From: Candidatus Omnitrophota bacterium
GTDB lineage: Bacteria > Omnitrophota > Gorgyraeia > 2-01-FULL-45-10
Length of the DNA stretch: 45,201 bases
Assembly (NCBI GenBank): GCA_026387165.1
Contig: JAPLMG010000015.1
Location: 1-45,201 of the forward strand
Reading direction: 5' to 3'
Positions 1 to 45,201 of the stretch are shown here, one piece after another; positions within the stretch are counted from its first letter, which is position 1, and the number at the start of each line of letters is the position of its first letter. Made by a program: the position numbers and the translations under genes. Below the pieces are notes generated by a model that was not told the DNA's origin, ran no database searches, and was given only the letters and a program-made list of their open reading frames with translations.

Positions 1-93
1 AGATAGTAAGATTCGGCGATTCAGATATATTGAATAATATCGACGGGGTTTATGAAGTAATTCAGGGGGTTATAGAAAACAGGAAAAAGATTG

Positions 94-176
94 TCCCCCT
101 CACCTTAATCCTCTCCCCCGGAAGGGGGAGAGGAAATATAAGGGCTAAAATCCTCTCCGCAAAAGGTGAGAGGGGA
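94..176. repeat. GC-rich REP-like palindromic element (two hairpins) in the intergenic or 3' region of an upstream gene
   Basis: Perfect 10-bp stem CCTCTCCCCC (110-119) / GGGGGAGAGG (124-133) with GGAA loop. A second imperfect hairpin is CCTCTC (152-157) / GAGAGG (168-173). Its translation (LSPGRGRG, SAKGERG) looks like the typical artefact of such repeats. Confidence 0.5.
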
Positions 177-267
177 TGCAGGGCAAAAAGAAATGGAGAT
201 TTAGGATTCTCCGATGAGAAAATAATTTTGTGAATGGCACGTCTGTATATAAAAGGAGGAAAATGTC

Positions 268-1125
268 ATGAAGCAATCACAGTCACTTGTTCTTTTTCAT
301 CAAAACACTGTGCGTAGACATTGGGATGGCGACAAGGAGCTTTGGTATTTTTCTGTAGTGGACGTGGTTCAGGCTTTAACAGATCAGCCAAATTTTCAAA
401 CGGCTCGAAAATATTGGAATAAACTAAAAGAAAGGCTAAAAAAGGAAGGCAGTGAGTCGGTGACAAATTGTCACCAACTGAAAATGCGGGCCGCCGACGG
501 CAAATTTTACTTTACAGATGCTGCCGATACCGAGACGCTTCTGCGCCTCATTCAATCCATCCCCTCGCCTAAGGCGGAACCGTTCAAGTTATGGCTGGCC
601 AAAGTAGGCTACGAACGCATAGAAGAAACCGAGGACCCTGAGCTGGCGATGGAACGGGCCATGAAAACATATCTTAAGAAAGGGTATTCGAGAGAATGGA
701 TCAATCAGCGGCTCAAAAGCATTGAAGTGCGCAAAGATCTGACCGATGAGTGGCAGGATCGGGGCATGAAAGAGGGTATAGAATACGCGATATTAACCGA
801 TGAGATCACGCGCGCATGGGCAGGCAGAAGCGTGAAGGGGTACAAAAAAATCAAAGGCCTCAAGAAGCAAAATCTGCGCGATAATATGACCAACCTTGAG
901 CTGGTGCTCAACATGCTTGCCGAAGCGTCAACCGCGGCAATCTCCAAAAAGAGACTGCCCAGGGGCCTGCCGGCAAACAAACAAGTTGCGCGCCAGGGCG
1001 GCATAGTGGCGGGCAAAGCGCGCGCCGAGATAGAAAAGCGTACCGGAGAGAGCGTTATTACCGGCGCCTCTGGCCGCGCGCTTCTGAAAGACAAAGCCAA
1101 AAAAGCGCTATATAAAAAGGTTTAA
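268..1125 (+). CDS. Bro-N domain protein, DinD-like (DNA-damage-inducible protein D / prophage antirepressor family)
   Basis: 285-aa ORF with AGGAGG at 254-259, 8 nt before the ATG, and a TAA stop. The N-terminus (VRRHWDGDKELWYFSVVDVVQAL...LLRLIQSIPSPKAEPFKLWLAKV) fits the Bro-N pattern. The C-terminal part (KGLKKQNLRDNMTNLELVLNMLAEAST) resembles E. coli DinD (KGLKKNQKILDHMGSTELAANLFRATQT) as I recall it. Confidence 0.8.
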   Translation: MKQSQSLVLFHQNTVRRHWDGDKELWYFSVVDVVQALTDQPNFQTARKYWNKLKERLKKEGSESVTNCHQLKMRAADGKFYFTDAADTETLLRLIQSIPSPKAEPFKLWLAKVGYERIEETEDPELAMERAMKTYLKKGYSREWINQRLKSIEVRKDLTDEWQDRGMKEGIEYAILTDEITRAWAGRSVKGYKKIKGLKKQNLRDNMTNLELVLNMLAEASTAAISKKRLPRGLPANKQVARQGGIVAGKARAEIEKRTGESVITGASGRALLKDKAKKALYKKV

Positions 1126-1190
1126 GCAAGATTATTTCTTTAGTGAAACAGCGGGTACCGAAAATATCGGTGCCTTGCGGACTAAAAAGA

Positions 1191-1216
1191 GATTGCTACG
1201 CTTCGCTCGCAATAAC
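1191..1216. repeat. Half-copy remnant of the palindromic repeat family seen intact at 4397-4475
   Basis: GATTGCTACGCTTCGCTCGCAATAAC compares with the right arm GATTGCTTCGCTCCCTTCGGTCGCTCGCAATGAC at 4442-4475. It has the same termini and a shortened interior. Confidence 0.35.
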
Positions 1217-1331
1217 AATAAGGCGTGCCCGCTTCGTTAAGCGTGAGCCCCATATCACCCATATGGACTCGGGCGCGATGCCGGGCACGTTTTTCGCTCG
1301 ACCCTTCGGCCTTTCGTTCCAGCCTAACCCA

Positions 1332-1360
1332 TTGCAAATTTGATAAAAATAGTGTATACT
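1332..1360 (+). promoter_or_regulatory. Candidate sigma70-type promoter of the abiE operon
   Basis: TTGCAA (1332-1337), a 17-bp spacer, then TATACT (1355-1360), in an AT-rich tract about 60 nt upstream of the 1421 start. Confidence 0.4.
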
Positions 1361-1384
1361 TTAAATAGATGAAAAGAGCAGCAG

Positions 1385-1400
1385 TTTAGTTATAACTAAA
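1385..1400. promoter_or_regulatory. Perfect 16-bp palindrome, candidate AbiEi operator
   Basis: TTTAGTTATAACTAAA is its own reverse complement. It lies between the putative -10 and the start codon. AbiEi antitoxins are known to autorepress through inverted repeats in their promoters. Confidence 0.4.
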
Positions 1401-1420
1401 TAAAACAACTTATTATATCT

Positions 1421-2203
1421 ATGGAAAAATACAATTCATTACAGTTAAGGGAAGTTTTCCACCTGGAGTTCTTAAGGCGGCTCGGCAGGGCGGTAAAGGC
1501 GGAAAATTATGCCGTCAAAGGCGGTGTTAATTTGAGATTTTTCTTTAAAAGTTTTCGCTATTCCGAAGATATGGATATTGACCTCCGCGGAATAGGCGTC
1601 GTCCCCCTCAAAGAGACCGTAATGAAGATACTTGATAATAGCTCATTCCAGGAAAATCTTAAGCCATTCGGAATAACGGGGATAATACCGCCTGATATAG
1701 TTAAAGCGAAGCAGACCGAAACGACACAGCGCTTCAAGGTCCACCTGATCTCATCTTCAGGAGAGGACCTTTTTACAAAAGTGGAATTTTCGCGCAGGGG
1801 TTTTTACGGAAATCCGGTAGTCGGCCTGGTCGATGACGGTATTTTACGCGCATACAAGCTGGCGCCGTTACTGGCGCCGCATTATGACAATTATTCCGCC
1901 GTTATTCAGAAGCTCGGCGCTCTTGCCGCCAGGAAAGCGGTCCAAGCAAGAGATATATTTGACCTGTATATCTTAAGTTCCCAGTATGATATCGGCGGCA
2001 AGCATGTTGACAATATCGGTCCCGAGATCTTCCAAAAAGCGTATGAGCGCATATTTGAGGTCGAGTTCGAACAATTCAGGGATACGGTGGTTTCGTACCT
2101 GTCCGGAGAAGATCAGATGTTGTATGACAAACCAAAGTCGTGGGAAGAGATCAGGTTAAAGGTCGTTAATTTTATCGAAGAGGCGCGTAAATCCAATGCG
2201 TAG
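1421..2203 (+). CDS. abiEii: AbiEii/AbiGii-family nucleotidyltransferase toxin (type IV TA, DUF1814)
   Basis: 260-aa ORF. The motif YAVKGGVNLRFFFKSFRYSEDMDIDL matches the family signature KGG(T)xL...R(F/Y)SxD(L/I)D. It overlaps the next ORF by 8 nt (ATGCGTAG). Confidence 0.85.
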   Translation: MEKYNSLQLREVFHLEFLRRLGRAVKAENYAVKGGVNLRFFFKSFRYSEDMDIDLRGIGVVPLKETVMKILDNSSFQENLKPFGITGIIPPDIVKAKQTETTQRFKVHLISSSGEDLFTKVEFSRRGFYGNPVVGLVDDGILRAYKLAPLLAPHYDNYSAVIQKLGALAARKAVQARDIFDLYILSSQYDIGGKHVDNIGPEIFQKAYERIFEVEFEQFRDTVVSYLSGEDQMLYDKPKSWEEIRLKVVNFIEEARKSNA

Positions 2204-2816
2204 AAGATCGATACTGCCGGCTATTAAAAAACTTGGGCATCAGGTATTTACCACGCACGAATTGTCTTTGGCGTCGGGAAGATCGCTTTCCGTGGTAACC
2301 CAATCTCTCAATAACCTGGTAAGAGAAGGAGTTGTTATTAAAATACGCAGGGGCGTTTGGGCCGAAGAGGGTATTGGAGCGATAAGCCCTTATGCCGTGA
2401 TACCGTATCTGTTTCCCGCCCATCGGGCATATGTCTCATTTATAAGCGCGCTCCATATATATGGCATCATAGAGCAGATCCCGCTGGTAACGACAGTCGC
2501 ATCAACGGCCCACGCCGGGATCATCAAGACGAAGATAGGCACATTTTATGTGCATCATATAACGCCGTCATTCTTTTGCGGGTTCGGTTGGTATAAAGGC
2601 AGCGGCAGTTTCCTGATAGCGGAACCGGAGAAGGCGTTAGTAGACAGCTTATACATTTCGGCGTATAAAGGAAAACGGTTCGGGCGTTTTCCCGAGCTGC
2701 GCTTTCCAAAAACATTCAGTTTTAAAAAAGTTAAAGAATGGATAAACAAGATCCCCAGCCCGAACACCCGTAAGTATGTCAGGAAACAACTGAAAGAAGT
2801 TCACGCCGCCAAATAG
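2196..2816 (+). CDS. abiEi: AbiEi-family antitoxin / wHTH transcriptional regulator (COG5340-like)
   Basis: 206-aa ORF with an N-terminal wHTH-like segment (FTTHELSLASGRSLSVVTQSLNNLVREGVVIKIRRGVW). The typical AbiEi core is also present: AYVSFISALHIYGIIEQIP ... AEPEKALVDSLY. It is translationally coupled to abiEii. Confidence 0.8.
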   Translation: MRRRSILPAIKKLGHQVFTTHELSLASGRSLSVVTQSLNNLVREGVVIKIRRGVWAEEGIGAISPYAVIPYLFPAHRAYVSFISALHIYGIIEQIPLVTTVASTAHAGIIKTKIGTFYVHHITPSFFCGFGWYKGSGSFLIAEPEKALVDSLYISAYKGKRFGRFPELRFPKTFSFKKVKEWINKIPSPNTRKYVRKQLKEVHAAK

Positions 2817-2898
2817 GCACGTTTTTTGCACATCTCAAGACCCACTTTTTTACACTCCTAATCAATCCGCTAACTTTTTAATGTAACTCCTTGTGGAC

Positions 2899-3029
2899 TA
2901 TAATGTTGCAACTTTGTTAAGACTTAAAAAAGCCATAAATCCCATATTGACTTATAATGTATATATGTTACACTCCATGTGTAAGGATGAATAAAAAGAC
3001 AGTTATTAACACATAGTAAGACAAGAGGA
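2899..3029 (+). promoter_or_regulatory. AT-rich leader of the giant gene with -10-like boxes and a Shine-Dalgarno
   Basis: TATAATGT occurs twice (2899-2906 and 2953-2960), and TTGACT at 2947-2952 abuts the second copy. The direct repeat TTACACTCC is at 2850-2858 and 2968-2976. AGAGGA at 3024-3029 lies 9 nt before ATG 3039. No convincing -35 sits at correct spacing, so the promoter call is weak. The SD is good. Confidence 0.35.
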
Positions 3030-3038
3030 ATCTCCAAA

Positions 3039-6000
3039 ATGAATGCTTGGCAGGCACGCCGAAAGGCGCCTCAGAGTGGAGATGTAGAGGAAGTATTATC
3101 ACGCGGCTCTTTATCCACGCGAGAAGAGTTGGGGGCGAGATCGCTTATCATGGATCTGCAGAGCCCCCGTAATAAGAAGTGGATAAGATCGATCGCTCTT
3201 GTTTTAGTCGTCTGCTTTATCAATCAGGATCTCGTCTGGGCGCAGGAAGGAACTCCCGTTTGGTCGAAAGGACAAGGCCACTCGACAGGCTCAGGGCCCG
3301 GCGGGAATTTTGCTGTAAAGACTCAGGCCGTCACCCCCCAGGGCGGCATAGCCATCCCCAAAGACGTCGCCGTCACGAAGGAAGTATACAAATCCACAAA
3401 CGGCGATGCCAGGACGGTCATCAATATCCAGGACGCCCACGCATCGTTAGCCGCGCAGGAATCGATAGCATCCATCCTTGATTCATTGGTAACCAATTAT
3501 GACCTGAAGCTGGTAGCCATAGAAGGCTCTAAAGGCTATATCGATACATCCCTGCTGAAGACATTCCCTGATGAAAATATCCGCAAGAACACGGCAAATT
3601 ACTTCATGAAGAAAGGCAAGCTCTCCGCGGGCGAATTCTTCTCCATCACATCCGACAAAGAGATCTCCCTGTACGGCATTGAAGATAAGCGGCTCTATCT
3701 GGAGAACGTGGAGCAGTTCAGGAAGATCCAGGAGATAAACGAATCGACCAAAAAAGATATCGCCAATCTCACGGCCGCTCTGGAAAACCTGAAAGAGAAG
3801 ATATATTCCAAGGATCTTTTGCTTTTGGATAAGAATTCAGTACTGCACAGGGACGGCAAGATAACATTCAGCGAAAGGTGGGACCTTGTAAGTAAATTGG
3901 CTGCCACTCAAGGTGTAACTTACGAAAAGTATGAGAATCTCAGCAAGCTTGTGGAGTCGCTGAAATTAGAAAAGAAGATAGACTTCCAGAAGGCGAACAA
4001 GGAACGTGACGCGCTGATAGACATATTGAGCAAAAAGATGGTTAAGACCGACCTCGAGCAGCTCGTCCTCAGGAGCTTATCTTTCAAGCAGGGAAAGGTC
4101 TCGCAGGGCGAATATTATCTCTACCTTCAGGAGCTCGCCCGGCATTACGGCGTGGACCCGGAGCCTTACAAAGGCCTCATAACTTACACCGAATATATAA
4201 CGCTGTATGAGTCGATAGACCTTGTAGAGATATTCGAGGAAGTGAGGAAGTTCGAGGACTCGATAAAGGAGAAGATCCTGAAAGATGACTACCAGAGAAA
4301 GCTGCACGGTTTCTCGAGATTTGTCTCTTTAGTCAGCACCCTGTATGAGCTGAAGCTGACCGGCGCAGATACGGGCGAGCTGATTTCCTATATTCCGTCA
4401 TTGCGAGGCCGCGAAGCGGCCGAAGCAATCTCTAAAGGCGGGATTGCTTCGCTCCCTTCGGTCGCTCGCAATGACAAAGAGTTGTCTATCAGCGCAGAGA
4501 CGTTGGCGGCATTCATAAAGAGCGCGTCCCTGAAATACGGCGTCGCGATAGAAGGCGGCTATGACTTAGGCGCGATATTCGCGGAGATAGAGCCGGCGCT
4601 TTCATTCTACAGGACCGCGGAAGAGAGAAACGCCGCGATGCTCGCCAACACGATCAACGAGATGCAGAAGAACGGCCAGAGCGTGGCGGCCTTAGTCACC
4701 GGCGGCTACCATACCAAAGGCCTCACGGAAATTCTAAAACAGAGAGAGACGTCCTACTTAGTCATCCTGCCGAAATTCGATTCATCCAAGGGCGACAGGC
4801 CGTATGTCGCGATACTTACCAATAAGAAGGAGCCTTATGAGAAACTGCTGCAGACAGGGGATTATTATCTCGCGACAACGTCATTCTTCGCCACGCAGGA
4901 CAATTTCAACAACGCGGCCGACATAAGGGCATTTATAAAAGAGCTGGTGCTGGTGGCGATGGCCCAGGCCGTACTGGAAGAAAAGAATCCGAAAAGCGTA
5001 GCTGAGATATGGTTAAACGCGTATGAGGGCAGGCAAAAACAGCTGGGCCTTAGAGACAGCGAAGTGCTATTCACAAGAAAAGAGCTGGAAGGCCTCATAG
5101 GTTCCGTTGAGATCTTAACCATAGAAAAAGGCAAGACGGCGGTGGCATCCATACCCACCGTGAGCTTACGCGGCGAAATCGGCAAAGAAGCGCTTTATTT
5201 GAAGGTCGTCAGGGCAGCGGACGAGACCGGCGTTGATATCGGAGTTCCGACATCCGGGGAATTGGCGAGTTTAATAGCCGCTAAGAAAACTTTAGAGAAT
5301 AGAAGGCCAGTGGTAAAGCCGGATGATCTTGAGGACCGCGTCGCGCGCTTAGAGCAAGAGACGGAAAAACTAAAGAAATATATCAAGACACAGGGGCCGC
5401 AGGATGAAGCTCTCATTATAGCGCGCTTGAAAGAAGCCGGATTATTCCAATATCTGGTCGGCCAATTCGAGGGCCAGCCCGCCGACAAGATAACCGGGGA
5501 CAGCCTGATAGCAAAACTGCGCGCCAAAGGCGTGAGGGTCAGGGACTTCGAGGGCTCCGCGGAAGTTTACGGAGAAGTTAACAGCTTATTGGAGAGGGTC
5601 AAGGCCGCCTCAGCGTCCCAGCTTGCAATCACCGAACTTGCCACCGGAGGGCTTATAACAGCGGCCCGACAACGCGCAATAGAACTGGCAATAGGTGTCG
5701 ATGGTAAAGCCGACATATTACAAGTGCCGCCAGCCGTGCCCGTGGCGCCGGCGCCCGCGCCGGCAGCTGAGGCTGAAGCAAGCGAAGCGCAGCGGGCATT
5801 GATCTTGGCTTGTCTTACCGAGCCATTGAACGAAAATTATAAGCGCCTTATAGATATATTCACAACCAGGAAGCAGACAAGATCTATATCGGACAAAGAG
5901 CTGGTCATAATTGATGAGAAACTTAAGACAGCCCTGGCAGGACAGCTCTCAGGGATATTGCCCGGCAATCCCGCGGTTGCTGAAAATTTGATAGACGACG

Positions 6001-9000
6001 AATCTTTCCGGATCTTCAAGAACGCCTTGCAGGCAGAGCTTAATAAGATAAGAAGCCTCGTTCGCGGCCTCGTCGAGATGTGTAAGGATCTACCGGATGA
6101 TGAAGTTCCGGAAGTTGTCCAAGAGCTGAAAGGGGTTTATGAGCCGGTAGACCCGGGAGAAGGTGTCCCTATAGATGTAGGACGGCTTGTTGATAAAATG
6201 CTTGGAGATAGGCAGATCACGTTTGCTTTGGCGCTTCTGCGTAATATAGATAGAATGGCGAGAGCTGGTAGAAGAGAAGAAGCTATTGAATCGATGAAAA
6301 AATTTGACAGTTTCTTCCCGTCCGATAGTGATGCGATGAAAGATCCCGGGGTAATGGCCGAACGCGGCAGAATAAGAACACTATTAAACATAGATGAAGG
6401 AATATATATCCGCGAGAAACCAGGGAAAGGCCCGGGACTAAAAGGCACAATAAATCTTTTATGGCTCGGAGCGGGGATAACATTCCTCTACCATATGGTC
6501 AAGTCGGCAACACCGGCGCTCGCCGAAACAGGGCAAGGGGTGCAAGCGATAATGGGTTCCGGGATCCATGAGGGCGCTAGAGCCGGACTCGCTGCTATAA
6601 GTACAGGTAATCTTGCCGTCGCGATCTTCGTCGCAGTGGCGGCATTTTTGATATGTATGGAAGACTTTGGTATTTCCAAGCGTAAGCAGCCCGCCCCGCT
6701 GTTTCCCGCGGGTAAGACCATGCTGACCGGTCAACCGCTCGAATGGCAAACGCCAAAGTTCCTTTCGCTGGATAATACGCTTGGAATAATTAACTTCATA
6801 GGCATCATGGCGGTTGCCGAATGCGCAATCGGCGCAGGTATAGGTCTCTTGGGTTTCTGGACGGCCATAGGGGTGTCGTTCGCTTTCGAGTTGGTCATAA
6901 TAAAGACGATCGCAAGATACACGTCCCTAATAGATCTTAAAAAGCATCCTTTCCTGAATATGGCTATTGCTATCCTTTACAATAAGATATTTTCGAAAGT
7001 TTTTATAGGGGCCGCGGCTCTTCTCCTTATCAACATGGCGCGGCCGCCAACGCAGGGAGAAGAGATCCGAGCCATGGTATATACCGGCCAGTCCCGGCCG
7101 ATGTGGAACAGCATCTACCGGATAGTCATGTTCATTGCGCTGAACTTTTTCATATACGCCTTTCTGGTCGTTCTCGGCAGAGCGATAAGGAAGTGGAAGA
7201 AGGAGCCTCTGCCGGAAAGCAATGTGAATGAGAAAGATAGGTCATTCTACAGGAGGCTCAATCTCTTTTTAGGGATAGGCAATATTTCGATACCGGCAAT
7301 AATTCTCATGTTATTTTGGCAAAGGTACGTTAGAATACTGCCCGCCGCTTTTCGGATAGCGGTTCTTTCCTTGGGCACAGTAGTTCTGCTGATGATGTCG
7401 CTCTCAGCCTTAAAATCATATTTCAGCAATAGGAAGGCATGGGCCATGGTCGAGCTGAGCGAACGCATCATAACTTCGAGACGGGATCGCCCGGTAGACT
7501 GGTTGCTTAGAGGGCTCATGAGAAGGTCCAAAATTGGCGCGGGCATTTCTCTTGAGGAGGCAGATAAAGCCAATACTAATCTTAGATTGATAGCCATCGC
7601 TCTGGACGAGCTTGCCCGCAAACTGCGTCTCGGAGGAGAATGGGCCGTAGATGCGGTTATAGCAAAGGCAAACTCTGTCTGGAATAGATTTGACGGCATG
7701 AAAGCATTGGAGAAGGCCGATGATAAAGATGCTATAAAGCTACTTGTGCGCAATAGGGCAAAATTAGGGAGTCTTATTTATAAAAAGACGGCGTCTAATC
7801 TGGATCGGATAAATGCTTCTATAGGTGGTATCTTCGGAGCGGGCATTCTCGCAAGAGCGATATATGAAAGACTTATCAGGGGCGAGACGCCCCTTCATGA
7901 GCCAGGCGTAATACAAGCGGGGATAGGAAATAACCTTTTAGTGCTGTTTGCCGTACTGGCGGCTGTCGTTACAGCTATTGTCATAGTGGTAAAAAAGCTC
8001 AAGGGAACGGCAAAGCAGATCGGTACTGTCAAAGAAGAGAATGCCGCAACGAAAAATGCCAGACGTAGGATTAGAGGAGCAAGTACTGCAATAGAAAACG
8101 CGAAAAGACGCGGGGAAATATTAAGAGAGGCTCAGGCAAAACTCTTAGTAGATAGTTTATATGCCTGCTTAGTGCCGGGGATGCCTCTGGATGTGGCAGA
8201 CGATCTAAAGGGCGCTGTAAGAGAAGTAGAAAGAGCCTGTGGAAAAACATTGACCTCCGCCGTGCCTGCAGAAAAACCCAAAGAGAAACCCGGCCGGACA
8301 GTGCAATCTGCCATTCTCGCGACAGGGCTCGGCATGAAAGTATTGAGCGTATTGAATGTGCTTAATCTCGATCCGGCCGCTGCCGCGTTATTCGGCATAA
8401 TAGGATTAGCGCTCGCCGCAGTAGCGACTATGAGCTTCGCATTTACCAATAGAGCGAATATCCTCTTGTTCTTCGCCCCGCCGGTTCCGGCCCGCGGGCC
8501 TCCGGGCGCTCGTAGACCGGAAGCTGCTCGTCAGCCCGGTAGAGCCGCTCAGCCGCAGCCATCGGCAATAACACCACGGCAAATTTCAACCTCAAAACCT
8601 ACCTTCATCCAGGAGATACCGCTCGAATCCCGCGCGGCACGCCCCAGCGATCCTCAGCAAGCCGCGTTCTATAACGCCCTAAAAGAGCGCGGAATGACCA
8701 TTTCAAAAGGCCAGTTGGCCGCGATAATCGAAAATACCGAAGCGATAGAAGAAGGCCGGAAGATGGTATTCGACCACGCCGCGACAGGCGGCGGTAAAAC
8801 AGTCATAGGCTATGGCACTGCTTATCTCTGGGTTGCGGGAGAACGGGGCAGGCGCGCCTTTGTAGCAACGGCCAAAGATTATGATTCAAAAGACAATGCC
8901 GAGGAAGCGCAAAATGTGTTCTTGACTGATGCCTTAAAAGATAAAAAAATACGCGTTGCTTATATTACAGGCGGTGAAGGCAAAAGAGGCGAAGGCAGGG

Positions 9001-12000
9001 TGGCAAACATATATGATTATGATACGGGGGGTTGGCGTGAGGTGCCGGAATCCCGGGCCTACGAAGATGCACAGGTAATATACGCGGATGAGACGTATCA
9101 CAGATTCTTCCTGCAATCCAAAGAAGGCGTAAGATTCGCGCGCGCGCCGGAACATCTTGGCAGGGTCCTGATGATACACGATGAAGCGGATAACACGCGC
9201 GTCCTGAACAGGACCCCATGCGTTATTTCAGGGGACCTGAAACCGGAAGCGGCCGCGGAAGTAAAGGATATGGAATTTGTCCATGCAAATATTTTGGCCG
9301 AACTGGGCATGAGGGGTGAGCCCGCGATAAAAAGAAGCACGCATTACTTCAAGTCAGACGATGACTCTTCCAGGACGACGCTCGACTGGATATTCGGCTA
9401 TCGGAAACTATTAGCGCTGGTCTTTTTCAAATACCGCGCCCAGATGAAACACAGGCCGTTCTCCGAATGGCGGAGGACGGTCGAGACAGCGCTCACGGCG
9501 CAGAATAACTACCTGCCGGACACCGCGCCGGTGCCGGATAATGGCAGGCATTTTAAATTTTATAAGGTCGACAGGGTTTACGGTGATGTCGTTTCGATAG
9601 AGAACGGCGACCCGAAATACGGCCAGGAGCTTCCCGGCGGGCTGCACGACTCTTTAAGGATCATCGCCAGGACCGCCGATCCGAGCTTAAGCGGCGTGAT
9701 CGAGCCGCGCGGCAGCCGTCAGACTATATCGAGGCTGACGGTTGAAAGCTCTGACGCGCTTCCCTGCATGAGGGCGACCGTTTTGATGACAGCCACGGGG
9801 CGCGAAGCGCTGGGGCAGCTATACCCGGACTTGAAATATGTGGCGGTAGAGAGCGCGTTCCCCGACAACAGGATCGTCAACGCGCCGGTATTCACGGATA
9901 CGGACCCGAATAAATGGAAAGCCATGATCGGCGAAATAGGCAGGCATTTGAGCGGCCCCCAACTCATAGATGTCAGGCACGAAGACATCGGTATCGTAGA
10001 GCAAAAATTGAGGGAGGCATTCGGCTCCCGCGTAGAAGTGGTTGTGTATAAAGGAACCCTGCCAGAGGGCCAGAGAACGGATATTATCGCCAATGCCGGG
10101 AAGCCGGGCCGCATAACACTGATAGATGATACGCTTACCAGAGGCGTCACCATAAAACTATTGGAAGAAGCGTCCAGGCAAGAGGGTCTGCATCTTTACC
10201 TCACACATATAAAATTATTCAAGATCCTCATCGACCAGTTAATAGGCCGTGTCGGCAGGCAGGGACTGCCCGGCACAGTCCACCAATTCTACTCAAAAGA
10301 AGATCTGCGCAAACTGGGGCTTTTGGTAAGCGAGAAGATCCGCGAGAATCTTGTAGAGCCCCTGATGAGAAGATTAGGCCGTCCTATCCCCGGTTCGGGC
10401 GGCGTTTATGAGGACACTGTGCCAGGCGGCAGGCGTAAGTTTGAGGATCTTGAAGGATTGTCAGGGATAGAGGAGGAGATCTTCGGCAGGGACCGTATAC
10501 TCGATACACATCTTGCGGAGACGATGTCGTCACACAGGCGCGAGATCTCAAGGGACGGCCGGATCTACGACGCCGCGGATAAAATATTTGAAGAGATGGC
10601 CGCGGATCCGGAGAGGACCGCAAAGGAAGCTCTCGAAATGATAAATAGTCCGCGCTCGCTGGAGCTTATCAGGCGCAGGGCAGTCTTAATTAAAAGATCA
10701 TCCGTAGAGAGGTCTCTGGCGGAATTATTTACATCCAGTATATTCTATGGCCTTGATGATCCGCAAAGGCAGGCGTTTGTTAGAGCGATAACGCAGCTTA
10801 TAGAAAGAGAAAGGATCGAAGAAGCGGCCGTTAAGATTCGCTCCAGGATCAGAGAAGCGGTCATCCTTCTCGTTGGGCCGCGGGTCGACAGAGCCAGGAC
10901 CGGATATATTACAGCCGCGGAAGAGATGAAGGATGACGGCGCGACAGAAATTGAAAGAAGCGCCGACCAGACTAAAGACGCGTCATTGACCGGCGCCGCG
11001 AAGGCCCGCTTTGAAGGAGAGAGGAAGAACGTAGCGACGATGCTTAAGGCCTCGGCGCTGGAGATGCTTGGCGGTGAGATAGAAGACAAGAGGGCGCAGC
11101 AAAAAGAGATAACCGTATTACCCGGCAAGGCAAGAGTCGCGCGCGTGTCCGTATACGGCGGCCTCACATCGCTCTATTACTATTATATATATCAAGGTAT
11201 AATCTCGCCTCTTCTGTCCAGTGGCGGGCTGGGCCGTTCGGTAGAAGGCCTCTTTAGTTTTCTGCCCGCGATATCGGGTTTAGGCCCGGCTGTTCTGACA
11301 GTGATAACGTTTACAGCTATTATCCTGGTCCTTACGCTAAGATCTTCTTACTTGAAAAGAATAGCGCAGATGAATGTCGCCGACATCAGGATGAAGTGCG
11401 TTCTTACAGGGCAGGAGCCGGCCTTAAAAGAACCGTTACTTTTCGGCAATTATCTTCTCTATAAGCATTTCTTAAATCCCGTGGCATTCATGACGCTGCC
11501 TGTCGCTTTGGTCCTCATGCTGTCCGCTACCTCACCTTTAATGCTGGGCCTTGTAGGCATGACTGTCACGCAGGCGCTAGTCGCCGCGGCGTTTTCAGGA
11601 GTATCGGGCCTGATAGCCTCTCTTCTTATCATGGTTGTCTACGGCAGGCAGAAAGTGCCCGGAAGCGAAAAGGAAGAGCCGCCCCTGGTTTGGGCGGAGA
11701 AATCCGTAAAGGGGTATAAGATCAACCTGGCTTCCATATCCCGGGGCGCCGCGCTGGTGATCGCCGCAAAAATATTATATCCCGCCCTGATTTCCGGCGG
11801 AATGATGAGCGTTTTAATAGCGCCCGTCATCGTGCTGGGCGCGGTATTGGCAAGCCATCTCCTTTTAAAACGCTTTTTCGCGGTCCAAAAAGGAGGAGGC
11901 ATTGAATCTAAAACATTTTTTGGAGGCAGAAGCTCACTTCTCGGATACGCGATCGGCGCCGGCCTGGCCGTTACGGTCCTGTCAATTGCCCTGAGCGCGA

Positions 12001-15000
12001 GCGGCGGTGTTGCCCTGTATGCGGGAATAGCCGGGCTTATAATGACAGGCGCGTATGCATTATCAGGCGCGATGCAATTTGCCGGACAATCGAAATCCGT
12101 CGTGACCAGGGCGGGGGTAGGACGAAAATATCTTGGCGAAAAGGGCTTTGCCAATATAATCCTGGGGGTCATCGAGAACGCCTCTATGAATCTTATCATG
12201 CTGGCGCCGGTAATACTTACGATCGCGCAATTCAATATAAAATCCTTCTTTATCGCTTCGGTAGCGCCTTCGGCGCTGGCGCTCTCGGGTTATATTTTAG
12301 CTCCTTTGTTCCTCCTGATCGGCGTCTATCTGATCCTGGCTTATAAAGATATCGTGCCCATGGTAAGGTCGAAAAAGGTCATGGCCGCCCTCGGTATCGC
12401 GTCAGCCGGAAGCGTTGCGCTGGGCGCGTACCGGCAAAATATTCAGGCAGCTACCGCCTCTCAGCAGGCGCTGGAAGATTATTTCACAAGGCTGGAAGAG
12501 AAGCTCGGCCCAAGCCGGGGGGTCAGTCCTGAGGTGGTTGCAAGACGTGATAGGCTTGTTGCGCAGGCGTACCGCGACCTGACCGCAGAGGCCCAGAAGA
12601 GCGTCACCATTTCTACAGATGCCATCATAGGGAAGATCGCTTCGGAGAGATTCAATCAAGCCCTGCAGCCGTACCTGGATAGTTACAATGCCGCGAGCGC
12701 AGCCGCGAATACCGCTTTGGCACAGAAAGATAAGCCCGATTTCAAGAAAGCCCAAGAGGAATTCGGCAAGGCCGCCGCCGCGCTTGCCGGGATAAATAAT
12801 ATCGATCCCAATCTCATGAAGTTTACAGAAATTACGGAGCCCAAAGGCTTTGTCTTAGCTCTAAACAGGGCGGCAAGATATATCGCGGGCGTGGCCAGGG
12901 TATCTCCCGACCGGGTGCCTTTCGGAGTTATAAGAAAAAATATTACTATCGCAGAGCAGATCGCGAAGCTGAATAAGCAGAAAGACGATATCGCAAAAGA
13001 GGCGCGGCTCTTTCCTTATAGAGAGCAATATAAGGAGGGTGTCAATAATGTAACCGCCGCCTTTTCCGGGGAAGGCCTTCCTGATTTTGCGGCCATAGAT
13101 AGCGCGTTTACAAAAGCAGCCGGCGCTCTTATCGAAATAAATAAGATAGATCCGAAGATCGTCACAGAAGAGCAGATCGGGAATTTGAAAAAGAAGCAAG
13201 AGGCGTATTCCAAGCTCGCGAAGTTCGCGACGCCGGAAGGCGGCATGGCAGCTGTCGGGCCGGCTGCTGGGCCGGGACCGGGCGCAGGCGCGCCTCCGCC
13301 TCCTCCGGAAGATAAGGCAGCTACGCAAGCTGCAGCGATCCCGGGCGCGCCGGGCATGGCGGCGCAGGCAATTGCCGCCGCTTCGATGGGTCAATTGCCG
13401 TCAACCACGGACCAACCCGATATAAAATTTGCCGTAACGCCGGAGATGGCGGGCGTCATAGCGCAAAACGCGAGTTATTTTGCCTACGATATCGGCGTGG
13501 ATAGGGCCACAGGCCTTCCGTATAACCACATAGTTCTTTCCGGCAACTCGATCTCTTCAACAGGCGCATACTGTAATCCCACCGACATAGGGCTATATCT
13601 GGATATAATGGCCTCCGTAGCCAACGGCAAAATTAAGATGAAAAGCGTGACGCCCCAGGAAGCATTGGGCAGAATTAAGAAGGCGCTGGGCACTTTATTA
13701 AATATACAAAAACGCGCCGCCGACAACTGGAAAGGTCTATTCAGCTGGTATCAATTTAGGGGCGGAAACGCGGTCAGGGATGAGGCGAGCAAAGTATCAG
13801 CCGTTGATAACGCAAACCTGTGCTGGTCTCTTGCCGCGGTTATCGGAGCTCTTCAGGGTGACCCCGCAAACAAAGGTATTGTAAATGCCGCGAATGATAT
13901 TATAAATGCTCAAGCCTCCGGATGGGCGGATCTTTATGACAGCGATAAAGGGCTAATGCGCGCCGGTTACGATTTAACGGGAAGAGGCTATTTAACATAC
14001 TGGCTCGACAGAAGATATAACGAAAGCAGGACCGCGACGGCGTGGGCTATACTGCACAGTAACGGTAAAGTGCCCGTAAGCGCCTTTACGAATATGAAAT
14101 ATCCGTCCAACCCTGAACAATACGCTACAAGTGACGGCAAAAATATCACTGGGCGCATGTCATGGGACGGCGCTATATTCCAGGCGCTGATGCCGCTATT
14201 GTGGATCGACGAGAACCGGATATCTCCGGATAGCTACGCAAGAGCGCACAGGGATACGGTCGAAGTCCAGATAGATCATGCGATGAAAACGAAAAAACTG
14301 CCCGCGCTGCTCTCGACATCATACGGGACGGACGGGAATTACAGGGCTTATGGTGTACCTGCCCTTGCGGAGACGGTAGTCAGTTTCGGAAATAAAAATC
14401 AAGTATTTGATGACGTCGCATCACCGCATACGTTGGCGCTTGCGGCGCTTGTTGATTATGACAGAGCTAGTGGTCTCATAACCAATCTCGAAAAGAAGCA
14501 TCCCAAGATAAAGACGCCGTATGGTTGGAGGGATGGCATAAATGCGCGCGGAGAAACGAGCGATACCATATGCGCGATCGACCAGGGCATGCTGGTTTTG
14601 GCGCTCCTGGGCCCGACGAATTCCGGTTATGTATCGGCTTATCTTAATAATGTCGAAGGGCGGATGGATCAGCTTTATTGGATCTACGGCGCAAAAAGGC
14701 CGGTAGCTGAAACCAAACCGAAAACCGAAGTTAAGGCTGCAGCGGAAACCAGGCCATCTGCCGAAACAGAGCCCGCTGCCGCAGCGCGCGCGGCGCCTAA
14801 GACGATAGGTTTTACAACTCTGCCGAAAGATATTGCCCAGCGGCTCGGCGCGAATCTGCTCGACAATATGGATAGATTTTCGGGTACTATAACCCCGGAG
14901 AAAAAAGAAGGGGTTTTTCAGATGCCGGCCGCAGAACATGGATGGACAGGAACGACAGTAGGCAATAAAAACTTAACCGGTTTCAAATACGCATATATCG

Positions 15001-18000
15001 AAGTGCGTAATACAGGCGGGGAAGATAAAACGTTTAAACTGGAGCTTAAGGGTATATTTGACGGCAAGAAGGTTGTGAGGCTGCCTAATGATGATAAATG
15101 GCATCTAATCCCCATAGAATTGCCAGGCGACGCCGCCTCACCGTTGGGTTATTTTGCCATATCCGATATTTTAAGCGCGTTTGAATTGAGAGGGGTATAT
15201 TTTTCCAAGGAGACGATAGAAATAGCGGCTCCTGAGGTCCAGAGGGTTCCTAAGCCGCAAGCGAAGCCGGCGGCAGCATCTGCTACAACGGCAACTGCGT
15301 CGGATGCGGCTACACCGGCGCCGGCGGTGACGTCCGCGCCTGCGACACAGCCTGCGCCTAAACCTGCGGTCAAGAAGAAACCTGTAGAGCAGGGAGCTCG
15401 CCCCACTACGTGGGAAGCGGCGCCTGCGCCCGCGCCGGCAGCAACTTCCGAAAAAGTCAGAGAAGATATCAGATCGTTATTCGTTTCGGCCGGCGCGGCA
15501 CTTGACGCGGCGGACAAAGCGCTTGATGCAAGAGACGCTGCCGGGGCGTCGAAGTCAATATCTGCGGCCAGCGGGAAATTCGGAGAACTCGTTTCGCTCT
15601 GGCAGCTGAATGAGCCCGTGGAAGAGAAGGCGCTGAAGGACCTGCAGGATCGCGTGCTCGACACGGCCGCCAGGCGCTCGAAAGAAGCGGAGCGTGAAAG
15701 ATCTATAAGTGGATGGTTAGGGTCGGTCCCGCAGCAGCTGCAGTGGGCGGCCGAACTTCTGCCCCCGCCAGCTAAGCCTGAACCAAAGGTGGCCGAACCT
15801 GAGCCGGTAGAGCGCGGCCTTAACATGTTATGCATAGCCGGGTTCTCTTTACTTCCGAACAGGGATCTGGAAACGTCCGTATCCCCGATATCAAATGACC
15901 TCGGATCAAGAGGTTATAAGGTAAGCCTCATAAAGCCGGGCGACCATATATTCCCGGATGGATTCGGAGAGTCGGGCGGGCACTATGTGGGAGAAGAGGC
16001 GTACATGGAGTGGTATGAATCGCACGACCCCGTTGTGCTCATCGGCACGGGCGCCTCGTCCGACGACGTCATGGGCGCGGCTAAAAAATTCATAGAGCTC
16101 GGCGGCAGGGCCGCGGATATCTTTATCGTACTCGTGGACGGCAATGCGGATTATGTAAAGAGCCTGCCTGATGGCGTGAAAGTATTGAGTTTTCATTCCG
16201 CGGCGTCGGGTGAGTTCGGGCCGATCAAAGGGGCCGCGAAGAATATAAGGATAGAAGGCGTCTCGCACAGAGATATCATAAAGGATAACGCTGTCGTACG
16301 GGGAAAGATAGTTTACGAGCTGTACGCCGCGCTCGAGGAGCGTGAACCGAGGCCGGTAAGGAAGGCGCCCGCAGCGCCCGTAAAGATCGCGGAGAATATT
16401 TTAGGTCTGATAGCCGATGCTGACGTCGCGCTTAAAATGGCGCGTGTAGAGCTCGCAAAGAATGAAGCCGGCAAAAACAGAGCGCGCATATATATTAAAA
16501 AAGCGGAGGACGCATTAAATAATCTTAAAAAACTGAAGGCGGAAGAAAAATATATATCGGCCCTCGGCGCTAGGATCGCCGCGTTTAACCGGCCTGCCGC
16601 CATTGAGCAAGACGATAAGATGGCCAGAAGAGATCCGGTGGTCGCGCAGGTTGAAGTATCCGAGATCGCCGGTATCATAGGCAGCGCTTTCCGCAAATAC
16701 GCATACAGCGATACCGCGGCAGGAAGCAAAGAGGGCGCTTACTTAAGTATGGATTCCCTTGCCGGGGAACTCGCGCTTGATATGCGTTATTATCTCGATT
16801 TCCAGCGGGATAAAGATGGTAAAAGCATAACGGCGCAGGACGTAAGGGAGGCCGCGGGCATAGCGTTAAGCGAGTGGCTCGCGAGGAATCCTGAAGCCGG
16901 CAATGATTTGCCCGGAATAATAGCCGATCTTATCACGGAAGAGACCGGGGTGATATTAAGGACGCTTTACATAGATGTTCCCGGATCCGAGGCAGAGGCA
17001 GCGGCCGACAATATTGCCGCCAGGGCCGCCGGGATGACGGGCAAGATCTCCGCCGGGATCGTAGGCAATGTCGCCTCCGCATTGACCGCAAAGCGTCCTG
17101 CACAGCCACCCGTGATGGAGATAAGAAGGCCGCTTAAAGCGAGAAGCCCTAAAGGCCGCAACAACGAATATGACATCAAATATAACGACTGGAGGCTGAT
17201 GGCCTATACTTTCGGAGAGGGCGCCGGCGCGAGAGATGGCGCGAGGTACGGATTGTTCGGGGCCGGCCACATAAAATACGGCTCAGGCGACGAATGGTTC
17301 CAGCCGAGGGACATCCCGGAAGCTGTCATGACAAGGAGAGACGGATTCTGGAAAGGATGTAAGAGGCTTCTCTTTAAAGAAGATATACAGGCCCTTAAGG
17401 ATAAGGGCTGGGAATTCTATAGTCCCGAAGAGGAGCCGCACATATCATACGAGAATATGACCGCCGCCGGTATCTTCATGGCGTCGCTGGAAAACATAGA
17501 TAATTATACAAGAATGAACGAAATAGCGAAGCAGCTGGGCATAGTCCTTACGGCTGACGACAAATTCCACCTGGATCTCATCGCGCAGGCCTCATTACCG
17601 GGAGGCGTGAGCGGCGGAGTCCAGCTTTGGTTCTATCTTAAGAACCCGGCCAAAGAGGTGAATGAAGAGATATCGTCGCAGAAAGAGAACCTGCAGAAGT
17701 TTGTCCGCTGTGACTATGTGCAGAAGATGCTCAACAATATATATGGCCTGAGGACGGCCCACAGGGAGGCGTCGGCGAGACTTAAGAACATGGAGAATTT
17801 CAAGGCGGAATTTGAGGAGATAGCAAAGCTCGCCGAGGCTAATAAGACGATAGAGAGAGCGGGATTTAAGATAGAGTCAACGAGAAAGATGATAGACGAT
17901 GCCATACGGACGGAGACCGATAAGATAATAGACGCGCGTACGGCGCTGAACAAGATAATGCGGCGCGCTCCCGAAGCTCCGTTTACTCTCAGCGAAGAGG

Positions 18001-21000
18001 AGTTCGTCGAATGGGACAGCCCTGAGTCGAAGAAAAGAGCTGATGTGCTGGAAAAGCAGATAACAGATAACATGGGCATGGCCCAGGCATCCTTCGCTTC
18101 CGAAGTCGGGTTAGCGAAAGCACATAAGAATCTGGGCGATCTGGGTTATGCGCTTGCCAAGGCCCGGAAGGAGCTGAGTATACTTCTGGGCATAAGCATC
18201 ATGTACGGATCCGACTCCGGAGCGAGCTCCGGCTTTATGCTGGAGTTCCGCAGGGACAAAAAGACAGATCTCATGGTATCCCGCCTGGGGGCGTTCAATG
18301 CGATCGCCGCGTTAAAGAATACCGAAGAGATGGCCGTGGTAAGAAGCGCCGTGCTCGCTAAAAGGCTTGATGCCATAAGAGAAGAGCTCGACTTTCTTAA
18401 TAAGAAATTGGCGCCCGCGACGCTAAAGATAAAAGAGGCCGAAGCCGAGCGTTACAAGACAACCGGGGATAAAGAAGGCCAGCCCCAGGTGCAGGTTGCC
18501 GATGTCAACGCCGCATATGCGGCGTACTTCTCCATACTGGATACTATCGCCCAGGCCCAGGCGGAGATAGAGAATATTGAGCGGGAAACCTCGACTCTCA
18601 AAAACTCGCTTACAGTCAAGACCAAAGAGATGGAGGATAAATTCAAGACGAAGGACAGCCTCATAGAGGCGCTCGTCAAGGCCGGGCAGGCCGAGATGAG
18701 GAAGCTTGACGCGACTCAAGTAACGCACATATCTCAAGATCCGCTATCCGAGATCGACGCCGGTATAAAAAATTCAGCCCAGGTCCTGGCGCTGGTGAAT
18801 GAAGAGACCGCCGCCAAGAGGGCCATGCAGGCGGTGCTTGCCCAGATACCTCAGGCCAAAAAATTCAAGGCGCTACTTAAGGAGAGGGAAGAGCTTGAAG
18901 CGGCGTATTATGAGGAGTACGAGAAGAGCCCTAACGAAGATACCGTAAAGAGGTTTATGGCCAAGAGCAGGGAGCTCGAGAAGAAGATAGACGTCATAAT
19001 GAATAACCTGCTCGATTTCGTGAATAAGACTGTTGAAGGTAAACAGGCGACGCTCGTGGGACAGAACTGGCTGGAAAAATTATTCAATGTCCGCAAGACG
19101 GTGAAATGCGAAGCGGTAGACATAGAGGGGTCGTTACCATCGGGCGGATTGTCTCTCAAGCTAAAGCTATTGATAGGTAAAGAATATTACGGTGAAGTGC
19201 GCCTCTTGAACCTCGCATGGCAGAAGGCGCAGAACAGGACCGTTAGCGCCAGGAATACGGTAGCACACAATATCGTTACGGCGCTGAATCAGATGAGGCA
19301 TACCAGGCTTTACCTCGCGGGAGAGAATAGCAGGCTTAAGGAGTCCGAGGCCGCGGCCAGGAGAATAGTAGAGAGGATCGCGGAATGGGAAAGCCGTCCG
19401 GATTCCGGAGAGCGGACGGAAGAGCTTAAAAAGCTTAAAGAGAACATGGCGAAAGAAGAAGCCCGCGGCGCGGAAATATCGATCAATGTCACAAGGGCCA
19501 AGACGCGCTTTAGCGAGCTGGAGATATCTTACAAGACCCTATTGGGCGTAGATCAGAAGACAGTTATTGATGTAAGCGTAATTATTGACTCATCGGACGA
19601 TAAGTTCAGGGACGCGGTAATGTTTGCGCTCTTTGATAAGGAAAAAGGACGGTTCGACAAGCGCCAGCTCAACAAGGAGAGGCAGATCAATATCGACATA
19701 CTCAGGGCCATAGACTACATGGCCAATGAAGATATACCTATACCGATAGAAATATTCATAGGCATGACAGGGGCGGGCATATACGCGGAATTGTTCAACG
19801 GAGACAAGAGGAGGCAGGTGGTCATCGGCAGAAAAGAGTCCGCCGGCGCTCTGAAGAGAGGGCTCGAGGCGTATAAGGACGAAGGCGCCGGGCTTTATAA
19901 TTCCAAACTCAACGCTGTAGACGAAAAAGATATAGCACTGGAACTTGCCGGACTTTTCCGCGGGAAGATAGAAAAAGCCGTTCTCGATGTCGAAAATGGC
20001 CCACGGGAAGAATCGGCATATGATGCGGACATCGACAGTCTCTCCCGAAAAGCGGACTATTTTAGGACGGTGCAGGACGAAGAGAGCGCCTTCGCGAACC
20101 ACCTCAACGCGTCCATAGTGGCCTCCGAACTCGACGACCCGGAAATTAAGGGCAAAGACACGAGAACTACCATAAGAGTTCCCGGCCTCAACAACCTGAC
20201 GATGAAGGATAAGAGCGCCGCGATAGAGGTTATGACTGCAAAAGAAGTGCTCAGCGCGGAGAAGGCGGCGTTCTTTTACAGGCCGCTCAGCGTATACGGA
20301 TTCGCGGTTATAGGATACGGCGCGCAGGGGGCTTATGTCAGCGGCGGCGGCGGAGCGGCCTCCGGCATCCCTGATACCGGTTCCAGCGGCAAATTGGGGC
20401 CATACGGTCCTATAATAGGCCCAAGCGGAGTCCCAGGCGGAGGCTCAGGCGGAGGCCCTGGCGCAATTCCAGGCGGAGGCAGCGGCAGCGGATCCGGCGC
20501 CAGCGCATCCAAAGGAGGCGGCGGAGGAGGCAGCAGTATCGCATTTAATGTAGGGTTGAACTTCGAGTATGAAATAAAAAAGCTGCTCAGCCAGGATCTC
20601 CCAAAAGCCAAAGAAAAATTAAAACTTTCAAAATTCGCTGAAGCCAAGGCCAACGGCGATAAGACGGTCATAGCGAGATCGATGGCGGCCAACATCATGT
20701 CCGAAGTCAACATGCTGGATTTGGCCAAGAGGCAGAAGCAAAGAGCCAGTGATGATAAGCTGCGGGTCGCCGGCCTATCCGACTCGTCCTTAAAAGGGAT
20801 CAGAAAATTGGGCGGGATGGAAGACGTGTCGGCGGAAGCGGACGTTTTTGTAAGAATATCCGAAAAAAGATCAAATCAGGCGCGGCTCGGGTACCAGACC
20901 GCCGCCGGCGAAACGAACGCCGATGTCATCATGACCCAAACGCAGAAAGAGACAATGGCTTTAAGTCCCGAGATGAGGGATCTTGTCGCGCCGTTCGCTT

Positions 21001-21035
21001 CGCGCGATCCGAGGATAAGAATACTTGAAAAATAG
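3039..21035 (+). CDS. Giant multi-domain membrane protein, part 1 (5,998 aa): signal anchor, TraB/ChaN-like, TM clusters, SecA-like ATPase, glycoside hydrolase-like, TolC/OEP-like
   Basis: Uninterrupted 17,997-nt ORF with a good SD. Protein-like composition throughout and several recognisable motifs (see sub-features). Antisense shadow ORFs cover it. An alternative in-frame start at ATG 3150 (M38) would place a classical signal peptide directly at the N-terminus. Confidence 0.92.
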   Translation: MNAWQARRKAPQSGDVEEVLSRGSLSTREELGARSLIMDLQSPRNKKWIRSIALVLVVCFINQDLVWAQEGTPVWSKGQGHSTGSGPGGNFAVKTQAVTPQGGIAIPKDVAVTKEVYKSTNGDARTVINIQDAHASLAAQESIASILDSLVTNYDLKLVAIEGSKGYIDTSLLKTFPDENIRKNTANYFMKKGKLSAGEFFSITSDKEISLYGIEDKRLYLENVEQFRKIQEINESTKKDIANLTAALENLKEKIYSKDLLLLDKNSVLHRDGKITFSERWDLVSKLAATQGVTYEKYENLSKLVESLKLEKKIDFQKANKERDALIDILSKKMVKTDLEQLVLRSLSFKQGKVSQGEYYLYLQELARHYGVDPEPYKGLITYTEYITLYESIDLVEIFEEVRKFEDSIKEKILKDDYQRKLHGFSRFVSLVSTLYELKLTGADTGELISYIPSLRGREAAEAISKGGIASLPSVARNDKELSISAETLAAFIKSASLKYGVAIEGGYDLGAIFAEIEPALSFYRTAEERNAAMLANTINEMQKNGQSVAALVTGGYHTKGLTEILKQRETSYLVILPKFDSSKGDRPYVAILTNKKEPYEKLLQTGDYYLATTSFFATQDNFNNAADIRAFIKELVLVAMAQAVLEEKNPKSVAEIWLNAYEGRQKQLGLRDSEVLFTRKELEGLIGSVEILTIEKGKTAVASIPTVSLRGEIGKEALYLKVVRAADETGVDIGVPTSGELASLIAAKKTLENRRPVVKPDDLEDRVARLEQETEKLKKYIKTQGPQDEALIIARLKEAGLFQYLVGQFEGQPADKITGDSLIAKLRAKGVRVRDFEGSAEVYGEVNSLLERVKAASASQLAITELATGGLITAARQRAIELAIGVDGKADILQVPPAVPVAPAPAPAAEAEASEAQRALILACLTEPLNENYKRLIDIFTTRKQTRSISDKELVIIDEKLKTALAGQLSGILPGNPAVAENLIDDESFRIFKNALQAELNKIRSLVRGLVEMCKDLPDDEVPEVVQELKGVYEPVDPGEGVPIDVGRLVDKMLGDRQITFALALLRNIDRMARAGRREEAIESMKKFDSFFPSDSDAMKDPGVMAERGRIRTLLNIDEGIYIREKPGKGPGLKGTINLLWLGAGITFLYHMVKSATPALAETGQGVQAIMGSGIHEGARAGLAAISTGNLAVAIFVAVAAFLICMEDFGISKRKQPAPLFPAGKTMLTGQPLEWQTPKFLSLDNTLGIINFIGIMAVAECAIGAGIGLLGFWTAIGVSFAFELVIIKTIARYTSLIDLKKHPFLNMAIAILYNKIFSKVFIGAAALLLINMARPPTQGEEIRAMVYTGQSRPMWNSIYRIVMFIALNFFIYAFLVVLGRAIRKWKKEPLPESNVNEKDRSFYRRLNLFLGIGNISIPAIILMLFWQRYVRILPAAFRIAVLSLGTVVLLMMSLSALKSYFSNRKAWAMVELSERIITSRRDRPVDWLLRGLMRRSKIGAGISLEEADKANTNLRLIAIALDELARKLRLGGEWAVDAVIAKANSVWNRFDGMKALEKADDKDAIKLLVRNRAKLGSLIYKKTASNLDRINASIGGIFGAGILARAIYERLIRGETPLHEPGVIQAGIGNNLLVLFAVLAAVVTAIVIVVKKLKGTAKQIGTVKEENAATKNARRRIRGASTAIENAKRRGEILREAQAKLLVDSLYACLVPGMPLDVADDLKGAVREVERACGKTLTSAVPAEKPKEKPGRTVQSAILATGLGMKVLSVLNVLNLDPAAAALFGIIGLALAAVATMSFAFTNRANILLFFAPPVPARGPPGARRPEAARQPGRAAQPQPSAITPRQISTSKPTFIQEIPLESRAARPSDPQQAAFYNALKERGMTISKGQLAAIIENTEAIEEGRKMVFDHAATGGGKTVIGYGTAYLWVAGERGRRAFVATAKDYDSKDNAEEAQNVFLTDALKDKKIRVAYITGGEGKRGEGRVANIYDYDTGGWREVPESRAYEDAQVIYADETYHRFFLQSKEGVRFARAPEHLGRVLMIHDEADNTRVLNRTPCVISGDLKPEAAAEVKDMEFVHANILAELGMRGEPAIKRSTHYFKSDDDSSRTTLDWIFGYRKLLALVFFKYRAQMKHRPFSEWRRTVETALTAQNNYLPDTAPVPDNGRHFKFYKVDRVYGDVVSIENGDPKYGQELPGGLHDSLRIIARTADPSLSGVIEPRGSRQTISRLTVESSDALPCMRATVLMTATGREALGQLYPDLKYVAVESAFPDNRIVNAPVFTDTDPNKWKAMIGEIGRHLSGPQLIDVRHEDIGIVEQKLREAFGSRVEVVVYKGTLPEGQRTDIIANAGKPGRITLIDDTLTRGVTIKLLEEASRQEGLHLYLTHIKLFKILIDQLIGRVGRQGLPGTVHQFYSKEDLRKLGLLVSEKIRENLVEPLMRRLGRPIPGSGGVYEDTVPGGRRKFEDLEGLSGIEEEIFGRDRILDTHLAETMSSHRREISRDGRIYDAADKIFEEMAADPERTAKEALEMINSPRSLELIRRRAVLIKRSSVERSLAELFTSSIFYGLDDPQRQAFVRAITQLIERERIEEAAVKIRSRIREAVILLVGPRVDRARTGYITAAEEMKDDGATEIERSADQTKDASLTGAAKARFEGERKNVATMLKASALEMLGGEIEDKRAQQKEITVLPGKARVARVSVYGGLTSLYYYYIYQGIISPLLSSGGLGRSVEGLFSFLPAISGLGPAVLTVITFTAIILVLTLRSSYLKRIAQMNVADIRMKCVLTGQEPALKEPLLFGNYLLYKHFLNPVAFMTLPVALVLMLSATSPLMLGLVGMTVTQALVAAAFSGVSGLIASLLIMVVYGRQKVPGSEKEEPPLVWAEKSVKGYKINLASISRGAALVIAAKILYPALISGGMMSVLIAPVIVLGAVLASHLLLKRFFAVQKGGGIESKTFFGGRSSLLGYAIGAGLAVTVLSIALSASGGVALYAGIAGLIMTGAYALSGAMQFAGQSKSVVTRAGVGRKYLGEKGFANIILGVIENASMNLIMLAPVILTIAQFNIKSFFIASVAPSALALSGYILAPLFLLIGVYLILAYKDIVPMVRSKKVMAALGIASAGSVALGAYRQNIQAATASQQALEDYFTRLEEKLGPSRGVSPEVVARRDRLVAQAYRDLTAEAQKSVTISTDAIIGKIASERFNQALQPYLDSYNAASAAANTALAQKDKPDFKKAQEEFGKAAAALAGINNIDPNLMKFTEITEPKGFVLALNRAARYIAGVARVSPDRVPFGVIRKNITIAEQIAKLNKQKDDIAKEARLFPYREQYKEGVNNVTAAFSGEGLPDFAAIDSAFTKAAGALIEINKIDPKIVTEEQIGNLKKKQEAYSKLAKFATPEGGMAAVGPAAGPGPGAGAPPPPPEDKAATQAAAIPGAPGMAAQAIAAASMGQLPSTTDQPDIKFAVTPEMAGVIAQNASYFAYDIGVDRATGLPYNHIVLSGNSISSTGAYCNPTDIGLYLDIMASVANGKIKMKSVTPQEALGRIKKALGTLLNIQKRAADNWKGLFSWYQFRGGNAVRDEASKVSAVDNANLCWSLAAVIGALQGDPANKGIVNAANDIINAQASGWADLYDSDKGLMRAGYDLTGRGYLTYWLDRRYNESRTATAWAILHSNGKVPVSAFTNMKYPSNPEQYATSDGKNITGRMSWDGAIFQALMPLLWIDENRISPDSYARAHRDTVEVQIDHAMKTKKLPALLSTSYGTDGNYRAYGVPALAETVVSFGNKNQVFDDVASPHTLALAALVDYDRASGLITNLEKKHPKIKTPYGWRDGINARGETSDTICAIDQGMLVLALLGPTNSGYVSAYLNNVEGRMDQLYWIYGAKRPVAETKPKTEVKAAAETRPSAETEPAAAARAAPKTIGFTTLPKDIAQRLGANLLDNMDRFSGTITPEKKEGVFQMPAAEHGWTGTTVGNKNLTGFKYAYIEVRNTGGEDKTFKLELKGIFDGKKVVRLPNDDKWHLIPIELPGDAASPLGYFAISDILSAFELRGVYFSKETIEIAAPEVQRVPKPQAKPAAASATTATASDAATPAPAVTSAPATQPAPKPAVKKKPVEQGARPTTWEAAPAPAPAATSEKVREDIRSLFVSAGAALDAADKALDARDAAGASKSISAASGKFGELVSLWQLNEPVEEKALKDLQDRVLDTAARRSKEAERERSISGWLGSVPQQLQWAAELLPPPAKPEPKVAEPEPVERGLNMLCIAGFSLLPNRDLETSVSPISNDLGSRGYKVSLIKPGDHIFPDGFGESGGHYVGEEAYMEWYESHDPVVLIGTGASSDDVMGAAKKFIELGGRAADIFIVLVDGNADYVKSLPDGVKVLSFHSAASGEFGPIKGAAKNIRIEGVSHRDIIKDNAVVRGKIVYELYAALEEREPRPVRKAPAAPVKIAENILGLIADADVALKMARVELAKNEAGKNRARIYIKKAEDALNNLKKLKAEEKYISALGARIAAFNRPAAIEQDDKMARRDPVVAQVEVSEIAGIIGSAFRKYAYSDTAAGSKEGAYLSMDSLAGELALDMRYYLDFQRDKDGKSITAQDVREAAGIALSEWLARNPEAGNDLPGIIADLITEETGVILRTLYIDVPGSEAEAAADNIAARAAGMTGKISAGIVGNVASALTAKRPAQPPVMEIRRPLKARSPKGRNNEYDIKYNDWRLMAYTFGEGAGARDGARYGLFGAGHIKYGSGDEWFQPRDIPEAVMTRRDGFWKGCKRLLFKEDIQALKDKGWEFYSPEEEPHISYENMTAAGIFMASLENIDNYTRMNEIAKQLGIVLTADDKFHLDLIAQASLPGGVSGGVQLWFYLKNPAKEVNEEISSQKENLQKFVRCDYVQKMLNNIYGLRTAHREASARLKNMENFKAEFEEIAKLAEANKTIERAGFKIESTRKMIDDAIRTETDKIIDARTALNKIMRRAPEAPFTLSEEEFVEWDSPESKKRADVLEKQITDNMGMAQASFASEVGLAKAHKNLGDLGYALAKARKELSILLGISIMYGSDSGASSGFMLEFRRDKKTDLMVSRLGAFNAIAALKNTEEMAVVRSAVLAKRLDAIREELDFLNKKLAPATLKIKEAEAERYKTTGDKEGQPQVQVADVNAAYAAYFSILDTIAQAQAEIENIERETSTLKNSLTVKTKEMEDKFKTKDSLIEALVKAGQAEMRKLDATQVTHISQDPLSEIDAGIKNSAQVLALVNEETAAKRAMQAVLAQIPQAKKFKALLKEREELEAAYYEEYEKSPNEDTVKRFMAKSRELEKKIDVIMNNLLDFVNKTVEGKQATLVGQNWLEKLFNVRKTVKCEAVDIEGSLPSGGLSLKLKLLIGKEYYGEVRLLNLAWQKAQNRTVSARNTVAHNIVTALNQMRHTRLYLAGENSRLKESEAAARRIVERIAEWESRPDSGERTEELKKLKENMAKEEARGAEISINVTRAKTRFSELEISYKTLLGVDQKTVIDVSVIIDSSDDKFRDAVMFALFDKEKGRFDKRQLNKERQINIDILRAIDYMANEDIPIPIEIFIGMTGAGIYAELFNGDKRRQVVIGRKESAGALKRGLEAYKDEGAGLYNSKLNAVDEKDIALELAGLFRGKIEKAVLDVENGPREESAYDADIDSLSRKADYFRTVQDEESAFANHLNASIVASELDDPEIKGKDTRTTIRVPGLNNLTMKDKSAAIEVMTAKEVLSAEKAAFFYRPLSVYGFAVIGYGAQGAYVSGGGGAASGIPDTGSSGKLGPYGPIIGPSGVPGGGSGGGPGAIPGGGSGSGSGASASKGGGGGGSSIAFNVGLNFEYEIKKLLSQDLPKAKEKLKLSKFAEAKANGDKTVIARSMAANIMSEVNMLDLAKRQKQRASDDKLRVAGLSDSSLKGIRKLGGMEDVSAEADVFVRISEKRSNQARLGYQTAAGETNADVIMTQTQKETMALSPEMRDLVAPFASRDPRIRILEK
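3150..3243 (+). other. Signal peptide / signal-anchor segment
   Basis: MDLQSPRNKKWIRSIALVLVVCFINQDLVWA|QE has a basic n-region, a hydrophobic h-region and a VWA-Q cleavage-like site. Confidence 0.6.
3412..4790 (+). other. TraB/GumN/ChaN (Tiki-superfamily)-like domain
   Basis: N-terminal INIQDAHASLAAQESI...LVAIEG and C-terminal EERNAAMLANTINEMQKNGQSVAALVTGGYHTKGL resemble the paired (G)xxH / E / ER / GxxH motifs of this superfamily. This is from memory, with a long insert between the halves. Confidence 0.35.
4397..4475. repeat. 79-bp nested palindromic (REP/MITE-like) element carried in-frame inside the giant ORF
   Basis: Outer inverted repeat GTCATTGCGAG (4397-4407) / CTCGCAATGAC (4465-4475). 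Inner inverted repeat CGAAGCAATC (4421-4430) / GATTGCTTCG (4442-4451). Arm hairpin GGCCGC-GAA-GCGGCC (4407-4421). It is translated as SLRGREAAEAISKGGIASLPSVARND. Confidence 0.6.
6445..8480 (+). other. Transmembrane cluster 1 (multiple hydrophobic helices with one soluble helical insert)
   Basis: Example segments: LLWLGAGITFLYHMV, LAVAIFVAVAAFLICM, IINFIGIMAVAECAIGAGIGLLGFWTAIGVSFAFELVII, IVMFIALNFFIYAFLVVLG, ISIPAIILMLFW, LLVLFAVLAAVVTAIVIVV, LFGIIGLALAAVATMSFAF. Confidence 0.7.
8660..10330 (+). other. Divergent SecA-type DEAD motor ATPase module
   Basis: Walker A ATGGGKT (8781-8801). MIHDEADNTRVLNRTPCVISG (DEAD at 9180-9191) compares with SecA DExD..L.DEARTPLIISG. LMTATG compares with GMTGTA. 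IIANAGKPGRITLIDDTLTRGVTIKL compares with IIAQAG..GAVTIATNMAGRGTDIKL. IGRVGRQGLPGTVHQFYSKEDL (10242 onward) compares with [21 protein letters not shown]. An insert of about 185 aa sits at the PPXD position. Confidence 0.75.
11150..12430 (+). other. Transmembrane cluster 2
   Basis: Example segments: LGPAVLTVITFTAIILVLTL, VAFMTLPVALVLMLSA, ALVAAAFSGVSGLIASLLIMVVY, MSVLIAPVIVLGAVLASHLLL, GAGLAVTVLSIALSA, LIMLAPVILTIAQF, ILAPLFLLIGVYLILAY. Confidence 0.7.
13420..14650 (+). other. (alpha/alpha)6-barrel glycoside hydrolase-like domain (putative glucoamylase / DUF3131 / GH144 beta-1,2-glucanase-like)
   Basis: NPTDIGLYLDIMASVANG...GLFSWYQF...VSAVDNANLCWSLAAVIGAL ... PYGWRDGIN...ICAIDQGMLVLALLG. This follows the pattern I recall for the family: TSxTNIGLYL ... 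G.(L/F)YNWYD ... VSTVDSGNL ... YGF.D.(F/I)N ... IDQG. Confidence 0.55.
19140..19555 (+). other. TolC/OEP-type repeat 1
   Basis: GGLSLKLKLLIGKEYYGEVRLLNLAWQKAQNRTVSARNTVAHNIVTALNQMRHTRLYL...ISINVTRAKTRFSELEISYKTLLG follows the outer-membrane efflux protein repeat pattern: beta strands, then paired long helices ending in ...L..LLG. Confidence 0.45.
20340..20538 (+). repeat. Gly/Ser/Pro-rich low-complexity tract
   Basis: SGGGGAASGIPDTGSSGKLGPYGPIIGPSGVPGGGSGGGPGAIPGGGSGSGSGASASKGGGGGGSS, followed by a beta-strand-like IAFNVGLNFEYEI. Confidence 0.8.
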
Positions 21036-21510
21036 GTCGAGATAGGTAAGCTGAACGTGACGCAGGCTTGGATAGACAGGTTCATACCGAGCATCAAATT
21101 GAGAGCGGTAGTTTCGGCGATGCAGCGCCTCGTAGGAGTCGAGATCAGGATTCCGATAATTACAGGCGGCGAGCAACAGGCCAACCAGCGCATAACAGAG
21201 CTTGAGCTTAGTAATATCAGATCATCACTTTCCGATGAAAATCGAGAAGTCTTCGATGAATTATACGCGATGTTTACGGAGCTCGAAAGGACGCTTAAGG
21301 ACCTTGAAGGCAGCGAGATAGCGCTTGCCTGGGCGTACGAGAATTATGAAAATGCCCGGAAAGATCTTGAACGGGGGGCTATCGATGAGATAGCGTATGT
21401 AGCGGCGATCAAGGCCTTAAACGGAGCCGAAATAAGATACACTGCGACAAGAGATAGTTATATTAAGCTCGATACGCTGCTCCGCGCGAGGCTCAATAGT
21501 TACGGCCTGA
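20955..21510 (+). other. TolC/OEP-type repeat 2, interrupted by the in-frame TAG
   Basis: LSPEMRDLVAPFASRDPRIRILEK*VEIGKLNVTQAWIDRFIPSIKL...VGVEIRIPIITGGEQQANQRITELELSNIRSSL...DLERGAIDEIAYVAAIKALNGAEIRYTATRDSYIKLDTLLRARLN. This matches the OEP consensus shape: NPdl..a...v.aa.a.v..a....lPsl.l ... l.lPlfdgG...a.i..a ... y.aG.....dvl.a...l..a......a...y......L. Confidence 0.55.
21033..21035 (+). other. Single in-frame TAG separating two giant ORFs of identical frame
   Basis: 3039 and 21120 are both 0 mod 3. The 28 codons from 21036 to 21119 contain no stop, so the TAG is the only interruption in 42,162 nt of open frame. Confidence 0.95.
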
Positions 21511-24500
21511 CCAATAAAGAGATCGCCGAAATGGAGAGGGATGCCAGAGGCAAAGAGGGCGTCGAGGAGGCTGCGAGAGCCGGCGCGGCCAGGAAAGCGG
21601 AAGCGATAAAGGCTGTGGAGCCCGCGCGCGATGCCGAGCTGAGAAGGCTTGAAGAAAAAGAGCGCGAGGCGGTCGTGATCGCCCAGAAGAGGGAAGAGCG
21701 CGAACGCGCCCGGGGCCAGAATCCGCTTGAGAAGCAGAGACTTACAGAGTCAGAGAGAGCGGCGCAGGCGTTATTAAAAGGCGCTCTCGATGCCGACGCC
21801 GAGAAAGCCGAAAATACGATGAAATACAGGGTGCGTTCCGAGATCTTTAAGGACGCGATCATCACACCTAAATACGCGACAGGTGTGAAGTCCTATTATT
21901 CGATAGCGATGGAGAGCCTGCTGACTACCATCGGGATGCCTTTTGGTGTTACAGGGGACGGCTGGGAAAGGGCGGTAAAGATCGACGACTGGCTGGATGT
22001 GGTAAATTCTTACGTCGTTACCCACAACGCGCAGTTCAACATGAATAACAGGCTATCCTTGATGGAGCAGACATACAAAGGCCTTAGCCCTGCAGAGAAA
22101 GATCAGTTAGAAAGGATCTCGAGGAGGCCCAATCAGCCCATCAGATGGGACAGACACTGGGAAGGATATTTCACCAGCGCGCAGATAAATACGCTGAATA
22201 TCCTGTTCAAAGGAAACGAGAGAAAGATCGCCAGCCAATATCTTGATGACGGAAAGATCAATCCCGCGTGGATCGGCCTTTCCAAGATAGGCATCTTAAG
22301 TTACGCGGCCAACAGGCAGATAGCCGATTCTACAAAATCGGCCCTGGGCGTTGTAAAAGAGATCCTGGCTAATGAAGCGATATTTGATAGAGAGCAGAGG
22401 TTCAGGGATCCGAAGAGCGAGGAAGACAAAAACTGGCCGGACAAAGATAAGGCGCTCGACGGATATACCGAATGGCTGCGCAAAACAAGACTGTCCTTAG
22501 ACAATATAGAGTTTTTAAATATACCGGAAAGCGCGAAGCTCGCGGATGGCGGTCCGATCTATCAGGTCAGGCGTTTGATCAAGAATATCTTCGGCAATGA
22601 GCGCGCGATATTCGGCGATTACACCGGCCGCGGCTCGGTGGAGGTATGGAACCTGTACCGGCTATTGTCGCGCCTCGCAAAGCCCGGAACGGAAAGGGGC
22701 CAGTATAAGGGTCTCGAGAACATACTTAAGCTGCTGCATGGCCTGGTCGTGGAGGGCAGGGGCTCGCTCCTGGACTTCTATGGACAGTATGACGAAAAGC
22801 GGCTGAAGGCTCTGCCTGAAGCGTTGAATTTAAGAAAGCTCATCGACGAAAGAGAAGACTACCGCGCCGCTCTCGAAGCCGCAAGGCCGGGCGATGACTC
22901 CGCGGCTCTGAAAGAGAGATTAAATTCCAAAGAGGCGCAGATACAGCGGGAAATGGATATATTAAGAGAGGGTCGTCTATATGGAAACGCCCTTTCCGTG
23001 CTGAGGTTTGCTCTCGAGTCGCCCGAGAATAGTGACATATTGGCTAAACTCGGGACCGGCGATCTCGCGTCCGGAGATACCGATAAGATAATGGATTTTG
23101 TAAGCTATTACTACAAGACCATGGATACTGCCCTGCCGTATCTTGAGAGAGTGTATGATGATCTGCCAAACGGCACCATCGACAGGGACAATCCCGAACA
23201 TATAGGTATACTGAGCCACTTCTACTCGCTCAGAGCGGCCAATAAATGGACAGACGACGAGACGCGGTATCTCCTGCAAAGGTTAGTCTCCGCCAAGGAA
23301 GAGGCGAAGGAATTTCTCGCGATGCTGCGCAATACGATGGTGGATCAAATAACCTTCGACTCCAAAGACACCGGAACCGTCGGCTTCTTATTCGGCCACG
23401 TATTCGCCCGCATCCAGAACGGCTGGGACAAAACGGCCATCAGGGACAGGATCCCGATCATGGGGATGATAAAACCGTGTCTTGAAGCATATCACGGTTA
23501 TAAGATAGATGATAAGGGCACGCCTGAAGAGCAGGCTGATAAAATAGGCAATCTGCTATATTGGAATAAGTTCCTTAAGGAAAATTTGAAAGATGATTTT
23601 GAGCTTTTCAAAGATATTCTCAGTAACCGCAAGGCGGTATCGCAGGCTATTAAGGAGGCGGATCGTGAGCAGTTAGAAACTGCCTTAGCGCAGGCAGATA
23701 AGCGCACAGAGGCTGAAAAATTTGCCATAGCCGTAGCGATTCTAAAAGATCAGAAGCTTGAAGAATGTGTCAGGGCGGATATTGAGGAAAGAAGGACAGT
23801 TGCCGGCAGGGCGCTTTCGCCGGGCGAAGAAACCGCAGTACGCGCAGCTGCCGAAAAAGCGTTTAATGAGTTATACGGCCTCCATATGATGGGGCCGCGC
23901 TATGTGGAAGCGGCAAAGCTCGCCGACGCCGAAAAAGACCGCCGTGTAAAAAAGCTGAACAAGGAGTTCGGACAGATATACGCTCTCTATATGGCCGAAC
24001 GCCGGCTATTCACAGAAACCAAAAAGGCGGTGAGAAGTAAGGCGTTGGAGGCGCTGTATGTCATAGATCCCTCTACTCAAGAGAGGCGCGCTGAGATCGA
24101 TAAGGAGCTTATGGAGCTCGAGAAGAAGGATGAAGAAGAATTCCTCAGGTTATATAAGAGCGGATTTATCTCCTCGGTCGCGGACGCGTTGATAGTCGAC
24201 GCCGGTTTCGTCAGGCTGACCGGAAAAGCATCGATAGTCAAGAATATATCCGATGTGGGCAATGTTATAGCGCTAAGGAATTTATTGACCAGCCTGAAGG
24301 ATGAGGGTATTCTCGCGGCTGCCGAGAAGGGGATGGATTTTGAACTTGAAAGAAGGAGGTATCTAGATAAACGCCGCGGGGAGATAGAGGCGAGCCTAAA
24401 AAAAGCCGACGTTAGCTTAGATGAAAATACTAAAAAGTCGTACATGAAAACCAGCGAAGAAAGCTTCGCCCATATCTACGGGCAGGGCGTCATAAACTCA

Positions 24501-27500
24501 AGGACGAATTCATTCTTCCTTGAGGGCCGGGCCGATCCTGCATTGGTCAAGAAAGTGCTGTACGCCGAATACTTTGTAGATAAGCTTGCGAAACTGAACT
24601 GGCGACCGTTAAATGCGGGCGAGGTGGGCAACTGGTCATGGGATCTAATGGAGATGATCTATCTTACCGAAAAGCAGCGCAAGCTTCCGGAGGCAGAGAA
24701 GGCGGCCATGCTTAGCGCTGACTTGAAAGATGCTTTCGACATAGCGGATTGGGAAGCATCCGCCGGTAGGGTCTTAGAAGCGAAAAAGCACATGGCGAAC
24801 CTCTTTAGCATGATAGATCGTGTGCAGAGGGAGCGCGTCAAGGCCGTGGACGCCACCAAAAAATATCTTGCCAAAAAAGAGAAGACGGCTGACGGGGCAT
24901 TCAAACTGCTATTCACCGCTCTTGAAGGTATAAGTGAGGCCGATCTCAAAAAAGCGGGCATAAGCGAAGCCGAAAGAGCCGAGATAGAAGCTCTAAGAGG
25001 CAAGATAGGAGCCTTAAGAAAGATGACGGAAGAGTCCGACGCGTCAAAGCAACCGTCTCTGCGCGAGGATATAGAGAGAGCCGACAGGTCAAAAGATGAT
25101 TTTCTGCGGCTTGACAGGGAGGTAAAAAGAGAGACAGAGTTAGGAGTGGCGCTCAGCGATATTGATGCGCTCCTGCTCCGGGCGGCTTCGTTGGATGCAG
25201 GTGTTGTCAAGGAGCTAAAAGAAGCTATCATTGACCTGGGTACGGCCAGGACTAGCGTAACGAAAGACGGCGAGAATGAATTTGGGGCTGCGTACCCTTC
25301 GGACGCGGCCGAATCTTTTGTCGAAGGATTATTTAAGAAGTTCGACAAGGTTTTTGAAGAGCTGAGAAAAGCCAAGGAGAGAGAGCTCAAAGATGGCAAG
25401 AGCCTTTACGAGAAAGTGAAGGCTGTCGAGGGGCGTCTCAGGGAAGAGCTGAGGAAAGAAGAGCTGGCCGGCTCTGAATTCGCCACGGGTAAGGCCTATA
25501 TTGACAGGGTCAATCAGCGGTTGGATGAATTGCGGCAGAAGGTCAGAGGCACATGGAGCTCGAGGTCGCTTGCGGTGAAGAGGGCAAATCTGGAAAATCT
25601 GCAGAAGGCGCTCGAGGACGCGAAGCTCTTCTATAATCTCGATACATACCGGAAGAAGCATAACGACGAGTTCTCCGTCTCCTCAGGACAGCTCCGCTAT
25701 GAAAAGATCCTGGAGCAGCTCATCTCCGAGAGTATGCCCTCTGATGCATTGGCGGCAAGGTTGGCGTCGTTAATAGAGATAGATAAGAAGAAGCTGGAAG
25801 GCGAAACTATAAACGGAGTCTATCTGAATTCCGTATACAGGGCCAACGGCAAGGAGCTGGAGACCGGGGAGCTCGGGTTCTTCCAGGGCGAGATACGGGA
25901 GAGCGTCCATCTCGGGGAATTAAGAAAAGCGTACGAAGACGACCTCATCAAAAAGGAAAATAAGACGAAGGAAGAGGCGAGCGTTCTGGGAGAATGGTTC
26001 CTAAGAGAGAGGATAGGCAAATATGTGAGATACGAAGCCCTTGTGACGGGGCTTGAGGAACTATTGATGCGCGATCAGGGCATTACGGATATGAATAGCC
26101 CGGAGGCAAAAAGGCTCAGGATGACCCGCGGCCAGAAGATAGGTCTCTTTATGAGCCTGGAAAAGAGGGTCTGGAAGGAAGAAGAAGAGATAGCGTATCT
26201 GAAAGAGTGGTTTAAGGACGCCTCTTTGGTACAGACATTCGCCGGGGAGCATCTGGGGTATCGCCTTGCCCACTCGCTGCTCAGTTATACCGTAGAAGTC
26301 ATGAGGAGCGGATTCGGCATGCCCGTACTGATGAATAGTGTTGATAGGTTAAGTATAGAGTTCCAGAAAGCCTTCCCGTATCAAATGGCTTACATGAATA
26401 TAGGGGATCATTTAAGGAGTATGGAGGCCGCCCTCTGGAACGAAAGGGAGTTATCGGTCATTCCCGACGATTCCATGACGGACCTGATATTGGAAAATAC
26501 ATTCTACAGGAATGGCGATCTTGACAGGGTATACAGGGCGGAGGCGATAGGGCAGTTGTACAGTTTCCACAACCAGGTCTCTTACCGCTTATCAATGGCA
26601 GATTATGGTAAGGACAAGGTAACGTATAGGGACCTGGAGAATACCGCGAAAGCGTTAGACTCCGTTATGATGCCGGAGATAGCATATAATGCCGCGAACG
26701 GCATACCCAAGCTAACCAAAGACTGGATGAGGAAGAATAAGGAGACCCTTGACGGATGGTTCGAAGGCCGCCGAGGTGAAAAGGACGCGAGGAAAGCCAG
26801 GGCTTTGAAGTATGAGAATAGCTTGAAGAATCCGGACAATATCCCGGCCGCCTTGAAGGAGACGGGCGATGAGCTCTCTAAGGCATGGAAGGCCCGGGGC
26901 AACACAGACCCGATGAACGAGGATCTAGCATGGTACTTCCAAAAGATCATGCTGTCCACCGGGATTTCCGCCGAAGACCTATTAAAAGTCACTTATGAAT
27001 ATCCGGCCGATATAGAGAAGGTCTGGGAGGAGGTTAACGGCCGTAAGCCTACTGAGGCGGAGTCCGGGAAGATCAAGTATTACGCGAGCAAGATGGACCT
27101 TGACGGCTGGACGCTGAATTACGTAAAGACGATACTTGTTTACGGTAATTATATTAGCGGCCTTATGGAGACTCTCCGCTCCGCCAAGCCCACAGAGGTC
27201 GAGGTGGAGAACCTTGTCAGGCTTGCCATAGATAACGGCATCTTGCCTGCGGACCCATCAATACCCGAGGCTAAAGGGGGCCTTGGTATAGAGATCGACA
27301 GTTTGAGCGTCGGCGCTCTCCTAGATAAAAAAATGCCGTTAGCGAGAGTCATCGATCTTACTAAAACGATCCACAGCAAGATCAATTCCCCCAAGATATC
27401 TATAGATGATGTGCTATATCTCGTAGGTCTTGCCATGGATACGAACATAGCGAAGCCGCCGGAGGAGGAGCGCTTTTCTTTAAGCAGGGAAGAAGTGAGA

Positions 27501-30500
27501 GGCGTCGTCGCCCGGCAGTTCACGAAAGAGAGGATAGATCTCGGCGAATTTGAAAATCATAGAAGCGTTATTATTGACGGGATAACAGACGCTCTTATTG
27601 GTAAGCGTATACATCCCGTGAATTTTGTCATCCTTGTTGATAGAACGCTCGCGCTGAGAGACGCCATAATCAAGGCGGCGGCGGATAAGGAAGTCGACAG
27701 CGAGGTAAGGCCTAAGCTGGAAATGACGAGGGGAGGCTTTGAGATGCTCGCGGTCTTAGATCAGCAGGCGCTGGACATAAACAAGATAATAGGCATAGCC
27801 GATATAGAGGCCCTTGGTATGGGCCGCGGGTCCGCAAAATATACCCTTACCGAAAACGCGGTTAAAGAGCCGGTGAACAGCCTGCGCAGGATGCTCATCA
27901 ATAAGCGCATAGAGACTAAGTATAAGGCGACGAAAGATTTCGTAAAAAACAACCTGCTCAAGGATCTTAAGCGGCCAGAAGATTTTAAGGCTAAGCTGGC
28001 GGCTGATGTAGTGGGTGAAGATCTGGTAGAGACGAAACGCGGCGCAGACGGCAAGGAATATTTTAATGTTAAAAATAACGAAGACGCAAAAAAATTCATA
28101 GATAAGAAGATAGGTGAACAGAGGGGTAAGGAGGACGGAGATCGGGGGAGTTTTTGGCGCGCTTCCTCATACGTAGCAGGCGCCTTCTCTGTCTTTGTAG
28201 CCATCTACGGCATCGGGCTGATAAGGAGAGCTTTACGTAAGCGTGACAAAACCGCCAAAGAGAAGATCGCGGCCGGTGAAGCGGGCGCTCTAGCGCCTCC
28301 GCCTGAGGGCGCGGGCATTGAAGGAGCTTCTCCGGGCGCCGGAGAAGCGTCTCTTTCCACGGCAGAAAGGCGGACGGACAAAGGGCCAGCTCCGAAAAAA
28401 GAGAAGCTGGCAGCCTTGGGAAGATACCTCGTATTTGCATTGAAACTATCGACCACATTCGTTGTGCTATACACCTTTAGCCATGAGTTTAGGATCACCA
28501 TGATATGGTGCGCCTCCAGCGGGATATTCATCGGCGCTCTCGCGATATCCATAATCTTACTATACTCCACGATAAAATTACTCAGCGGCAGATTCCCGTT
28601 ATTCAAGGGAGAGCTCAGGAAGTATGCCGGCCTCCATATAAAAATTGCCAATTTTATAAAATTGCCCTCTACAAAGATCTCGGAAAAGATAAAGGAGATG
28701 GAATCTTACTCCGATTCTTTCAGGGACTCCGCGGGCATATTCGCGCTGAGGCTCCTTAAGGTGCCGGTCGGTCTGGTGACGGGCCTGATCGGGACTGGTG
28801 TAAGGCTCGGTGTTCCGCTCTTTCCCGCGGGCTATTTTATATGGCAGTCGGGCGCGTTCACGCTCTTCGCCGCTAATAACGTAATGATCTTCCTGCTCGT
28901 ATTCATGCTTATTTCCACTGTCGTCAGCAAGGGATGGGACCTGCTGGTGAGCGCATCCAAGCTTGCGTTCATGTATTTAAAAAATTCGGTGTCCGAAGGC
29001 TCCTATACCGCGCCGCAGATGAAAGAGGCACGGCATGCGGCATTGACGGCGTCATTTAATCTGGCCGTAGCGCTGGCGGCCAATATAGGGACGTTAATAT
29101 ACATCTATTTCACGCAAAACTGGTTTGCCTCCATGCCTTGGCTTCTTGCCATAGCGGCGCTGGCATTCACCTACTGTAACTATTGCGTGGCTTATATACT
29201 GGTGTCGGCGTTAGTATACGGCCTAATGGCTGTAATAACGGCCTGCCGCCCCGGCAAAAAGCCGCTGTGGGATATCTCCTCCTATAAGCTGATAGAGAAG
29301 ATCAAGCGCGTTCCGAAGAAATATTTTACCACCGTCTATAATATGGGAGCCATGAAAGTGGACGATGACTTCAGGACAGTCATGGGCACCACTACAAGAT
29401 CTTTTGAGAATAATGTCCACATGACGGAAGTGTCGGGAGAGGGCGTCCCGTACCTGCGCAAAAACAGTTCCGGCAAAAAATTCGCATACGACACCACCGA
29501 CAATCTCTCGATGATGGTAAAGGTTACGTCCGGATATTTTGATAATACAAAGGACAGTTTCGTAAAGACTCTGCGGGATACGCTGAGGCTGAGGAGAGAA
29601 TATGGCAGGGGCAAGGCAGGGATCATCTTTACCAATACGGATGCCGCGAGGGCGGACCTGGCCGGTATGAAGCCACACTGCTACCGGGATGATTTCAAAT
29701 ATTTGCTCGAAGGCTGGAACCACCCGCATGTGTATGTCTCCATATCGGATATCGATGTCGATAACCTGGAGATGATCACGGGAGCCGTGGATACAAGCGG
29801 CAACTTCACGGGAAGGGTCATAGCCACGAAAGATGATGAGTATTTCATAGACAACGCCACAGGCGAAGCCGTTTTGAAAGACGGCAGGATATTAAAGCCG
29901 GGCGAATATATACGCGATGAAAAATTTAATATCATAACAGACTATTTTTTAAGGCCGATAGGCCCGATAGCGAGGAACGACCCGAAGTATAAGGAAAAAT
30001 ACAGCGATGAGAGCAAGTACTACAGGAAGAAGAAGATAGTCAACATAAACGGCGCCGACCTGGATGTCAGGGTGTCGACCGAGACCTATTACGTGGATGC
30101 CGATGATCCGTCCATAAGGTACAGGCTCATAAAGGGAGACCTTTATGATGACCGGACCGGCGTACCGGTCCTGACCAAGGACATGTATGAGAAGAGTCCG
30201 AGGCACGGCTATCTCCTGAATAAACGGACGAAGCAGAGGATCGACAGGGGCCTTGACGGGAAGAGCCTGCCTGAAAGGGTAGTAACGGTGACCGAGCAGA
30301 AGGTCTTCGCCAAGAACGCCGCCCAGAACAGGATCGATATTTATACGCTTACCAAAGACGGGAAATTGCTGGACCCATCGGGCAAGCTTTTTGCCGATAT
30401 AAGGAGCATATCTTCCATAAGAACGCTTTACGAAACTTTCAAGCTCGATAAAGACGGTTCTCTAAAGAAGACATCCGATCCGGATATGGAGATAACGGAC

Positions 30501-33500
30501 AAAGAGGACCCCCTCGCCTCCAATGACGGAAGAAGGTTCGAACTCGACGTATACAGCGTCATATCGAAGGAGCTTCTCGACCAGTTCGTCGACAAGACCG
30601 ACGCGGGCGGTTATGTGACTGAGGCGAGCAAGAATACGGAGAAGATATCGAAAGACGAATGGCGGGTGGACGCCGCATCGGGCGACGCTCTTATGAAAGA
30701 CGGACTCATAGTGGCGAGAAGAGGGACATGGCGAAGAGACAAGGAAGGCAACCTTTATATAGGAGGCATAAGCCAGGAAGATGCCGACATCTTCCTAAAG
30801 GAAGGCAATCTGCTGGACGTGGACTGCCTTAATATCGGCAAGAACGGGCGGGAAGAGACGTACTTTATAAGTACAGATACGGTGCGCGGCATACCCGTTG
30901 CCAGCAGCGCCGGCAAGAAGGATTTCGGCGCGAAGAAAGAGTTCGAGCGGTTCGCGAAGGAAGTGAACGGCGGATATCTCGTGAACGCCGCGGACGGATT
31001 CCGAGTAGTCGACGGGAAGCTCGTGCAGTATCAGAAGGACGGCATAGGATTTGATGAAGAAAAGAAGTATGTGATAGGAGAAAATTTTGAAACGACGGTA
31101 CAGGATTCCGTCGCGGTGGATCCGCTTACGGGAGAGCTCTTCCAATCACAGCGCATAGCCAAGCATGATACATATTGGCATCTGAACGACGAGGAGAAGG
31201 GTCGTAATGTATTCAGGATAAGGAAGATACTGGCAAGGCTCGAGGACGTCTATTTTGACGGGAGTGGTAACGCCAAGAAGAAGGGCGGGCTGGACAAACC
31301 GGTGGAAACGATAGCCGGCGCCGGGACGTTCGTGCTGGATGAGGACGGCAACCTGCGCAGTAAGAATGTAACAGCCGAAGACGCCGCTATAATCCAGCCT
31401 AGTACATTTGAAGCAAAAGATATTACCACCGACCACAAGTCCGGCGACCTGATAGTCAAAAAAAGGATTGCCGGAGCGAATGAATTCGACATAAACGAAA
31501 AAGGCCTGGCGGTGAGGTTGCCTGGCGCGGGCGGCCAGGCGATAGCGAACATAGGCACGTTCTTATTGAAGGCCGATAGGGGTGAGATACTTGACAAAGA
31601 AGGCAGAAAAGTCGAACCGGATTATTCGATACAGCTGGCCGCGCAGATAGACAACAAGAATGAGTATCCCGCCGACCACATAGGCAGGATAATATCCCGC
31701 GCCGTGAATGACATGGAGGGAGAAGAGGAAGTTGGTATGTATCAGCCACTCATAGATTATCCCAATTTCGGGAAGTCTCTTTACAGCAGGTTCCAGGGCT
31801 GGGCGCAGTCGATACTCTCCTATATTAATATGTCCGATTTCGCGGTATTCGGCGAATCATCGGCCGTTGGAAAGATGACTTTCAACATCAACAGGTACAA
31901 TAATGATGTCACCGAAAAGAAGGTTATACCCTATAACGTCAGATCGCACGATTTCTGGGAGGCGATGTTTACCAAGACCGCCAGACTGATGGGGACCGAG
32001 GAAGAGAAGATACGCGTCCTCGAGACGACGCCGTCCAGCTTCTTCGCCCAGGTGATAAGGTCCAAGCGCTGGATAGACGGAGACGTGCTTGCCCTTAAGA
32101 TAGAATACTGGCCCGTCAAAGCGCTCTTTGAGATACTCCGGTTCAGGCCGGTAGACGCTATCGGGACGATAGCAAGAGGACTACACAGAGGCATCACCGG
32201 GAAGACGCACATAAGCGCCGAGTCGAAGATGCATATCGGGGCGATCATAAGGGGGCTGATATCGGAGCCGGTCTTCTTCTTCTGGTTATTTATTCTCGGA
32301 GTCACCGCCACAATAATACCGGGCGTCATGACGGCGTCAGGCCCTATGATCTCATTGTGGGTCCTCTCTACGGTGCTGATCATACTGATAGGCCAGAAGG
32401 CCGTAGTGCCTATCTGGAAAGAGGTATGGGAAAAGAGAGGCTCGCGCGCGTTCAGGGCGCTCGGCGCGGTACTTGGGGCCGGATTCTCCGTCACGGCAAT
32501 TGGCCTGGGAGCGCTGCATTTTATCCCGTATGCCAAGGAGGCCTCTTTCGCGGTCGCGGGCGTCCTCATACTTATAGCCGCCGTCCGTTACGCTAATAAG
32601 ATGATCAGATCGCGCCATCTTATGCGCGGCATCGTGCCCATAGCTGTCCTGGCGGCCGTGATAATTATGGCAGTTTTCCTGTATATCAATCCGCCGTTTG
32701 CTATAGAGCTCGCGCTGACAAAGATGCAATCGGCCGTCTGGATCGTCGATTTCTTCAAATGGATACCTAAGTCCATGCCGTTTATAGTATCCGCGATATT
32801 GATCGTAAAGGCGGTGGGGTGGCGGGCAGACGTCTTAAGCAAGCGGGGTTCGGAACAAGATATTAAAAACGCGGATATATTGAGAATAGTGCCAAGAGCG
32901 TTCTATATCTTTAAGAGAGCGGTCTGGGAGACGATACTTGGCACGGGCATACTCATGGTCCTCATACTTTACAAGCCCAAATATTTATTGGACGGCATAA
33001 AGAAGATATTTGAGGGAGAGAGGTTCGTATGGTTCACCATGATACAGGGTGAACGCATGGTCGCAAAAGGATACAAATTGTCGAGGGCTTATGGCGAATA
33101 CAAATGGGCGCCGATACTGGGCGTCACGATACTTGTCGCGACGATCCTTTACATGACATTGGGCGCCTACTTCCCCGCCTTCAGGATACTCGATCCGGCG
33201 CTCGCGTTCAAAGGATTGCCCATATTCATATTCTCGTGGATATTCGGCCCGGGCATAGCGTGGTATTCGGCGCAGTACGGCGGCAGCGCGGGGCACAGAG
33301 AGCCGGCATTCATGCATTCTGTATCGGAATTCAGATCGTCCCTTAAGGCAAAGCCGCTGGATGCATATGGCGCGATAGAAAAGATACGGGATATCCTCAA
33401 GGATTCCGGGGAGTTTAATATAGATGTTGACAGGTCAAGGATGTACCTGCTTTATCTGACCCAGATAGATTTTAGCCGCGACGAAAGAGGGCTTAAGCTC

Positions 33501-36500
33501 GAAAGCTATTTGAGCAGCGTCCTGAGATCGGCCAACCTTACAGATATGGAGCAGGAATTAAAAGACCAGCTTAAGTGGTGGGAACCGGGATTCGAAAATG
33601 AATGGGACAGCATTACGGAACTATTGAGGGTTTATCTGCTGGATAGAGCGGTAAGGGCGGCGGCGAAAGACGGAAAGGCCGCTGAGCTCGCGTATTTAAT
33701 AGGCCAGATAGATGAAGACCGGCAGAATCTCATAAGGGCCGTCAACGATATCGTAAGGCGTATCAGCCCGAGGAAGATAGGGGAGACGTACTGGGTATAC
33801 GCGTCACTTTCGGAGAAGCAGGATTTTGTCAGGAAAACGGTAGAGTTGCATATAAAGGACGCCGCCAAGCGTGCGGAAGCTATAGGGCATATCAGTAAAT
33901 TGCTCGCGCTTACTCCGGAAGAAGAGGTCAAAAGGCTGATAAAGATGCAGGATTCATTTGATGCCGAGAGGGCCACGGAGCTGCAGAATGCCGTGAAGGA
34001 AGAAGAAGGCAAGGCGCCGGAGAAGAAGAAGGGCATCCCTAACAGAAGAAAAGAGATGTTCAGGGCTACGATAGAGCCTTTTGGCAGGTTGGACGATATT
34101 CGCGTGCTCGGCATCTCCTTCTCATGGGGGCTGTCGCGCAGGCTCAAGGGCATCAGCGGGGAAATATATAGAGAAGGCCTGACCGGCGCGGACAGGATGA
34201 AAGTTATCAGGCGCCACAGGAAGTTCTATGGAAGGCTGCTCGCGCTGGTCGGAGGCGACGCGCGAAACGAAGAACGAACCGAAAAAGAGATGCTCGAATT
34301 ATACGATTATCTCGTCAAGCGCGACGCGTCCATAAGGCTTAAGGCGGACGCGGACGTCATGATAGACAGGCTGAAAAAAGAAGAGGAGAAGTTGAAGGAG
34401 AACGCCTTTAAGCAATTTGTGCTGGAAGAGTGGGATAAAGTTGTCGCCTTTATGAAGGGGCGTTCTGCCATAGAGAGAAGACCGATAAAGAAGGATGAAG
34501 ATGCGAGGAAGGCCTCGCGTGAATTACTGGAAAAATCTATTTCGGAGGCCATCGGCAAGGCGGCTGGGGGCCTGACTGGCGAAGAGCTTACGTCGAAGCG
34601 CGAGTGGACGCTCGATCGGGGCTCGAGGGACCTGGAGGCCGGCGAAGGCGATGGCAAGATAGCCGCGGACGGAGCGCTTGCCAGATTTATGGCCGCGGCG
34701 GGAGAGGATGTCGTCGTCTTCGGCGGAGCGGTAAGGAACGCCATCATGCATAAGGAAGAAGATACCGAGGAGTTCGATATATTTATCAGGGCAGGGGATC
34801 CGACGGATGAGGAGATGAGGGAGATATACAGAAAAAGTAAGGAATATATGAAGGACAGGCGCGCCTTGGATGAGCTGATCTACAGGCTGCAAGCCGACCC
34901 AAGATTCAAGGAGCGCCTTGCTCAGCACCTGAGGAGCGTGACGGTGGATATGTTATACGGAATAAACGGTATAAGAAGAGATAATATGCTGGAAGAGGTC
35001 TTGTACAGATATATTCTATATGAAGCGGTGCGGGACCTGCTTATGAGAAAGGCTATCACAGTTATCGCAGCGGAAGCGGCGGTTCTTGGCTGTGATCCAG
35101 AAGCATTGCAGCAGGGTATGGCAATAGTAGATGGAAAGCTGGTGAGGATAGCCGGGTTTCTGGATGGTTCCGGAGATATATTCGCCATACCGGGCAATGA
35201 AGACGTCTTCTTCGATATACCGGAGCTTACCATGAACAGGCTTGCCGTGGGAAAGAAGGATGGCAATTATACTCTCTATGACCAGTATGGCGGCGAGACT
35301 GATATAAAGAGTAAGGCATTAAGGCTTAACTTTAGTGACGGAGTTAAAGATGAAGCGGGCCTCATGATAATATTCCGCGCGCTCAGATTTATTAAGCAGT
35401 ATGAAGAGGCGGGCTTCAAGCCTGACGGAGCGCTTACGAAATTACTTGAAGAGTTCTTCAAAAAACCGAAAGATTTCGGTATCGACAGCCTGGAAGAGCT
35501 TCTCCTGAAATTATATGAATTCACAGCCGACGCGGAGGAAGCCGATGCGTTACTCGAGAGCGTAGGGGCGCTTAAGTTCATTAAGGATAAAGGCATAGAC
35601 TTAGATGATATCAAAAAGGAAGCTCTGACAGCGCAAGAATTAAGAGAAAAAGAGCTTGCCGTCACGGAATTGAGAGCAGCGGAGCTTGCGGACGAAGAAT
35701 CATCTCAGACTGTAATAGGCTTATTAAGCTGGGTAGGCCTTTTAGCCGTGACAGGCGAGAAGAAGATAGCGATAGCAGCCGGCGCCGCCGCCGGCGTACC
35801 AACTGCCGCAGCCAAGCCGGCAGGCGGATACGCAAAAGGGGGCGCTAAGGCTCCTGCCGCGCCTGCCGGAACAGCGCCCGCGTCAGCCGCAGCCAAGCCT
35901 GCAGGCGGATACGCAAAAGGCGGTAAGGTAGCTCCAGCACAAGCTGCAGGCACAGAAGCCTCCCAAGTTTCGGTGCCGACAGGCAAGTCGCTCTTGAGAG
36001 CCGAGCAAGTCGCGCTCGACATACTCTTAGGCCGCGTCTTGCAGAAACCCGCGGAGAAGCCCGGAACCGAAAAAGCCATAGAGGACGGATATGAGCCCGG
36101 CCCGAAAGCAAAAGCTTTTATGCAGAGGTATCTCGGCAAGGATTACAAGTCAGGTGAGAAGCTATTGGGTCTGGGTTACAGAAAGATGAAGAAATTTAGT
36201 AACGATCTGGATAAGATAATAGAAGACGAGATCGAGAGGCGCGCTATAAAGGACGAAGAAGAGATAAGGTATGTTAAATACATAATAAGCCGCATAGTGA
36301 ACTGGAAACCGGTGTATCTGGGACACAAAGTGCGCAGGGATTTGACCGTCAACGAATATTACATACTGAACTGGCGCGCGCTTGAAATAGCGCTCATGCT
36401 CTTGGACAGGCAGGGCTTTGAGAAGAAGAATAAGGAGCTCGCGGAGGAGAAGAGGCTCGCTAATATGAAGTCGTTATTGACGGGCCATGCCCCCGAAGCG

Positions 36501-39500
36501 AACATAGCCGGCATAGATACTATGGATAAGATAACGCTGATCCTCGGCGACAACGGCAGGATAGGCGATCTTCTATTCATCCAGAGGATGCTCGCCGATA
36601 ATCCGCGCCTTCAGGTCTACGCGATACCCAGGGCAAGGCGCTTTATGGACGCGATTACTAGCGAGGATATCGAGAATCTGTTGTTGGGCAAAGATGAGCT
36701 GCGCAGGTCAATGCTTACCTATATAAAATCGAAGGTAAAGAAGGTTATCGACGCCCTTCCGGACAAAGAAAAAAATGAGAAGAAGAAAAAGGAAGGGCTT
36801 TTAAAGGAACTTGCGGGTATAGACGTATCCATCGACGGATCGTATGCGCAATTGAGAACATTCATAGAAGCCAATATAGATGACAATGAAAAGAAAGACG
36901 TTTTAACTAAAGATCTTAGCGCTCTCCCTGATATCGATCCTCTCAAAGGCCTGCGCGAAGCGTGGTTGATGGGGCGGTTTATCCTCGTGGAGGACGGGCC
37001 TGCCGGTGAGGGCATCGACTTAGAGACCGTCTCGGAAGGCGTCGCGGAGGCGCTGTCCGGCGCCGACCGGGTGATAGCGCCCGGCGCGAATAACGCGGCA
37101 TCGATCGCGGCGAGCCGCCTGCCGACCGCGGCAGCGCGCGAAGAGGCTGTCGAAGTAACGGAGTTCGTGCCGCTGATGTCACGCAAAGAGCGCGTCGCTT
37201 CATGGAGCGAAGGCCAAAAGAGGATCGCCGGGCTTTCGGCGCAGGGCCAGAATTTTGTGGTGGCGCTCTTCGACATAGATCATCTTACCAAGTACCACAC
37301 CGCCTACGGAAGAAATCAGCAGCTTGCCGGAAAGGTCAGGATAGTGATAGCCGATATCATCAAAGATATGGAAAAGAGCCGGCTCTATCCCGGTATAAAA
37401 GTGGAGCAGTTCACTAAAAAAGGAGATGAGTCCGCGCTGATCATCAGCACGACAGACAATTCGCCGCTCGACAGGGCCGTGGCAGCGCGGGTATTGGAGC
37501 ATATAAGGCGGGAAGTCGCAAAGGGCACATTCAGGCGCTTCGGCAAGGCCACCATCACAGGTCTGGCGGGATTAAGCGCGAAGAAGATAAGCCAGATAAA
37601 GAGCGTTCTCGGCGCCAGGTTTGCGGTGAAAAACGGTTCAGCCGATATAATCTTCGATTTAATAAAAGGTGAGAAGCCGGAGGAGGCGTGGAAGAGGCAG
37701 CTTGAAATATGGAATGGCCAGCTTACGGAAAAAGGCCTTAAGATAGGCGGCGACTTTAAGCATATCGTGCCCGCCTTCACCATCTCACTCGGCGCCGCGC
37801 AGAACAACGCTGTTGACGGAGCGATATACAACTTGACCAAAACACTGCAAACCAATGTCGATAAAGCCCAAAGAGATTTTGAAATAGCCAGACAGAAAAT
37901 ATCGGATATTTTAGCAGCGCTTTGCGCGACTCAAGATGAGCGTGAAATGATCAGAGATATAATTTATAGAATAAAAGACGTGGACGATATCGGGTTTTTT
38001 GTACAAAATATCGCGGAAGATAACATCCTTTTTAAGTTAGATGATCTGATTTACAAAATTCGGAATATGTTAGATAGCGAAAGAGTAAGGTGTATTAAAG
38101 CTTTGAGGCGACACTATAAAGAGCGCGAGAGAATGATAATAAATGAGCTAAATAATATAGCGGATAACACGACTACTATAGATGCGCTACAGTCGAATAT
38201 AGATAAAAGCTTTGCGGAGATATCCGGGCTTAAAGTTTCCGAAACTGACAAGCAATTTATTATGGGTATTCTGCGGCAGTTGGGTATCAACGTATCTCAA
38301 AAATATGCTAGAAATAAAAATTTGAATGGTATCCTGAAAGATGAATTGGCCGGCAGCATCGCTAAATTGAAAGAATATTTTAGAGGTAAAAGGCGTAAAG
38401 TAAATGAGGACATAGATAATGTAGATAATGTGCTAAAAGGCGCGACGGATATATCGGATGTTGACGCTACAATAGAAAAAGTTTTTGGTCACTTGGGCGA
38501 TTCAGAATACGGAGCTGCATATAAAAAATTTGTGCGCCAAATGGGCGAACGGATAAGAGAAAGATTCGGGCGCGAAAGAGGCGAAATAGGCCCTTATATA
38601 TCGCCGTCTTTGAGTTCTATGGAAGATATATCCAGGTTAAGGAAGATTTTCGAGAGACATAACGCTGCAGATTTACTTAATGTAGCTGATGATGTTTGGA
38701 AAAATTTTGTTAGCATACGAAAATGTATGGCAGGAATTGTGGATGATGAATATGAACGTAATTTGAAGGGTGCTTTAAACATCTCAGAATTGCGGAGATA
38801 CGCTAACAACACTGTTGTGAGTGTTCACAAAGCACTGCAAGTAGCGGCTAATGACCATGAGGCAACTTTATTAGAGAAAAAATATAGGATCGTAAAAATT
38901 CTAACGCCGTTTATAACTCGAGATAGAAATTTTGCTTTAATAAATGCTGCCCAAAGCCCCGAAGACATTCGTCCTGTACCGATACAAGTTCGCGCCGCTA
39001 AAGCCGCAACTTTGGCTAAAGACAGAGGTAGAAATAAAATTGCGTGGTCTGATGACGTGCGATATCCTCAAGGTGTTGTAGAAACATTCTCGCCGCCTGA
39101 AGTTTTGAGGGAAACGACAGAAGAGATAGCGCTGACGGCAGAAGAGGCCCCGAAAGCTCCGCAGACAACTCAGCCGCCGGCCCAGGCCCCGCCCGAGGCG
39201 TTGTCGATAACTCCGCAAAAAACATTTTTACAAAGAATGTTTTCTTTCCTAAGGAATCCTGCGAATATTTCAATTATTCTGATAGGCGCCGCGCTATTAC
39301 TCATGCCGGGATGCACTTACTATACAGCCGCTTCATCTATGCCGTGGTTTCAAATCGGCGCTTTCGTTGTGCCGTCACTGCTTGCTTTGGGACTTGGCAC
39401 TTTCTATTTATACAGACGAGCGAAAATTAAAAAGTATATGAATGAATTGGAAGACAAGGATTTAAATGTTAATGATAGAGCCGCCAAAGCTCTTATAGCG

Positions 39501-42500
39501 TTAAGAGCGCTGCCCACAAAAACAGAATTTACGGTTATTAAGCGCTTAAGAGATTTATCGTACCTATACGACGAGCCATTACTTGAAGATGCTAGAAATG
39601 ATTTAGTAAGAATGGGGAAGGCTGCAGAGCCTTATCTTGTTAAAATATTCGAAAATAAGAATTCAAGACTACGCAGGGCGGCTATAGGTGTTCTTGGTAG
39701 GATCGGTGTAGTTCCTGTCCTCATAAAAGCATCAGAAGATAATGATTTTTACATTCGTGATTTCGCTTATGAGGCGCTTGAAAGATGCAGAGCCTTAAAT
39801 GTAGAGCTTAAGGTTAAGCGATATTTAAAAGATTTAGAAGATGGTAATAAGCGTATTAGTAAATCAAGCGCCTTACTCGCACTCGGCAATATTGGCTCTA
39901 AAGCCGAAGAGGCCGTTCCTGCCATAATAAGATTGTTGGAATATGGAGACGAGAATGATCGTACCAATGCTGCTGATGCATTAGAAAAAATTGGCGCTCT
40001 TACCCCAAATCTTGCTGTGCGCCGATACATAAAAGATCTTGATGGAGTGCGCGACGGGTGCGGTTTCCGTGGAGAGGCTGCCGCTAAAGCGCTTGGCAAC
40101 CTAGGGTCTGAATCCAAGGAAGCCATACCTATTTTAACAAATGCATTAGAAGGTGAGCACTCAAATGTTCGCCAGGAAGCTGCCGCCGCATTGGACAAGC
40201 TCGGAGCCTTAACTGTAGAGCTTAAGGTTAAGCGATATTTAAAAGATTTAGATGAGAATCTCGAGGGTTCTCAATCTCGTATTGTTCGTTCATTAGCGGC
40301 TGAGGCTCTTGAAAAACTTGGTGCTTTCAGCACAGAACTTAAAGTAAGACTATATATAGCTGAATTAAAAGACCTCTTTTATTCTTATGATGATCGCAAG
40401 CCCGCGATCGAAGCTCTAGTAAAAATTGGTCAATCTGCGACTCCTTCCCTCTTAAAAGAATTAGACAATGATCGATATAATATTCGAAGTGCTGTTGCGG
40501 AAACCCTCGAAAGACTCGGAGCCTTAACCGTGGAGCTTAAGGTTAAGAAATATTTAAGAGATTTAGAACATGGTGATTTTAGTTATATTGATGAAAATTG
40601 GCGCTACCGTGGACTAGCCGCAGAAGCTCTCGGTAAAATGGGTCCAGAAGCCAAGGACGCAATCCCCGCTCTCATCAAAAGCTTGACAGATTGTCAGCCA
40701 GATAATCGAATCGTTGCTAGTGAAGCTCTTGTTAAAATAGGAAAAGTCGCTGTACCAAACCTCATCAAAGCATTAGAAGATAGTGAAGAATACGTCCCCA
40801 GTTTCGCCGCCGACATTCTTGGTAAAATAGGCCCTGAAGCAAAAGAAGCTGTCCCCGCTCTCATCAAAAGCATGACAGATAATAAGTCGCCTTATAGAGG
40901 CGCCGCTGATGAAGCTCTTGTTAAAATAGGAAAAGCCGCTGTCCCAGGCCTCATCAAAGTATTGGAAGATAATAATAGCGTTGTCCGTGGAAGTGCCGCA
41001 ATGGTCCTTGAAAAACTAGGGTCATTAACAGTAGAGCTCAAAGTAGCGCGGTATCTTAGTGATTTAAGAGATACAGATAACTCTATCCGTAAAAATGCCA
41101 CCGAAGCTCTTGTTAAAATAGGAAAAGCCGCTGTCCCAGGCCTCATCAAAGTATTGGAAGATAATAATAGCGTTGTCCGTGGAAGTGCCGCAATGGCCCT
41201 TGAAAAACTAGGGTCATTAACAGTGGAGCTCAAAGTGGCGCGGTTTATAAATGATTTAAAAGATAAGGATAGCTCTGTTCGCAGCTGTGCCGCTGACAAC
41301 CTTGGTAAAATAGGTCCGGAAGCTAAAGAATCAGTTCCCGCTCTCGTAAATGTATTAAAAGATAATGACAATGACGTTCGCCGCAATGCTGCCGCAAGCC
41401 TCGGCATAATAGGGGATATACAGGCCTTGCCGGCCCTTATTGGCTTGATAAACGACTACAAAAGCGGCCCTGCGGCAATAATGGCCATTGCCTCCATTGT
41501 ATTTAAAAATAAAAGCGTCTTATCAGAAGATGCTTGGAAGTCTATAATATCTCAGAGTCATATCGACTTAGTAGTAGATATTTTCAAAAAATATCCGGAT
41601 TTATTTAATCAAGATATACAGTGGTTGAATGCAATAAGGCGTCTTATTGAACAGATAAACGAGGAGATTAATATATATCCTGCAAGCGAACAGGAATCCG
41701 TCCGCAAACAGATTTGCGGCAGCATAGACAACTATATCAAAATGTTTGTCCCTGATAACAACGCAGATCGCATAATAACGGAATATAAAGAGATCTCTTC
41801 TCTTTTTGAAATAGTCCACGATAACCTACCGCTATGCCTTGATTCTTTAAGGCAAATCGGTCTGAATATGGCCTATTTCGAATCATTAAGAAAGGCGCTT
41901 CCTTTGAATAATGCCTTGACCAGAATATTAAGGATGCTCGGAGAAAGTGAAAGTGCAATAGGCGGTTTCAGAGATGTTACAACAAAAGTCCAAAAGTCCG
42001 GTAACTTTGGCAGGCTATATTCAATGATAGTTGATGTGGCCAAGAGAAAACAAAGGACCGCCCCCCAGGAAGTATCCGGCCTACTTGAGATATTAAGATC
42101 ATTAGGTAACATTTCAAGATGGAAAGAAAAAAAATGGGAGCGTATTAAAGGCCAGATAGAAAAGTATTACTCATCAGGCTTTAAAGTTATCACATATAAT
42201 CTGTTCAAATACTTTGTAGAACACGAAAACGATGCAGCTGCCTTGTTCACGATGAAAGAAGATATACAGAAACAGTTAGGTAATATCGGATGGGGTGGTT
42301 TCGCTGGATTAACGGACGATTTTAAAAAGAAATACGGCATAACCACGCGGGATGAGATAGCGCTGTTGGCTAAGTATATGGCTATATCAAACCTCACCGC
42401 ACGAGATTATGCCGGTAAATATGAGGATATCAAAAAAGTCCTCGCTAAAAGGGGCGGCGCATGGAAAGACGAAATTGATGAAGGCTTACGAGAACTATTC

Positions 42501-45201
42501 TCTTTAAGAGGAACAAAGAGCGTTGTTGTCTATCAGCCTAAAGATGCGGAGAGAGTTGATAGAGCGGCCCTCCATGGCCGTCTTAGCGCTTACGTTAAAG
42601 ATGAAAATATAAAAGATCCTATTAAGGTTATTCGGGAAGATATTCAAGGGGCTGTGATATCGAGTAGAGAGGCTCTTAAGCAAGCTTTGTTAGCATTTAC
42701 TATACGAAACAGCCAACTCGACAGAGCTTACTATACTGAAACTCCTGGCACAGAAGCTGACACACAAAGATGGCTTACTAGATGGCAAGCTCTTTTAACA
42801 GATGCGTATAAACACGATGCATTCGATAAAATAAGAGATGTGGTGCGTAAAACTATAGATAAAACTAGCGGCAAACGATTGACTGAGCTGATAGCTAATA
42901 ATAATATTCCCGAATTCTTAAGTGTAAAAGACAAGAAAGAATTATCCAAAGAAGATAGTGATATGATCTCTGCGATATCTGATACCAAAGTATCCCCTAA
43001 GCAAAAACAGGATGCGTTATCCTCTATATTCTTGAATAAATGGATGGTTTTGGTAAATACTGATGAGTTAAACGATAAAACATTAATGGTCTCATGGATA
43101 GATAAGGGCTTGGGTAAATTAGCAAGAAGGCTGTTTGAAAAGGCGAAAAAGAAAAATCAGGCGCTTGATCTGACAGAAAGCTCTGTTAAAGATATAGTAC
43201 GGACTGCTTTGCTTGAGGCGGCAGATAATATGAGCGCAAGCCTAAAAGGAAAGGCCGATATTGACAGAAAGAAAGTCTTCCTTGCCGACAGAGTAAGCCA
43301 GAATTTGCGAGATCTATTTAAACAGGATATTAATGACATAGGAAAAGGATTAAAAGGATTTAAGACTGTCGAAAGGGAAGTCAGCAATAATTTATATACT
43401 GGTTTCTTTGATGATCTCTTGCATCTCATGGGATTCATGATGACGGGTGTATGTACATGGGCCGAAAGAGATAAGCAGGTGGCATCGCAAAATTACCATT
43501 TCGGGAAGATTGCTCTCAAAGACGCTACGGGCAGGATATTGGGCTTATCTCAGGTTCAGCTTCTCAAATGTGGCATTCATGGAGTAGCAAGGAAGCAGAC
43601 ACCTAAGGGATGGCGAGTAATAGCGTTGCCGGGCACTAACCTTTATCAGGGTGATATCGGTATGGATAAGGAGAAAGCATTGCTCGCATTATTCGAAACC
43701 GCTCAAACTTTGGCTGAAAAATCGGGCATGGAAGGGGCCGTGTTGCCGGTCAATCCCAACATTCACTCAAATTACGGATTTGAAAAACAGTTTATACAGA
43801 AACTTGTATCTAAAGGGTGGCTTAAAAAAACCACCTTAAGCAAAAACATCAATCTTACGCCTGCAGGATATGCTTATGAGGAAGTGTATCTTATAGCTAT
43901 CCCTAAGGAAGAAACGTTCTTGGTTTCATCATCCCTGGAAGAGAGGATCGACAAGGAAAGGCTTCAGACAGAAAAGGCGGAAAAGGAGAGGACGGTTTCT
44001 ATAAGGGGCGATCTGATAGAATTAATATATGAAAAAGAAATCCCTGAAGAGACTGTATCTGTTGTAAGAAAAGAAATAGAGACTTTGATTTCCAAGATGC
44101 CGCAGGGATTAATAGGGAACATTGGCCTCAATGCTTCATTAAAGGACGTCTCCATCAAGATACGCATAGACTCCGGCGCTGATAAGAGCAGTGTTAATAA
44201 ATCCGAAAATGAAATCGAGTTGACCTTAGCTAAAGACATCCTGTATAAAGAGGGCAAGGTCGAGATAGTAACTTTGAATGAAATGTTATCAGAATTATTC
44301 GCGGCATTTATTTTAGATGATTATGCGCAGTTAAAAGAGAAGTCCCGCACAAATGAAAACGCCTATTTTAAACTTGAACTTGTTAAGACGCTTTTGGGCT
44401 ACAAAAGATACCTCGCCAGATACCATAAAGTTATAAATAAATACGCGTGGAATGAACATAATTATCTCGGCGAAAAATCCGCTGAAGCACAGAAGGCGTT
44501 ATTTACCAAGTATAACGCCGATCTTGATGGATTCACGGAAGGCATGCGGGATATCTCGCAGTGGAACATGTTTCTGAATGTTATGGATGACTCCGACCCG
44601 GACTTCATGGTAATAAACTACGCCCACATACTTTTAAGTGATCCCGTATTTAAGGAGGATGATGTAGAAAAGATAATAACGGATATGGCAGGATCCAATA
44701 TTTTAAATAAACCGAGCATAGCTCATCTGAGGAATTTGATAAAAGATTTCATTTTAAATGGAAAAGCTCATGTTAAGATAGGCGACAAGATTGAAACGAA
44801 AGAGGCATTTACTCACTTTGACAACACGCGGGCATCATCTGAATTAAAAGATGTGCTTCTCACCACCAAAGATCAGGATGAGTTTTATGGCACGTTAAAA
44901 AGTTTGCTCGAAAGCAGTCTGTTGCTCACTACTACAAATATAAACGAGGAAATATCGAGGCTTATTGACAAAAACATATTTAGCTCACCAAGCAGAGAAG
45001 AGTCGATTAGGGCAGCTCTTACAGAAATACTCATACGAAGAATAGGTAGAAGCGCCTTCATGAGCTTCAAAGAACACGAAACGGGCAATAGAGGTTATAA
45101 GGATATACCGCGTATTAAAGTTAATACCTTGAGCTTGCCTGAAGGGATCGATGCAGACGAATATGGATCTTTGGGTGAAGACGACTTCCAGGGTCCGGTC
45201 G
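21120..45201 (+). CDS. Giant multi-domain membrane protein, part 2 (over 8,027 aa, 3' end beyond the window): OEP-like repeat, TM clusters, NTase-like, GGDEF-like, HEAT array
   Basis: Frame 0 stays open from 21036 to the window end by my own translation. It is not in the ORF track, most likely because no stop falls inside the window. First ATG is 21120, and upstream in-frame alternatives are GTG 21057 and TTG 21099. None has a strong SD, there is no N-terminal signal peptide, and there is no terminator or gap after the part 1 stop. Confidence 0.85.
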   Translation, partial: MQRLVGVEIRIPIITGGEQQANQRITELELSNIRSSLSDENREVFDELYAMFTELERTLKDLEGSEIALAWAYENYENARKDLERGAIDEIAYVAAIKALNGAEIRYTATRDSYIKLDTLLRARLNSYGLTNKEIAEMERDARGKEGVEEAARAGAARKAEAIKAVEPARDAELRRLEEKEREAVVIAQKREERERARGQNPLEKQRLTESERAAQALLKGALDADAEKAENTMKYRVRSEIFKDAIITPKYATGVKSYYSIAMESLLTTIGMPFGVTGDGWERAVKIDDWLDVVNSYVVTHNAQFNMNNRLSLMEQTYKGLSPAEKDQLERISRRPNQPIRWDRHWEGYFTSAQINTLNILFKGNERKIASQYLDDGKINPAWIGLSKIGILSYAANRQIADSTKSALGVVKEILANEAIFDREQRFRDPKSEEDKNWPDKDKALDGYTEWLRKTRLSLDNIEFLNIPESAKLADGGPIYQVRRLIKNIFGNERAIFGDYTGRGSVEVWNLYRLLSRLAKPGTERGQYKGLENILKLLHGLVVEGRGSLLDFYGQYDEKRLKALPEALNLRKLIDEREDYRAALEAARPGDDSAALKERLNSKEAQIQREMDILREGRLYGNALSVLRFALESPENSDILAKLGTGDLASGDTDKIMDFVSYYYKTMDTALPYLERVYDDLPNGTIDRDNPEHIGILSHFYSLRAANKWTDDETRYLLQRLVSAKEEAKEFLAMLRNTMVDQITFDSKDTGTVGFLFGHVFARIQNGWDKTAIRDRIPIMGMIKPCLEAYHGYKIDDKGTPEEQADKIGNLLYWNKFLKENLKDDFELFKDILSNRKAVSQAIKEADREQLETALAQADKRTEAEKFAIAVAILKDQKLEECVRADIEERRTVAGRALSPGEETAVRAAAEKAFNELYGLHMMGPRYVEAAKLADAEKDRRVKKLNKEFGQIYALYMAERRLFTETKKAVRSKALEALYVIDPSTQERRAEIDKELMELEKKDEEEFLRLYKSGFISSVADALIVDAGFVRLTGKASIVKNISDVGNVIALRNLLTSLKDEGILAAAEKGMDFELERRRYLDKRRGEIEASLKKADVSLDENTKKSYMKTSEESFAHIYGQGVINSRTNSFFLEGRADPALVKKVLYAEYFVDKLAKLNWRPLNAGEVGNWSWDLMEMIYLTEKQRKLPEAEKAAMLSADLKDAFDIADWEASAGRVLEAKKHMANLFSMIDRVQRERVKAVDATKKYLAKKEKTADGAFKLLFTALEGISEADLKKAGISEAERAEIEALRGKIGALRKMTEESDASKQPSLREDIERADRSKDDFLRLDREVKRETELGVALSDIDALLLRAASLDAGVVKELKEAIIDLGTARTSVTKDGENEFGAAYPSDAAESFVEGLFKKFDKVFEELRKAKERELKDGKSLYEKVKAVEGRLREELRKEELAGSEFATGKAYIDRVNQRLDELRQKVRGTWSSRSLAVKRANLENLQKALEDAKLFYNLDTYRKKHNDEFSVSSGQLRYEKILEQLISESMPSDALAARLASLIEIDKKKLEGETINGVYLNSVYRANGKELETGELGFFQGEIRESVHLGELRKAYEDDLIKKENKTKEEASVLGEWFLRERIGKYVRYEALVTGLEELLMRDQGITDMNSPEAKRLRMTRGQKIGLFMSLEKRVWKEEEEIAYLKEWFKDASLVQTFAGEHLGYRLAHSLLSYTVEVMRSGFGMPVLMNSVDRLSIEFQKAFPYQMAYMNIGDHLRSMEAALWNERELSVIPDDSMTDLILENTFYRNGDLDRVYRAEAIGQLYSFHNQVSYRLSMADYGKDKVTYRDLENTAKALDSVMMPEIAYNAANGIPKLTKDWMRKNKETLDGWFEGRRGEKDARKARALKYENSLKNPDNIPAALKETGDELSKAWKARGNTDPMNEDLAWYFQKIMLSTGISAEDLLKVTYEYPADIEKVWEEVNGRKPTEAESGKIKYYASKMDLDGWTLNYVKTILVYGNYISGLMETLRSAKPTEVEVENLVRLAIDNGILPADPSIPEAKGGLGIEIDSLSVGALLDKKMPLARVIDLTKTIHSKINSPKISIDDVLYLVGLAMDTNIAKPPEEERFSLSREEVRGVVARQFTKERIDLGEFENHRSVIIDGITDALIGKRIHPVNFVILVDRTLALRDAIIKAAADKEVDSEVRPKLEMTRGGFEMLAVLDQQALDINKIIGIADIEALGMGRGSAKYTLTENAVKEPVNSLRRMLINKRIETKYKATKDFVKNNLLKDLKRPEDFKAKLAADVVGEDLVETKRGADGKEYFNVKNNEDAKKFIDKKIGEQRGKEDGDRGSFWRASSYVAGAFSVFVAIYGIGLIRRALRKRDKTAKEKIAAGEAGALAPPPEGAGIEGASPGAGEASLSTAERRTDKGPAPKKEKLAALGRYLVFALKLSTTFVVLYTFSHEFRITMIWCASSGIFIGALAISIILLYSTIKLLSGRFPLFKGELRKYAGLHIKIANFIKLPSTKISEKIKEMESYSDSFRDSAGIFALRLLKVPVGLVTGLIGTGVRLGVPLFPAGYFIWQSGAFTLFAANNVMIFLLVFMLISTVVSKGWDLLVSASKLAFMYLKNSVSEGSYTAPQMKEARHAALTASFNLAVALAANIGTLIYIYFTQNWFASMPWLLAIAALAFTYCNYCVAYILVSALVYGLMAVITACRPGKKPLWDISSYKLIEKIKRVPKKYFTTVYNMGAMKVDDDFRTVMGTTTRSFENNVHMTEVSGEGVPYLRKNSSGKKFAYDTTDNLSMMVKVTSGYFDNTKDSFVKTLRDTLRLRREYGRGKAGIIFTNTDAARADLAGMKPHCYRDDFKYLLEGWNHPHVYVSISDIDVDNLEMITGAVDTSGNFTGRVIATKDDEYFIDNATGEAVLKDGRILKPGEYIRDEKFNIITDYFLRPIGPIARNDPKYKEKYSDESKYYRKKKIVNINGADLDVRVSTETYYVDADDPSIRYRLIKGDLYDDRTGVPVLTKDMYEKSPRHGYLLNKRTKQRIDRGLDGKSLPERVVTVTEQKVFAKNAAQNRIDIYTLTKDGKLLDPSGKLFADIRSISSIRTLYETFKLDKDGSLKKTSDPDMEITDKEDPLASNDGRRFELDVYSVISKELLDQFVDKTDAGGYVTEASKNTEKISKDEWRVDAASGDALMKDGLIVARRGTWRRDKEGNLYIGGISQEDADIFLKEGNLLDVDCLNIGKNGREETYFISTDTVRGIPVASSAGKKDFGAKKEFERFAKEVNGGYLVNAADGFRVVDGKLVQYQKDGIGFDEEKKYVIGENFETTVQDSVAVDPLTGELFQSQRIAKHDTYWHLNDEEKGRNVFRIRKILARLEDVYFDGSGNAKKKGGLDKPVETIAGAGTFVLDEDGNLRSKNVTAEDAAIIQPSTFEAKDITTDHKSGDLIVKKRIAGANEFDINEKGLAVRLPGAGGQAIANIGTFLLKADRGEILDKEGRKVEPDYSIQLAAQIDNKNEYPADHIGRIISRAVNDMEGEEEVGMYQPLIDYPNFGKSLYSRFQGWAQSILSYINMSDFAVFGESSAVGKMTFNINRYNNDVTEKKVIPYNVRSHDFWEAMFTKTARLMGTEEEKIRVLETTPSSFFAQVIRSKRWIDGDVLALKIEYWPVKALFEILRFRPVDAIGTIARGLHRGITGKTHISAESKMHIGAIIRGLISEPVFFFWLFILGVTATIIPGVMTASGPMISLWVLSTVLIILIGQKAVVPIWKEVWEKRGSRAFRALGAVLGAGFSVTAIGLGALHFIPYAKEASFAVAGVLILIAAVRYANKMIRSRHLMRGIVPIAVLAAVIIMAVFLYINPPFAIELALTKMQSAVWIVDFFKWIPKSMPFIVSAILIVKAVGWRADVLSKRGSEQDIKNADILRIVPRAFYIFKRAVWETILGTGILMVLILYKPKYLLDGIKKIFEGERFVWFTMIQGERMVAKGYKLSRAYGEYKWAPILGVTILVATILYMTLGAYFPAFRILDPALAFKGLPIFIFSWIFGPGIAWYSAQYGGSAGHREPAFMHSVSEFRSSLKAKPLDAYGAIEKIRDILKDSGEFNIDVDRSRMYLLYLTQIDFSRDERGLKLESYLSSVLRSANLTDMEQELKDQLKWWEPGFENEWDSITELLRVYLLDRAVRAAAKDGKAAELAYLIGQIDEDRQNLIRAVNDIVRRISPRKIGETYWVYASLSEKQDFVRKTVELHIKDAAKRAEAIGHISKLLALTPEEEVKRLIKMQDSFDAERATELQNAVKEEEGKAPEKKKGIPNRRKEMFRATIEPFGRLDDIRVLGISFSWGLSRRLKGISGEIYREGLTGADRMKVIRRHRKFYGRLLALVGGDARNEERTEKEMLELYDYLVKRDASIRLKADADVMIDRLKKEEEKLKENAFKQFVLEEWDKVVAFMKGRSAIERRPIKKDEDARKASRELLEKSISEAIGKAAGGLTGEELTSKREWTLDRGSRDLEAGEGDGKIAADGALARFMAAAGEDVVVFGGAVRNAIMHKEEDTEEFDIFIRAGDPTDEEMREIYRKSKEYMKDRRALDELIYRLQADPRFKERLAQHLRSVTVDMLYGINGIRRDNMLEEVLYRYILYEAVRDLLMRKAITVIAAEAAVLGCDPEALQQGMAIVDGKLVRIAGFLDGSGDIFAIPGNEDVFFDIPELTMNRLAVGKKDGNYTLYDQYGGETDIKSKALRLNFSDGVKDEAGLMIIFRALRFIKQYEEAGFKPDGALTKLLEEFFKKPKDFGIDSLEELLLKLYEFTADAEEADALLESVGALKFIKDKGIDLDDIKKEALTAQELREKELAVTELRAAELADEESSQTVIGLLSWVGLLAVTGEKKIAIAAGAAAGVPTAAAKPAGGYAKGGAKAPAAPAGTAPASAAAKPAGGYAKGGKVAPAQAAGTEASQVSVPTGKSLLRAEQVALDILLGRVLQKPAEKPGTEKAIEDGYEPGPKAKAFMQRYLGKDYKSGEKLLGLGYRKMKKFSNDLDKIIEDEIERRAIKDEEEIRYVKYIISRIVNWKPVYLGHKVRRDLTVNEYYILNWRALEIALMLLDRQGFEKKNKELAEEKRLANMKSLLTGHAPEANIAGIDTMDKITLILGDNGRIGDLLFIQRMLADNPRLQVYAIPRARRFMDAITSEDIENLLLGKDELRRSMLTYIKSKVKKVIDALPDKEKNEKKKKEGLLKELAGIDVSIDGSYAQLRTFIEANIDDNEKKDVLTKDLSALPDIDPLKGLREAWLMGRFILVEDGPAGEGIDLETVSEGVAEALSGADRVIAPGANNAASIAASRLPTAAAREEAVEVTEFVPLMSRKERVASWSEGQKRIAGLSAQGQNFVVALFDIDHLTKYHTAYGRNQQLAGKVRIVIADIIKDMEKSRLYPGIKVEQFTKKGDESALIISTTDNSPLDRAVAARVLEHIRREVAKGTFRRFGKATITGLAGLSAKKISQIKSVLGARFAVKNGSADIIFDLIKGEKPEEAWKRQLEIWNGQLTEKGLKIGGDFKHIVPAFTISLGAAQNNAVDGAIYNLTKTLQTNVDKAQRDFEIARQKISDILAALCATQDEREMIRDIIYRIKDVDDIGFFVQNIAEDNILFKLDDLIYKIRNMLDSERVRCIKALRRHYKERERMIINELNNIADNTTTIDALQSNIDKSFAEISGLKVSETDKQFIMGILRQLGINVSQKYARNKNLNGILKDELAGSIAKLKEYFRGKRRKVNEDIDNVDNVLKGATDISDVDATIEKVFGHLGDSEYGAAYKKFVRQMGERIRERFGRERGEIGPYISPSLSSMEDISRLRKIFERHNAADLLNVADDVWKNFVSIRKCMAGIVDDEYERNLKGALNISELRRYANNTVVSVHKALQVAANDHEATLLEKKYRIVKILTPFITRDRNFALINAAQSPEDIRPVPIQVRAAKAATLAKDRGRNKIAWSDDVRYPQGVVETFSPPEVLRETTEEIALTAEEAPKAPQTTQPPAQAPPEALSITPQKTFLQRMFSFLRNPANISIILIGAALLLMPGCTYYTAASSMPWFQIGAFVVPSLLALGLGTFYLYRRAKIKKYMNELEDKDLNVNDRAAKALIALRALPTKTEFTVIKRLRDLSYLYDEPLLEDARNDLVRMGKAAEPYLVKIFENKNSRLRRAAIGVLGRIGVVPVLIKASEDNDFYIRDFAYEALERCRALNVELKVKRYLKDLEDGNKRISKSSALLALGNIGSKAEEAVPAIIRLLEYGDENDRTNAADALEKIGALTPNLAVRRYIKDLDGVRDGCGFRGEAAAKALGNLGSESKEAIPILTNALEGEHSNVRQEAAAALDKLGALTVELKVKRYLKDLDENLEGSQSRIVRSLAAEALEKLGAFSTELKVRLYIAELKDLFYSYDDRKPAIEALVKIGQSATPSLLKELDNDRYNIRSAVAETLERLGALTVELKVKKYLRDLEHGDFSYIDENWRYRGLAAEALGKMGPEAKDAIPALIKSLTDCQPDNRIVASEALVKIGKVAVPNLIKALEDSEEYVPSFAADILGKIGPEAKEAVPALIKSMTDNKSPYRGAADEALVKIGKAAVPGLIKVLEDNNSVVRGSAAMVLEKLGSLTVELKVARYLSDLRDTDNSIRKNATEALVKIGKAAVPGLIKVLEDNNSVVRGSAAMALEKLGSLTVELKVARFINDLKDKDSSVRSCAADNLGKIGPEAKESVPALVNVLKDNDNDVRRNAAASLGIIGDIQALPALIGLINDYKSGPAAIMAIASIVFKNKSVLSEDAWKSIISQSHIDLVVDIFKKYPDLFNQDIQWLNAIRRLIEQINEEINIYPASEQESVRKQICGSIDNYIKMFVPDNNADRIITEYKEISSLFEIVHDNLPLCLDSLRQIGLNMAYFESLRKALPLNNALTRILRMLGESESAIGGFRDVTTKVQKSGNFGRLYSMIVDVAKRKQRTAPQEVSGLLEILRSLGNISRWKEKKWERIKGQIEKYYSSGFKVITYNLFKYFVEHENDAAALFTMKEDIQKQLGNIGWGGFAGLTDDFKKKYGITTRDEIALLAKYMAISNLTARDYAGKYEDIKKVLAKRGGAWKDEIDEGLRELFSLRGTKSVVVYQPKDAERVDRAALHGRLSAYVKDENIKDPIKVIREDIQGAVISSREALKQALLAFTIRNSQLDRAYYTETPGTEADTQRWLTRWQALLTDAYKHDAFDKIRDVVRKTIDKTSGKRLTELIANNNIPEFLSVKDKKELSKEDSDMISAISDTKVSPKQKQDALSSIFLNKWMVLVNTDELNDKTLMVSWIDKGLGKLARRLFEKAKKKNQALDLTESSVKDIVRTALLEAADNMSASLKGKADIDRKKVFLADRVSQNLRDLFKQDINDIGKGLKGFKTVEREVSNNLYTGFFDDLLHLMGFMMTGVCTWAERDKQVASQNYHFGKIALKDATGRILGLSQVQLLKCGIHGVARKQTPKGWRVIALPGTNLYQGDIGMDKEKALLALFETAQTLAEKSGMEGAVLPVNPNIHSNYGFEKQFIQKLVSKGWLKKTTLSKNINLTPAGYAYEEVYLIAIPKEETFLVSSSLEERIDKERLQTEKAEKERTVSIRGDLIELIYEKEIPEETVSVVRKEIETLISKMPQGLIGNIGLNASLKDVSIKIRIDSGADKSSVNKSENEIELTLAKDILYKEGKVEIVTLNEMLSELFAAFILDDYAQLKEKSRTNENAYFKLELVKTLLGYKRYLARYHKVINKYAWNEHNYLGEKSAEAQKALFTKYNADLDGFTEGMRDISQWNMFLNVMDDSDPDFMVINYAHILLSDPVFKEDDVEKIITDMAGSNILNKPSIAHLRNLIKDFILNGKAHVKIGDKIETKEAFTHFDNTRASSELKDVLLTTKDQDEFYGTLKSLLESSLLLTTTNINEEISRLIDKNIFSSPSREESIRAALTEILIRRIGRSAFMSFKEHETGNRGYKDIPRIKVNTLSLPEGIDADEYGSLGEDDFQGPV
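28150..29260 (+). other. Transmembrane cluster 3
   Basis: Example segments: YVAGAFSVFVAIYGIGLI, LVFALKLSTTFVVLYTF, MIWCASSGIFIGALAISIILLY, VPVGLVTGLIGTGV, FTLFAANNVMIFLLVFMLISTVV, LAVALAANIGTLIYIYF, WLLAIAALAFTYCNYCVAYILVSALVYGLMAVI. Confidence 0.7.
29780..31630 (+). repeat. Degenerate beta-hairpin-like repeats (D-x-x-G-x-L type) in the roughly 1,000-aa loop between TM clusters 3 and 4
   Basis: Recurring short motif: FIDNATGEAVLKDGRIL, LIKGDLYDDRTGVPVL, IYTLTKDGKLLDPSGKL, FKLDKDGSLKK, WRVDAASGDALMKDGLIV, WRRDKEGNLYI, VNAADGFRVVDGKLVQY, VAVDPLTGELF, FVLDEDGNLRS, LLKADRGEILDKEGRKV. Confidence 0.3.
32260..33285 (+). other. Transmembrane cluster 4
   Basis: Example segments: PVFFFWLFILGVTATIIPGVM, MISLWVLSTVLIILIG, LGAVLGAGFSVTAIGLGALHFI, FAVAGVLILIAAV, IVPIAVLAAVIIMAVFLYI, MPFIVSAILIV, ILGTGILMVLILY, ILGVTILVATILYMTLGAYF, LPIFIFSWIFGPGIAWY. 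Confidence 0.7.
34690..35430 (+). other. Class-II nucleotidyltransferase head domain (CCA-adding enzyme / poly(A) polymerase family-like)
   Basis: VVVFGGAVRNAIMHKEEDTEEFDIFI compares with the GGxVRD...DxD motif. ELTMNRLAVGKKDGNYTLYDQYGGETDIKSKALRLNFSDGVKDEAGLMIIFRALRFIKQYEEAGF compares with D.TiNA.A....G...D..GG..DL....iR......F.EDplRiLRA.RFa..l.F. The spacing between the two motif blocks (about 170 aa) is longer than usual. Confidence 0.6.
35805..35921 (+). repeat. Two copies of a 36-nt unit (AAAKPAGGYAKGG), period 81 bp, just after a single TM helix
   Basis: GCCGCAGCCAAGCCGGCAGGCGGATACGCAAAAGGG (35805-35840) against GCCGCAGCCAAGCCTGCAGGCGGATACGCAAAAGGC (35886-35921), with 2 mismatches. The preceding helix is VIGLLSWVGLLAVTG. 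Confidence 0.85.
37245..37810 (+). other. Degenerate GGDEF-like (nucleotide cyclase palm) domain, signature KGDES
   Basis: VVALFDIDHLTKYHTAYGRNQQLAGKVRIVIADII compares with l.l.DiDhFK.iND.yGH..GD.vL. FTKKGDESALIISTTD (KKGDES at 37416-37433) compares with R.GGDEFail. PAFTISLGAAQ compares with vtvSiGvA. An insert of about 90 aa precedes the last strand. Confidence 0.5.
39264..39415 (+). other. TM hairpin (two helices) preceding the HEAT array
   Basis: ISIILIGAALLLMPG and WFQIGAFVVPSLLALGLGTFYLY, followed by a basic RRAKIKK. Confidence 0.6.
39447..41500 (+). repeat. HEAT / PBS-lyase-type repeat array (about 680 aa)
   Basis: Many units of the form xxVRxxAAxALGKIGxxAKEAVPALIKxLxDxx, for example NDVRRNAAASLGIIGDIQALPALIGLIND. 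They are interleaved with a recurring LGALTVELKVKRYLKDL segment, whose DNA copies lie near 39793, 40206 and 40522. Confidence 0.75.
40930..41263 (+). repeat. Near-identical tandem duplication inside the HEAT array (142-bp core, period 192 bp = 64 aa)
   Basis: 40930-41071 against 41122-41263 shows 3 mismatches in 142 bp (GTC/GCC, GTA/GTG, GTA/GTG). An older diverged copy starts at about 40726. Confidence 0.9.

Follow-up and report, generated by a model that had tools for sequence, protein, structure and literature searches.

A 42-kb reading frame broken by a single TAG in a Candidatus Omnitrophota contig, probably the 5' part of one giant membrane-threaded multi-enzyme gene

The window analysed here is an entire contig of 45,201 bp from an NCBI MAG named 'Candidatus Omnitrophica bacterium', and most of it (3039-45200, plus strand) is taken up by one reading frame of 14,054 codons. 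Six-frame stop mapping revealed 40 stops in the frame of position 3039 before position 2991 and then, through position 45201, a sole TAG at codon 5999, which splits the frame into 5,998 + 8,055 codons; each of the five remaining frames contains 331-1,123 stops. The original prediction, made by a model from the letters of the DNA, had described just such a frame, and no overlooked stop is present between 21036 and 45200. Given a stop frequency of about 6% per codon, the chance probability of an open run of 8,055 codons is about e^-498. The first part (ORF1; Table 1) is identical to NCBI protein MCX5666756.1 (locus tag NTY34_00360), annotated as hypothetical; a GAGGA lies 9 nt upstream of its ATG, and the start methionine is common to five homologues. 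The second part is missing from the ORF list because ORFs running off the source go unlisted, which had been anticipated. ORF1 and three upstream proteins are all NCBI proteins of the 'Candidatus Omnitrophica bacterium' MAG. The AbiEii protein of the contig is present in the protein cluster table.

GC content at the third codon position differs from that at positions 1 and 2 over the entire frame, and Pfam domains occur both before and after the TAG as well as within the final 7 kb, so that the whole frame can be considered coding. The many opposite-strand ORFs of at least 100 aa were taken as shadows of this long coding frame. Since the window is the whole contig, the missing 3' end results from assembly fragmentation. 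An exact 61-mer from the 3' end found no match in genome, metagenome or viral contig collections. Exact look-up of the second part with eight start guesses returned no record, a weak result as GTG and TTG were translated as V and L.

Table 1. Features of the giant frame, with codons numbered from the ATG at 3039
Feature	Position	Strand	Codons	Remarks
ORF1, first part of giant frame	3039..21035	+		5,998 codons + TAG; ATG start
Signal anchor, N-terminal	3180..3236	+	48-66	four K/R residues before it
Conserved head domain	3321..4913	+	95-625	
TM cluster A	6612..8432	+	1192-1798	~10 hydrophobic segments
SecA-like ATPase motor	8706..10388	+	1890-2450	
TM cluster B	11277..12365	+	2747-3109	~10 segments
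TM-free stretch	12366..28166	+	3110-8376	5,267 residues; contains GH192, OEP, TAG
GH192-like beta-1,2-glucanase (alpha/alpha)6 barrel	13452..14672	+	3472-3878	
Gly/Ser/Pro-rich linker	20352..20537	+	5772-5833	12-bp tandem repeat at 20417-20480
OEP (TolC-family) repeat, single	20988..21494	+	5984-6152	spans TAG
In-frame TAG	21033..21035	+	5999	inside OEP repeat; without intergenic space
Second part of frame	21036..45200	+		8,055 codons without stop, off contig end
TM cluster C	28167..29204	+	8377-8722	~6 segments
TM cluster D	32241..33170	+	9735-10044	~7 segments
PolyA_pol-type nucleotidyltransferase head motif	34716..34847	+	10560-10603	GGAVRN...EEFDIFI; marginal
ARMT1-like (DUF89) damage-control phosphatase-like domain	36438..37100	+	11134-11354	26.3 bits vs cut-off 25
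'GGDEF-like palm' of the original prediction	37245..37478	+		FDIDHLTKYHTAYG ... KGDES; motif resemblance only
Low-GC3 tail	37839..45200	+	11601-14054	
HEAT-repeat array	39348..41498	+	~12104-12820	

A simple Kyte-Doolittle scan, which lists hydrophobic segments and is not a topology prediction, confirmed the expected signal anchor and four main TM clusters, with about 35 hydrophobic segments beside the anchor; the last of them lie at codons 12070-12119. The long stretch between clusters B and C is probably extracytoplasmic, as judged from its domain types. A CPBP protease in cluster A, prompted by the name of the relative P0200, was rejected because the motifs are absent. The head domain that follows the signal anchor contains the nearly invariant motifs QDAH...EG...G and FY..A..R...GG.H. 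Its relatives are limited to Omnitrophota and close neighbours: 105 could be confirmed, nearly all in Omnitrophota MAGs, and the closest proteins (72-81% identity) are named Omnitrophica or Omnitrophota. These relatives and the name of the MAG agree with the earlier assignment of the gene to the Omnitrophota giant-gene kind. The fold consists of an alpha/beta core with a helical insertion of about 330 aa. A PDB profile search with the head domain found nothing, and a fold search gave no match at E<=0.001 (TM-scores <=0.29); the best PDB fold matches, all weak, were EreC 6xcs (E=0.025, prob 0.89), 3b55/2rad and HopBA1.

The motor has a Walker A motif, AATGGGKT (8778-8801, codon 1914), and a DEAD motif (9180-9191, codon 2048) that is followed by NRTPCVISG, corresponding to the RTPxxISG motif. 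Sequence searches matched the motor to NCBIfam SecA and SecA2 models, with E-values of 1e-9 to 1e-5, and to SecA chains in the PDB, in both cases also over NBD2 (codons 2250-2450). In a fold search with an AF2 model, the top 36 PDB matches were all SecA/SecA2, with E down to 1e-21 compared to 1e-7 for other helicases. The SecA-like motor of the original prediction is thereby well founded. It shares with SecA/SecA2 both RecA-like domains, the three motifs and the fold; it differs in sitting between two TM clusters and in missing the full-length family cut-offs (24-36 bits vs 725-1,493), the matches ending near SecA residue 546-614. No scaffold, wing or C-terminal domain of SecA was detected by NCBIfam or PDB sequence matches. 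Pfam SecA_PP_bind, for the preprotein cross-linking domain that SecA carries as an insertion in NBD1, was not detected either, and an insert after DEAD...RTPCVISG is present, modelled by AF2 at low confidence.

What had been described as a glycoside hydrolase-like barrel could be identified as a GH192-like beta-1,2-glucanase. The module aligns over about 400 residues with EeSGL1 (8XUJ), the GH192 enzyme of Endozoicomonas elysicola (clan GH-S), at E=8e-61 across chain residues 44-433, and reaches 32.5 bits with Pfam Glycoamylase PF10091 (cut-off 27). In EeSGL1, E221 is the general acid and D149 the candidate base (PMC12102758); both catalytic acids are kept in the giant protein, as E3662 (14022-14024) and D3590 (13806-13808). 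Going by its sequence, the barrel is apparently an active beta-1,2-glucanase. EeSGL1 is a stand-alone enzyme with a 447-residue chain (8XUJ), whereas here the barrel is a module within a region over 5,000 residues long. A word-indexed protein search gave no match for the GH192 segment although the PDB match is at about 1e-60, so that this search overlooks relatives with less than about 50% identity here.

Most of the length had been described as having no nameable motif, and roughly 68% of the giant frame, about two thirds, indeed lacks a recognisable domain, notably codons 620-1190, 3900-5770, 6260-8370 and 12820-14054. Protein and metagenome searches found no sequence relatives for most of the giant protein. 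An exhaustive HMMER search with codons 1850-3049 returned just 6 matches below 1e-10 among 1.84 billion representatives, and a PDB sequence search with codons 6000-10999 returned none. Apart from the HEAT array no large internal duplication was found; the pattern of TM clusters is thus not a tandem copy of one half.

The modules further downstream differ in how firmly they can be named. The HEAT array of the original prediction is strong, with HEAT_2 at E=1.7e-64 in 8 stretches and matches to alphaRep structures with E down to 2e-50. At 40628-41276 it contains tandem repeats of 189-192 bp that are 80-93% identical at the DNA level. The predicted nucleotidyltransferase head holds in part: PolyA_pol scores 24.4 bits on a 381-aa segment, above the cut-off of 23, and 17.9 bits, below it, on a 2,500-aa chunk. 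The match covers 44 residues only, with GGAVRN present and EFD at the DxD position. A PDB sequence search with the region of this head and the ARMT1-like domain gave no match. For the predicted 'GGDEF-like palm' no support was obtained: there is no Pfam match at E<=1, no PDB GGDEF structure by sequence and no GG[DE]EF motif, KGDES standing in its place, and BLASTP against a PleD sequence revealed no similarity.

Upstream of the HEAT array, GC3 falls abruptly from 0.63 to 0.38 at 37839, with a change point at codon 11601 (log-likelihood ratio 207). Codon usage shifts across this break with a chi-square of 610 on 60 df, vs 144 across the TAG. The drop points to one of two things, a mosaic module or a chimeric join. 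A chimera would mean that the last 7.4 kb came from another, lower-GC Omnitrophota population and were joined in frame by the assembler, in which case 14,054 codons overstates the gene. Both the abruptness of the GC3 change and the shifted codon usage would suit this explanation, as would the near-identical tandem repeats in the tail, which are difficult to assemble, and the errors known in Illumina assemblies of such genes (West-Roberts et al., 2023; bioRxiv 10.1101/2023.11.21.568195). It has to contend, however, with 2,454 open codons past the join, with a break that lies at a domain boundary and not within a domain, and with a tail that retains the gene's unusual preferences for ATA (Ile) and AGA/AGG (Arg); a shared repeat at the join is not evident. 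Moreover, long ORFs at related loci show internal GC3 steps of 0.15-0.20, in many cases where the head domain ends, so that mosaic composition may be normal for such genes. A metagenome scan with codons 11401-12070, across the break, found no relative. On balance a chimeric tail appears possible but rather unlikely.

The second irregularity of the frame is the TAG itself, which lies inside a Pfam OEP domain. When the TAG is bridged by X, the repeat scores 51.9 bits over profile positions 6-186 (Pfam cut-off 22), and a 2,501-aa chunk of ORF2 alone scores 34.5 bits over positions 51-186. In short constructs the score is about 9 bits higher with the 15 native residues before the TAG than with a shuffled control, and deletion of the TAG codon is 8 bits worse than a residue kept there. 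Only 11-15 OEP residues lie upstream of the TAG, which counts against a single gene. OEP/TolC outer-membrane factors have two tandem repeats per protomer and only one was detected here, the 165 residues upstream giving no OEP match at E<=10; of the predicted 'TolC-like repeats', one Pfam OEP repeat is thus borne out and no further one was found. PDB TolC gave no sequence match in the TAG junction.

Several further observations bear on the continuity of the gene. Codon usage is nearly equal on either side of the TAG, and no promoter-like or terminator-like site is found near it. At the 80 related loci, the frame stays open for no more than 77 codons past the genuine stop of a head-domain ORF (one short case excepted), compared to the 8,055 that follow the TAG here. 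There is also a precedent, in which two giant ORFs lying next to each other on an Illumina contig merged into one gene of 74,983 aa after a local assembly error had been fixed (West-Roberts et al., 2023). A word-indexed protein search found no homologue covering the TAG region. The original prediction had left open whether one or more genes are present; the evidence collected here favours one. Most likely, 3039-45201 represents the 5' 42 kb of a single giant Candidatus Omnitrophota gene whose 3' end is cut by the contig, and the TAG an error of consensus or assembly, or else a nonsense allele of very recent origin, and not a designed boundary.

Alternatively, fission of an ancestral giant could have left two genuine genes, one encoding 5,998 aa and the other at least 8,048 aa, the second restarting at GTG 21057 or ATG 21120, with cooperating products. 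An AGGT is located 9 nt before GTG 21057, at the spacing found at the true start, and could allow re-initiation, and the public record calls ORF1 as a protein of its own. Gene arrangements in relatives point in the same direction. At locus L081 (Omnitrophota MAG GCA_015231405.1) the head (855 aa), a SecA-like protein (1,483 aa) and a third protein (more than 2,046 aa) are encoded by adjacent yet separate genes, and ORFs with a head domain can be as short as about 520 aa or longer than 3,900 aa. The order at L081, head then SecA-like ATPase, is the same as in the giant frame, and the heads are 37% identical; the modules are encoded individually at L081 but joined in the giant frame. Splitting of the module chain is thus tolerated in the family. 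By tblastn at E<=1e-4, however, the SecA-like gene of L081 does not match the SecA region of the window. Two genes are nevertheless quite improbable at this locus. The TAG falls within the OEP repeat, at a position where a residue suits the profile better than a deletion, and there is no intergenic spacer. A restarted product would be short of the first ~45-65 OEP profile positions. As no hydrophobic segment occurs between codons 3109 and 8377, it would also begin without an export signal, with its first 2,370 residues free of any signal peptide or TM segment despite its outer-membrane-type domain. Finally, that the TAG is decoded by read-through or codon reassignment, leaving the gene intact as written, would agree with a lone in-frame stop within a domain of an otherwise perfect frame, but is hardly credible, as TAG is the stop both of the neighbouring AbiEi gene (TAG at 2814-2816) and of the closest relative's ORF, a reassigned codon should appear more than once in 14,054 codons, and the contig carries no tRNA gene and no Rfam family anywhere.

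Read as a single gene, the frame very probably falls into a class already described, that of giant multi-enzyme proteins threaded through the membrane. The type is 'Archaeovorin', a 39,678-aa protein of Velamenicoccus archaeovorus (West-Roberts et al., 2023), with which it shares the phylum, many TM regions, a divergent SecA DEAD-type motor adjoining TM regions, a glycosyl hydrolase, HEAT repeats and long domain-less stretches. The recovered size is just 14,054 codons because the gene is truncated. Unlike Archaeovorin, it has no C39 or S8 peptidase near the N-terminus according to Pfam and carries the conserved head domain instead; such a peptidase is frequent, not universal, in Omnitrophota giants (West-Roberts et al., 2023; Nielsen and Lui, 2026; bioRxiv 10.64898/2026.06.07.730766). 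A 'multi-enzyme metabolic cluster' class with SP+TM topology has also been described among long Omnitrophota proteins (Nielsen and Lui, 2026). Common to this class and the giant frame are many Pfam families without a dominant one, internal HEAT scaffolding, and a signal sequence with TM helices at about one per 400 residues, whereas the copy studied here belongs to a fragmented MAG and breaks off where the contig stops. Among the architecture clusters described is also a SecA_DEAD one, and most long proteins are sequence singletons (Nielsen and Lui, 2026). The thresholds applied are at least 10,000 aa for 'long' (Nielsen and Lui, 2026) and at least 30,000 aa for 'giant' proteins (West-Roberts et al., 2023); the length here is 14,054 codons if the TAG is bridged and otherwise 5,998 + at least 8,055, with the 3' end beyond the contig.

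The kind of gene has thus already been described in tiny predatory or host-dependent Omnitrophota, and the present one is a real, well-preserved example and not a new type. New details are the head domain, the split head and SecA-like genes in relatives and the GC3 drop at 37839. A GH192-type beta-1,2-glucanase and an OEP repeat are not mentioned by West-Roberts et al. (2023), nor are PF10091 and PF02321 by Nielsen and Lui (2026).

A working model of how such a chain is arranged in the cell envelope can be inferred. The signal anchor would place the head domain outside the cytoplasm, and the chain would cross the inner membrane in clusters of helices, so that cytoplasmic and extracytoplasmic megadomains alternate. 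Between clusters A and B, the SecA-like ATPase would be cytoplasmic and could assist the membrane passage of the very long regions downstream; clusters A and B would each contain an odd number of TM helices. The TM-free stretch of 5,267 residues would bear the beta-1,2-glucanase and a TolC-like element reaching toward the outer membrane. The nucleotidyltransferase head and the ARMT1-like domain, between cluster D and the segments at codons 12070-12119, would remain inside, and the HEAT array might serve as a binding scaffold. The protein would in this way export itself, and it may have a role in attacking envelope glycans of a host or prey.

Taken furthest, the single polypeptide would constitute a complete trans-envelope apparatus, with a SecA-type export motor, inner-membrane anchors, a periplasmic beta-1,2-glucanase directed against the periplasmic glucans of a Gram-negative host or prey and a TolC-like outer-membrane element, encoded by genes that become longer or shorter as modules are captured in frame, exchanged or split. 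This proposal is speculative and on present evidence unlikely; it would fit the tail of low GC3, the separate head and SecA-like genes of the relative, and the TAG as a fission in progress.

Giant Omnitrophota genes are known, yet almost entirely uncharacterised, and most of them are sequence singletons. The locus offers several handles on them: a GH192-type barrel with intact catalytic residues, which is expressible and assayable, a SecA-like motor with intact ATPase motifs, and a TolC-family element absent from the accounts of West-Roberts et al. (2023) and Nielsen and Lui (2026). In addition, the phylum-restricted conserved head domain could be used as a search key in fragmented assemblies. 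Public annotation under-reports such genes: it lists a 5,998-aa hypothetical protein beside an open-ended remainder, and a frame of at least 14,054 codons is obscured by one in-frame stop.

The giant frame predicted from the sequence was recovered by six-frame stop mapping: in phase with position 3039 there are 40 stops, the last at 2988-2990, followed by a lone TAG at 21033-21035 and by none between 21036 and the final base. Positions 3039 to 45200 thus comprise 14,054 codons with the TAG as codon 5999, and the five remaining frames of the window contain 331-1,123 stops each. By chance, 8,055 successive codons would stay open with a probability of about e^-498. As originally supposed, the second part (ORF2) is missing from the ORF listing, which gives 3039..21035 (ORF1; 5,998 aa), because open-ended frames are omitted by design. 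The start at 3039 is sound, since GAGGA lies 9 nt upstream and five homologues share the same methionine, and the frame is coding along its full extent, as judged from codon-position GC and from Pfam domains on either side of the TAG and within the final 7 kb. By exact look-up, ORF1 and three upstream proteins correspond to NCBI MCX5666753-56 from a 'Candidatus Omnitrophica bacterium' MAG, in which ORF1 is a hypothetical protein forming a singleton cluster; exact look-ups of the second part under eight guessed starts, a weak test, gave no record. The contig is 45,201 bp long in its entirety and the frame therefore runs off its end; the exact 61-mer used to extend it past the 3' end was absent from genome, metagenome and viral contig collections.

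The frame is an incomplete new example of a kind of Omnitrophota giant protein that has already been published (West-Roberts et al., 2023; Nielsen & Lui, 2026; by citation also Kizina, 2022 and Seymour, 2023) and comes closest to the 'Archaeovorin'/multi-enzyme, SP+TM class. The copy in the window may also suffer from assembly problems. The features reported for this kind, namely transmembrane (TM) regions, a SecA DEAD-type motor, a glycoside hydrolase and a HEAT array, were all found, together with the signal anchor and all four TM clusters. Two modules had to be trimmed: the 'TolC-like repeats' come down to one repeat of the TolC-type OEP family, and the NTase head to a marginal PolyA_pol match. 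The GGDEF-like palm (k~11403-11480, codons being counted from 3039) was backed by none of the tools applied. By membership tests the whole protein is neither a SecA nor a TolC nor a GGDEF protein; SecA-like and OEP modules are parts of it. About one third of the frame is taken up by TM clusters and recognised domains, in line with the expectation that most of its length has no nameable motif.

Features of the giant frame, in codons counted from position 3039
Feature	Codons	Strand	Evidence
Signal anchor	48-66	+	Kyte-Doolittle
Head domain (conserved, N-terminal)	95-625	+	alignment of relatives, AlphaFold
TM cluster A	1192-1798	+	Kyte-Doolittle
SecA-like motor	1890-2450	+	motifs, SecA/SecA2 models, PDB chains, AlphaFold
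TM cluster B	2747-3109	+	Kyte-Doolittle
GH192 barrel	3472-3878	+	match to EeSGL1 (8XUJ)
One OEP repeat	5984-6152	+	Pfam
TM cluster C	8377-8722	+	Kyte-Doolittle
TM cluster D	9735-10044	+	Kyte-Doolittle
PolyA_pol head, marginal	10560-10603	+	Pfam
ARMT1-like domain, just above cut-off	11134-11354	+	Pfam
Uncertain hydrophobic segment pair	12070-12119	+	Kyte-Doolittle
HEAT array, strong	~12104-12820	+	Pfam and internal repeats

The Kyte-Doolittle scan used to call hydrophobic segments returned none in k3110-8376. A Gly/Ser/Pro-rich low-complexity linker of ~60 residues (20352-20537), with a 12-bp tandem repeat inside it (20417-20480), precedes the OEP repeat by ~150 residues. Two weak internal duplications were detected, one at 12594-13226, after TM cluster B and ahead of the GH192 barrel (two ~100-aa units in k3186-3396, 29% identity, E=3e-5) and one at 29835-30878 (k8933-9022 versus k9206-9280, E=8e-4); Pfam returned no family for the units of either. 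Within the HEAT array, tandem DNA repeats of 189-192 bp at 40628-41276, each equal to two HEAT units and 80-93% identical, indicate that duplication was recent; short-read assemblers are likely to have difficulty with them.

The SecA-like motor carries a Walker A motif (AATGGGKT) and DEAD followed by NRTPCVISG, and its NBD2 matches SecA/SecA2 models and PDB chains. The first 36 structure matches of its AlphaFold model (pLDDT 68.5) are all SecA/SecA2, with E down to 1e-21 versus 1e-7 for other helicases, a ranking favoured by the SecA-like homologues that make up the model's alignment. Scaffold and wing domains were not detectable in the motor. Many distant hits among the protein relatives P0008-P0150 have ~620-680 aa and look like short stand-alone SecA-like ATPases; P0010 and P0011, both scanned, contain SecA_DEAD, SecA_PP_bind and P-loop_SecA and are devoid of a scaffold or wing part.

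The glycoside hydrolase-like barrel was assigned to GH192, the beta-1,2-glucanase family, by its match to EeSGL1 (E=8e-61). D149 and E221 of EeSGL1, shown to be essential by mutagenesis (PMC12102758), are kept as D3590 and E3662. The module is probably an active beta-1,2-glucanase. Beta-1,2-glucans from bacteria occur largely as periplasmic glucans in Gram-negative species. The substrates known for beta-1,2-glucanases of this type are bacterial beta-1,2-glucans (PMC12102758).

The TAG most probably interrupts a single gene. It lies inside the OEP repeat, which scores 34.5 bits in a 2,501-aa chunk of ORF2 alone (profile positions 51-186) and 51.9 bits when the TAG is bridged by X (positions 6-186). 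A short construct with 15 native upstream residues reached 50.6 bits, versus 41.2 for the post-TAG sequence only, 41.8 when those upstream residues were shuffled, 42.5 when the TAG codon was deleted and 40.9 for a GTG-start version; these controls show that the native residues add ~9 bits and that a residue at the TAG is better than none. [quoted passage not shown] Functional fission into two genes could draw on a GTG at 21057 with AGGT 9 nt upstream and on the related locus L081 (10001-22568; GCA_015231405.1, JADGBR010000028.1), where three adjacent genes separately encode the head (855 aa), a SecA-like protein (1,483 aa) and another protein (>2,046 aa), the first two genes overlapping by 22 nt. 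Besides the OEP scores, however, the lack of a spacer or of any promoter-like or terminator-like site near the TAG and the almost identical codon usage on its two sides (chi-square 144) speak against fission. A separate ORF2 product would open with 2,370 residues without signal or TM segment, yet start within an outer-membrane-type domain. Behind genuine stops of head-domain ORFs in related loci, the same frame stays open for no more than 77 codons, one short case apart. Fission is thus improbable. Decoding of the TAG is unlikely, since AbiEi, the neighbouring gene, ends in TAG and the 14,054 codons contain just one.

Compared with the fused head and SecA-like arrangement in the window, L081 offers a split, operon-like counterpart, whereas two other loci (L066 and L045) have both parts fused; fission and fusion therefore belong to the history of the head-domain family. 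Scanning genomes with the head-domain alignment gave 105 confirmed relatives. Of their loci, 80 were kept, almost all of them in Omnitrophota MAGs and a few under the labels Planctomycetia, Auribacterota or plain 'bacterium'. The closest proteins (72-81% identity) are short contig-end fragments named Omnitrophica/Omnitrophota. The domain heads ORFs of all sizes, from ~520-aa stand-alone proteins to ORFs leaving their loci after >3,900 codons, often as tandem pairs in one locus (L001, L013, L022, L028, L059). In many relatives, GC3 of the head is 0.10-0.20 above that of the rest of the ORF, with a change point at codon ~520-600. The motifs QDAH...EG...G and FY..A..R...GG.H are nearly invariant. 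The AlphaFold model (39-sequence alignment, pLDDT 88) has an alpha/beta core and a ~330-residue helical insertion; its top PDB fold matches, erythromycin-esterase-like proteins and HopBA1, are all weak (E>=0.025), and the predicted erythromycin-esterase-like fold is only a lead.

Almost no relatives could be detected for the protein outside its head, SecA-like motor and TM cluster B, and the word-indexed protein search returned none for the TAG region. Only six hits among 1.84 billion representatives fell below 1e-10, including P0001, which is collinear with the window. The scarcity of relatives agrees with the published picture of most long Omnitrophota proteins as sequence singletons with an architecture in common (Nielsen & Lui, 2026; bioRxiv 10.64898/2026.06.07.730766). 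The head protein of the closest relative (3,237 aa) likewise carries an ARMT1-like domain.

At codon 11601 (DNA 37839), within the open frame and just after the putative GGDEF-like segment, third-position GC falls abruptly from 0.63 to 0.38 and remains low for the rest of the contig (to 45200). Codon usage of this tail is hugely different from the rest (chi-square 610, 60 df; the comparison across the TAG gives 144), yet the tail retains the unusual ATA-Ile and AGA/AGG-Arg preferences. Among 52 long ORFs from related loci, the largest comparable steps measure 0.15-0.20, many of them at the head-domain end. Behind the break lie either mosaic genes, built as Omnitrophota lineages exchange modules in frame, or a chimeric contig that joins two co-occurring populations.

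By domain order, the ATP-dependent SecA-like motor sits between TM clusters A and B, GH192 and OEP, of periplasmic or outer-membrane type, in the long stretch devoid of TM segments that separates clusters B and C, and the NTase and ARMT1-like modules, known members of which act on nucleotides or phosphorylated metabolites, between cluster D and the hydrophobic pair. The domain types thus appear sorted by compartment, which would fit an alternating topology and favours the membrane-threaded scaffold already proposed for this giant class. The in-cis motor would help to export the protein's own very long outer segments, and enzymes and binding arrays would be displayed toward a host or prey envelope. 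The addition specific to the window is the probably active beta-1,2-glucanase.

Immediately upstream of the giant gene, at 268-2816, are three genes of defence type. The first encodes a Bro-N protein with a full-length match to the PADLOC candidate system PDC-S13 (E=2e-129), followed by AbiEii (1421-2203) and AbiEi (2196-2816), which overlap by 8 nt. The usual gene order is abiEi-abiEii and is reversed here.

Follow-up and report, generated by a model that had tools for sequence, protein, structure and literature searches.

The window analyzed here, a 45,201-nucleotide stretch of DNA from a Candidatus Omnitrophota bacterium (GCA_026387165.1, JAPLMG010000015.1:1-45201), carries a giant reading frame preceded by genes for a Bro-N protein and for AbiEii and AbiEi, an AbiE toxin-antitoxin pair. 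The first part of the frame, ORF1, begins with the sequence MNAWQARRK..., which is kept in relatives, and is separated from a same-frame continuation by an in-frame TAG, the only stop in 14,054 codons (Table 1). The first-pass annotation had described a 6,000-aa polypeptide, which fits ORF1 but not the frame as a whole, which runs for at least 8,055 more codons; the giant protein has at least 6,000 residues and probably more than 14,000. HEAT repeats and further transmembrane (TM) clusters lie in the continuation, where a weak ARMT1-like match was also obtained, and 45 Kyte-Doolittle hydropathy peaks of ≥1.6, some of them overlapping, were counted in the giant frame. The N-terminal domain following the signal-peptide-like segment had no match in Pfam or the PDB and is common to the relatives L001, L003, L004/P0006, P0173, P0073, and P0093. 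The glycoamylase-like domain is the hydrolase of the first-pass annotation, and the TolC-like OEP domain extends across the TAG, with a match of 50.8 bits (profile positions 6 to 186) when the stop is masked and 33.7 bits (profile positions 65 to 186) from ORF2 alone.

Table 1. Features of the giant reading frame, in window coordinates
Feature	Position (nt)	Strand	Position (aa)	Remarks
Giant ORF1	3039..21035	+	5,998 aa	ATG at 3039, AAGAGGA ahead of ATG
Sec-type signal-peptide-like segment, N-terminus	3174..3242	+	46-68	NKKWIRSIALVLVVCFINQDLVWA, followed by QE; sequence inspection
Conserved N-terminal domain	3243..5078	+	69-680	Motif INIQDAH...LVAIEGS
TM cluster 1	6612..8447	+	1192-1803	~10-11 hydrophobic helices; Kyte-Doolittle hydropathy
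SecA-family DEAD motor core	8676..10334	+	1880-2432	NBD1, PPXD-like insert, NBD2
Walker A	8781..8801	+	1915	ATGGGKT (Lys1920)
Walker B and stem into insert	9180..9233	+	2048-2051; 2058-2065	DEAD; RTPCVISG (TPCVISG at aa 2059, nt 9213)
PPXD-like insert	9237..9770	+	~2067-2244	~180 aa, approximate boundaries
Motif III equivalent	9783..9800	+		LMTATG (MTATG at aa 2250, nt 9786)
NBD2	9864..10334	+	~2276-2432	AGKPGRITL, motif V, motif VI
AGKPGRITL..TRGV block	10095	+	2353	
Motif V	10137..10145	+		TRG
Motif VI	10245..10265	+	2403	GRVGRQG
Charged linker	10335..11249	+	2433-2737	Predicted helical
TM cluster 2	11250..12338	+	2738-3100	~9-11 helices; Kyte-Doolittle hydropathy
Glycoamylase-like domain (PF10091)	14010..14603	+	3658-3855	E 1e-7, 32.1 bits, cut-off 27
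TolC-like OEP domain (PF02321)	20988..21494	+		Pfam; across in-frame TAG
In-frame TAG	21033..21035	+		Single stop between ORF1 and continuing frame
Same-frame continuation past TAG	21036..45200	+		8,055 codons, open at window end

All of the SecA signature blocks quoted in the first-pass annotation are present in one reading frame and in the SecA order. ATGGGKT and DEAD align with TGEGKT and DEVD of SecA, LMTATG corresponds to GMTGTA, and GRVGRQGLPG is present in NBD2. The insert lies where the PPXD begins in SecA, after RTPCVISG, as had been proposed, and its C-terminal half aligns with the SecA PPXD (W..VE.AL.A ... GGLHDSL versus GLHQAIEAKE). The core, composed of NBD1 with Walker A and DEAD, the PPXD-type insert, and NBD2 with arginine-containing motifs V and VI, keeps the NBD1-PPXD-NBD2 order of housekeeping SecA (e.g., of B. 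subtilis or T. maritima; 1m6n, 3din, 5eul, and 6itc), with which it shares Walker A, DEAD, TP.(V/I)ISG, the motif III equivalent, AG.PG..T...RG, and GR.GRQG.PG, although its NBD1 contains an extra beta-rich insertion (aa ~1970-2005). The catalytic residues, whose conservation the first-pass annotation had proposed to check, are kept throughout the clade: GxGK[TS], DE[AVF]D, [IL]SG, [ST][AG]T, RG, and GR[VI][GA]R occur in all nine members where the sequence covers them. Judging from these motifs, the motor is likely ATPase-competent.

Profile and sequence searches placed SecA first throughout, and the match far exceeds chance. The window module matched Pfam P-loop_SecA (PF21090) with 25.5 bits, below the cut-off of 27, and eight SecA/SecA2 models of NCBIfam with a best E value of 2.5e-10, at a score of 39.2 bits versus curated cut-offs of 725 to 1493 (equivalog cut-offs, 725 to 862), so that the curated thresholds were not passed; it had no direct match to PF01043. 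The best 16 phmmer matches in the PDB were all SecA or SecA2 (lowest E value, 3e-5), BLASTP gave E values of 9e-16 and 7e-12 to SecA-family proteins, and all five matches among 5.8 billion proteins belonged to the SecA family. An exhaustive search returned 518 matches, seven of which were scanned with Pfam; SecA_DEAD was found in five and, in four of these five, P-loop_SecA together with SecA_PP_bind, whereas no Pfam match was obtained for the closest two of the long relatives, P0006 and P0008. Among the clade members, SecA_DEAD was detected in 5/7, P-loop_SecA in 4/7, and SecA_PP_bind in 3/7 (best E value, 5.5e-13), and a profile of the seven clade modules matched canonical SecA with an E value of 1.7e-58, all 17 of its matches being SecA. 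The window module, below Pfam's own thresholds, is recognizable as SecA only through relatives or profiles; amino acid identity is about 22% between the clade and any SecA and 28% within the clade.

The AlphaFold model of the motor has a pLDDT of 90.0 (about 90 across the insert) and a pTM of 0.88. The top 36 PDB matches found with Foldseek were SecA or SecA2 (E values from 3.3e-26 to 3e-13), the best TM-scores (TMq, 0.61 to 0.63) being to the SecY-bound SecA structures 6itc, 5eul, and 3din, and the first non-SecA match was UvrB (E value, 1e-11). Because SecA-family sequences dominated the alignment used by AlphaFold, the fold result and the sequence evidence are not entirely independent. Homology and the predicted SecA-like fold together identify the window module as a highly diverged SecA-family motor.

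Outside the core, the resemblance to SecA ends. In SecA, contact with SecY and the substrate is made by the two-helix finger and the scaffold, and most SecA proteins carry a C-terminal zinc-binding tail (CPCGSGKKYKxCHG). Pfam searches of the window protein gave no match to SecA_SW (PF07516) or the zinc-finger tail (PF02810), alignment with SecA revealed no counterpart of the wing domain or the tail, and a comparison of the clade linker with the C-terminal region of SecA by hhalign gave a probability of 0.1%, with no scaffold or two-helix finger detected. The linker, for which an earlier model had a pLDDT of <50, resembles neither the scaffold nor the wing of SecA to a detectable degree but is conserved within the clade, with the motif Y-I/L-T-x-A-E-x-M/I-K. 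Unlike housekeeping SecA, which is soluble or peripheral, the window motor is covalently embedded between TM clusters, and hydropathy bears out the two flanking multi-helix regions of the first-pass annotation. TM cluster 1 is missing from L001 and L004. TM cluster 2 and the motor are conserved together in L001, L003, L004/P0006, P0010, and P0173, in which the motor aligns with the helical linker and the roughly ten TM helices as one cassette; TM cluster 2 has no relative among PDB sequences and no detectable similarity to SecY or a solved channel. Each giant protein region has one motor only, each time beside membrane helices.

The clade relatives are mostly labelled Candidatus Omnitrophota. 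Collinear homologues covering the N-terminal domain, motor, linker, and TM cluster occur in four independent assemblies with identities of 26% to 71%. After the long fused proteins, the most numerous matches of the exhaustive search (E values of 1e-11 and weaker) are short SecA paralogues of about 600 to 700 aa without the C-terminal third (e.g., P0001, P0013, and P0016). Like the window module, they have no wing or C-terminal tail; however, they are free-standing, without fused TM clusters, and much nearer to canonical SecA (about 38% identity; 400 to 700 bits against SecA models). In a single case, L002, a free-standing short SecA-like gene directly follows a TolC-like gene; the window frame also has a TolC-like domain. 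SecA-N68 and isolated DEAD motor constructs (5k9t and 3bxz; Foldseek TMt to the window model, 0.51 to 0.61) likewise consist of NBDs with or without PPXD and have no C-terminal domains, but they were made in the laboratory by truncating E. coli SecA and are neither natural proteins nor fused to a membrane domain.

The cytoplasmic location assumed in the first-pass annotation agrees with the charge bias of the window protein, in which predicted inside loops have 37 K+R in 171 aa versus 10 in 97 aa for outside loops, and this count weakly suggests that the motor is cytoplasmic; the charge-consistent topology model requires a weak helix at aa 1595-1613. The location is put in question by L001 and L004/P0006, in which no hydrophobic helix separates the motor from the N-terminal signal peptide, so that their motors would be extracytoplasmic if the signal peptide is used. 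Outside the cytoplasm there is no ATP.

SecA is tethered to the membrane by its N-terminal amphipathic helix and its SecY-docking domains. In the reading that we favor, with a probability of about 0.6, the SecA-family ATPase core found here is a translocation motor that forms a permanent part of a multi-pass membrane protein with a signal peptide, one of the giant proteins of the Omnitrophota type. In this reading, the flanking TM helices would take over the tethering, and the motor, on the cytoplasmic face, would push a polypeptide across the membrane by ATP-driven clamp movements. Its most likely substrate may be the protein's own very long TM-free segment after TM cluster 2 (aa 3100-8377), which holds the glucoamylase-like and TolC-like domains and could be translocated either in cis or between copies, with SecYEG or one of its own TM clusters as the channel. 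The self-translocation or substrate threading hinted at in the first-pass annotation is a putative function, and it is plausible that the motor helps to export the giant protein to which it belongs.

A bolder and clearly less probable version treats motor, linker, and TM cluster 2 as an autonomous, SecYEG-independent protein-conducting machine in one chain, with TM cluster 2 as the channel, the linker replacing the scaffold and two-helix finger, and, as substrates, either other proteins or the portion of the giant protein that lies downstream; the TolC-like domain would perhaps serve as a conduit across the envelope. The three elements are co-conserved as a unit in distant relatives at about 25% to 42% identity, the SecY-engaging parts of SecA were not detected by hhalign with the clade linker, a TolC-like OEP domain is encoded by the same frame, and the L002 gene pair would fit as well. 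However, a simple membrane anchor would predict the same co-conservation, nothing positive speaks for a pore because no similarity of TM cluster 2 to SecY or a solved channel was detectable, and giant-protein-bearing Omnitrophota genomes also encode SecYEG, according to West-Roberts et al. (2023, bioRxiv 10.1101/2023.11.21.568195). It is unlikely that the module, as an ATPase derived from SecA and tethered to the membrane, does something other than export, for instance unfolding or chaperoning the assembly of the cytoplasmic segments of the giant protein or acting as a regulatory switch, or that it is an unneeded remnant in slow decay. The extreme divergence from SecA, with long branches noted in that preprint as well, the loss of scaffold, wing, and C-terminal tail, and the in-frame stop, which could signal decay, would all suit such a role, but the catalytic motifs and the PPXD-type insert are all kept across relatives up to about 75% diverged, which speaks for selection on both the ATPase and the clamp, and the constant pairing of a single motor with membrane helices also counts against it.

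More basic objections carry little weight. An assembly or gene-calling artefact, whether a chimeric or noncoding long frame or a dead pseudogene, is highly improbable; the TAG falls within a domain, the sequence is apparently metagenome-derived, and the exact proteins have no record in databases, but a frame with one stop in 14,054 codons, a proper ribosome-binding site and start codon, and the collinear homologues in independent assemblies all speak for a genuine gene. A generic SF2 nucleic-acid helicase of the DEAD/DEAH or UvrB/restriction type with a superficial likeness to SecA was rejected by the first-pass annotation's own test and has a negligible chance of being correct. A weak ResIII match (14.8 bits; E value, 0.028) and the UvrB and DEAD-box helicases lower in the Foldseek list point that way, but all HMM, profile, and fold searches put SecA ahead by many orders of magnitude, and the RTP.(V/I)ISG sequence after DEAD, the PPXD insert, AG.PG..T, and GR.GRQG.PG are specific to SecA; clade members also match SecA_PP_bind.

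The first-pass annotation had called the architecture nonstandard, and although it is not a textbook one, it is not new. West-Roberts et al. (2023) describe giant, TM-rich proteins of Omnitrophota, for which they already proposed self-export; the divergent SecA_DEAD and preprotein-binding domains of these proteins have no scaffold and wing and form long branches compared with housekeeping SecA. A PF07517 architecture cluster of 20 proteins appears in a 2026 preprint (bioRxiv 10.64898/2026.06.07.730766). Because both describe this architecture, the window protein is a further example of it. It shares with the described proteins a giant ORF that encodes an N-terminal signal peptide and a large number of TM helices, a single SecA DEAD and PPXD module without scaffold and wing, very long branches, and HEAT repeats combined with glycan-active domains in one protein; in addition, five named clade relatives, the closest named ones, are Candidatus Omnitrophota MAG proteins, and the GPI/PGM/PGI content described for the class was found in the giant ORF adjoining that of L001. 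The N-domain/motor/linker/TM-cluster cassette and the topology paradox were not met in the available text of either preprint. The window protein differs in that its motor falls below Pfam's own thresholds, its frame is broken by one TAG, and its nearest relative in the genome collection is labelled Planctomycetia. According to West-Roberts et al. (2023), a type II secretion-like locus usually, though not always, lies upstream of the giant gene, whereas the approximately 3 kb upstream in the window hold the Bro-N and AbiE genes and no such locus. The genes upstream of L004 encode patatin, thiolase, AMP-binding, and hydrolase proteins.

The DEAD core (the module) encoded within ORF1, the giant reading frame of the window, is a SecA-type motor with a probability of about 95%. 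All of the motifs quoted in the first-pass annotation, which had recognized the SecA NBD1 and NBD2 signature blocks here, were recovered in the order found in SecA (aa 1915 to 2409, numbered from the ORF1 start; nt 8781 to 10265). Direct Pfam analysis of the window protein yielded only a weak ResIII match and a P-loop_SecA (SecA NBD2 model) match that, at 25.5 bits, fell slightly short of the cut-off of 27; the SecA_DEAD and SecA_PP_bind domains were visible only via relatives. Scanned one by one, members of the fused clade, which comprises relatives with the motor built into transmembrane (TM)-rich giant proteins, matched SecA_DEAD in five of seven cases (best E value, 7.6e-23), P-loop_SecA in four of seven, and SecA_PP_bind in three of seven (best E value, 5.5e-13). 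The top phmmer matches of the module in the PDB were 16 SecA or SecA2 sequences (best E value, 3e-5), and eight SecA/SecA2 models were matched in NCBIfam (best E value, 2.5e-10), where no helicase model scored better than an E value of 0.1. BLASTP comparisons with two SecA-family proteins gave E values of 9e-16 and 7e-12 over ~280 aligned residues, which cover the C-terminal half of the PPXD, motif III, and all of NBD2. A profile built from seven fused modules (A1) matched canonical SecA with an E value of 1.7e-58, and SecA accounted for all 17 reported matches.

When 1.84 billion representative proteins were searched exhaustively with HMMER, 518 matches were returned. The best were long TM-rich proteins, led by P0006 (E value, 7.6e-62) and followed by P0007, P0008, P0010, P0060, and P0075; the other matches listed were mostly ~600 to 700 aa long, some being longer, and those scanned contained SecA_DEAD, SecA_PP_bind, and P-loop_SecA. 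The named relatives of the module are Candidatus Omnitrophota MAG proteins. Word-index protein searches with the module or the clade alignment returned only canonical or short SecA and missed even members of the query alignment, so the absence of the clade from these searches reflects a limit of the index and has no bearing on its rarity. No second copy of the motor was found elsewhere in the 14,054 codons of the giant frame.

The AlphaFold2 model of aa 1880 to 2450, based on a 111-sequence alignment, had a mean pLDDT of 90.0 and a pTM of 0.88. SecA or SecA2 occupied places 1 to 36 in a Foldseek search of the PDB (E values, 3.3e-26 to 3e-13), and the highest query TM-scores (0.61 to 0.63) belonged to SecY-bound or substrate-engaged SecA (6itc, 5eul, and 3din), a fold match that depends in part on the sequence evidence, since SecA-family sequences dominate the alignment. 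The first non-SecA match was UvrB (1e-11). This match and that to ResIII are what a generic SF2 helicase would have to build on, a reading that is hardly credible because the searches with the module, its relatives, and its structure all favor SecA.

The module belongs to the SecA family in a broad, domain-level sense, being neither a SecA nor a SecA2 orthologue; its score was 39 bits, whereas the equivalog cut-offs start at 725, and its identity to any SecA is ~22%. NBD2 is followed by a charged, predicted helical stretch of ~300 aa (the linker), which is conserved inside the fused clade. An hhalign comparison of the linker with the SecA C-terminal region gave a probability of 0.1%, with no similarity to the scaffold, wing, or tail, and there were no Pfam matches to SecA_SW or SEC-C. 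A first structure model including the linker (861 aa, 15-sequence alignment) had a pLDDT of 44, with low confidence over the linker. The module, with no detectable scaffold, wing, or tail, is therefore an N68-like core. For the catalytic residues, 134 motors were aligned to the clade HMM. Wherever the fragments cover them, all nine fused-clade members keep GxGK[TS], DE[AVF]D, the [IL]SG stem, [ST][AG]T (the motif III equivalent), RG of motif V, and GR[VI][GA]R of motif VI. Loss of catalytic residues in most homologues, which the first-pass annotation had considered, was not seen.

The placement of the motor between two multi-helix membrane regions, as first proposed from the sequence, was borne out by hydropathy, with TM cluster 1 upstream and TM cluster 2 downstream. 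Three relatives were recovered with their DNA, L001 from a MAG labeled Planctomycetia and L003 and L004 from metagenomes (L004 being a longer version of P0006). These three and the protein P0173 share with the window protein an N-domain (26 to 71% identity) and, after it and in the same order, the motor, linker, and TM cluster 2 (26 to 42%); P0010 has the motor and TM cluster 2 in common with it. The conserved unit therefore consists of a signal peptide, the N-domain, a variable insert to which TM cluster 1 belongs, the motor, the linker, and a set of about ten TM helices. Profiles of TM cluster 2 searched against PDB sequences and of the N-domain searched against PDB sequences and Pfam found nothing. 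The N-domain spans ~600 aa (window 3243 to 5078), carries the motif INIQDAH..AQ..I..IL..L...LVAIEGS, and recurs in many giant proteins (L001, L003, L004, P0173, P0073, and P0093). Between the N-domain and the motor of L001 (ORF 6407-end, aa ~930 to 936) lies an HExxH motif (LPHEFFHYALF), which may indicate a metalloprotease.

Features of the window and of the giant protein (nt, window positions; aa, residues from the ORF1 start)
Feature	Coordinates	Strand	Length or remark	Basis
Bro-N gene	nt 268-1125			
AbiEii gene (toxin)	nt 1421-2203			
AbiEi gene (antitoxin)	nt 2196-2816			
ORF1	nt 3039-21035	+	5,998 aa	
Signal-peptide-like N-terminus	aa 46-68		...VWA/QE	Hydropathy
TM-free region	aa 69-1190			Hydropathy
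TM cluster 1	aa 1192-1803			Hydropathy
Motor	aa 1880-2432 (nt 8676-10334)	+	NBD1, PPXD-like insert, NBD2	
Linker	aa 2433-2737		Charged, helical	
TM cluster 2	aa 2738-3100		Downstream of motor and linker	Hydropathy
TM-free stretch after TM cluster 2			~5,300 aa, with Glycoamylase-type and OEP domains	Hydropathy
Glycoamylase-type domain	aa 3658-3855			Pfam
Further TM clusters	~aa 8377-8734, 9735-10044, 12070-12122			Hydropathy

The TM layout was derived from Kyte-Doolittle hydropathy and the positive-inside rule alone, which leaves the number of helices and its parity uncertain. A model of the window protein that obeys the positive-inside rule has 11 helices in cluster 1, counting a weak helix at aa 1595 to 1613, and assigns the N-domain to the outside and the motor to the inside, with 37 K+R per 171 residues in the "in" loops versus 10 per 97 in the "out" loops. 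An analogous 5-helix model fits L003. For the window protein, the placement of the motor leans toward the cytoplasmic side. L001 and L004/P0006 contain no segment reaching 1.5 Kyte-Doolittle units from the signal peptide to the motor, having only Ala/Pro/Glu/Lys-rich linkers there. At a strict threshold, the helix counts were 0, 0, 4, 4, and 10, all even. Taken at face value, a signal-peptide-like N-terminus without a pre-motor helix would leave a SecA-type ATPase on the noncytoplasmic side; in these proteins, the signal peptide may not serve as one, a channel may retain the nonhydrophobic linker threaded within it, or export of the motor may occur. The motors lie at aa 1190 to 1760 in L001 (ORF 6407-end) and aa 981 to 1549 in L004 (ORF 7031-end). 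A low-complexity, Pro- or Ala-rich linker directly precedes the motor in all three proteins inspected; its main residues are Pro/Arg in the window protein, Ala/Pro in L001, and Glu/Lys/Ala/Pro in L004.

The first-pass annotation had called this architecture nonstandard. The covalent fusion of motor and membrane domains was indeed found, but it has already been described for giant Omnitrophota proteins in two preprints. According to West-Roberts et al. (2023, bioRxiv 10.1101/2023.11.21.568195), most full-length giant Omnitrophota genes encode a divergent SecA DEAD helicase with preprotein-binding domains. These SecA domains have neither scaffold nor wing, group in a clade of their own with long branches, and occur alongside a normal SecA and SecYEG, and it was suggested that adjacent TM regions anchor the domain, which aids export of the giant protein. 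Among long Omnitrophota proteins, a 2026 preprint (bioRxiv 10.64898/2026.06.07.730766) describes a PF07517 architecture cluster with 20 members and assigns 39% of such long proteins to the signal-peptide-plus-TM type. The motor type is therefore already known at the preprint level, and the present copy is unusually divergent. The finding itself leaves knowledge of the giant-protein class unchanged. How bacteria insert or export polypeptides of 10,000 to >100,000 residues is the question at issue, a built-in SecA-derived motor is the only obvious clue, and reports of it are confined to these two preprints, which draw on domain annotation. What is added here is residue-level evidence that every catalytic motif and the PPXD-type clamp are kept and the SecY-engaging domains are missing, a high-confidence predicted model that superposes on SecY-bound SecA, a conserved unit of motor, linker, and ~ten-helix membrane domain, and a concrete topological paradox in relatives. 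Fragments are also defined for ATPase, topology, and structural work (aa 1880 to 2450 and aa 1880 to 3130). The paradox, the conserved cassette, and an in-frame TAG splitting the TolC-like domain are oddities worth recording.

An intact-looking SecA-type ATPase with its clamp is covalently fixed beside membrane helices in a giant protein of the signal-peptide-plus-TM type. A self-export function, to which we give even odds, would have the TM helices stand in for SecA's own membrane attachment, with the motor on the cytoplasmic face driving ATP-dependent polypeptide movement across the membrane. As substrate, the best candidate would be the very long region free of TM helices that follows TM cluster 2 in the same protein, with either SecYEG or the membrane domain of the giant protein itself as the channel. 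An autonomous translocon with its own channel would suit the conserved TM cluster 2 and the missing SecY-engaging domains but is unlikely. In a still more doubtful form, the cassette would be a self-contained, SecYEG-independent single-chain protein translocase whose motor is covalently tied to the 5,000-aa TM-free substrate that follows, with the ~ten-helix membrane domain, which has no SecY similarity, replacing the channel and the linker replacing the scaffold and two-helix finger. The relatives without a pre-motor TM helix suggest a more extreme variant, in which an Ala/Pro-rich linker directly ahead of the motor stays threaded through a channel or the motor itself is exported. A nonexport or vestigial role would accord with the lost SecA domains and is likewise improbable, the catalytic motifs being kept throughout the fused clade.

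An artefact or pseudogene would account for the interruption of the giant frame and is very improbable; ORF1 begins with an ATG at 3039, 9 nt downstream of a ribosome-binding site (AAGAGGA), and its N-terminus is the same in relatives. The single TAG (21033 to 21035) is followed by at least 8,055 in-frame open codons (ORF2) running off the window end. Once the stop is masked, the OEP match improves from 33.7 bits (profile 65 to 186) to 50.8 bits (profile 6 to 186; window 20988 to 21494), which places the TAG inside the TolC-like domain. The TAG could stem from a sequencing error or from a nonsense mutation of recent origin; alternatively, it could be read through, or translation could reinitiate at the GTG at 21057, 8 nt downstream of a weak AGGT. 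No homologue spanning the TAG was present among the collected sequences.

L002 (1231 to 5527) encodes P0001, a free-standing short SecA paralogue (631 aa, without wing or tail), 55 nt downstream of a TolC-like gene whose 781-aa, signal-peptide-bearing product matches OEP weakly; this single case echoes the SecA-like motor and OEP domain of the giant protein. L001 (contig CAYVCD010000006.1) is labeled "uncultured Planctomycetia bacterium," and its giant proteins are closest to Candidatus Omnitrophota. In the upstream giant ORF of L001 (at least 2,062 aa), the GPI, PGM/PMM, and PGI domains are those expected of a giant protein from Omnitrophota, and the Planctomycetia label may be a taxonomic misassignment.

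In the window, three small genes precede the single enormous plus-strand frame. The toxin gene of the AbiE pair precedes the antitoxin gene and shares 8 nt with it, and together with Bro-N the pair represents mobile-element or defense-type content (268 to 2816). The upstream genes differ from those of most Omnitrophota giant genes in lacking the type II secretion-like locus that has been reported for the latter. Within the giant frame, the GC content drops from ~0.51 to ~0.41 (window 38000 to 45201), and a HEAT-repeat array (PF13646; E value, 1e-60) lies in this low-GC part at roughly nt 40650 to 41460. A weak, below-cut-off Pfam match to an ARMT1-like damage-control phosphatase (E value, 3.9e-4) occurs in ORF2 at ~36441 to 37097.

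Follow-up and report, generated by a model that had tools for sequence, protein, structure and literature searches.

The 45,201-nucleotide stretch of DNA analysed here (the window; Candidatus Omnitrophota bacterium, GCA_026387165.1 JAPLMG010000015.1:1-45201) encodes, within a giant open reading frame (ORF), an (alpha/alpha)6-barrel whose nearest family is GH192, followed by a beta-jelly-roll module. We consider it probable that this part of the protein acts as a tethered endo-beta-1,2-glucanase on exogenous beta-1,2-glucan, derived from prey, a host or the environment. The GH192-type barrel and the jelly-roll, which appears family-specific and probably glycan-binding, form a two-module cassette (positions 13440-15206), embedded in the giant ORF as follows.

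3039..21035, + strand: giant ORF of 5998 aa that carries the cassette (read from the sequence)
11289..12428, + strand: TM cluster 2, aa 2751-3130, about 10 hydrophobic helices (Kyte-Doolittle hydropathy and positive-inside count)
12429..13439, + strand: helical spacer, then Pro/Gly/Ala-rich linker, aa 3131-3467, joining the last TM helix to the catalytic domain
13440..14693, + strand: GH192-like (alpha/alpha)6-barrel catalytic domain, aa 3468-3885 (PF10091, phmmer, AF2, Foldseek)
14694..14825, + strand: Thr/Pro/Ala/Glu-rich flexible linker, aa 3886-3929 (AF2 pLDDT <50)
14826..15206, + strand: beta-jelly-roll module, aa 3930-4056, nine strands preceded by two short helices (AF2, Foldseek)
15228..15458, + strand: Ala/Pro/Thr-rich linker, aa 4064-4140, 3' of the cassette

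The giant ORF makes up the N-terminal portion of a longer frame (more than 14,000 codons), which passes a single TAG and runs onward into 21057-45200. Both linkers of the original prediction, i.e. the Thr/Pro/Ala/Glu-rich one after the barrel and the Ala/Pro-rich one after the beta module, are present. The catalytic domain had also been described as lying directly after TM cluster 2, which is incorrect: about 340 residues of spacer and linker intervene. An alpha/beta-looking segment at 15816-16340 was without Pfam or PDB match. Two database matches were dismissed, namely (i) NCBIfam MXAN_5187_fam (17 bits; cut-off 200), a low-complexity match over the Pro/Ala linkers, and (ii) SHMT (E=0.28), which was regarded as noise.

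The barrel had originally been recognized by a series of five motifs, all of which (5/5) were found in frame 1 of the giant ORF, a result that far exceeds chance.

13575-13601, + strand, frame 1: motif NPTDIGLYL, aa 3513-3521
13740-13757, + strand, frame 1: motif FSWYQF, aa 3568-3573
13797-13820, + strand, frame 1: motif SAVDNANL, aa 3587-3594
14520-14543, + strand, frame 1: motif YGWRDGIN, aa 3828-3835
14574-14594, + strand, frame 1: motif AIDQGML, aa 3846-3852

Both sequence and fold matches bore out the predicted membership in the putative-glucoamylase / DUF3131 / beta-1,2-glucanase superfamily (SGL clan, clan GH-S). The Pfam model PF10091 'Glycoamylase' scored 35.2 bits (cut-off 27; 38.2 bits in the genome search), covering aa 3658-3856 only. 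Using phmmer against the PDB, aa 3472-3878 were aligned with residues 44-433 of the 447-residue chain 8XUJ_A, i.e. EeSGL1 of Endozoicomonas elysicola (E=1.3e-60), and the barrel is about 37% identical to the E. elysicola locus. Structure prediction followed by Foldseek, which had been proposed as a check, returned both the (alpha/alpha)6 fold and the family match: the AF2 pLDDT was above 90 over model residues 11-420 and the top match was again 8XUJ (TM 0.89, rmsd 3.2 A), with GH162, GH189 and GH144 next. The best 20 Foldseek matches were all members of the SGL clan, i.e. beta-1,2-glucan-acting enzymes or uncharacterised 'putative glucoamylase' relatives. A word-index protein search with a 636-aa cut-out had retrieved two weak PF10091 proteins only, and an exhaustive representative search was used instead.

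The earlier designation 'GH144-like' holds at the level of the clan, but at the family level GH192 is closer by both sequence and TM. No GH144 structure was reported by phmmer against the PDB at E<=1, and the GH144 structures were weaker fold matches (TM 0.69-0.76). The same fold is shared by GH144 (CpSGL, 5GZH/5GZK; XcSGL, 8XUL), GH162 (TfSGL, 6IMU), GH189 (cyclization domain of Cgs, 8WY1) and GH194 (PgSGL3, 8XUK); the acid Glu is equivalent in these four families and in the barrel, and PF10091 covers part of the domain. However, they compare with the barrel at a TM of 0.58-0.76 and 13-17% identity, and by sequence only GH189 is detectable. The resemblance to EeSGL1, a founding GH192 member that is biochemically characterised and specific for beta-1,2-glucan (with PgSGL1 and PgSGL2; Nakajima et al. 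2025, PMC12102758), extends over the full-length barrel and includes both catalytic residues supported by mutagenesis; EeSGL1 is extracytoplasmic, as the barrel is predicted to be. Whereas EeSGL1 is a free, secreted, single-domain gammaproteobacterial protein of 438 aa, the barrel is an internal module of a polypeptide of at least 5998 aa, with long low-complexity linkers on either side and the beta-jelly-roll after it.

The residues most relevant to catalysis are the following.

13806..13808, + strand: Asp3590 in SAVDNANL, equivalent to EeSGL1 D149, candidate general base (alignments; role from PMC12102758)
14022..14024, + strand: Glu3662 in YNESR, equivalent to EeSGL1 E221, general acid (alignments; role from PMC12102758)
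14178..14180, + strand: Phe3714 in WDGAIFQ, probable equivalent of XcSGL F286, clan-defining (from residue order)
14340..14342, + strand: Tyr3768 in DGNYRAYG, probable equivalent of XcSGL Y367 (subsite -3 stacking), clan-defining (predicted)

The acid and base were thus identified, as had been suggested, by alignment of SAVDNANL with AVDNGN and of YNESR with ANESR, and the numbering of D149 and E221 was confirmed on the E. elysicola locus. Both acids are conserved among homologs, Glu3662 being invariant in all alignments made (A1, A2, A4). With the structural and family match above, neither of the two outcomes originally named as refuting was observed. Phe3714 is nearly invariant to invariant, Tyr3768 is invariant, and their order after Glu3662 is as expected. 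Moreover, a 22-sequence family alignment has 41 invariant columns, and the barrel retains all of them. In EeSGL1, the D149 and E221 mutants lost more than 99.9% of activity (PMC12102758).

Three further Omnitrophota (L008, L009/G249 and G004) have giant ORFs that include a barrel with the same Asp and Glu; of these, G004 and G249 belong to the same family as the source genome. The giant-protein copies, whose barrels are 45-52% identical, constitute one clade (support 98/95), separate in the tree from the gammaproteobacterial clade with EeSGL1; the outgroups fall within the wider group on long branches, which blur the boundary between GH192 and the Omnitrophota clade. Two tree rows (G191 and G031) represent the longest ORF of the locus and not the glucanase gene (branch 8.96), and were disregarded together with the midpoint root. 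The genome scan was run with alignment A2, as the 16 sequences of A1 proved too diverse. In the metagenome scan, the single protein gave no match, and A2 yielded seven loci, one of them identical to L009.

Conservation of Asp3590 and Glu3662 alone is no proof of hydrolysis, since the retaining transglycosylase GH189 uses the same two acidic positions (PMC12102758). The barrel might therefore be active in another way, either transglycosylating or cyclizing beta-1,2-glucan, as GH189 enzymes do, or hydrolysing some other beta-glucan or envelope glycan, a reading also favoured by the modest identity (about 37%) to the characterised enzyme and by the separate position of the giant-protein clade. 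We consider it very improbable. The likeness to GH189 is far weaker than that to EeSGL1 (E=9e-7 versus 1e-60; TM 0.58 versus 0.89), and the match to the GH189 chain is fragmentary, comprising two short stretches. [quoted passage not shown] With 37% identity, the barrel could still differ from EeSGL1 in substrate specificity or in preferred chain length.

The beta-rich segment (landmarks FQMPAAEHGW at 14916 and WHLIPIELP at 15099-15125) had been described as a carbohydrate-binding-like beta-sandwich of about 140 aa. Its fold agrees with this description, but it is shorter (approximately 105-130 aa; aa 3930/3954-4056). AF2 with a 13-sequence alignment gave a pLDDT of 86.3 and a pTM of 0.82, and the nearest folds in Foldseek were those of CBM6, CBM29, CBM16, CBM61, CBM86 and CBM11. 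The module resembles these in general fold and size and in being joined by a flexible linker to a glycoside hydrolase, but it lies outside every Pfam/CBM sequence model and reaches a TM of 0.45-0.63 only. It had no Pfam match at E<=1, and none relevant was found for its 12 homologs. The modelled fold suggests that it probably binds glycan, and the module seems to represent a family of its own, of no described kind, linked to GH192-like domains: a candidate new carbohydrate-binding family. Homologs were present in 36 of the 301 sampled Omnitrophota genomes. Since 26 of the 38 homologs lie 0.8-1.1 kb 3' of a GH192-like domain with which they share an ORF or a contig, the barrel and the beta module form a conserved cassette.

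The same cassette occurs free-standing in Omnitrophota proteins of about 900 aa and giant Omnitrophota proteins are mosaics, which would fit the capture of a once free-standing secreted enzyme gene whose product is now vestigial or merely structural or adhesive. Absence of the beta module from the G004 and L008 copies, and the presence of 'SRRGFIGAMFGAG' directly ahead of the domain in the relative P0002, point in the same direction. Nevertheless, such decay appears extremely improbable: every family-invariant residue is intact, including both catalytic acids, neither stops nor frameshifts interrupt the cassette-coding stretch, the model is confident, and the giant orthologs conserve the barrel at the identities given above.

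The cassette was originally placed on the exported side, and several observations favour this placement. In a crude count, the successive loops of TM cluster 2 contain 7, 0, 6, 0, 5, 0, 5, 1 and 4 Lys+Arg, and the last TM helix (aa 3114-3130), which follows the Lys/Arg-rich loop VRSKK, should run from inside to outside. A hydropathy scan detected no hydrophobic segment after TM cluster 2, up to aa 5998, and an OEP/TolC-like module is encoded downstream of the cassette in the giant gene. In the giant ORF of G004 a TM cluster is followed by GH192 and directly by the TolC-like module. Because of the alternating loop charges, the lack of a later hydrophobic segment and the downstream TolC-like module, the cassette is predicted, by crude hydropathy and charge counting, to lie outside the cytoplasm. 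Consistent with this, standalone homologs bear signal or lipoprotein peptides, and the Omnitrophota homologs of about 900 aa bear N-terminal signal anchors. The Pro/Ala-rich linkers would hold the cassette on the extracytoplasmic side of the giant membrane protein, between the second inner-membrane helix cluster and the TolC-like outer-membrane module.

The source genome (1.9 Mb) carries six further PF10091 ORFs and one GH94 gene, and many of these small Omnitrophota genomes contain 3-8 copies of SGL-clan genes. Directly downstream of the G004 giant gene, and in its orientation, lie GH144-like, solute-binding protein (SBP), two-component, CBM11-like, GH144-like and GH94 genes, a putative beta-1,2-glucan catabolic cluster. 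This synteny was observed in one relative, G004; in the source assembly the contig ends inside the giant gene.

A role in the cell's own envelope is conceivable, albeit unlikely. The glucanase would then work with the TolC-like channel in its own polypeptide on a periplasmic or exported beta-glucan made by the cell itself, trimming, releasing or quality-controlling it in the way that BcsZ serves cellulose synthase. The barrel indeed adjoins the TolC-like module, and the giant protein of P0002 combines a GH192 domain with a GT2-like, TM-rich stretch (read by eye). The catabolic appearance of the G004 cluster (SBP, GH144-like genes, phosphorylase) argues against this role, as does the search for biosynthetic genes: (i) MdoG had no match in the source genome or in 20 genomes of the family, (ii) there was no strong OpgH-like GT2, the PF13632 matches being weak (<=41 bits) and located in small ORFs, (iii) the GT84 part of Cgs was not found, and (iv) neither half of the giant gene yielded a GT domain. 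An ORF of the source genome (C100) matched cyclic beta-1,2-glucan synthase (E=4e-101), but synthesis by a Cgs-type enzyme was considered and rejected, as the full 2050-aa ortholog matches the GH94 phosphorylase part only (residues 2033-2771). With neither MdoG nor a strong OpgH-like GT2 nor the GT84 part found, nothing suggests that the beta-1,2-glucan is self-made, although in a genome that is only 77% complete an absent synthase is a weak argument.

For the preferred reading, a glucanase acting on exogenous glucan, the following mechanism is proposed. The barrel would be endo-acting and anomer-inverting in the manner of EeSGL1, with Asp3590 as the base and Glu3662 protonating the scissile bond via the 3-OH of the subsite +2 glucose. 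The substrate would be beta-1,2-glucan from outside the cell, either free or present as osmoregulated periplasmic or cyclic glucan in Gram-negative neighbours or prey. It would be cut into sophoro-oligosaccharides; these may feed the other SGL-clan enzymes of the genome, a solute-binding-protein importer and the GH94 phosphorylase. One consideration counts against an exogenous substrate: if the barrel sits in the cell's own periplasm, the outside polymer must get in. The originally suggested 'glycan or cell-envelope degradation' is plausible but too broad, as family similarity predicts beta-1,2-glucan and not peptidoglycan or capsule.

It seems decidedly unlikely that the glucanase is the periplasmic part of a single-polypeptide trans-envelope machine, ordered as a SecA-like motor, inner-membrane helices, GH192 with its binding module and a TolC-like outer-membrane duct. 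Such a machine would feed the adjacent phosphorolytic pathway by drawing in or passing beta-1,2-glucan; an attached Gram-negative host or prey could, for example, supply it as osmoregulated periplasmic glucan. If so, these Omnitrophota would have beta-1,2-glucan as a staple food, with the giant proteins serving as feeding devices.

As described in West-Roberts et al. 2023 (bioRxiv 10.1101/2023.11.21.568195) and Seymour et al. 2023 (PMC10066038), 'Archaeovorin-type' Omnitrophota giants likewise combine many TM helices, a divergent SecA-like domain and glycosyl-hydrolase content, with SBPs and glycoside hydrolases downstream of the giant gene, as in G004. These papers treat glycosyl hydrolases and cell-wall degradation in general terms; term searches of them and of a 2026 Omnitrophota preprint yielded no passage on GH144, DUF3131 or a beta-1,2-glucanase. 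Among the papers searched, there was none pairing Omnitrophota with GH144 or '1,2-glucanase'.

Giant Omnitrophota proteins rank among the largest known and, to our knowledge, almost nothing about them has been biochemically tested. One part of such a protein now becomes directly testable, as the module is compact (approximately 600 aa), intact and 37% identical to a structurally solved, simply assayed enzyme. The general idea of cell-wall degradation is narrowed to one specific, unusual substrate, beta-1,2-glucan, which Gram-negative bacteria hold in the periplasm. The expansion of SGL-clan genes, together with the phosphorolytic cluster beside the giant gene in a relative, suggests that the use of beta-1,2-glucan is a major, so far undiscussed trait of the phylum.

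The analysed window is the entire 45.2-kb contig C251 of a 1.93-Mb MAG (77% complete) and is dominated by P0001, a giant ORF of 5998 aa (3039-21035; residue n corresponds to window position 3039+3(n-1)), whose reading frame goes on past a single stop (TAG) into 21057-45200. The original prediction placed in P0001 a GH144-like (alpha/alpha)6 domain followed by a probable beta-sandwich module, and a position check located all of its listed motifs where they had been reported. Pfam family PF10091 ("Glycoamylase") was recognised at aa 3658-3856 (35.2 bits versus a cut-off of 27). A phmmer search of the PDB gave a single strong match, 8XUJ_A (E=1.3e-60; aa 3472-3878 versus residues 44-433 of the 447-residue chain), followed by a weak one, 8WY1 (E=9e-7). 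8XUJ is EeSGL1 of Endozoicomonas elysicola, one of the founding enzymes of GH192; it acts in endo mode with inversion and is specific for beta-1,2-glucan (PMC12102758).

An AlphaFold2 model built from 22 aligned sequences had pLDDT values of >90 throughout the barrel. Foldseek comparison with the PDB again ranked 8XUJ first (TM 0.89, target-normalised; rmsd 3.2 A), ahead of GH162 TfSGL, the GH189 Cgs cyclization domain, "putative glucoamylases", GH144 CpSGL/XcSGL and GH194 PgSGL3; the best 20 matches were all structures of the SGL clan (the beta-1,2-glucanase superfamily). The predicted superfamily and (alpha/alpha)6 fold were thus correct, but the nearest family is that of GH192 EeSGL1 rather than GH144. 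With this refinement the original observation is real and its interpretation essentially right, and we have little doubt that the barrel is a GH192-like domain.

EeSGL1 depends for its activity on two acidic residues, the general acid E221 and the candidate base D149, mutants of which retain <0.1% (PMC12102758). A recount of the E. elysicola locus that took the second Met as residue 1 confirmed this numbering: D149 falls in AVDNG and E221 in ANESR. D149 aligns to D3590 (SAVDNANL, 13806-13808) and E221 to E3662 (YNESR, 14022-14024). In alignments of 16, 6 and 22 homologs E3662 was invariant and D3590 invariant or nearly so, which provides the conservation expected of catalytic positions; the largest of the three has 41 invariant columns, every one of which the window sequence retains. 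F3714 and Y3768, also invariant or nearly so, probably correspond to the Phe and Tyr that define the clan. Since the retaining transglycosylase GH189 uses the same two acidic positions (PMC12102758), this conservation indicates an intact active site, not the type of reaction. Beta-1,2-glucanase activity is the likely prediction for the barrel.

When 1.84 billion representative proteins were searched exhaustively, only 439 matched at E<=1e-3. The two best were giant proteins, one of 7976 aa (49% identity) and one of 7316 aa (45%), followed by standalone enzymes of ~450-470 aa with about 42% identity. The nearest genomic relatives of the catalytic domain were found in "Candidatus Omnitrophota" MAGs. 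At E<=1e-25 a GH192-like profile matched 107 of the 301 sampled Omnitrophota genomes, the ORFs concerned mostly being 800-12,500 aa long, while PF10091 was present in 74 of 121 genomes, often in 3-8 copies per 1.5-3 Mb genome. In a maximum-likelihood tree (in which two rows, G191 and G031, carry a wrong ORF and are to be disregarded, and the outgroup placement is unreliable), the window domain and the giant-protein copies of three other Omnitrophota (G004, L008 and L009) formed one group (support 98/95), separate from the gammaproteobacterial clade containing EeSGL1.

The region past the linker was modelled with only moderate confidence in the first AlphaFold2 run. A search of the 301 Omnitrophota genomes with aa 3925-4075 identified homologs in 36 of them (E down to 4e-15, 29-39% identity), and a model based on 12 aligned homologs reached pLDDT 86.3 and pTM 0.82, with nine strands and two short helices. 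Foldseek matched it to jelly-roll CBMs of families 6, 29, 16, 61, 86 and 11, plus other beta-sandwich domains (TM 0.45-0.63, E around 2e-4 to 1e-3), which bears out the predicted beta-sandwich. Pfam contained no family for the window copy and nothing relevant for its homologs. The modelled module is therefore CBM-like in fold, although its family is undescribed.

Coordinate comparison revealed that for 26 of the 38 beta-module matches outside the window a GH192-like match is located 0.8-1.1 kb upstream, on the same strand and in the same ORF/contig. The two domains thus form a conserved cassette, whose usual carrier is a protein of 830-970 aa with an N-terminal signal anchor. By sequence, the beta module was detected in none of 15 genomes of the window's own family; the ortholog in G249 (L009) has a very divergent one (20% identity), and the G004 and L008 copies are without it. 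In two Omnitrophota proteins of ~900 aa (L059:1169-3835 and L060:1167-3989, of genomes G186 and G044) a signal anchor is followed by a divergent GH192-like barrel, then by a middle beta-rich module with the motif FDLEIKSDD, and a jelly-roll homologous to that of the window forms the C-terminus, so these enzymes may contain two related beta modules each.

A hydropathy scan of P0001 revealed two TM clusters (aa ~1190-1800 and ~2740-3130), the second of which precedes the barrel:

11289-12428 (aa 2751-3130), plus strand: TM cluster 2, bundle of ~10 helices

Its successive loops contain 7, 0, 6, 0, 5, 0, 5, 1 and 4 Lys+Arg residues, a very regular alternation of rich (7, 6, 5, 5, 4) and poor (0, 0, 0, 1) loops, which gives a clean topology signal for the predicted bundle. 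Under the positive-inside rule the helix that ends the cluster (aa 3114-3130, preceded by VRSKK) would run from inside to outside. No stretch of 19 residues with a Kyte-Doolittle mean of 1.5 or more was detected in aa 3135-5998, and an OEP/TolC match starts directly past the TAG. In the G004 ortholog the TM cluster and a short spacer precede the GH192 domain, and an Ala/Pro linker leads from this domain to TolC-like sequence. Inspection by eye showed that many standalone relatives carry an N-terminal hydrophobic leader with a lipobox-like Cys. In P0002, the 7976-aa representative, a twin-arginine (Tat)-like motif (SRRGFIGAMFGAG; TSRRGFIGAMFGAGVLSAIP) lies at ~6390-6420, deep in the giant protein and immediately N-terminal to the GH192-like domain, which suggests a captured, once free-standing exported enzyme. 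Together these features point to an extracytoplasmic, probably periplasmic, position of the cassette, and so support the "exported side" placement.

Further downstream, at 15816-16340 (aa 4260-4434), hydrophobic strands and helices alternate (VVLIGTGASSDD..., IFIVLVDGNADY...). This segment looks like a small alpha/beta domain, Rossmann or flavodoxin-like, and had no sequence match in Pfam or the PDB.

The MAG contains six further PF10091 ORFs and a GH94 gene, the latter with an intact ortholog in relatives such as genome G033:

C306:13195-14424: PF10091 ORF
C109:6897-8819, minus strand: PF10091 ORF
C258:1-750: PF10091 ORF
C258:2608-4695: PF10091 ORF of 696 aa, with the cyclization domain (GH189) of cyclic glucan synthase as its nearest match (E=1e-38)
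C173:3159-4238, minus strand: PF10091 ORF
C247:1-4506: PF10091 ORF
C100:1-2526: GH94 gene, cut by the contig end
L029:12081-18233 (G033): intact GH94 ortholog, ~2050 aa

Four of the six PF10091 matches were strong (146-248 bits), and the ORFs with a complete N-terminus start with a signal-peptide-like hydrophobic stretch. The 696-aa ORF has an N-terminal beta-rich module, CBM-like by eye. The C-terminal 750 aa of the GH94 ortholog matched the GH94 phosphorylase domain of cyclic beta-1,2-glucan synthase (residues 2033-2771, E=4e-107), with no match to the GT84 or cyclization parts of that enzyme; its N-terminal ~1285 aa matched nothing in Pfam or the PDB.

In G033 the gene order is GH144-like, hypothetical, SBP_bac_1, response regulator, histidine kinase, CBM11-like, GH144-like, TPR and GH94. 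In G004, a relative from the same family, a cluster whose ORF sizes and order match those of G033, with PF10091 and GH94 matches, begins immediately after a giant ORF of 12,493 aa and an ORF of 2673 aa, all on the same strand (C4:9000-75500; L043-L045). Placed beside the giant gene, it may be read as a putative locus for beta-1,2-glucan utilisation.

The glucanase could possibly remodel a glucan made by the cell itself. However, no match to the MdoG family was found in the MAG or in 20 genomes of its family, a search for OpgH-type GT2 gave no strong match, and no GT domain was detected in either half of the giant gene. Together with the SGL-clan and GH94 genes and the G004/G033 clusters, this makes catabolism of exogenous beta-1,2-glucan more probable than such remodelling.

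Papers on Omnitrophota giant proteins (10.1101/2023.11.21.568195; PMC10066038) speak broadly of "cell wall degradation" and of glycosyl hydrolases, and term searches of them found no passage on GH144, DUF3131 or beta-1,2-glucanase. Our literature search found no paper linking Omnitrophota with GH144 or "1,2-glucanase". The catalytic domain adds a new member to an already known family. As for architecture, this is a new variant, in which the barrel, accompanied by an unclassified jelly-roll family, forms an internal module between the inner-membrane helices and the TolC-like module of a giant protein. The barrel would most likely act as a tethered, extracytoplasmic endo-beta-1,2-glucanase, with the jelly-roll as its dedicated binding module; we tentatively propose that it may serve in feeding on an exogenous substrate.

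Follow-up and report, generated by a model that had tools for sequence, protein, structure and literature searches.

A single in-frame TAG within a TolC-type repeat probably marks a point lesion in one giant Candidatus Omnitrophota gene

The window, that is, the whole 45,201-nt stretch of DNA that was analysed, carries a giant reading frame on the forward strand that is interrupted once, by a TAG at 21033..21035 (+). We consider it likely that both parts of this frame belong to one giant gene, and that the TAG is a point lesion of the GAG-to-TAG type, whether real or artefactual. An outer-membrane-factor domain and two homologous proteins continue across the stop, and signals of a gene boundary are absent there. 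The evidence points to the TAG being neither a designed gene boundary nor a recoding site. The proteins of the contig (MCX5666753-56) are named Candidatus Omnitrophica/Omnitrophota bacterium, which places the window in an Omnitrophota genome.

The ORF scan of the contig showed that the frame of ATG 3039 extends from 2988 to 45201 (14,054 codons) and contains exactly one in-frame stop, codon 5999. The preliminary description of this DNA had called the TAG the only stop across 42 kb, and the scan agrees. The two other forward frames contain 1,123 and 905 stops. With stops at the density observed, a run of 8,055 codons free of stops beyond the TAG would arise by chance with a probability of approximately 10^-244. 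The upstream part, ORF1 (3039..21035, +), consists of 5,998 codons plus the TAG and was deposited as MCX5666756.1 (NTY34_00360), a 'hypothetical protein' of Candidatus Omnitrophica bacterium. The same-frame continuation, ORF2 (21036..45200, +), holds these 8,055 codons and runs off the contig end; besides the remainder of the OEP repeat and a conserved domain block, it encodes an array of HEAT repeats and, from aa 8377 onward, hydrophobic clusters. In exact look-ups, the AbiEii protein, ORF1 from Met38, ORF2 from ATG 21120 and the fragment from the Logan assembly described below were absent from the record. Single-base changes able to create a stop in the giant frame number 5,272 (4.2%), which makes it a large mutational target.

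The stop lies within an OEP/TolC-type repeat (PF02321) at 20988..21494 (+), aa 5984-6152. When the TAG was replaced by X and the two sides were joined, PF02321 gave one alignment spanning the stop (profile 6-186 of 187, 50.7 bits, E 2.6e-13), above the gathering score of 22 bits. ORF2 alone matched profile 47-186 with 39.8 bits, so that joining both sides raised the score from 39.8 to 50.7 bits. A product starting at the first ATG after the stop (21120..21122, +) retains profile 66-186 only and is without the first β-strand. The HMM and the two homologues described below thus bear out the earlier reading that both sides of the TAG form one continuous outer-membrane-factor repeat, and that a protein from ATG 21120 would begin mid-repeat. 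The TAG was also rightly placed inside the repeat, with one correction: it is not mid-domain and lies near the N-terminal edge, at about profile position 21 of 187. The stop does not fall on a boundary of the domain. A second OEP-like stretch (19113..19376, +, aa 5359-5446) remained below threshold with 18.0 bits against a cut-off of 22, and the full-length TolC model TIGR01844 reached 20.9 bits against a cut-off of 225, over profile 273-357 only. A single-chain, six-repeat pseudo-trimeric TolC barrel was considered and dropped, as neither an HMM of the junction repeat nor hhalign of sub-blocks gave significant internal repeats.

Residues from aa ~6028 to 6149 gave a profile match to residues 279-394 of E. 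coli TolC (PDB 2xmn_A, E 3.2e-5). The aligned part of TolC comprises strand S5 and helices H7-H8 of its second structural repeat, and this match places the stop within the helix equivalent to H6 and not at the edge of a domain. Within the OEP repeat, the TAG interrupts the first helix, and a putative β-hairpin (IPSIKLRAVVSAMQRLVGVEIRIPIITGG; 21084..21167, +) follows about 17 residues later, wholly downstream of the stop. Conserved among the homologues, the hairpin aligned with the strand VGLSFSLPIYQGG of TolC; this comparison suggests its assignment as strand. AlphaFold2 with 3-sequence alignments predicted no strands (mean pLDDT 43.9 for aa 4985-6175 and 54.2 for aa 5950-6172), and these low-confidence models drew the hairpin region as coil or helix.

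HMMER was run exhaustively with the junction against 1.84 billion representatives. Only two relatives were found, P0001 (7,976 aa) and P0002 (4,048 aa; MDP2929933.1, 'TolC family protein, partial', Candidatus Omnitrophota), at 26-29% identity. Each of them matches residues from both sides of the TAG within one protein. The block collinear with both covers 17109..23408 (+), where aa 4691-6255 correspond to P0001 and aa 4885-6790 to P0002. In BLASTP, single HSPs of 1,608 and 2,020 columns cross the stop, with E values of 2.5e-120 and 4.4e-149, respectively. MAFFT placed a Glu opposite the stop in both proteins without a gap and with invariant residues on both sides. Alignment of homologous giant genes over this position had been proposed as a check of continuity; both of the two homologues are uninterrupted, and neither is split there. 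Two homologues at this identity show that the continuity is ancestral, and they say nothing on the window's own lineage. The P0002 contig has a frameshift approximately 1,125 codons upstream of the position equivalent to the TAG. Lesions in this giant-protein family are idiosyncratic, since this one lies elsewhere. Close relatives of the locus were not found in genome, metagenome or viral contig collections by DNA and related-locus scans, and these scans yielded no population or orthologue DNA apart from locus L001. Word-index protein searches likewise gave no match, but this negative carries little weight, as candidates were swamped by low-complexity words or had too few exact words in common and even the deposited ORF1 was missed.

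The giant protein has 49 hydrophobic windows, which occur in clusters. In ORF1, a signal-peptide-like hydrophobic segment at aa 48-66 is followed by clusters at aa 1192-1802 and 2738-3100. The last putative transmembrane segment before the stop is at 12282..12338 (+, aa 3082-3100), and the first one after it is at 28167..28223 (+, aa 8377-8395). No hydrophobic segment was found between aa 3100 and 8377, over about 5,270 residues. In P0001, the homologous junction is likewise inside a 3,870-aa stretch free of hydrophobic segments. The Pfam scan of ORF1 found a glucoamylase-like domain (PF10091, 32.5 bits, above the cut-off of 27) and a weak match to the SecA P-loop (24.8 bits, below the cut-off of 27). 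Methyltransferase, NUDIX and peptidase domains had no matches in the domain scans of ORF1 or ORF2. We propose that the region from 3039 to beyond 45201 is one Candidatus Omnitrophota gene within which the contig ends. Its product, at least 14,053 residues long, would be a membrane protein with multiple domains and multiple passes; its topology is predicted from the hydrophobic segments. The loop of ~5,270 residues between two membrane-segment clusters would presumably be extracytoplasmic and carry the glucoamylase-like domain, the TolC-like (OEP) module and a conserved block without known function. In the last OEP repeat, the cut made by the TAG would fall in the first helix, shortly before the β-hairpin.

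The mutational path to such a lesion may be short, as the Glu codon of the homologues could have changed from GAG to TAG in one step. The stop is in frame, stands where the relatives have a sense codon, lies inside a domain and is accompanied by no boundary signals, as in other point lesions. This lesion could have two origins. The TAG may be a real and very young nonsense allele in the sampled population, an origin to which we give somewhat less than an even chance. Translation would then be truncated after residue 5998, and the remainder would be untranslated or poorly translated. Such an allele must be very young because the 24 kb downstream are still perfectly open. The other origin would be an error in the metagenome-assembled genome, either of the consensus or of the local assembly, which we consider possible but somewhat less likely than the first; the cell would then make one polypeptide. 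Because the 8,055 downstream codons are open, a real lesion must be younger than approximately 0.05-0.09% neutral divergence; otherwise it is an artefact. The choice between these two origins is inferred. Plain G-to-T consensus errors are rare in short-read assemblies, which counts against an error. Over 2095-4361 the contig agrees at 100% identity with a Logan assembly of SRR20698647 made independently; the contig is thus not generally error-prone, at least there, and this also counts against an error. A precedent for the lesion reading exists. Once a local assembly error had been corrected, two neighbouring giant genes on one contig turned out to be a single gene of 74,983 aa (West-Roberts et al. 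2023, bioRxiv 10.1101/2023.11.21.568195). The preliminary description had offered four explanations for the TAG. Two of them, a recent nonsense mutation or population variant and a sequence or assembly error, are the ones that we favour; readthrough and a deliberate split gained no positive support.

Signals at the junction and the use of TAG elsewhere bear on these other explanations. TAG is the stop codon of the AbiEii gene (1421-2203) and of the AbiEi-like gene (2196-2816), as the preliminary description had stated, and the length of each product suits its Pfam domain. These are two of the contig's three other genes, and one of them has its TAG in a ATGCGTAG overlap of the kind typical of coupling. 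A lineage-wide reassignment of TAG as a sense codon, which the earlier description had already judged unlikely, is supported solely by the in-frame TAG itself, and a sense codon would recur many times in 14,054 codons. Since TAG occurs once in 42 kb, reassignment is effectively refuted and its probability is negligible. Programmed or leaky readthrough, via a suppressor tRNA, near-cognate decoding or pyrrolysine, would yield mostly the 5,998-aa product and a minor full-length form, in a ratio set by the readthrough. The continuation is in frame, the frame after the TAG is intact, and only readthrough can join both parts. Against this, the stop context is UAG-G, and UAG followed by G is an efficient termination context, as established for E. 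coli RF1. The downstream RNA structure is neither stable nor unusual (fold z = 0.38). The contig has no tRNA, and therefore no suppressor tRNA, and no match to an Rfam family. TAG ends neighbouring genes, and at the position of the in-frame stop the homologues have an ordinary Glu, so the stop is not conserved. Bacteria use programmed readthrough of UAG very rarely, and we regard readthrough here as highly unlikely. Frameshifting was rejected, as the continuation is in the zero frame and the -1 and +1 frames close after 6 and 3 codons, respectively. Misassembly at a repeat was also rejected; no repeats occur within about 500 nt of the stop.

In a functional split, the TAG would be fixed, and translation would re-initiate at GTG 21057 (or at TTG 21099 or ATG 21120), so that the downstream protein gives the TolC-like module its last OEP hairpin and helices in trans. 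This GTG (21057..21059, +), 21 nt beyond the stop, is the earliest codon at which translation could restart, and an AGGT precedes it with about 10 nt between them. In favour of a split, the frame after the TAG stays open for 24 kb, the Pfam repeat is interrupted when only about 15 of its residues have been made, and ORF1 was annotated by NCBI as a separate CDS. However, the Shine-Dalgarno duplex of GTG 21057 (-4.5 kcal/mol) is unexceptional, at the 25th percentile of internal start-like codons. The three candidate starts together rank at approximately the 22nd-53rd percentile among 653 such codons, in keeping with the earlier view that no strong Shine-Dalgarno sequence serves a downstream start. 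No sigma-70-like promoter or intrinsic terminator was found in 20500-21700 and there is no intergenic spacer, which upholds the claim that the TAG lacks a terminator and a gap. The cut falls in a helix, not in a loop, and both homologues are continuous at the junction. The N-terminus of ORF2 would also have to reach the outer membrane, yet its first 2,377 residues have no signal peptide or hydrophobic segment, as the earlier description had stated for a downstream product. With aa 3100-8377 free of hydrophobic segments, a separate ORF2 product would be without any export signal for its outer-membrane-bound part. A functional split is therefore very unlikely. The intact 24 kb downstream are equally expected from a functional split or from readthrough, and even taken jointly these two readings are unlikely. 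That the TAG is real and maintained, with two polypeptides by design or a fixed ratio of short to read-through product, is in our view quite unlikely.

One giant gene with a point lesion, the reading that we prefer, has consequences for annotation. MCX5666756.1 and the next partial CDS would be one giant gene, interrupted or mis-assembled, and the true product, if intact, would exceed 14,000 residues. For surveys of giant genes, a 42-kb frame can acquire a stop through any of more than 5,000 single-base changes; adjacent same-frame giant ORFs thus need merging or a check of the reads before they are counted. If the stop were instead fixed and the downstream part expressed, this would be an unusual split or recoded outer-membrane module, and a split or recoding would offer a way to break up or dose the translation of a message of more than 40 kb.

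Deep within this giant membrane protein of Omnitrophota lies a TolC-like (OEP) repeat whose conservation extends to the only two homologues that could be detected. It is unmentioned in the giant-gene literature that was searched, and it may be of more lasting interest than the stop. The TolC/OEP module had no occurrence in either of two giant-gene preprints, including West-Roberts et al. 2023 (bioRxiv 10.1101/2023.11.21.568195). Judged from its sequence, the repeat hints at how part of a giant protein could anchor in or cross the outer membrane.

Among known systems, the giant proteins of Omnitrophota (Archaeovorin-type; Velamenicoccus archaeovorus) come from the same phylum as the window gene and P0002. 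Shared features are an ORF of tens of kilobases, an N-terminal signal-like segment, clustered hydrophobic segments, a SecA-like P-loop stretch (sub-threshold here), a glycoside-hydrolase-like domain, HEAT arrays, and very few and very divergent homologues. 'Two giant genes' adjoining through a local error are also known there (West-Roberts et al. 2023, bioRxiv 10.1101/2023.11.21.568195). Unlike the Archaeovorin-type proteins, the window gene shows at least 14,053 codons before the contig end, and membership of the 30,000-aa class cannot be claimed. With the TolC/OMF family (PF02321; PDB 1ek9/2xmn) it shares one repeat with strand S5 and helices H7-H8 and the conserved GG after the strand. Whereas TolC is a protein of approximately 450-500 aa, this repeat lies thousands of residues deep in a giant one; the full-length model is far under its cut-off, and a second repeat is sub-threshold only. 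Pyrrolysine decoding and programmed readthrough resemble the present case in the in-frame UAG and the intact frame after it, but here TAG is used as a normal terminator nearby, the stop is unconserved and a stimulatory structure is absent. The likeness to point-lesion genes in metagenome-assembled genomes consists of a lone in-frame stop at a codon that is sense in the homologues, the lack of boundary signals and a second family member that is frameshifted elsewhere; unlike in an old pseudogene, the 24 kb downstream are free of secondary decay.

The giant frame runs on the forward strand from ATG 3039 to the last base of the contig and comprises 14,054 codons with one stop, the TAG at 21033–21035 (codon 5999), exactly where the preliminary description had placed it. 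The remaining two forward frames contain 1,123 and 905 stops. Were stops equally frequent in the giant frame, a run as long as ORF2, the 8,055 open codons that follow the TAG, would arise by chance with a probability of about 10^-244. The window corresponds to a whole contig (45,201 nt) from a metagenome-assembled genome that NCBI lists under Candidatus Omnitrophica/Omnitrophota bacterium. Proteins MCX5666753.1 to MCX5666756.1 are the first four encoded on it; the last of these, MCX5666756.1, is ORF1, the part of the frame before the TAG, recorded at NCBI as a 5,998-aa hypothetical protein (NTY34_00360). A signal peptide of the classical type (MDLQSPRNKKWIRSIALVLVVCFINQDLVWA-QE; window 3039–3236) begins only at Met38 (ATG 3150). 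SD strength was −8.8 kcal/mol at ATG 3150 and −6.0 kcal/mol at ATG 3039, and the giant gene may start at 3150 instead of the annotated 3039. The other genes encode a Bro-N protein (268–1125, stop TAA), the toxin AbiEii (1421–2203, stop TAG; PF08843) and an AbiEi-like protein (2196–2816, stop TAG; PF13338 at 22.3 bits, below the cut-off). The AbiE pair is ordered AbiEii then AbiEi-like, with an 8-nt ATGCGTAG overlap at 2196–2203; the antitoxin gene usually comes first in AbiE pairs. The Bro-N gene just upstream of this pair suggests a mobile or defence islet beside the giant gene.

A single giant Omnitrophota gene spans the region, and one TAG interrupts it where the homologues have Glu, within the first helix of a repeat of the OEP/TolC type. 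When the translations were joined with X at the stop, one alignment to Pfam OEP (PF02321) spanned the TAG (nt 20988–21494; profile positions 6–186 of 187; 50.7 bits; E = 2.6e-13), beginning 15 residues before the stop and ending at residue 6152. ORF2 by itself scored 39.8 bits, with a match beginning at profile position 47, and the product from ATG 21120 covers positions 66–186 only. The stop had been described as lying inside the repeat and the ATG 21120 product as starting mid-repeat, and both hold; the stop itself is at about position 21 of 187, close to the N-terminal edge, not mid-repeat. A three-sequence profile of the region matched residues 279–394 of E. coli TolC chains with solved structures (E = 3.2e-5); this segment comprises strand S5 and helices H7–H8 of the second structural repeat. 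The order of elements in TolC is H6–S4–S5–H7–H8. By this known topology, the TAG sits in the H6-equivalent helix, which starts at 'DP' of SRDPRIRILEK, about 17 residues ahead of the hairpin IPSIKLRAVVS...VGVEIRIPIITGG. Support for the remainder of a 'TolC-like module' beyond the spanning repeat is weaker. The upstream stretch aa 5359–5446 reached 18 bits against OEP, under the cut-off, the full-length TolC model reached 20.9 bits (cut-off 225), and profile–profile comparison gave no clear internal repeats. Two AlphaFold2 runs on three-sequence alignments gave unusable models (pLDDT 43.9 and 54.2). About 170 codons ahead of the stop, a Gly-rich 12-nt periodic repeat (GGSGGGPG...; window 20405–20488) forms a loop roughly 70 residues long that separates the putative β-strands VYGFAVIGYG... 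and ...SIAFNVGLNFEYEI.

With the 505 residues centred on the stop as query, HMMER was run exhaustively against 1.84 billion cluster representatives and returned two proteins only: P0001 (7,976 aa; ENA, from a 48.5-kb contig) and P0002 (4,048 aa; MDP2929933.1, 'MAG: TolC family protein, partial', Candidatus Omnitrophota bacterium, GCA_030691955.1). Each matches both flanks of the stop within one polypeptide. Single BLASTP HSPs joined window aa 4691–6255 to P0001 936–2453 (E = 2.5e-120) and window aa 4885–6790 to P0002 1–1881 (E = 4.4e-149). Orthologues that break at the stop, which the preliminary description would have counted against one gene, were not seen; both homologues are continuous there. 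In the MAFFT alignment, the stop column has no gap, holds Glu in both homologues (residue 2199 in P0001; codon GAA in P0002) and is flanked on each side by invariant residues (I-6, then L, A, D, R, P). TAG would be reachable from the Glu codon GAG by one transversion. Judged from these sequences, the ancestral state is one gene, because both homologues run through the stop position unbroken. No close relatives were found in genome, metagenome and viral collections and word-index protein searches gave no match, which are weak negatives, because even ORF1, present in the protein collection, was never returned by junction queries; the lack of near-identical matches is thus not evidence of nonexistence. 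A glucoamylase-like domain (PF10091; window aa 3394–3933, nt 13218–14837) is 42% identical to P0001 aa 6358–6870. In the window this domain precedes the TolC-like block, whereas in P0001 it follows that block at a distance of about 4,000 residues, so domains have been shuffled within the giant genes. The OEP-type repeat and a conserved downstream block with no assigned function (window 17109–23408; motifs WxRHYEG, RALNxNDW, LSYAA and EVWNxYRLL) are shared by all three members known, and in each of them lie between membrane clusters, in a long stretch that has no hydrophobic segments.

The preliminary description had left the possible readings of the TAG unranked. We believed that an undesigned lesion, mutation or error, is favoured over a split or readthrough, which would act here without boundary or recoding signals. 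No sigma-70-like promoter or intrinsic terminator was found in 20500–21700. Among 653 in-frame ATG/GTG/TTG codons within the same giant gene, anti-SD pairing ranked at the 25th percentile for GTG 21057 (−4.5 kcal/mol), the 53rd for TTG 21099 (−2.7 kcal/mol) and the 22nd for ATG 21120 (−5.1 kcal/mol), in line with the earlier remark that the junction has no strong SD or terminator. A functional split, in which ribosomes would re-initiate at GTG 21057, is unlikely, given this pairing, the relatives unbroken at the site and an ORF2 without an export signal over 2,377 residues. By hydropathy, the frame has a signal-peptide-like segment at aa 48–66 and hydrophobic clusters at aa 1192–1802 and 2738–3100, and the next hydrophobic segment is at aa 8377. 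The stop thus falls centrally in 5,270 residues that lack hydrophobic segments and have putative membrane segments on both flanks. P0001 is laid out alike (segment 486–519, next at 4387, equivalent junction near aa 2199). As part of one unbroken polypeptide, the segment-free stretch could be exported as one giant loop behind the preceding membrane segment. The first 2,377 residues of ORF2 contain no signal peptide, as had been proposed, and no anchor. The N-terminal strands of ORF2 should insert in the outer membrane, and a deliberate split is disfavoured because the lone product would start with such strands and have no export signal.

Programmed or leaky readthrough of the TAG is very unlikely: RNA spanning the stop and the sequence beyond it folded no better than shuffles (z = 0.38), the contig carries no tRNA, and the base after TAG is G. 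UAG followed by G is an efficient termination context in E. coli. No Rfam family was found on the contig. Reassignment of TAG to sense, which the preliminary description had called unlikely, is hardly credible, with one TAG in 14,054 codons and with two of the three remaining genes, abiEii and the abiEi-like gene, ending in TAG, one via the classic ATGCGTAG overlap. Frameshifting to join the parts was rejected, since ORF2 continues in the same frame as ORF1 and the shifted frames close at once, the −1 frame after 6 codons and the +1 frame after 3. The TAG is therefore probably an undesigned point lesion. A young nonsense allele has not far short of an even chance, and a consensus or assembly error is a possibility to be held more tentatively. 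No repeat able to seed misassembly was found near the stop.

In ORF2, 4.4% of the possible single-base substitutions give a stop. If ORF2 were untranslated and drifting neutrally, with indels at 10–20% of substitutions, a second disabling change would be expected by about 0.01–0.02% divergence (median), with 95% probability by 0.05–0.09%. ORF2 has no second disabling change, so either the TAG is not real, or it is an allele that arose very recently or varies within the population, or ORF2 is still selected through translation. Across the whole frame, a stop can be reached by one base change in 5,272 ways, and stop lesions are thus expected to be common in giant genes. In L001, the contig of P0002 (GCA_030691955.1), a second, independent interruption of this small family is seen: a frameshift near nt 1355–1370 breaks the homologous giant gene into two called genes overlapping by 43 nt; window aa 4535–4874 aligns in frame 3 and aa 4872–6790 in frame 2. 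This frameshift is about 1,125 codons upstream of the position equivalent to the window's stop. Breaks at differing positions in differing members fit lesions or errors, not conserved architecture. The Logan assembly of SRR20698647 has a contig (L002) 100% identical to window 2095–4361, which indicates that the contig is accurate over that interval.

L002 stops just short of a palindromic REP-like element (window 4399–4474; TCATTGCGAG...CTCGCAATGA, with internal hairpins), which lies in frame within ORF1 and encodes ...EAISKGGIASLPSVARNDK... there. A related core, GAGATTGCTACGCTTCGCTCGCAATAAC, is intergenic at 1188–1215, after the Bro-N gene. L001 begins with tandem 33-nt repeats coding AVILREAEGRP (1–170), and the same peptide (RAPVILREAEGRPKDLKNQILRR) occurs again within P0002 at about aa 1330; this repeat may be an element that entered the giant gene in frame and that made the contig break off there. 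A HEAT-repeat array (PF13646, 214 bits, 9 stretches) occupies window 39500–41400, where 192-nt units 90% identical at 40911–41294 indicate recent tandem duplication within the giant gene.

Giant Omnitrophota genes encode many transmembrane segments, SecA-like domains and glycosyl hydrolases, and Illumina-only assemblies contain errors (West-Roberts et al. 2023, bioRxiv 10.1101/2023.11.21.568195). TolC, readthrough and stop codons are unmentioned in that preprint and in a 2026 Omnitrophota complete-genome preprint (10.64898/2026.06.07.730766), as is the OEP-type repeat with its conserved block, and our literature search found no paper joining TolC, Omnitrophota and giant. Overall, this case is a further example of an already known situation, and what deserves remembering above all is that a TolC-like repeat is embedded in a giant protein of Omnitrophota.

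Follow-up and report, generated by a model that had tools for sequence, protein, structure and literature searches.

The window analysed here, that is, the whole stretch of 45,201 nucleotides taken from a Candidatus Omnitrophota contig, is occupied for most of its length by one giant reading frame. This frame extends over at least 14,054 codons within the window, a number which is a lower bound because the frame runs off the window end at 45201, and it is preceded, in the 3 kb upstream, by Bro-N, AbiEii and AbiEi genes (an AbiE toxin-antitoxin pair), with no type II secretion or pilus locus in these 3 kb. The frame and the features upstream of the module that concerns us are the following:

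2991 to 45201 (window end), + strand: giant frame (frame 3), open apart from one TAG
3039..21035, + strand: first part of the giant ORF, 5,998 codons, terminated by the in-frame TAG
3180..3236, + strand: N-terminal signal anchor (aa 48-66)
6612..8432, + strand: transmembrane cluster 1, about 10 hydrophobic segments (aa 1192-1798)
8670..10640, + strand: divergent SecA-like DEAD ATPase with a Walker A motif (GGGKT) and a DEAD motif, matching SecA chains in the PDB
11277..12338, + strand: transmembrane cluster 2, about 9 segments (aa 2747-3100)
21033..21035, + strand: in-frame TAG, in the first helix of the OEP repeat R5; Glu in the relatives P0001, P0002 and L002
21036..45201, + strand: continuation of the giant frame after the TAG, 8,055 stop-free codons up to the window end

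A preliminary description of this DNA had placed a signal anchor, two transmembrane clusters and an ATPase upstream of TolC-like repeats, and all of them are indeed found in the same frame. The ATPase is SecA-like, its matches in the PDB being SecA chains (B. subtilis SecA at E 2.4e-5), and the Pfam profile P-loop_SecA gives 21.6 bits, under its cutoff. The giant frame contains about 40 hydrophobic segments overall, and the first clear transmembrane segment after cluster 2 lies at aa 8377. For about 5,300 aa around the module there are no transmembrane segments, and helix clusters of the inner-membrane type lie on either side of this stretch. In the relatives in which both flanks are present, the module always lies in such a long transmembrane-free stretch. 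In P0001 a single anchor precedes it, and the charges on either side of this anchor predict an N-in, C-out orientation. In the window, Lys and Arg are enriched immediately past the final helix of the second cluster, which would suggest a cytoplasmic face unless a further weak helix follows; hydropathy counts are insufficient to fix the topology. Pfam scans of the giant frame, as far as the window extends, and of the three genes before it detect no adaptor, RND, ABC or MFS domain.

The module itself is no free-standing exported protein, being embedded mid-frame, and it is composed of six units, which we designate R0 to R5:

17559..21512, + strand: TolC-like module, units R0-R5, about 1,320 aa (aa 4841-6158), defined from the alignment with P0001-P0004 and L002, AlphaFold secondary structure and beta-amphipathicity
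17565..17642, + strand: R0 beta-hairpin (FHLDLIAQASL...VQLWFYLK), two strands predicted at low pLDDT, with amphipathicity peaks
18177..18254, + strand: R1 beta-hairpin (SILLGISIMYG...GFMLEFRR), from the structure model and amphipathicity
19131..19376, + strand: R2, the first repeat of the preliminary description, hairpin and start of a 70-aa helix, with a sub-threshold OEP match
19740..19814, + strand: R3 beta-hairpin (IPIEIFIGMTGAGIYAELF), from amphipathicity
20286..20585, + strand: R4 beta-hairpin, whose loop is a 67-aa Gly/Ser/Pro-rich tract (nt 20340-20540)
20985..21494, + strand: R5, the second repeat of the preliminary description, a bona fide OEP/TolC repeat by its PF02321 match, straddling the TAG

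Each unit begins with a short helix, which is followed by an amphipathic beta-hairpin, a helix of 56-73 aa and a return helix of 32-50 aa. A single TolC/OEP structural repeat has this same order of secondary-structure elements, the long helix of TolC being 67 aa. The strongest conserved beta-amphipathic peaks coincide with the hairpin positions of the module. R1 carries about 120 additional helical residues, and the R4 strands display a textbook alternation of hydrophobic and aromatic residues on both sides of a hypervariable loop whose length differs among the relatives. This loop is the Gly-rich tract with beta-strand-like segments noticed previously, and it does lie between two amphipathic beta-strands; it had been described as bracketed by two OEP repeats, but the actual layout is a series of six hairpin-plus-helical-hairpin units, in which these two repeats occupy the third and the sixth place.

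Translated from downstream of the TAG only, R5 matches PF02321 (OEP) with 36.1 bits (E 7e-9), the Pfam gathering cutoff being 22 bits; read across the TAG, with an X at the stop, it reaches 52.6 bits (E 6.3e-14), and the match then spans positions 5-186 of the 187 of the profile (aa 5983-6152). Since the score climbs when the stop is read across, the TAG sits inside the OEP domain. The R5 units of P0001, P0002 and L002 score 28.4, 35.6 and 35.1 bits, respectively, all above the Pfam threshold. A profile built from three R5 sequences matches residues 279-394 of E. coli TolC (E 4.7e-6), pairing VGVEIRIPIITGG with the TolC strand S5 (VGLSFSLPIYQGG) and continuing into helices H7 and H8; the same profile has a weak match (E 0.018) in the adaptor MacA, to its helical hairpin. 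The invariant residues of the R5 alignment (P43, L47, G59, E61, I66, G69 and G70) belong to the hairpin and lie outside the coiled coil. Judged by its sequence, R5 is a genuine OEP (PF02321) domain, and of the two OEP repeats announced initially, the second is thus upheld whereas the first, R2, remains below threshold.

For R2, OEP is the best Pfam match, in register (aa 5365-5446), with 18.7 bits and E 0.0017; it is only suggestive, because these scans also return chance coiled-coil matches with E values of about 0.005. OEP is likewise the top Pfam match, in register, of R4 in L002 (20.2 bits, E 5.5e-4, below the cutoff); both matches are little better than the spurious coiled-coil ones, and in the window R4 itself gives no Pfam match. 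R0, R1 and R3 give no OEP signal by Pfam, by PDB profile search or by the family HMM against shuffled controls, the family R5 HMM performing no better than these controls on any of R0-R4. TolC is not found in the PDB with profiles of R2 or of R0-R4, and an NCBIfam scan returned nothing. Repeat-versus-repeat comparisons by hhalign gave no matches, R4 versus R5 included; this test fails even for that pair and is therefore powerless, so that the missing signal in R0-R3 weighs little.

The AlphaFold model of an engineered six-repeat construct has a mean pLDDT of 49.8, and its Foldseek search is led by outer-membrane factors at values that are not significant (E 0.065 or higher). The model of R4+R5 (mean pLDDT 46.8) contains helices of 73+33 and 68+38 aa with pLDDT 60-83 and unstructured hairpins with pLDDT below 50. 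Compared with the PDB by Foldseek, this low-confidence model has TolC-family outer-membrane factors as all of its top 43 matches, the best being TolC 2xmn_A (E 1.3e-5, probability 1.0), with TM-scores against TolC of only 0.35-0.43. The alignment with 2xmn_A covers 344 columns, which exceeds one repeat, Foldseek matching R4+R5 to whole TolC protomers; in this model, R4 and R5 together resemble a complete TolC protomer. The comparison with TolC envisaged in the preliminary description thus retrieves the TolC family at low TM-scores, and the beta-barrel was not recovered: the hairpins are disordered (pLDDT below 50) in both AlphaFold models, and neither a sheet formed by the R2-R5 hairpins nor a barrel is present in either of them.

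All the named relatives come from Candidatus Omnitrophota MAGs, and the three that cover the stop position are giant ORFs. An exhaustive HMMER search yielded only four relatives, and an alignment-based scan of the genome collection added L002, the initial scan of this collection having returned nothing; word-index protein searches with a 967-aa segment and with the alignment A1 gave no matches and missed the known relatives as well. The module is collinear across about 1,300 aa in all relatives (P0001-P0004 and L002), giant membrane proteins that form a small family in which it is conserved. A BLAST segment covering aa 5836-6946 spans the stop position (E 2e-102), and the window frame is collinear with a single ORF of L002 as far as aa 9277. 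In the three relatives that cover it, the region equivalent to the stop belongs to one uninterrupted ORF with Glu at that position, so that a single chain bearing both kinds of elements, those of the inner-membrane type and the TolC-like ones, is the normal state of the family.

The TAG is the sole stop of the giant frame between 2991 and 45201, and the equivalent codon of L002 is GAG. The preliminary description makes no mention of this stop inside its second repeat. A GAG-to-TAG change breaks the sixth repeat in the window copy, which would consequently reflect a base-call error or a very recent nonsense allele, or depend on read-through. The earlier statement that the inner-membrane helices and the TolC-like repeats belong to the same polypeptide holds for the shared frame and for the three uninterrupted relatives; in the window the chain is broken, and there the statement requires read-through, a base-call error or an ancestral allele. 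TAG serves as a true stop codon in this genome, since the window genes 1421-2203 and 2196-2816 both end in it. A reassignment of TAG, or its decoding as pyrrolysine, was rejected on this ground and because the frame contains 1 TAG in 14,054 codons, where the other two frames have 98-378. Programmed read-through was rejected as well, the RNA 3' of the TAG showing no structure (z = 0.07), and so was an internal promoter or terminator, neither pattern being found there. No second copy of the stop region was found by exact-DNA or protein-pattern scans of the metagenome collection. Whatever its origin, one TAG makes this giant gene look like two 'genes', both of which will be misreported by gene callers.

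One reading of the stop is that the window copy is a fresh pseudogene, the TAG being real and giving only a truncated 5,998-aa product devoid of the sixth repeat. We consider this possible, if on the unlikely side: a single base change from GAG would suffice and nothing resembling a recoding structure follows the TAG, but there is no second lesion over the 24 kb of downstream frame, so that any inactivation must have happened very recently, and an error in base calling or in the consensus accounts for the data equally well. This reading concerns the state of the window copy and is compatible with any reading of the nature of the module.

The model we propose is that the module is a TolC-type outer-membrane duct or anchor built into the giant protein, an interpretation that we regard as probable, if by no means secure. 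The transmembrane-free stretch of about 5,300 aa would be placed in the periplasm, and the module would enter the outer membrane, thereby tethering the inner-membrane-anchored giant protein to it; the module might also act as a duct through which a cargo, or parts of the giant protein itself, leave. What we infer from the features described above is the number of six TolC-type repeats, a barrel made by one chain, a location in the periplasm and the outer membrane, and a conduit function. Six repeats correspond to three fused TolC protomers, so that one chain could provide all 12 strands and 12 helices. In its most complete form, which we put forward tentatively, one chain would build the whole 12-strand, 12-helix outer-membrane duct as a pseudo-trimer, with a SecA-like motor and with inner-membrane helices on both sides, the whole constituting a self-contained envelope-spanning staple that would anchor or export its own surface-active parts.

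A more conventional arrangement, which we judge rather unlikely, is a classical trimer in which only R4 and R5 enter the barrel and three giant chains assemble, R0-R3 being helical hairpins of a periplasmic stalk or of an adaptor-like kind. The confinement of the OEP signal to R4, R5 and, weakly, R2 speaks for it, as do the weak match of the R5 profile to MacA and the solved structures of the family, which are all trimers of two-repeat protomers (PMC8277102). However, each of R0-R3 has a conserved amphipathic hairpin right before a long helix, as R4 and R5 do, the six units are exactly three protomers' worth, and the silence of R0-R3 counts for little when the profile comparison of R4 with R5 fails too. 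An insertion into the membrane might also be lacking altogether, the module being a periplasmic or cytoplasmic coiled-coil scaffold, OEP-derived or convergent, whose OEP matches would reflect the composition of its helical hairpins. This we hold to be improbable: the AlphaFold models are confident in the helices only and contain no sheet, coiled-coil families appear in these scans with E values of about 0.005, and a 2026 preprint (10.64898/2026.06.07.730766) reports no giant outer-membrane beta-barrels among the long proteins of Omnitrophota, but the R5 match includes the strand region, the invariant residues of R5 are in the hairpin rather than in the coiled coil, and the R4 strands alternate hydrophobic and aromatic residues in textbook fashion around their hypervariable loop. 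Finally, a locus of two genes and two chains, in which the TAG would be a true boundary and a second product (starting for instance at GTG 21057) would supply the last hairpin in trans, has very little chance of being correct: although the TAG is a genuine stop and the 8,055 codons past it are still open, it falls inside a domain to whose OEP score the residues before it add 16 bits, 3/3 covering relatives are continuous with Glu at the stop position, no promoter or terminator pattern was found, GTG 21057 lacks a strong ribosome-binding site, and the second chain would have no signal sequence and about 2,380 aa ahead of its first transmembrane helix, which would put the periplasm out of its reach.

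With the built-in duct or anchor as our working model, a close comparison is with the outer-membrane factors themselves (TolC/OprM/CusC, PF02321). The predicted unit layout of a hairpin, a helix of about 67 aa and a return helix is shared, and the helix lengths match. These factors are, however, free-standing proteins of about 450-500 aa with their own signal peptide or lipobox and with two units, whereas the module is embedded in the middle of a giant frame and has six, one of its hairpin loops being expanded to 67 Gly-rich residues and R1 bearing its supplementary helical residues; moreover, no adaptor or transporter partner accompanies it in the window. With the giant membrane proteins of Omnitrophota (10.1101/2023.11.21.568195; 10.64898/2026.06.07.730766), the giant frame shares a length of more than 10,000 codons, dozens of transmembrane helices, a divergent ATPase of the SecA DEAD type that lacks the scaffold and the wing of SecA, and also HEAT repeats and a carbohydrate-active domain (PF10091). 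Both papers describe a type II secretion locus, whereas the AbiE pair and Bro-N lie upstream here. The main texts of West-Roberts et al. 2023 and of the 2026 preprint, and one 2026 supplementary file, make no mention of a TolC, OEP or outer-membrane channel module, and the preprint reports that no giant outer-membrane barrels were found (10.64898/2026.06.07.730766). The module is thus undescribed in the literature searched, though NCBI already names two fragments, P0002 and P0005, 'TolC family protein, partial'.

The preliminary description raised the possibility of a one-gene trans-envelope conduit in place of a tripartite system. As in tripartite efflux and type I secretion, the combination of an ATPase and inner-membrane helices with a TolC-type element would reach across the whole envelope. 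In those systems the inner-membrane transporter, the periplasmic adaptor and TolC are separate parts, whereas here the elements lie in one reading frame, the ATPase is SecA-like rather than ABC, and adaptor-type domains are not detected. By analogy only, the type V autotransporters also unite in one polypeptide an outer-membrane barrel of their own and a large surface or periplasmic passenger; their barrel is Omp85-dependent and has 12-16 strands, whereas the module would be a TolC-like alpha/beta duct situated mid-protein with inner-membrane anchors on both flanks.

In conclusion, our observations draw attention to a TolC-like module in the giant proteins of Omnitrophota. TolC-family channels are known as trimers: each subunit is a free-standing protein of two repeats, and the pumps onto which the channels dock are separate. 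If our model is true, six repeats within an inner-membrane-anchored giant protein would represent a new architecture of the TolC family and a rare instance of one chain attached to both membranes. A built-in outer-membrane duct beside the already noted SecA-like domain would also offer a concrete and testable route by which segments of several thousand residues could reach the cell surface in Omnitrophota.

We propose that the giant protein of the window, anchored in the inner membrane, would contain a TolC-type outer-membrane duct or anchor, which is the best-supported reading of its sequence. The evidence for this module is entirely computational, and the gene is interrupted in the window copy.

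3039-21035, + strand: first open reading frame of the giant frame, 5,998 aa, terminated by TAG

Beyond this TAG (21033-21035), the same frame remains open for 8,055 further codons up to the end of the window. There is one in-frame stop in 14,054 codons; the other two forward frames contain 861 and 1,067 stops. The TAG is the sole stop within 42 kb of frame 3. It is a real stop in the source genome, since TAG also closes the genes at 1421-2203 and 2196-2816. Relatives were sought by an exhaustive HMMER search against 1.84 billion representative proteins, which gave four, and by a pattern scan in which one genome stood for each species, which gave a single locus, L002, in a Candidatus Omnitrophota MAG, whose 22.8 kb are entirely one open frame. 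P0002, P0003, P0004 and P0005 all come from Candidatus Omnitrophota; P0001 (7,976 aa) has no NCBI name, P0003 is a 'hypothetical protein', P0004 a 'glucan biosynthesis protein', and automated NCBI annotation already labels the fragments P0002 and P0005 'TolC family protein, partial'. The module is collinear among relatives over about 1,300 aa; against L002, collinearity extends over aa 1911-9277 of the window protein. One unbroken aligned stretch of P0001 spans the TAG position, one window-L002 segment (E 2e-102) passes through it, and the aligned residue is Glu in P0001, P0002 and L002 (codon GAG in L002). As the relatives are uninterrupted there and carry Glu, the continuous gene is the normal state of the family, from which the window copy departs by an apparent single G-to-T change. 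Gene callers would report two open reading frames here (5,998 aa and more than 8,055 aa) where there is a single gene of 14,054 codons or more. No RNA structure, promoter or terminator was found at the TAG site, and no second copy covering the TAG base in the genome and metagenome collections scanned. Among public records, the exact window locus turned up in just one other, a 2,267-nt contig of Logan SRR20698647 (L001), which covers AbiEi and the opening 441 codons of the giant frame.

The module comprises six units, R0 to R5, read from the alignment over aa 4841-6158. In each, a conserved amphipathic beta-hairpin leads directly into a long helix, then a return helix, and a conservation-averaged scan of beta-amphipathicity peaks at all six hairpins. 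In the AlphaFold secondary structure, the long helices of R0 to R5 measure 64, 63, 70, 56, 69-73 and 68 aa (helix pLDDT about 60-83) and the return helices 32-50 aa; the long helices of TolC have 67 residues. The Gly-rich tract is the hairpin loop of R4, whose length and composition differ among relatives, as expected for an exposed loop. A 12-nt tandem repeat under part of this loop (20417-20480; 5.3 copies, 71% matches) fits slippage-driven length variation.

The preliminary description had assigned two repeats to the OEP type (PF02321, the outer-membrane factor domain). The HMM search it suggested bears this out for the second, R5, which scores 36.1 bits downstream of the TAG only and 52.6 bits (E 6.3e-14, profile positions 5-186 of 187) when the TAG is read as X, an extension that places the stop within the OEP domain. 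In all, R5 exceeds the Pfam cutoff in four family members, and its profile aligns with residues 279-394 of E. coli TolC (E 4.7e-6), with VGVEIRIPIITGG on strand S5; its TolC likeness is firm. R4 is probably TolC-like: that of L002 matches OEP in register at 20.2 bits (cutoff 22), and the R4+R5 AlphaFold model, itself poor (pLDDT 46.8), has outer-membrane factors as all of its top 43 PDB matches (best E 1.3e-5) over about 330-360 aligned columns, more than one repeat, with TM-scores of 0.35-0.43. For the first repeat, R2, OEP is indeed the best Pfam match, yet at 18.7 bits (E 0.0017) it lies under the cutoff of 22; R2 may be weakly TolC-like, and its match is taken as no more than suggestive, since like scans return coiled-coil families at E about 0.005. 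For R0, R1 and R3 the TolC likeness lies in the pattern alone: no OEP signal came from Pfam, from PDB profile searches, from hhalign or from a family HMM compared with shuffled controls, tests that lack power since the same comparisons fail even for R4 against R5.

Six units amount to three TolC protomers, so that a single-chain pseudo-trimeric barrel would be the most economical assembly, one which we put forward tentatively and with rather more doubt than belief. Its main rival is a classical trimer using R4-R5 alone; a major review describes the outer-membrane factor family solely as trimers of two-repeat protomers (PMC8277102). A 1,200-aa barrel-closure construct folded poorly in AlphaFold (pLDDT 49.8), and a sheet built from the R2-R5 hairpins is absent both from this model and from that of R4+R5 (pLDDT 46.8). 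The combination that would have told against the preliminary description, a lacking OEP match together with a pure coiled coil, is not what is seen, because the OEP match is real; the barrel itself is a proposal.

The inner-membrane elements described upstream, a signal anchor and two transmembrane clusters with an ATPase between them, are all present. The ATPase has GGGKT and DEAD motifs and matches SecA (E 2.4e-5), showing the 'divergent SecA DEAD' that is a hallmark of Omnitrophota giant proteins (10.1101/2023.11.21.568195). These elements share one frame with the OEP repeats, as had been claimed, yet in the window the chain is broken by the TAG inside R5. Some 5,300 aa around the module (aa 3101-8376) contain no transmembrane segment, and it likewise occupies a long stretch of this sort in the relatives with both flanks present; in P0001 a single anchor precedes the stretch, and the charges of that anchor predict an N-in, C-out orientation. 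For the window protein, hydropathy counting is too coarse to establish the topology; in the one we propose, the chain would re-enter the inner membrane once past the module.

aa 48-66: signal anchor
28167-29240 (aa 8377-8734): transmembrane-helix cluster downstream of the module
32271-33242 (aa 9745-10068): transmembrane-helix cluster downstream of the module

Other features of the window are the following.

268-1125: Bro-N domain gene, just upstream of the giant gene
1421-2203 and 2196-2816: AbiEii/AbiEi type IV toxin-antitoxin pair, 8-nt overlap, upstream of the giant gene
13440-14723: PF10091 'putative glucoamylase' domain (Pfam match 14010-14603)
34716-34847: poly(A) polymerase head domain (Pfam 20.3 bits, sub-threshold)
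36441-37097: ARMT1-like damage-control phosphatase (Pfam 21.8 bits, sub-threshold)

The cargo at 268-2816 is of mobile or defence type and stands where a type II secretion locus is reported for other Omnitrophota giant genes. The PF10091 region is the best-conserved part of the window protein (47.6% identity to P0001); it precedes the module here, whereas in P0001 (aa 6422-6846) it follows the module and the transmembrane clusters, and the domain order has therefore been shuffled between family members. Inside the open frame, G+C falls from about 0.51 to about 0.42 over about 37500-45201, strong HEAT-repeat matches (PF13646, 215 bits) begin shortly past the drop, from about nt 40080, and tandem DNA repeats of 189-192 nt, 80-93% identical, occupy 40628-41276; this suggests that the repeats expanded recently or that the segment came from a different source.

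TolC, OEP and efflux-type modules are unmentioned in the main texts of the two papers on Omnitrophota giant proteins (10.1101/2023.11.21.568195; 10.64898/2026.06.07.730766), as are TolC and OEP in one supplementary file of the latter, a 2026 preprint that explicitly discounts giant outer-membrane barrels. The module may export or anchor surface-active parts of the giant protein, a role that would extend the published proposal that the SecA-like domain serves the giant protein's own export (10.1101/2023.11.21.568195).

What the first reader, a model, noticed from the sequence alone, without database searches (positions are those of the whole stretch)
34690..35430. CCA-adding/poly(A)-polymerase-type nucleotidyltransferase head domain inside the giant protein
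GGAVRN...EFDIF and TMNRLA...YGGETDIKSKALRL...LMIIFRALRF reproduce the two hallmark blocks of class-II tRNA nucleotidyltransferases. They occur in a membrane-tethered giant protein, with an unusually long insert (about 170 aa) between the blocks and N replacing the usual D of GGxVRD. The domain could be an RNA-tailing or tRNA-modifying effector or a nucleotide-signal generator. A different NTase-fold protein, the AbiEii toxin, sits 30 kb upstream, and a cyclase-like palm lies 1.8 kb downstream.
Basis: partly seen in the sequence, partly recalled or inferred. Interest (0 to 1): 0.65.

Follow-up and report, generated by a model that had tools for sequence, protein, structure and literature searches.

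The report
Divergent CCA-type nucleotidyltransferase domain in giant protein
A giant membrane protein of the kind found in Omnitrophota bacteria really does contain a very diverged relative of the enzymes that add CCA or poly(A) tails to RNA; it keeps the metal-binding catalytic core but has lost the parts that read tRNA and pick C or A, so it probably transfers nucleotides to some other, unknown acceptor.

Summary
It is homologous to class-II (PolyA_pol, PF01743) nucleotidyltransferases. Evidence: Pfam 24-25 bits against a cut-off of 23; profile-profile probability 96% (E 3.5e-9); all significant PDB profile hits (E<=0.001) and 5 of the next 7 are CCA-adding enzymes or PAP (9 of 12); an AF2 model (pLDDT 84) whose top 37 Foldseek hits are class-II enzymes. 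Only about 10 relatives were found in 1.8 billion representative proteins and GTDB genomes. Those whose source is known come from giant ORFs of Omnitrophota MAGs, plus one MAG labelled Planctomycetia.

Kept: GG, Arg, an acidic dyad (ExD here, DxD in two relatives), an invariant Asp, motif C (Dx3Gx9R) and R..RF. Lost: RRD, the flexible loop with the B/A basic residue, the templating Arg of EDxxR (Met here), and the tRNA-binding body and tail. A conserved helical insert of about 95 aa follows the dyad strand.

The domain always heads one colinear module: NTase, a Tyr-bearing A/G/P linker, a DUF89/ARMT1-like domain, and a GGDEF-like domain with GDES.

Best reading: a catalytically competent, probably cytoplasmic NMP-transferase that is not a CCA-adding enzyme; its acceptor is unknown. 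This is a new variant of a known kind, of moderate interest.

The parts
21036..45200 (+). Giant ORF2 (>8055 codons, runs off the window end) that carries the domain. Probably continuous with ORF1 (3039-21032) across an in-frame TAG at 21033-21035.
   Evidence: The OEP (PF02321) match rises from 34 to 52 bits and spans the TAG when the stop is read through.
34584..35675 (+). Whole class-II NTase-like domain (head plus neck-like helices), ORF2 aa 4517-4880. In 'target numbering', 1 = aa 4517.
   Evidence: Pfam PF01743 24.1-25.2 bits. hhalign 96%. AF2 pLDDT 83.9, pTM 0.78. Foldseek top 37 PDB hits are all class-II NTases.
34596..34613 (+). Family-specific N-terminal element KREWTL (R6, W8, L10 conserved).
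34719..34739 (+). Motif A, first half: F-G-G-A-V-R-N. G4563, G4564 and R4567 are invariant; N4568 replaces the usual Asp.
34767..34787 (+). Motif A, second half: strand EEFDIFI with the acidic dyad E4579 (nt 34770-34772) and D4581 (nt 34776-34778). Relatives have ExD or DxD.
34794..35048 (+). Family-conserved helical insertion of about 85-95 aa between the dyad strand and the canonical helix (AF2 helices 75-90, 92-104, 106-124, 132-155). Absent from canonical class-II enzymes.
35136..35168 (+). Strand KLVRIAGFLDG ending in invariant G4707 and D4710 (nt 35163-35165). D4710 is the candidate third carboxylate. The flexible loop that follows in CCA-adding enzymes is missing here.
   Evidence: Role of the third Asp and of the loop: PMC12166844, PMC7014341.
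35214..35246 (+). Motif B remnant D-I-P-E-L-T-M-N-R-L-A. RRD is replaced by IPE; TxN is kept; R4735 is a family-specific invariant.
35280..35324 (+). Motif C, D4749-x3-G4753-x9-R4763. It fits the class-II pattern Dx(3,4)Gx(9)R. D4756 is invariant.
   Evidence: Pattern from PMC12166844.
35346..35390 (+). Motif D remnant K-D-E-A-G-L-M-I-I-F-R-A-L-R-F. An acidic residue is kept; the templating Arg is Met4777. R4781, R4784 and F4785 are invariant and shared with canonical enzymes.
35391..35675 (+). Neck-like helical region. It aligns with the first neck helices of CCA enzymes, but PF12627 is not detected.
35808..35924 (+). A/G/P-rich linker with two copies of AAKPAGGYAKGG. It is the only such Tyr motif in the 14,053 aa, and 2-6 copies sit at the same place in every homologue.
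36291..37190 (+). DUF89/ARMT1-like domain, a conserved downstream partner.
   Evidence: Pfam PF01937: 20.7 bits here, 38.4 bits in P0003. Profile against PDB 2g8l, E 8e-4. Colinear in homologues.
37191..39050 (+). GGDEF-like palm domain with DIDxL, KKGDES (nt 37416-37445), FTISLGA and, after a large insertion, AKDRGRNKIAW. A conserved downstream partner.
   Evidence: Profile against PDB diguanylate cyclases, E 8.5e-7. Colinear in homologues.

Best explanation
The segment is a true but very diverged member of the class-II (Pol-beta superfamily, PolyA_pol/CCA-type) nucleotidyltransferase fold. It is embedded in a soluble, probably cytoplasmic, stretch of about 2000 aa in a polytopic giant protein of the Omnitrophota 'Archaeovorin' type. 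It most likely still catalyses two-metal transfer of an NMP from an NTP to a hydroxyl acceptor. The GG loop and Arg4567 would hold the triphosphate. E4579, D4581 and probably D4710 would hold Mg2+. It is not a CCA-adding enzyme or a poly(A) polymerase in the usual sense. It lacks the ribose-sensing RRD, the flexible loop and B/A residue needed for A-addition, the templating Arg of EDxxR, and the body and tail domains that hold tRNA. It has gained a conserved helical insert. Its nucleotide choice and acceptor are therefore different and unknown. It works as the first unit of a conserved module: NTase, Tyr-bearing linker, DUF89-like domain, GGDEF-like domain. Shown: homology, fold, which motifs are kept or lost, rarity, and the conserved module. 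Inferred: catalytic competence, cytoplasmic location, and a non-tRNA acceptor.
For: Homology:
- PF01743 scores 24.1-25.2 bits (cut-off 23) on the excised domain, and 5 of 8 family members match.
- BLASTP against E. coli Cca aligns motifs B-D at E 5e-5, with a colinear GGAVR block.
- hhalign of the family against canonical enzymes gives 95.6-96.1% probability, E 1e-8 to 3.5e-9.
- The family profile against PDB gives only class-II enzymes at E<=0.001 (3h37 1.2e-4, 6ibp 2.6e-4) and the three PAP chains at 0.021; 9 of the 12 hits up to E 10 are class-II, the other three (E 0.029-0.75) are unrelated.
- The family profile also hits a canonical PolyA_pol+HD protein, P0007, at E 1.2e-4 in a database of 5.8 billion.
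- A canonical-only HMM finds just these two colinear sites in 14,053 aa.

Fold: the AF2 model has pLDDT 83.9, and its top 37 PDB hits and top viral hits are CCA-adding enzymes, A-adding enzymes, PAP or phage tRNA nucleotidyltransferases.

Catalytic competence: across 7 full-length relatives at 22-49% identity, the invariant or near-invariant positions shared with canonical enzymes are the active-site ones. These are G47, G48, R51, D65 (with E or D at 63), G191, D194, D240, R265, R268 and F269. Two relatives have a classical DxD (L005 DFD, L006 DID). The roles of DxD, the third Asp, motifs B, C and D and the loop are taken from PMC11784652, PMC7014341 and PMC12166844.

Location: the domain lies between hydrophobic clusters at ORF2 aa 3736-4080 and 6078-6125. 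Positive residues flank those helices on the domain's side. The same stretch holds a GGDEF-like domain, which also uses NTPs.
Against: - No activity was tested.
- RRD and the EDxxR Arg are important for NTP binding and selection in every characterised class-II enzyme; in a selection screen no substitutions of the templating D and R were recovered (PMC11784652). Their loss here could mean loss of NTP binding.
- The first carboxylate is Glu in most members.
- The equivalence of D4710 to the third carboxylate depends on an alignment that shifts between runs. Model coordinates could not be inspected.
- The AF2 alignment contained 7 canonical CCA sequences, so the fold match is partly built in.
- The Pfam score is marginal, and falls to 18.1 bits when the domain is scored inside a 2700-aa piece.
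- Topology rests on a simple hydropathy scan and the positive-inside rule.
- The published description of these proteins predicts HEAT repeats to be extracellular, whereas the hairpin at 6078-6125 would put the HEAT repeats on the same side as this domain.
Confidence: 0.55

Rival explanations
1. Pseudoenzyme. The class-II NTase fold is retained only as a structural, RNA-binding or nucleotide-sensing unit, as in the inactive CCA-enzyme homologue Utp22. It would regulate or scaffold the neighbouring DUF89-like and GGDEF-like domains.
For: RRD, the flexible loop and the templating Arg are lost. The motif D loop has low model confidence (residues 251-260, pLDDT 63). An inactive CCA-like protein is documented in the literature (PMC3794860, listed). 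The fragment P0006 has a degenerate motif A.
Against: The residues that stay invariant over 22-49% identity are the triphosphate and metal ligands (GG, R51, D65, D194, R265, R268). Position 63 is always Glu or Asp. In a dead domain these positions would be expected to drift.
Confidence: 0.25
2. The domain nucleotidylylates the tyrosines of the adjacent G-(G/K)-Y-(G/A) repeats in cis. This would be either a regulatory Tyr-NMP mark or a protein primer for a short nucleotide tail. It would parallel the Tyr-AMPylation carried out by other Pol-beta-fold enzymes (GlnE, DrrA; from general knowledge).
For: The Tyr motif occurs only directly after this domain, both in the window (2 copies in 14,053 aa) and in all six long relatives (2-6 copies each, 280-420 residues after the GG motif, nowhere else in 6.6-7.1 kaa). 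The tRNA-binding body and tail are missing, so an acceptor has to come from elsewhere.
Against: This is purely positional evidence. Two copies in the window is within chance for the composition (shuffle mean 1.2). No class-II NTase is known to modify protein. The repeats could be a plain flexible linker.
Confidence: 0.1
3. A bona fide tRNA CCA-, CC- or A-adding enzyme, or a poly(A) polymerase, that became fused into the giant protein and still repairs or tails tRNA/RNA 3' ends.
For: The nearest relatives by every search are CCA-adding enzymes and PAP. Absence of the flexible loop is also the hallmark of bacterial CC-adding enzymes (PMC7014341).
Against: NCBIfam CCA equivalogs score 11-20 bits against cut-offs of 290-606. 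PF12627 is not detected, and there is no body or tail: an A/G/P linker follows at aa 4901. RRD is absent and the EDxxR Arg is Met.
Confidence: 0.07
4. Chance resemblance of two short motifs in a very long, compositionally biased protein.
For: Single-sequence searches were weak: phmmer against PDB found nothing significant, and the word-based homologue search found nothing.
Against: Profile methods agree and are colinear. The shuffle control gives 21.6 bits against a maximum of 9.0. The family is conserved.
Confidence: 0.02

Closest known systems
Class-II tRNA nucleotidyltransferases and bacterial poly(A) polymerase I (Pfam PF01743 PolyA_pol head; e.g. E. coli Cca and PcnB, T. maritima 3H37, Planococcus 6IBP)
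   Same: The head fold is the same. Shared residues: GGxVR, an acidic dyad on the next strand, the TxN part of motif B, motif C Dx3Gx9R, and the R..RF helix. The first neck helices also align. The order of elements is colinear.
   Different: Asn replaces Asp in GGxVRD. The dyad is ExD rather than DxD. RRD is replaced by IPE. [quoted passage not shown] The EDxxR Arg is Met. A helical insertion of about 95 aa follows the dyad strand. There is no PF12627 hit and no body, tail or HD domain. The domain sits inside a >14,000-aa membrane protein rather than a free protein of about 400 aa.
Bacterial CC-adding enzymes (class-II enzymes lacking the flexible loop)
   Same: They also lack the flexible loop between the B/A motif and motif B (PMC7014341; alignment).
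   Different: CC-adding enzymes keep RRD, EDxxR and the tRNA-binding body and tail. This domain keeps none of them.
Archaeovorin-type giant proteins of Omnitrophota (West-Roberts et al., bioRxiv 10.1101/2023.11.21.568195)
   Same: The host protein shows the described traits: extreme length, many transmembrane clusters, HEAT repeats, GGDEF-like and SecA-like pieces. The homologues come from Omnitrophota MAGs.
   Different: Neither that preprint nor the 2026 Omnitrophota preprint mentions a PolyA_pol or nucleotidyltransferase domain, or this NTase/DUF89/GGDEF module. The taxon of the window itself was not established.
Utp22 (inactive eukaryotic homologue of CCA-adding enzyme)
   Same: It is an example of the class-II fold reused outside tRNA maturation (PMC3794860; title and abstract only).
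   Different: Here the metal- and triphosphate-binding residues are conserved. The context is bacterial and membrane-bound.

Membership tests
Class-II NTase superfamily (PF01743 PolyA_pol head) | Match to the Pfam model at or above its gathering score (23 bits) | tested here: met
   24.1 bits (380-aa piece) and 25.2 bits (303-aa piece). Only 18.1 bits inside a 2700-aa piece. 5 of 8 family members match at E<0.1. The match is marginal but consistent.
Class-II NTase superfamily (PF01743 PolyA_pol head) | Motif A: GGxVRD | tested here: met
   FGGAVRN. G, G and R are invariant in the family. The final Asp is Asn here and in 4 relatives, and Asp in P0002 and L006.
Class-II NTase superfamily (PF01743 PolyA_pol head) | Motif A: DxD catalytic carboxylates | tested here: met
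   E4579-F-D4581 aligns with DxD. L005 has DFD and L006 has DID. The position is always acidic. The Glu-for-Asp substitution was not tested for activity.
Class-II NTase superfamily (PF01743 PolyA_pol head) | Third metal-binding carboxylate just before the flexible loop (AtCCA D185; PMC12166844) | tested here: inconclusive
   The invariant D4710 sits at the end of the aligned strand, but its alignment partner shifts between runs, and model coordinates could not be inspected.
Class-II NTase superfamily (PF01743 PolyA_pol head) | Motif B: RRD (ribose recognition) | tested here: not met
   RRD is replaced by I-P-E. The family consensus is [IVT]-P-[ED].
Class-II NTase superfamily (PF01743 PolyA_pol head) | Motif C: Dx(3,4)Gx(9)R | tested here: met
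   D4749-QYG-G4753-ETDIKSKAL-R4763 fits the pattern exactly (pattern from PMC12166844).
Class-II NTase superfamily (PF01743 PolyA_pol head) | Motif D: E(D)DxxR amino-acid template | tested here: not met
   The sequence is KDEAGLM, with Met4777 where the templating Arg lies. Some relatives have D-x3-R, and L005 has Val.
Class-II NTase superfamily (PF01743 PolyA_pol head) | Head-domain fold | tested here: met
   AF2 pLDDT 83.9. The top 37 Foldseek PDB hits are class-II enzymes, with TM about 0.4 because of the insert. Caveat: the alignment used for the model included canonical CCA sequences.
CCA-adding enzyme / poly(A) polymerase (functional families) | B/A motif and flexible loop (needed for A-addition) | tested here: not met
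   About 20 aa are deleted relative to Bacteroidota and E. coli enzymes, and there is no basic residue: G-F-L-D against G-A-R-K-E (PMC7014341).
CCA-adding enzyme / poly(A) polymerase (functional families) | Neck (PF12627), body and tail domains that bind tRNA/RNA | tested here: not met
   PF12627 is not found even at E<=10. About 90 aa of neck-like helices are followed by an A/G/P linker at aa 4901.
CCA-adding enzyme / poly(A) polymerase (functional families) | NCBIfam equivalog score | tested here: not met
   11-20 bits against cut-offs of 290-606.
Archaeovorin-type giant proteins (Omnitrophota) | Giant polytopic protein with HEAT repeats and GGDEF/SecA-like pieces, encoded in Omnitrophota | tested here: inconclusive
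   The architecture is met. Homologous loci lie in three Omnitrophota MAGs and one MAG labelled Planctomycetia. The organism of the window itself was not identified.
Anti-phage defence NTases (PADLOC models) | Match to any defence-system model | tested here: not met
   No PADLOC hit for the domain or for the 2025-aa soluble stretch.

The most novel reading that the evidence does not exclude
The domain is a class-II NTase that has changed acceptor from tRNA to protein. It would nucleotidylylate, or prime a short nucleotide tail on, the tyrosines of the conserved G-(G/K)-Y-(G/A) repeats tethered just after it. That would switch the downstream DUF89-like and GGDEF-like domains of the giant protein.
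Probability: 0.1. Interest if true: 0.8.

Novelty: new variant of a known kind. Interest (0 to 1): 0.5.

Why it matters
Most of the sequence of the giant Omnitrophota proteins has no annotation. This finding assigns a fold, and a probable chemistry, to one conserved piece. It also defines a recurring four-part module: NTase, Tyr linker, DUF89-like domain, GGDEF-like domain. For work on nucleotidyltransferases, it shows the class-II catalytic core stripped of all known substrate-reading elements yet keeping its metal and triphosphate ligands. That makes it a natural experiment on how far this scaffold can be repurposed. If the enzyme is active, its acceptor (RNA, its own Tyr linker, or something else) would reveal a new activity in a well-studied family.

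Tried and rejected
- Single-sequence searches were uninformative. The word-indexed homologue search gave nothing. phmmer against PDB gave only noise. Single-sequence AF2 failed, with pLDDT 46.
- NCBIfam gave only sub-threshold CCA hits.
- The metagenome scan only re-found the L005 contig. The viral contig scan found none.
- PADLOC gave no hit. Rfam and tRNA scans of the window were empty.
- The window's AbiEii protein is not in the contig index, so the source organism could not be traced.
- The supplements of the two Omnitrophota preprints hold no mention of PolyA_pol or ARMT1.
- The third homologue search, seeded with P0007, returned only Bacteroidota CCA enzymes about 78% identical to each other. 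They served as canonical rows but added little diversity.
- A functional link to the AbiEii toxin 32 kb upstream was rejected: it belongs to a different NTase family, lies in a separate small operon with AbiEi, and is absent from the homologous loci examined.
- The idea that the domain is a cGAS/CD-NTase-type signal synthase found no support in any search.
Full report
**What is there.** The window holds two enormous reading frames on the + strand, in the same frame. ORF1 runs 3039-21032 (5998 aa). ORF2 runs 21036-45200 and off the end (over 8055 aa). A single TAG separates them. The finding lies in ORF2, and the quoted peptides are all present:
- FGGAVRN at nt 34719-34739
- EEFDIFI at 34767-34787
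- DIPELTMNRLA at 35214-35246
- YDQYGGETDI at 35277-35306
- KDEAGLMIIFRALRF at 35346-35390

**Is it more than chance?** Yes.
- Pfam PF01743 (PolyA_pol head) matches the excised piece at 24.1-25.2 bits, E 2e-5 to 5e-5, against a cut-off of 23. It scores only 18.1 bits when buried in a 2700-aa piece.
- BLASTP against E. coli Cca, fetched from NC_000913, aligns the motif B-D block at E 5e-5 with a colinear GGAVR block.
- I built an HMM from canonical enzymes only (E. coli Cca and PcnB, three Bacteroidota CCA enzymes) and ran it with filters off over all 14,053 aa of both ORFs. It gave exactly two hits, colinear and both inside the finding.
- The real segment scores 21.6 bits, against a maximum of 9.0 among 2000 shuffles.

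**Relatives.**
- A full HMMER scan of 1.84 billion representative proteins found only six relatives.
- GTDB genomes added four loci, one of them identical to P0002.
- The metagenome scan re-found one of these loci, and viral contigs gave none.
- The long relatives (P0001, P0003, L004, L005, L006) are pieces of giant ORFs. L004, L005 and L006 are open over 6600-7100 codons.
- The named sources are three Omnitrophota MAGs and one MAG labelled Planctomycetia.
- The host protein matches the published description of 'Archaeovorin' giant proteins: extreme length, transmembrane clusters, HEAT repeats, GGDEF and SecA-like pieces.
- Neither preprint on these proteins mentions a PolyA_pol or nucleotidyltransferase domain.

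**Homology at family level.**
- A profile of the family against PDB returns only class-II enzymes at E<=0.001: T. maritima 3H37 at 1.2e-4 and Planococcus 6IBP at 2.6e-4. E. coli PAP (3AQK) follows at 0.021. In all, 9 of the 12 hits listed up to E 10 are class-II; three unrelated proteins appear at E 0.029-0.75.
- In the 5.8-billion-protein set the family profile picks up a canonical PolyA_pol+RNAbd+HD protein, P0007, at E 1.2e-4.
- Profile-profile comparison with canonical enzymes gives 95.6-96.1% probability, E 1e-8 to 3.5e-9, over motifs B-D.
- The N-terminal GG/dyad block is the stretch that Pfam itself scores best.

**Structure.**
- The single-sequence model failed, with pLDDT 46.
- An alignment of six relatives plus seven Bacteroidota CCA heads gave a model with pLDDT 83.9 and pTM 0.78.
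[quoted passage not shown] The top viral hits are phage tRNA nucleotidyltransferases.
- TM is only about 0.4, as expected with a large insertion.
- Because canonical sequences were in the alignment, the fold match is partly built in.
- The inserted helices have no canonical counterpart and are still modelled at pLDDT about 90. This shows that the family rows carry signal of their own.

**Anatomy relative to the class-II motifs.** Motif roles are taken from PMC11784652, PMC7014341 and PMC12166844. The comparison uses.

Kept:
- G4563 and G4564
- R4567
- the acidic dyad E4579-x-D4581 (always E or D at the first position; L005 has DFD and L006 has DID)
- invariant G4707 and D4710 at the end of the next sheet strand
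- T-x-N of motif B
- motif C exactly as Dx3Gx9R (D4749, G4753, R4763)
- D4756
- R4781, R4784 and F4785

Lost:
- the Asp of GGxVRD (Asn here, Asp in two relatives)
- RRD (now I-P-E)
- the flexible loop and the basic residue of the B/A motif (about 20 aa deleted, as in bacterial CC-adding enzymes)
- the templating Arg of EDxxR (Met4777 here; Arg one residue out of register in some relatives; Val in L005)
- PF12627 (not detected)
- the body and tail domains

Gained:
- a conserved N-terminal KREWxL element
- a conserved helical insertion of about 95 aa directly after the dyad strand (model helices 75-155)
- the family-invariant R4735 in 'TINRLA'

The equivalent spacing in E. coli Cca is 70 aa.

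**Context.** The domain lies between hydrophobic clusters at ORF2 aa 3736-4080 and a helical hairpin at 6078-6125. Basic residues flank those helices on the side of the domain. By the positive-inside rule this suggests a cytoplasmic location. That is an inference, not a result.

Downstream, in the same order in the window, P0001, P0003, L004 and L005 (L006 in part), come three further elements:
- an A/G/P-rich linker;
- a DUF89/ARMT1-like domain (PF01937: 20.7 bits here and 38.4 bits in P0003; PDB 2G8L at 8e-4);
- a GGDEF-like palm with G-D-E-S in place of G-D-E-F (PDB diguanylate cyclases at 8.5e-7).

The linker carries a G-(G/K)-Y-(G/A) unit. The window has two copies and no other in 14,053 aa. 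Each relative has 2-6 copies, always 280-420 residues after the GG motif, and none elsewhere in 6.6-7.1 kaa.

**Most likely mechanism.** The residues that stay invariant over 22-49% identity, and that are shared with real enzymes, are the triphosphate and metal ligands. The substrate-reading elements are the ones that have gone. The best reading is therefore a catalytically competent NMP-transferase with a different nucleotide preference and a non-tRNA acceptor (confidence about 0.55).

| Rival | Confidence |
|---|---|
| Binding-only pseudoenzyme | 0.25 |
| Cis-nucleotidylylation of the neighbouring tyrosines | 0.10 |
| True CCA/PAP activity | 0.07 |
| Chance resemblance | 0.02 |

No activity, topology or metal geometry could be tested here. 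The identity of D4710 as the third carboxylate depends on an alignment that shifts between runs.

**Verdict.** The implied CCA or tRNA function is unlikely. This is a new, rare and strongly derived subfamily of a known enzyme fold, with a conserved set of partner domains. It is of moderate interest. The interest would be higher if the acceptor proves to be the tethered tyrosines.

Noticed in passing
window 21033-21035 (context 20133-21932): ORF1 and ORF2 are in the same frame and are separated only by one TAG. With the stop read as X, the Pfam OEP (TolC-like) match grows from 34.2 bits (profile positions 51-186) to 52 bits (profile positions 6-186) and spans the stop. The two ORFs are therefore probably one gene of over 14,000 codons. 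The TAG could be a sequencing error, a recent nonsense mutation, or a read-through or recoded codon.
   Followed up: partly
window 35808-35924; L004, L005, L006, P0001, P0003 at the equivalent place: The A/G/P-rich linker directly after the NTase domain carries repeated G-(G/K)-Y-(G/A) units (AAKPAGGYAKGG twice here). The motif occurs nowhere else in the giant protein or in 6.6-7.1 kaa of each homologue, and it is present after the NTase domain in all of them.
   Followed up: partly
window 36291-39050: A DUF89/ARMT1-like domain and a GGDEF-like palm (GDES in place of GDEF, with an insertion of about 390 aa before the final AKxxGRN helix) follow the NTase domain in conserved order in the homologues.
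   Followed up: partly
window 39001-45201: GC content falls from about 0.50-0.54 to 0.40-0.43 within the same ORF, over the part that encodes the HEAT repeats.
   Followed up: no
window 39246-39410 (ORF2 aa 6071-6125): A transmembrane hairpin with a lipobox-like LLLMPGC after the first helix and RRAKIKK after the second. By the positive-inside rule, the HEAT repeats would lie on the same side as the NTase module. This is at odds with the published prediction that HEAT repeats are extracellular.
   Followed up: no
window 268-2816: A small upstream gene set: a Bro-N domain protein (268-1125), an AbiEii nucleotidyltransferase toxin (1421-2203) and an overlapping AbiEi-like antitoxin (2196-2816), the antitoxin match being just under the Pfam cut-off. 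They show no evident connection to the giant gene.
   Followed up: partly
window 3039-21032 (ORF1): ORF1 has a SecA P-loop-like stretch (aa 2344-2377, below the cut-off) and a glucoamylase-like domain (PF10091, 32 bits). It also has dense transmembrane clusters at aa 1192-1800 and 2738-3100.
   Followed up: no
L004 (CAZGAS010000004.1), aa 1947-2019 of L004:9554-17803: The homologous giant ORF in the MAG labelled Planctomycetia carries a second, unrelated NTase (NTP_transf_2/Polbeta, 34-37 bits) after its HEAT repeats.
   Followed up: no
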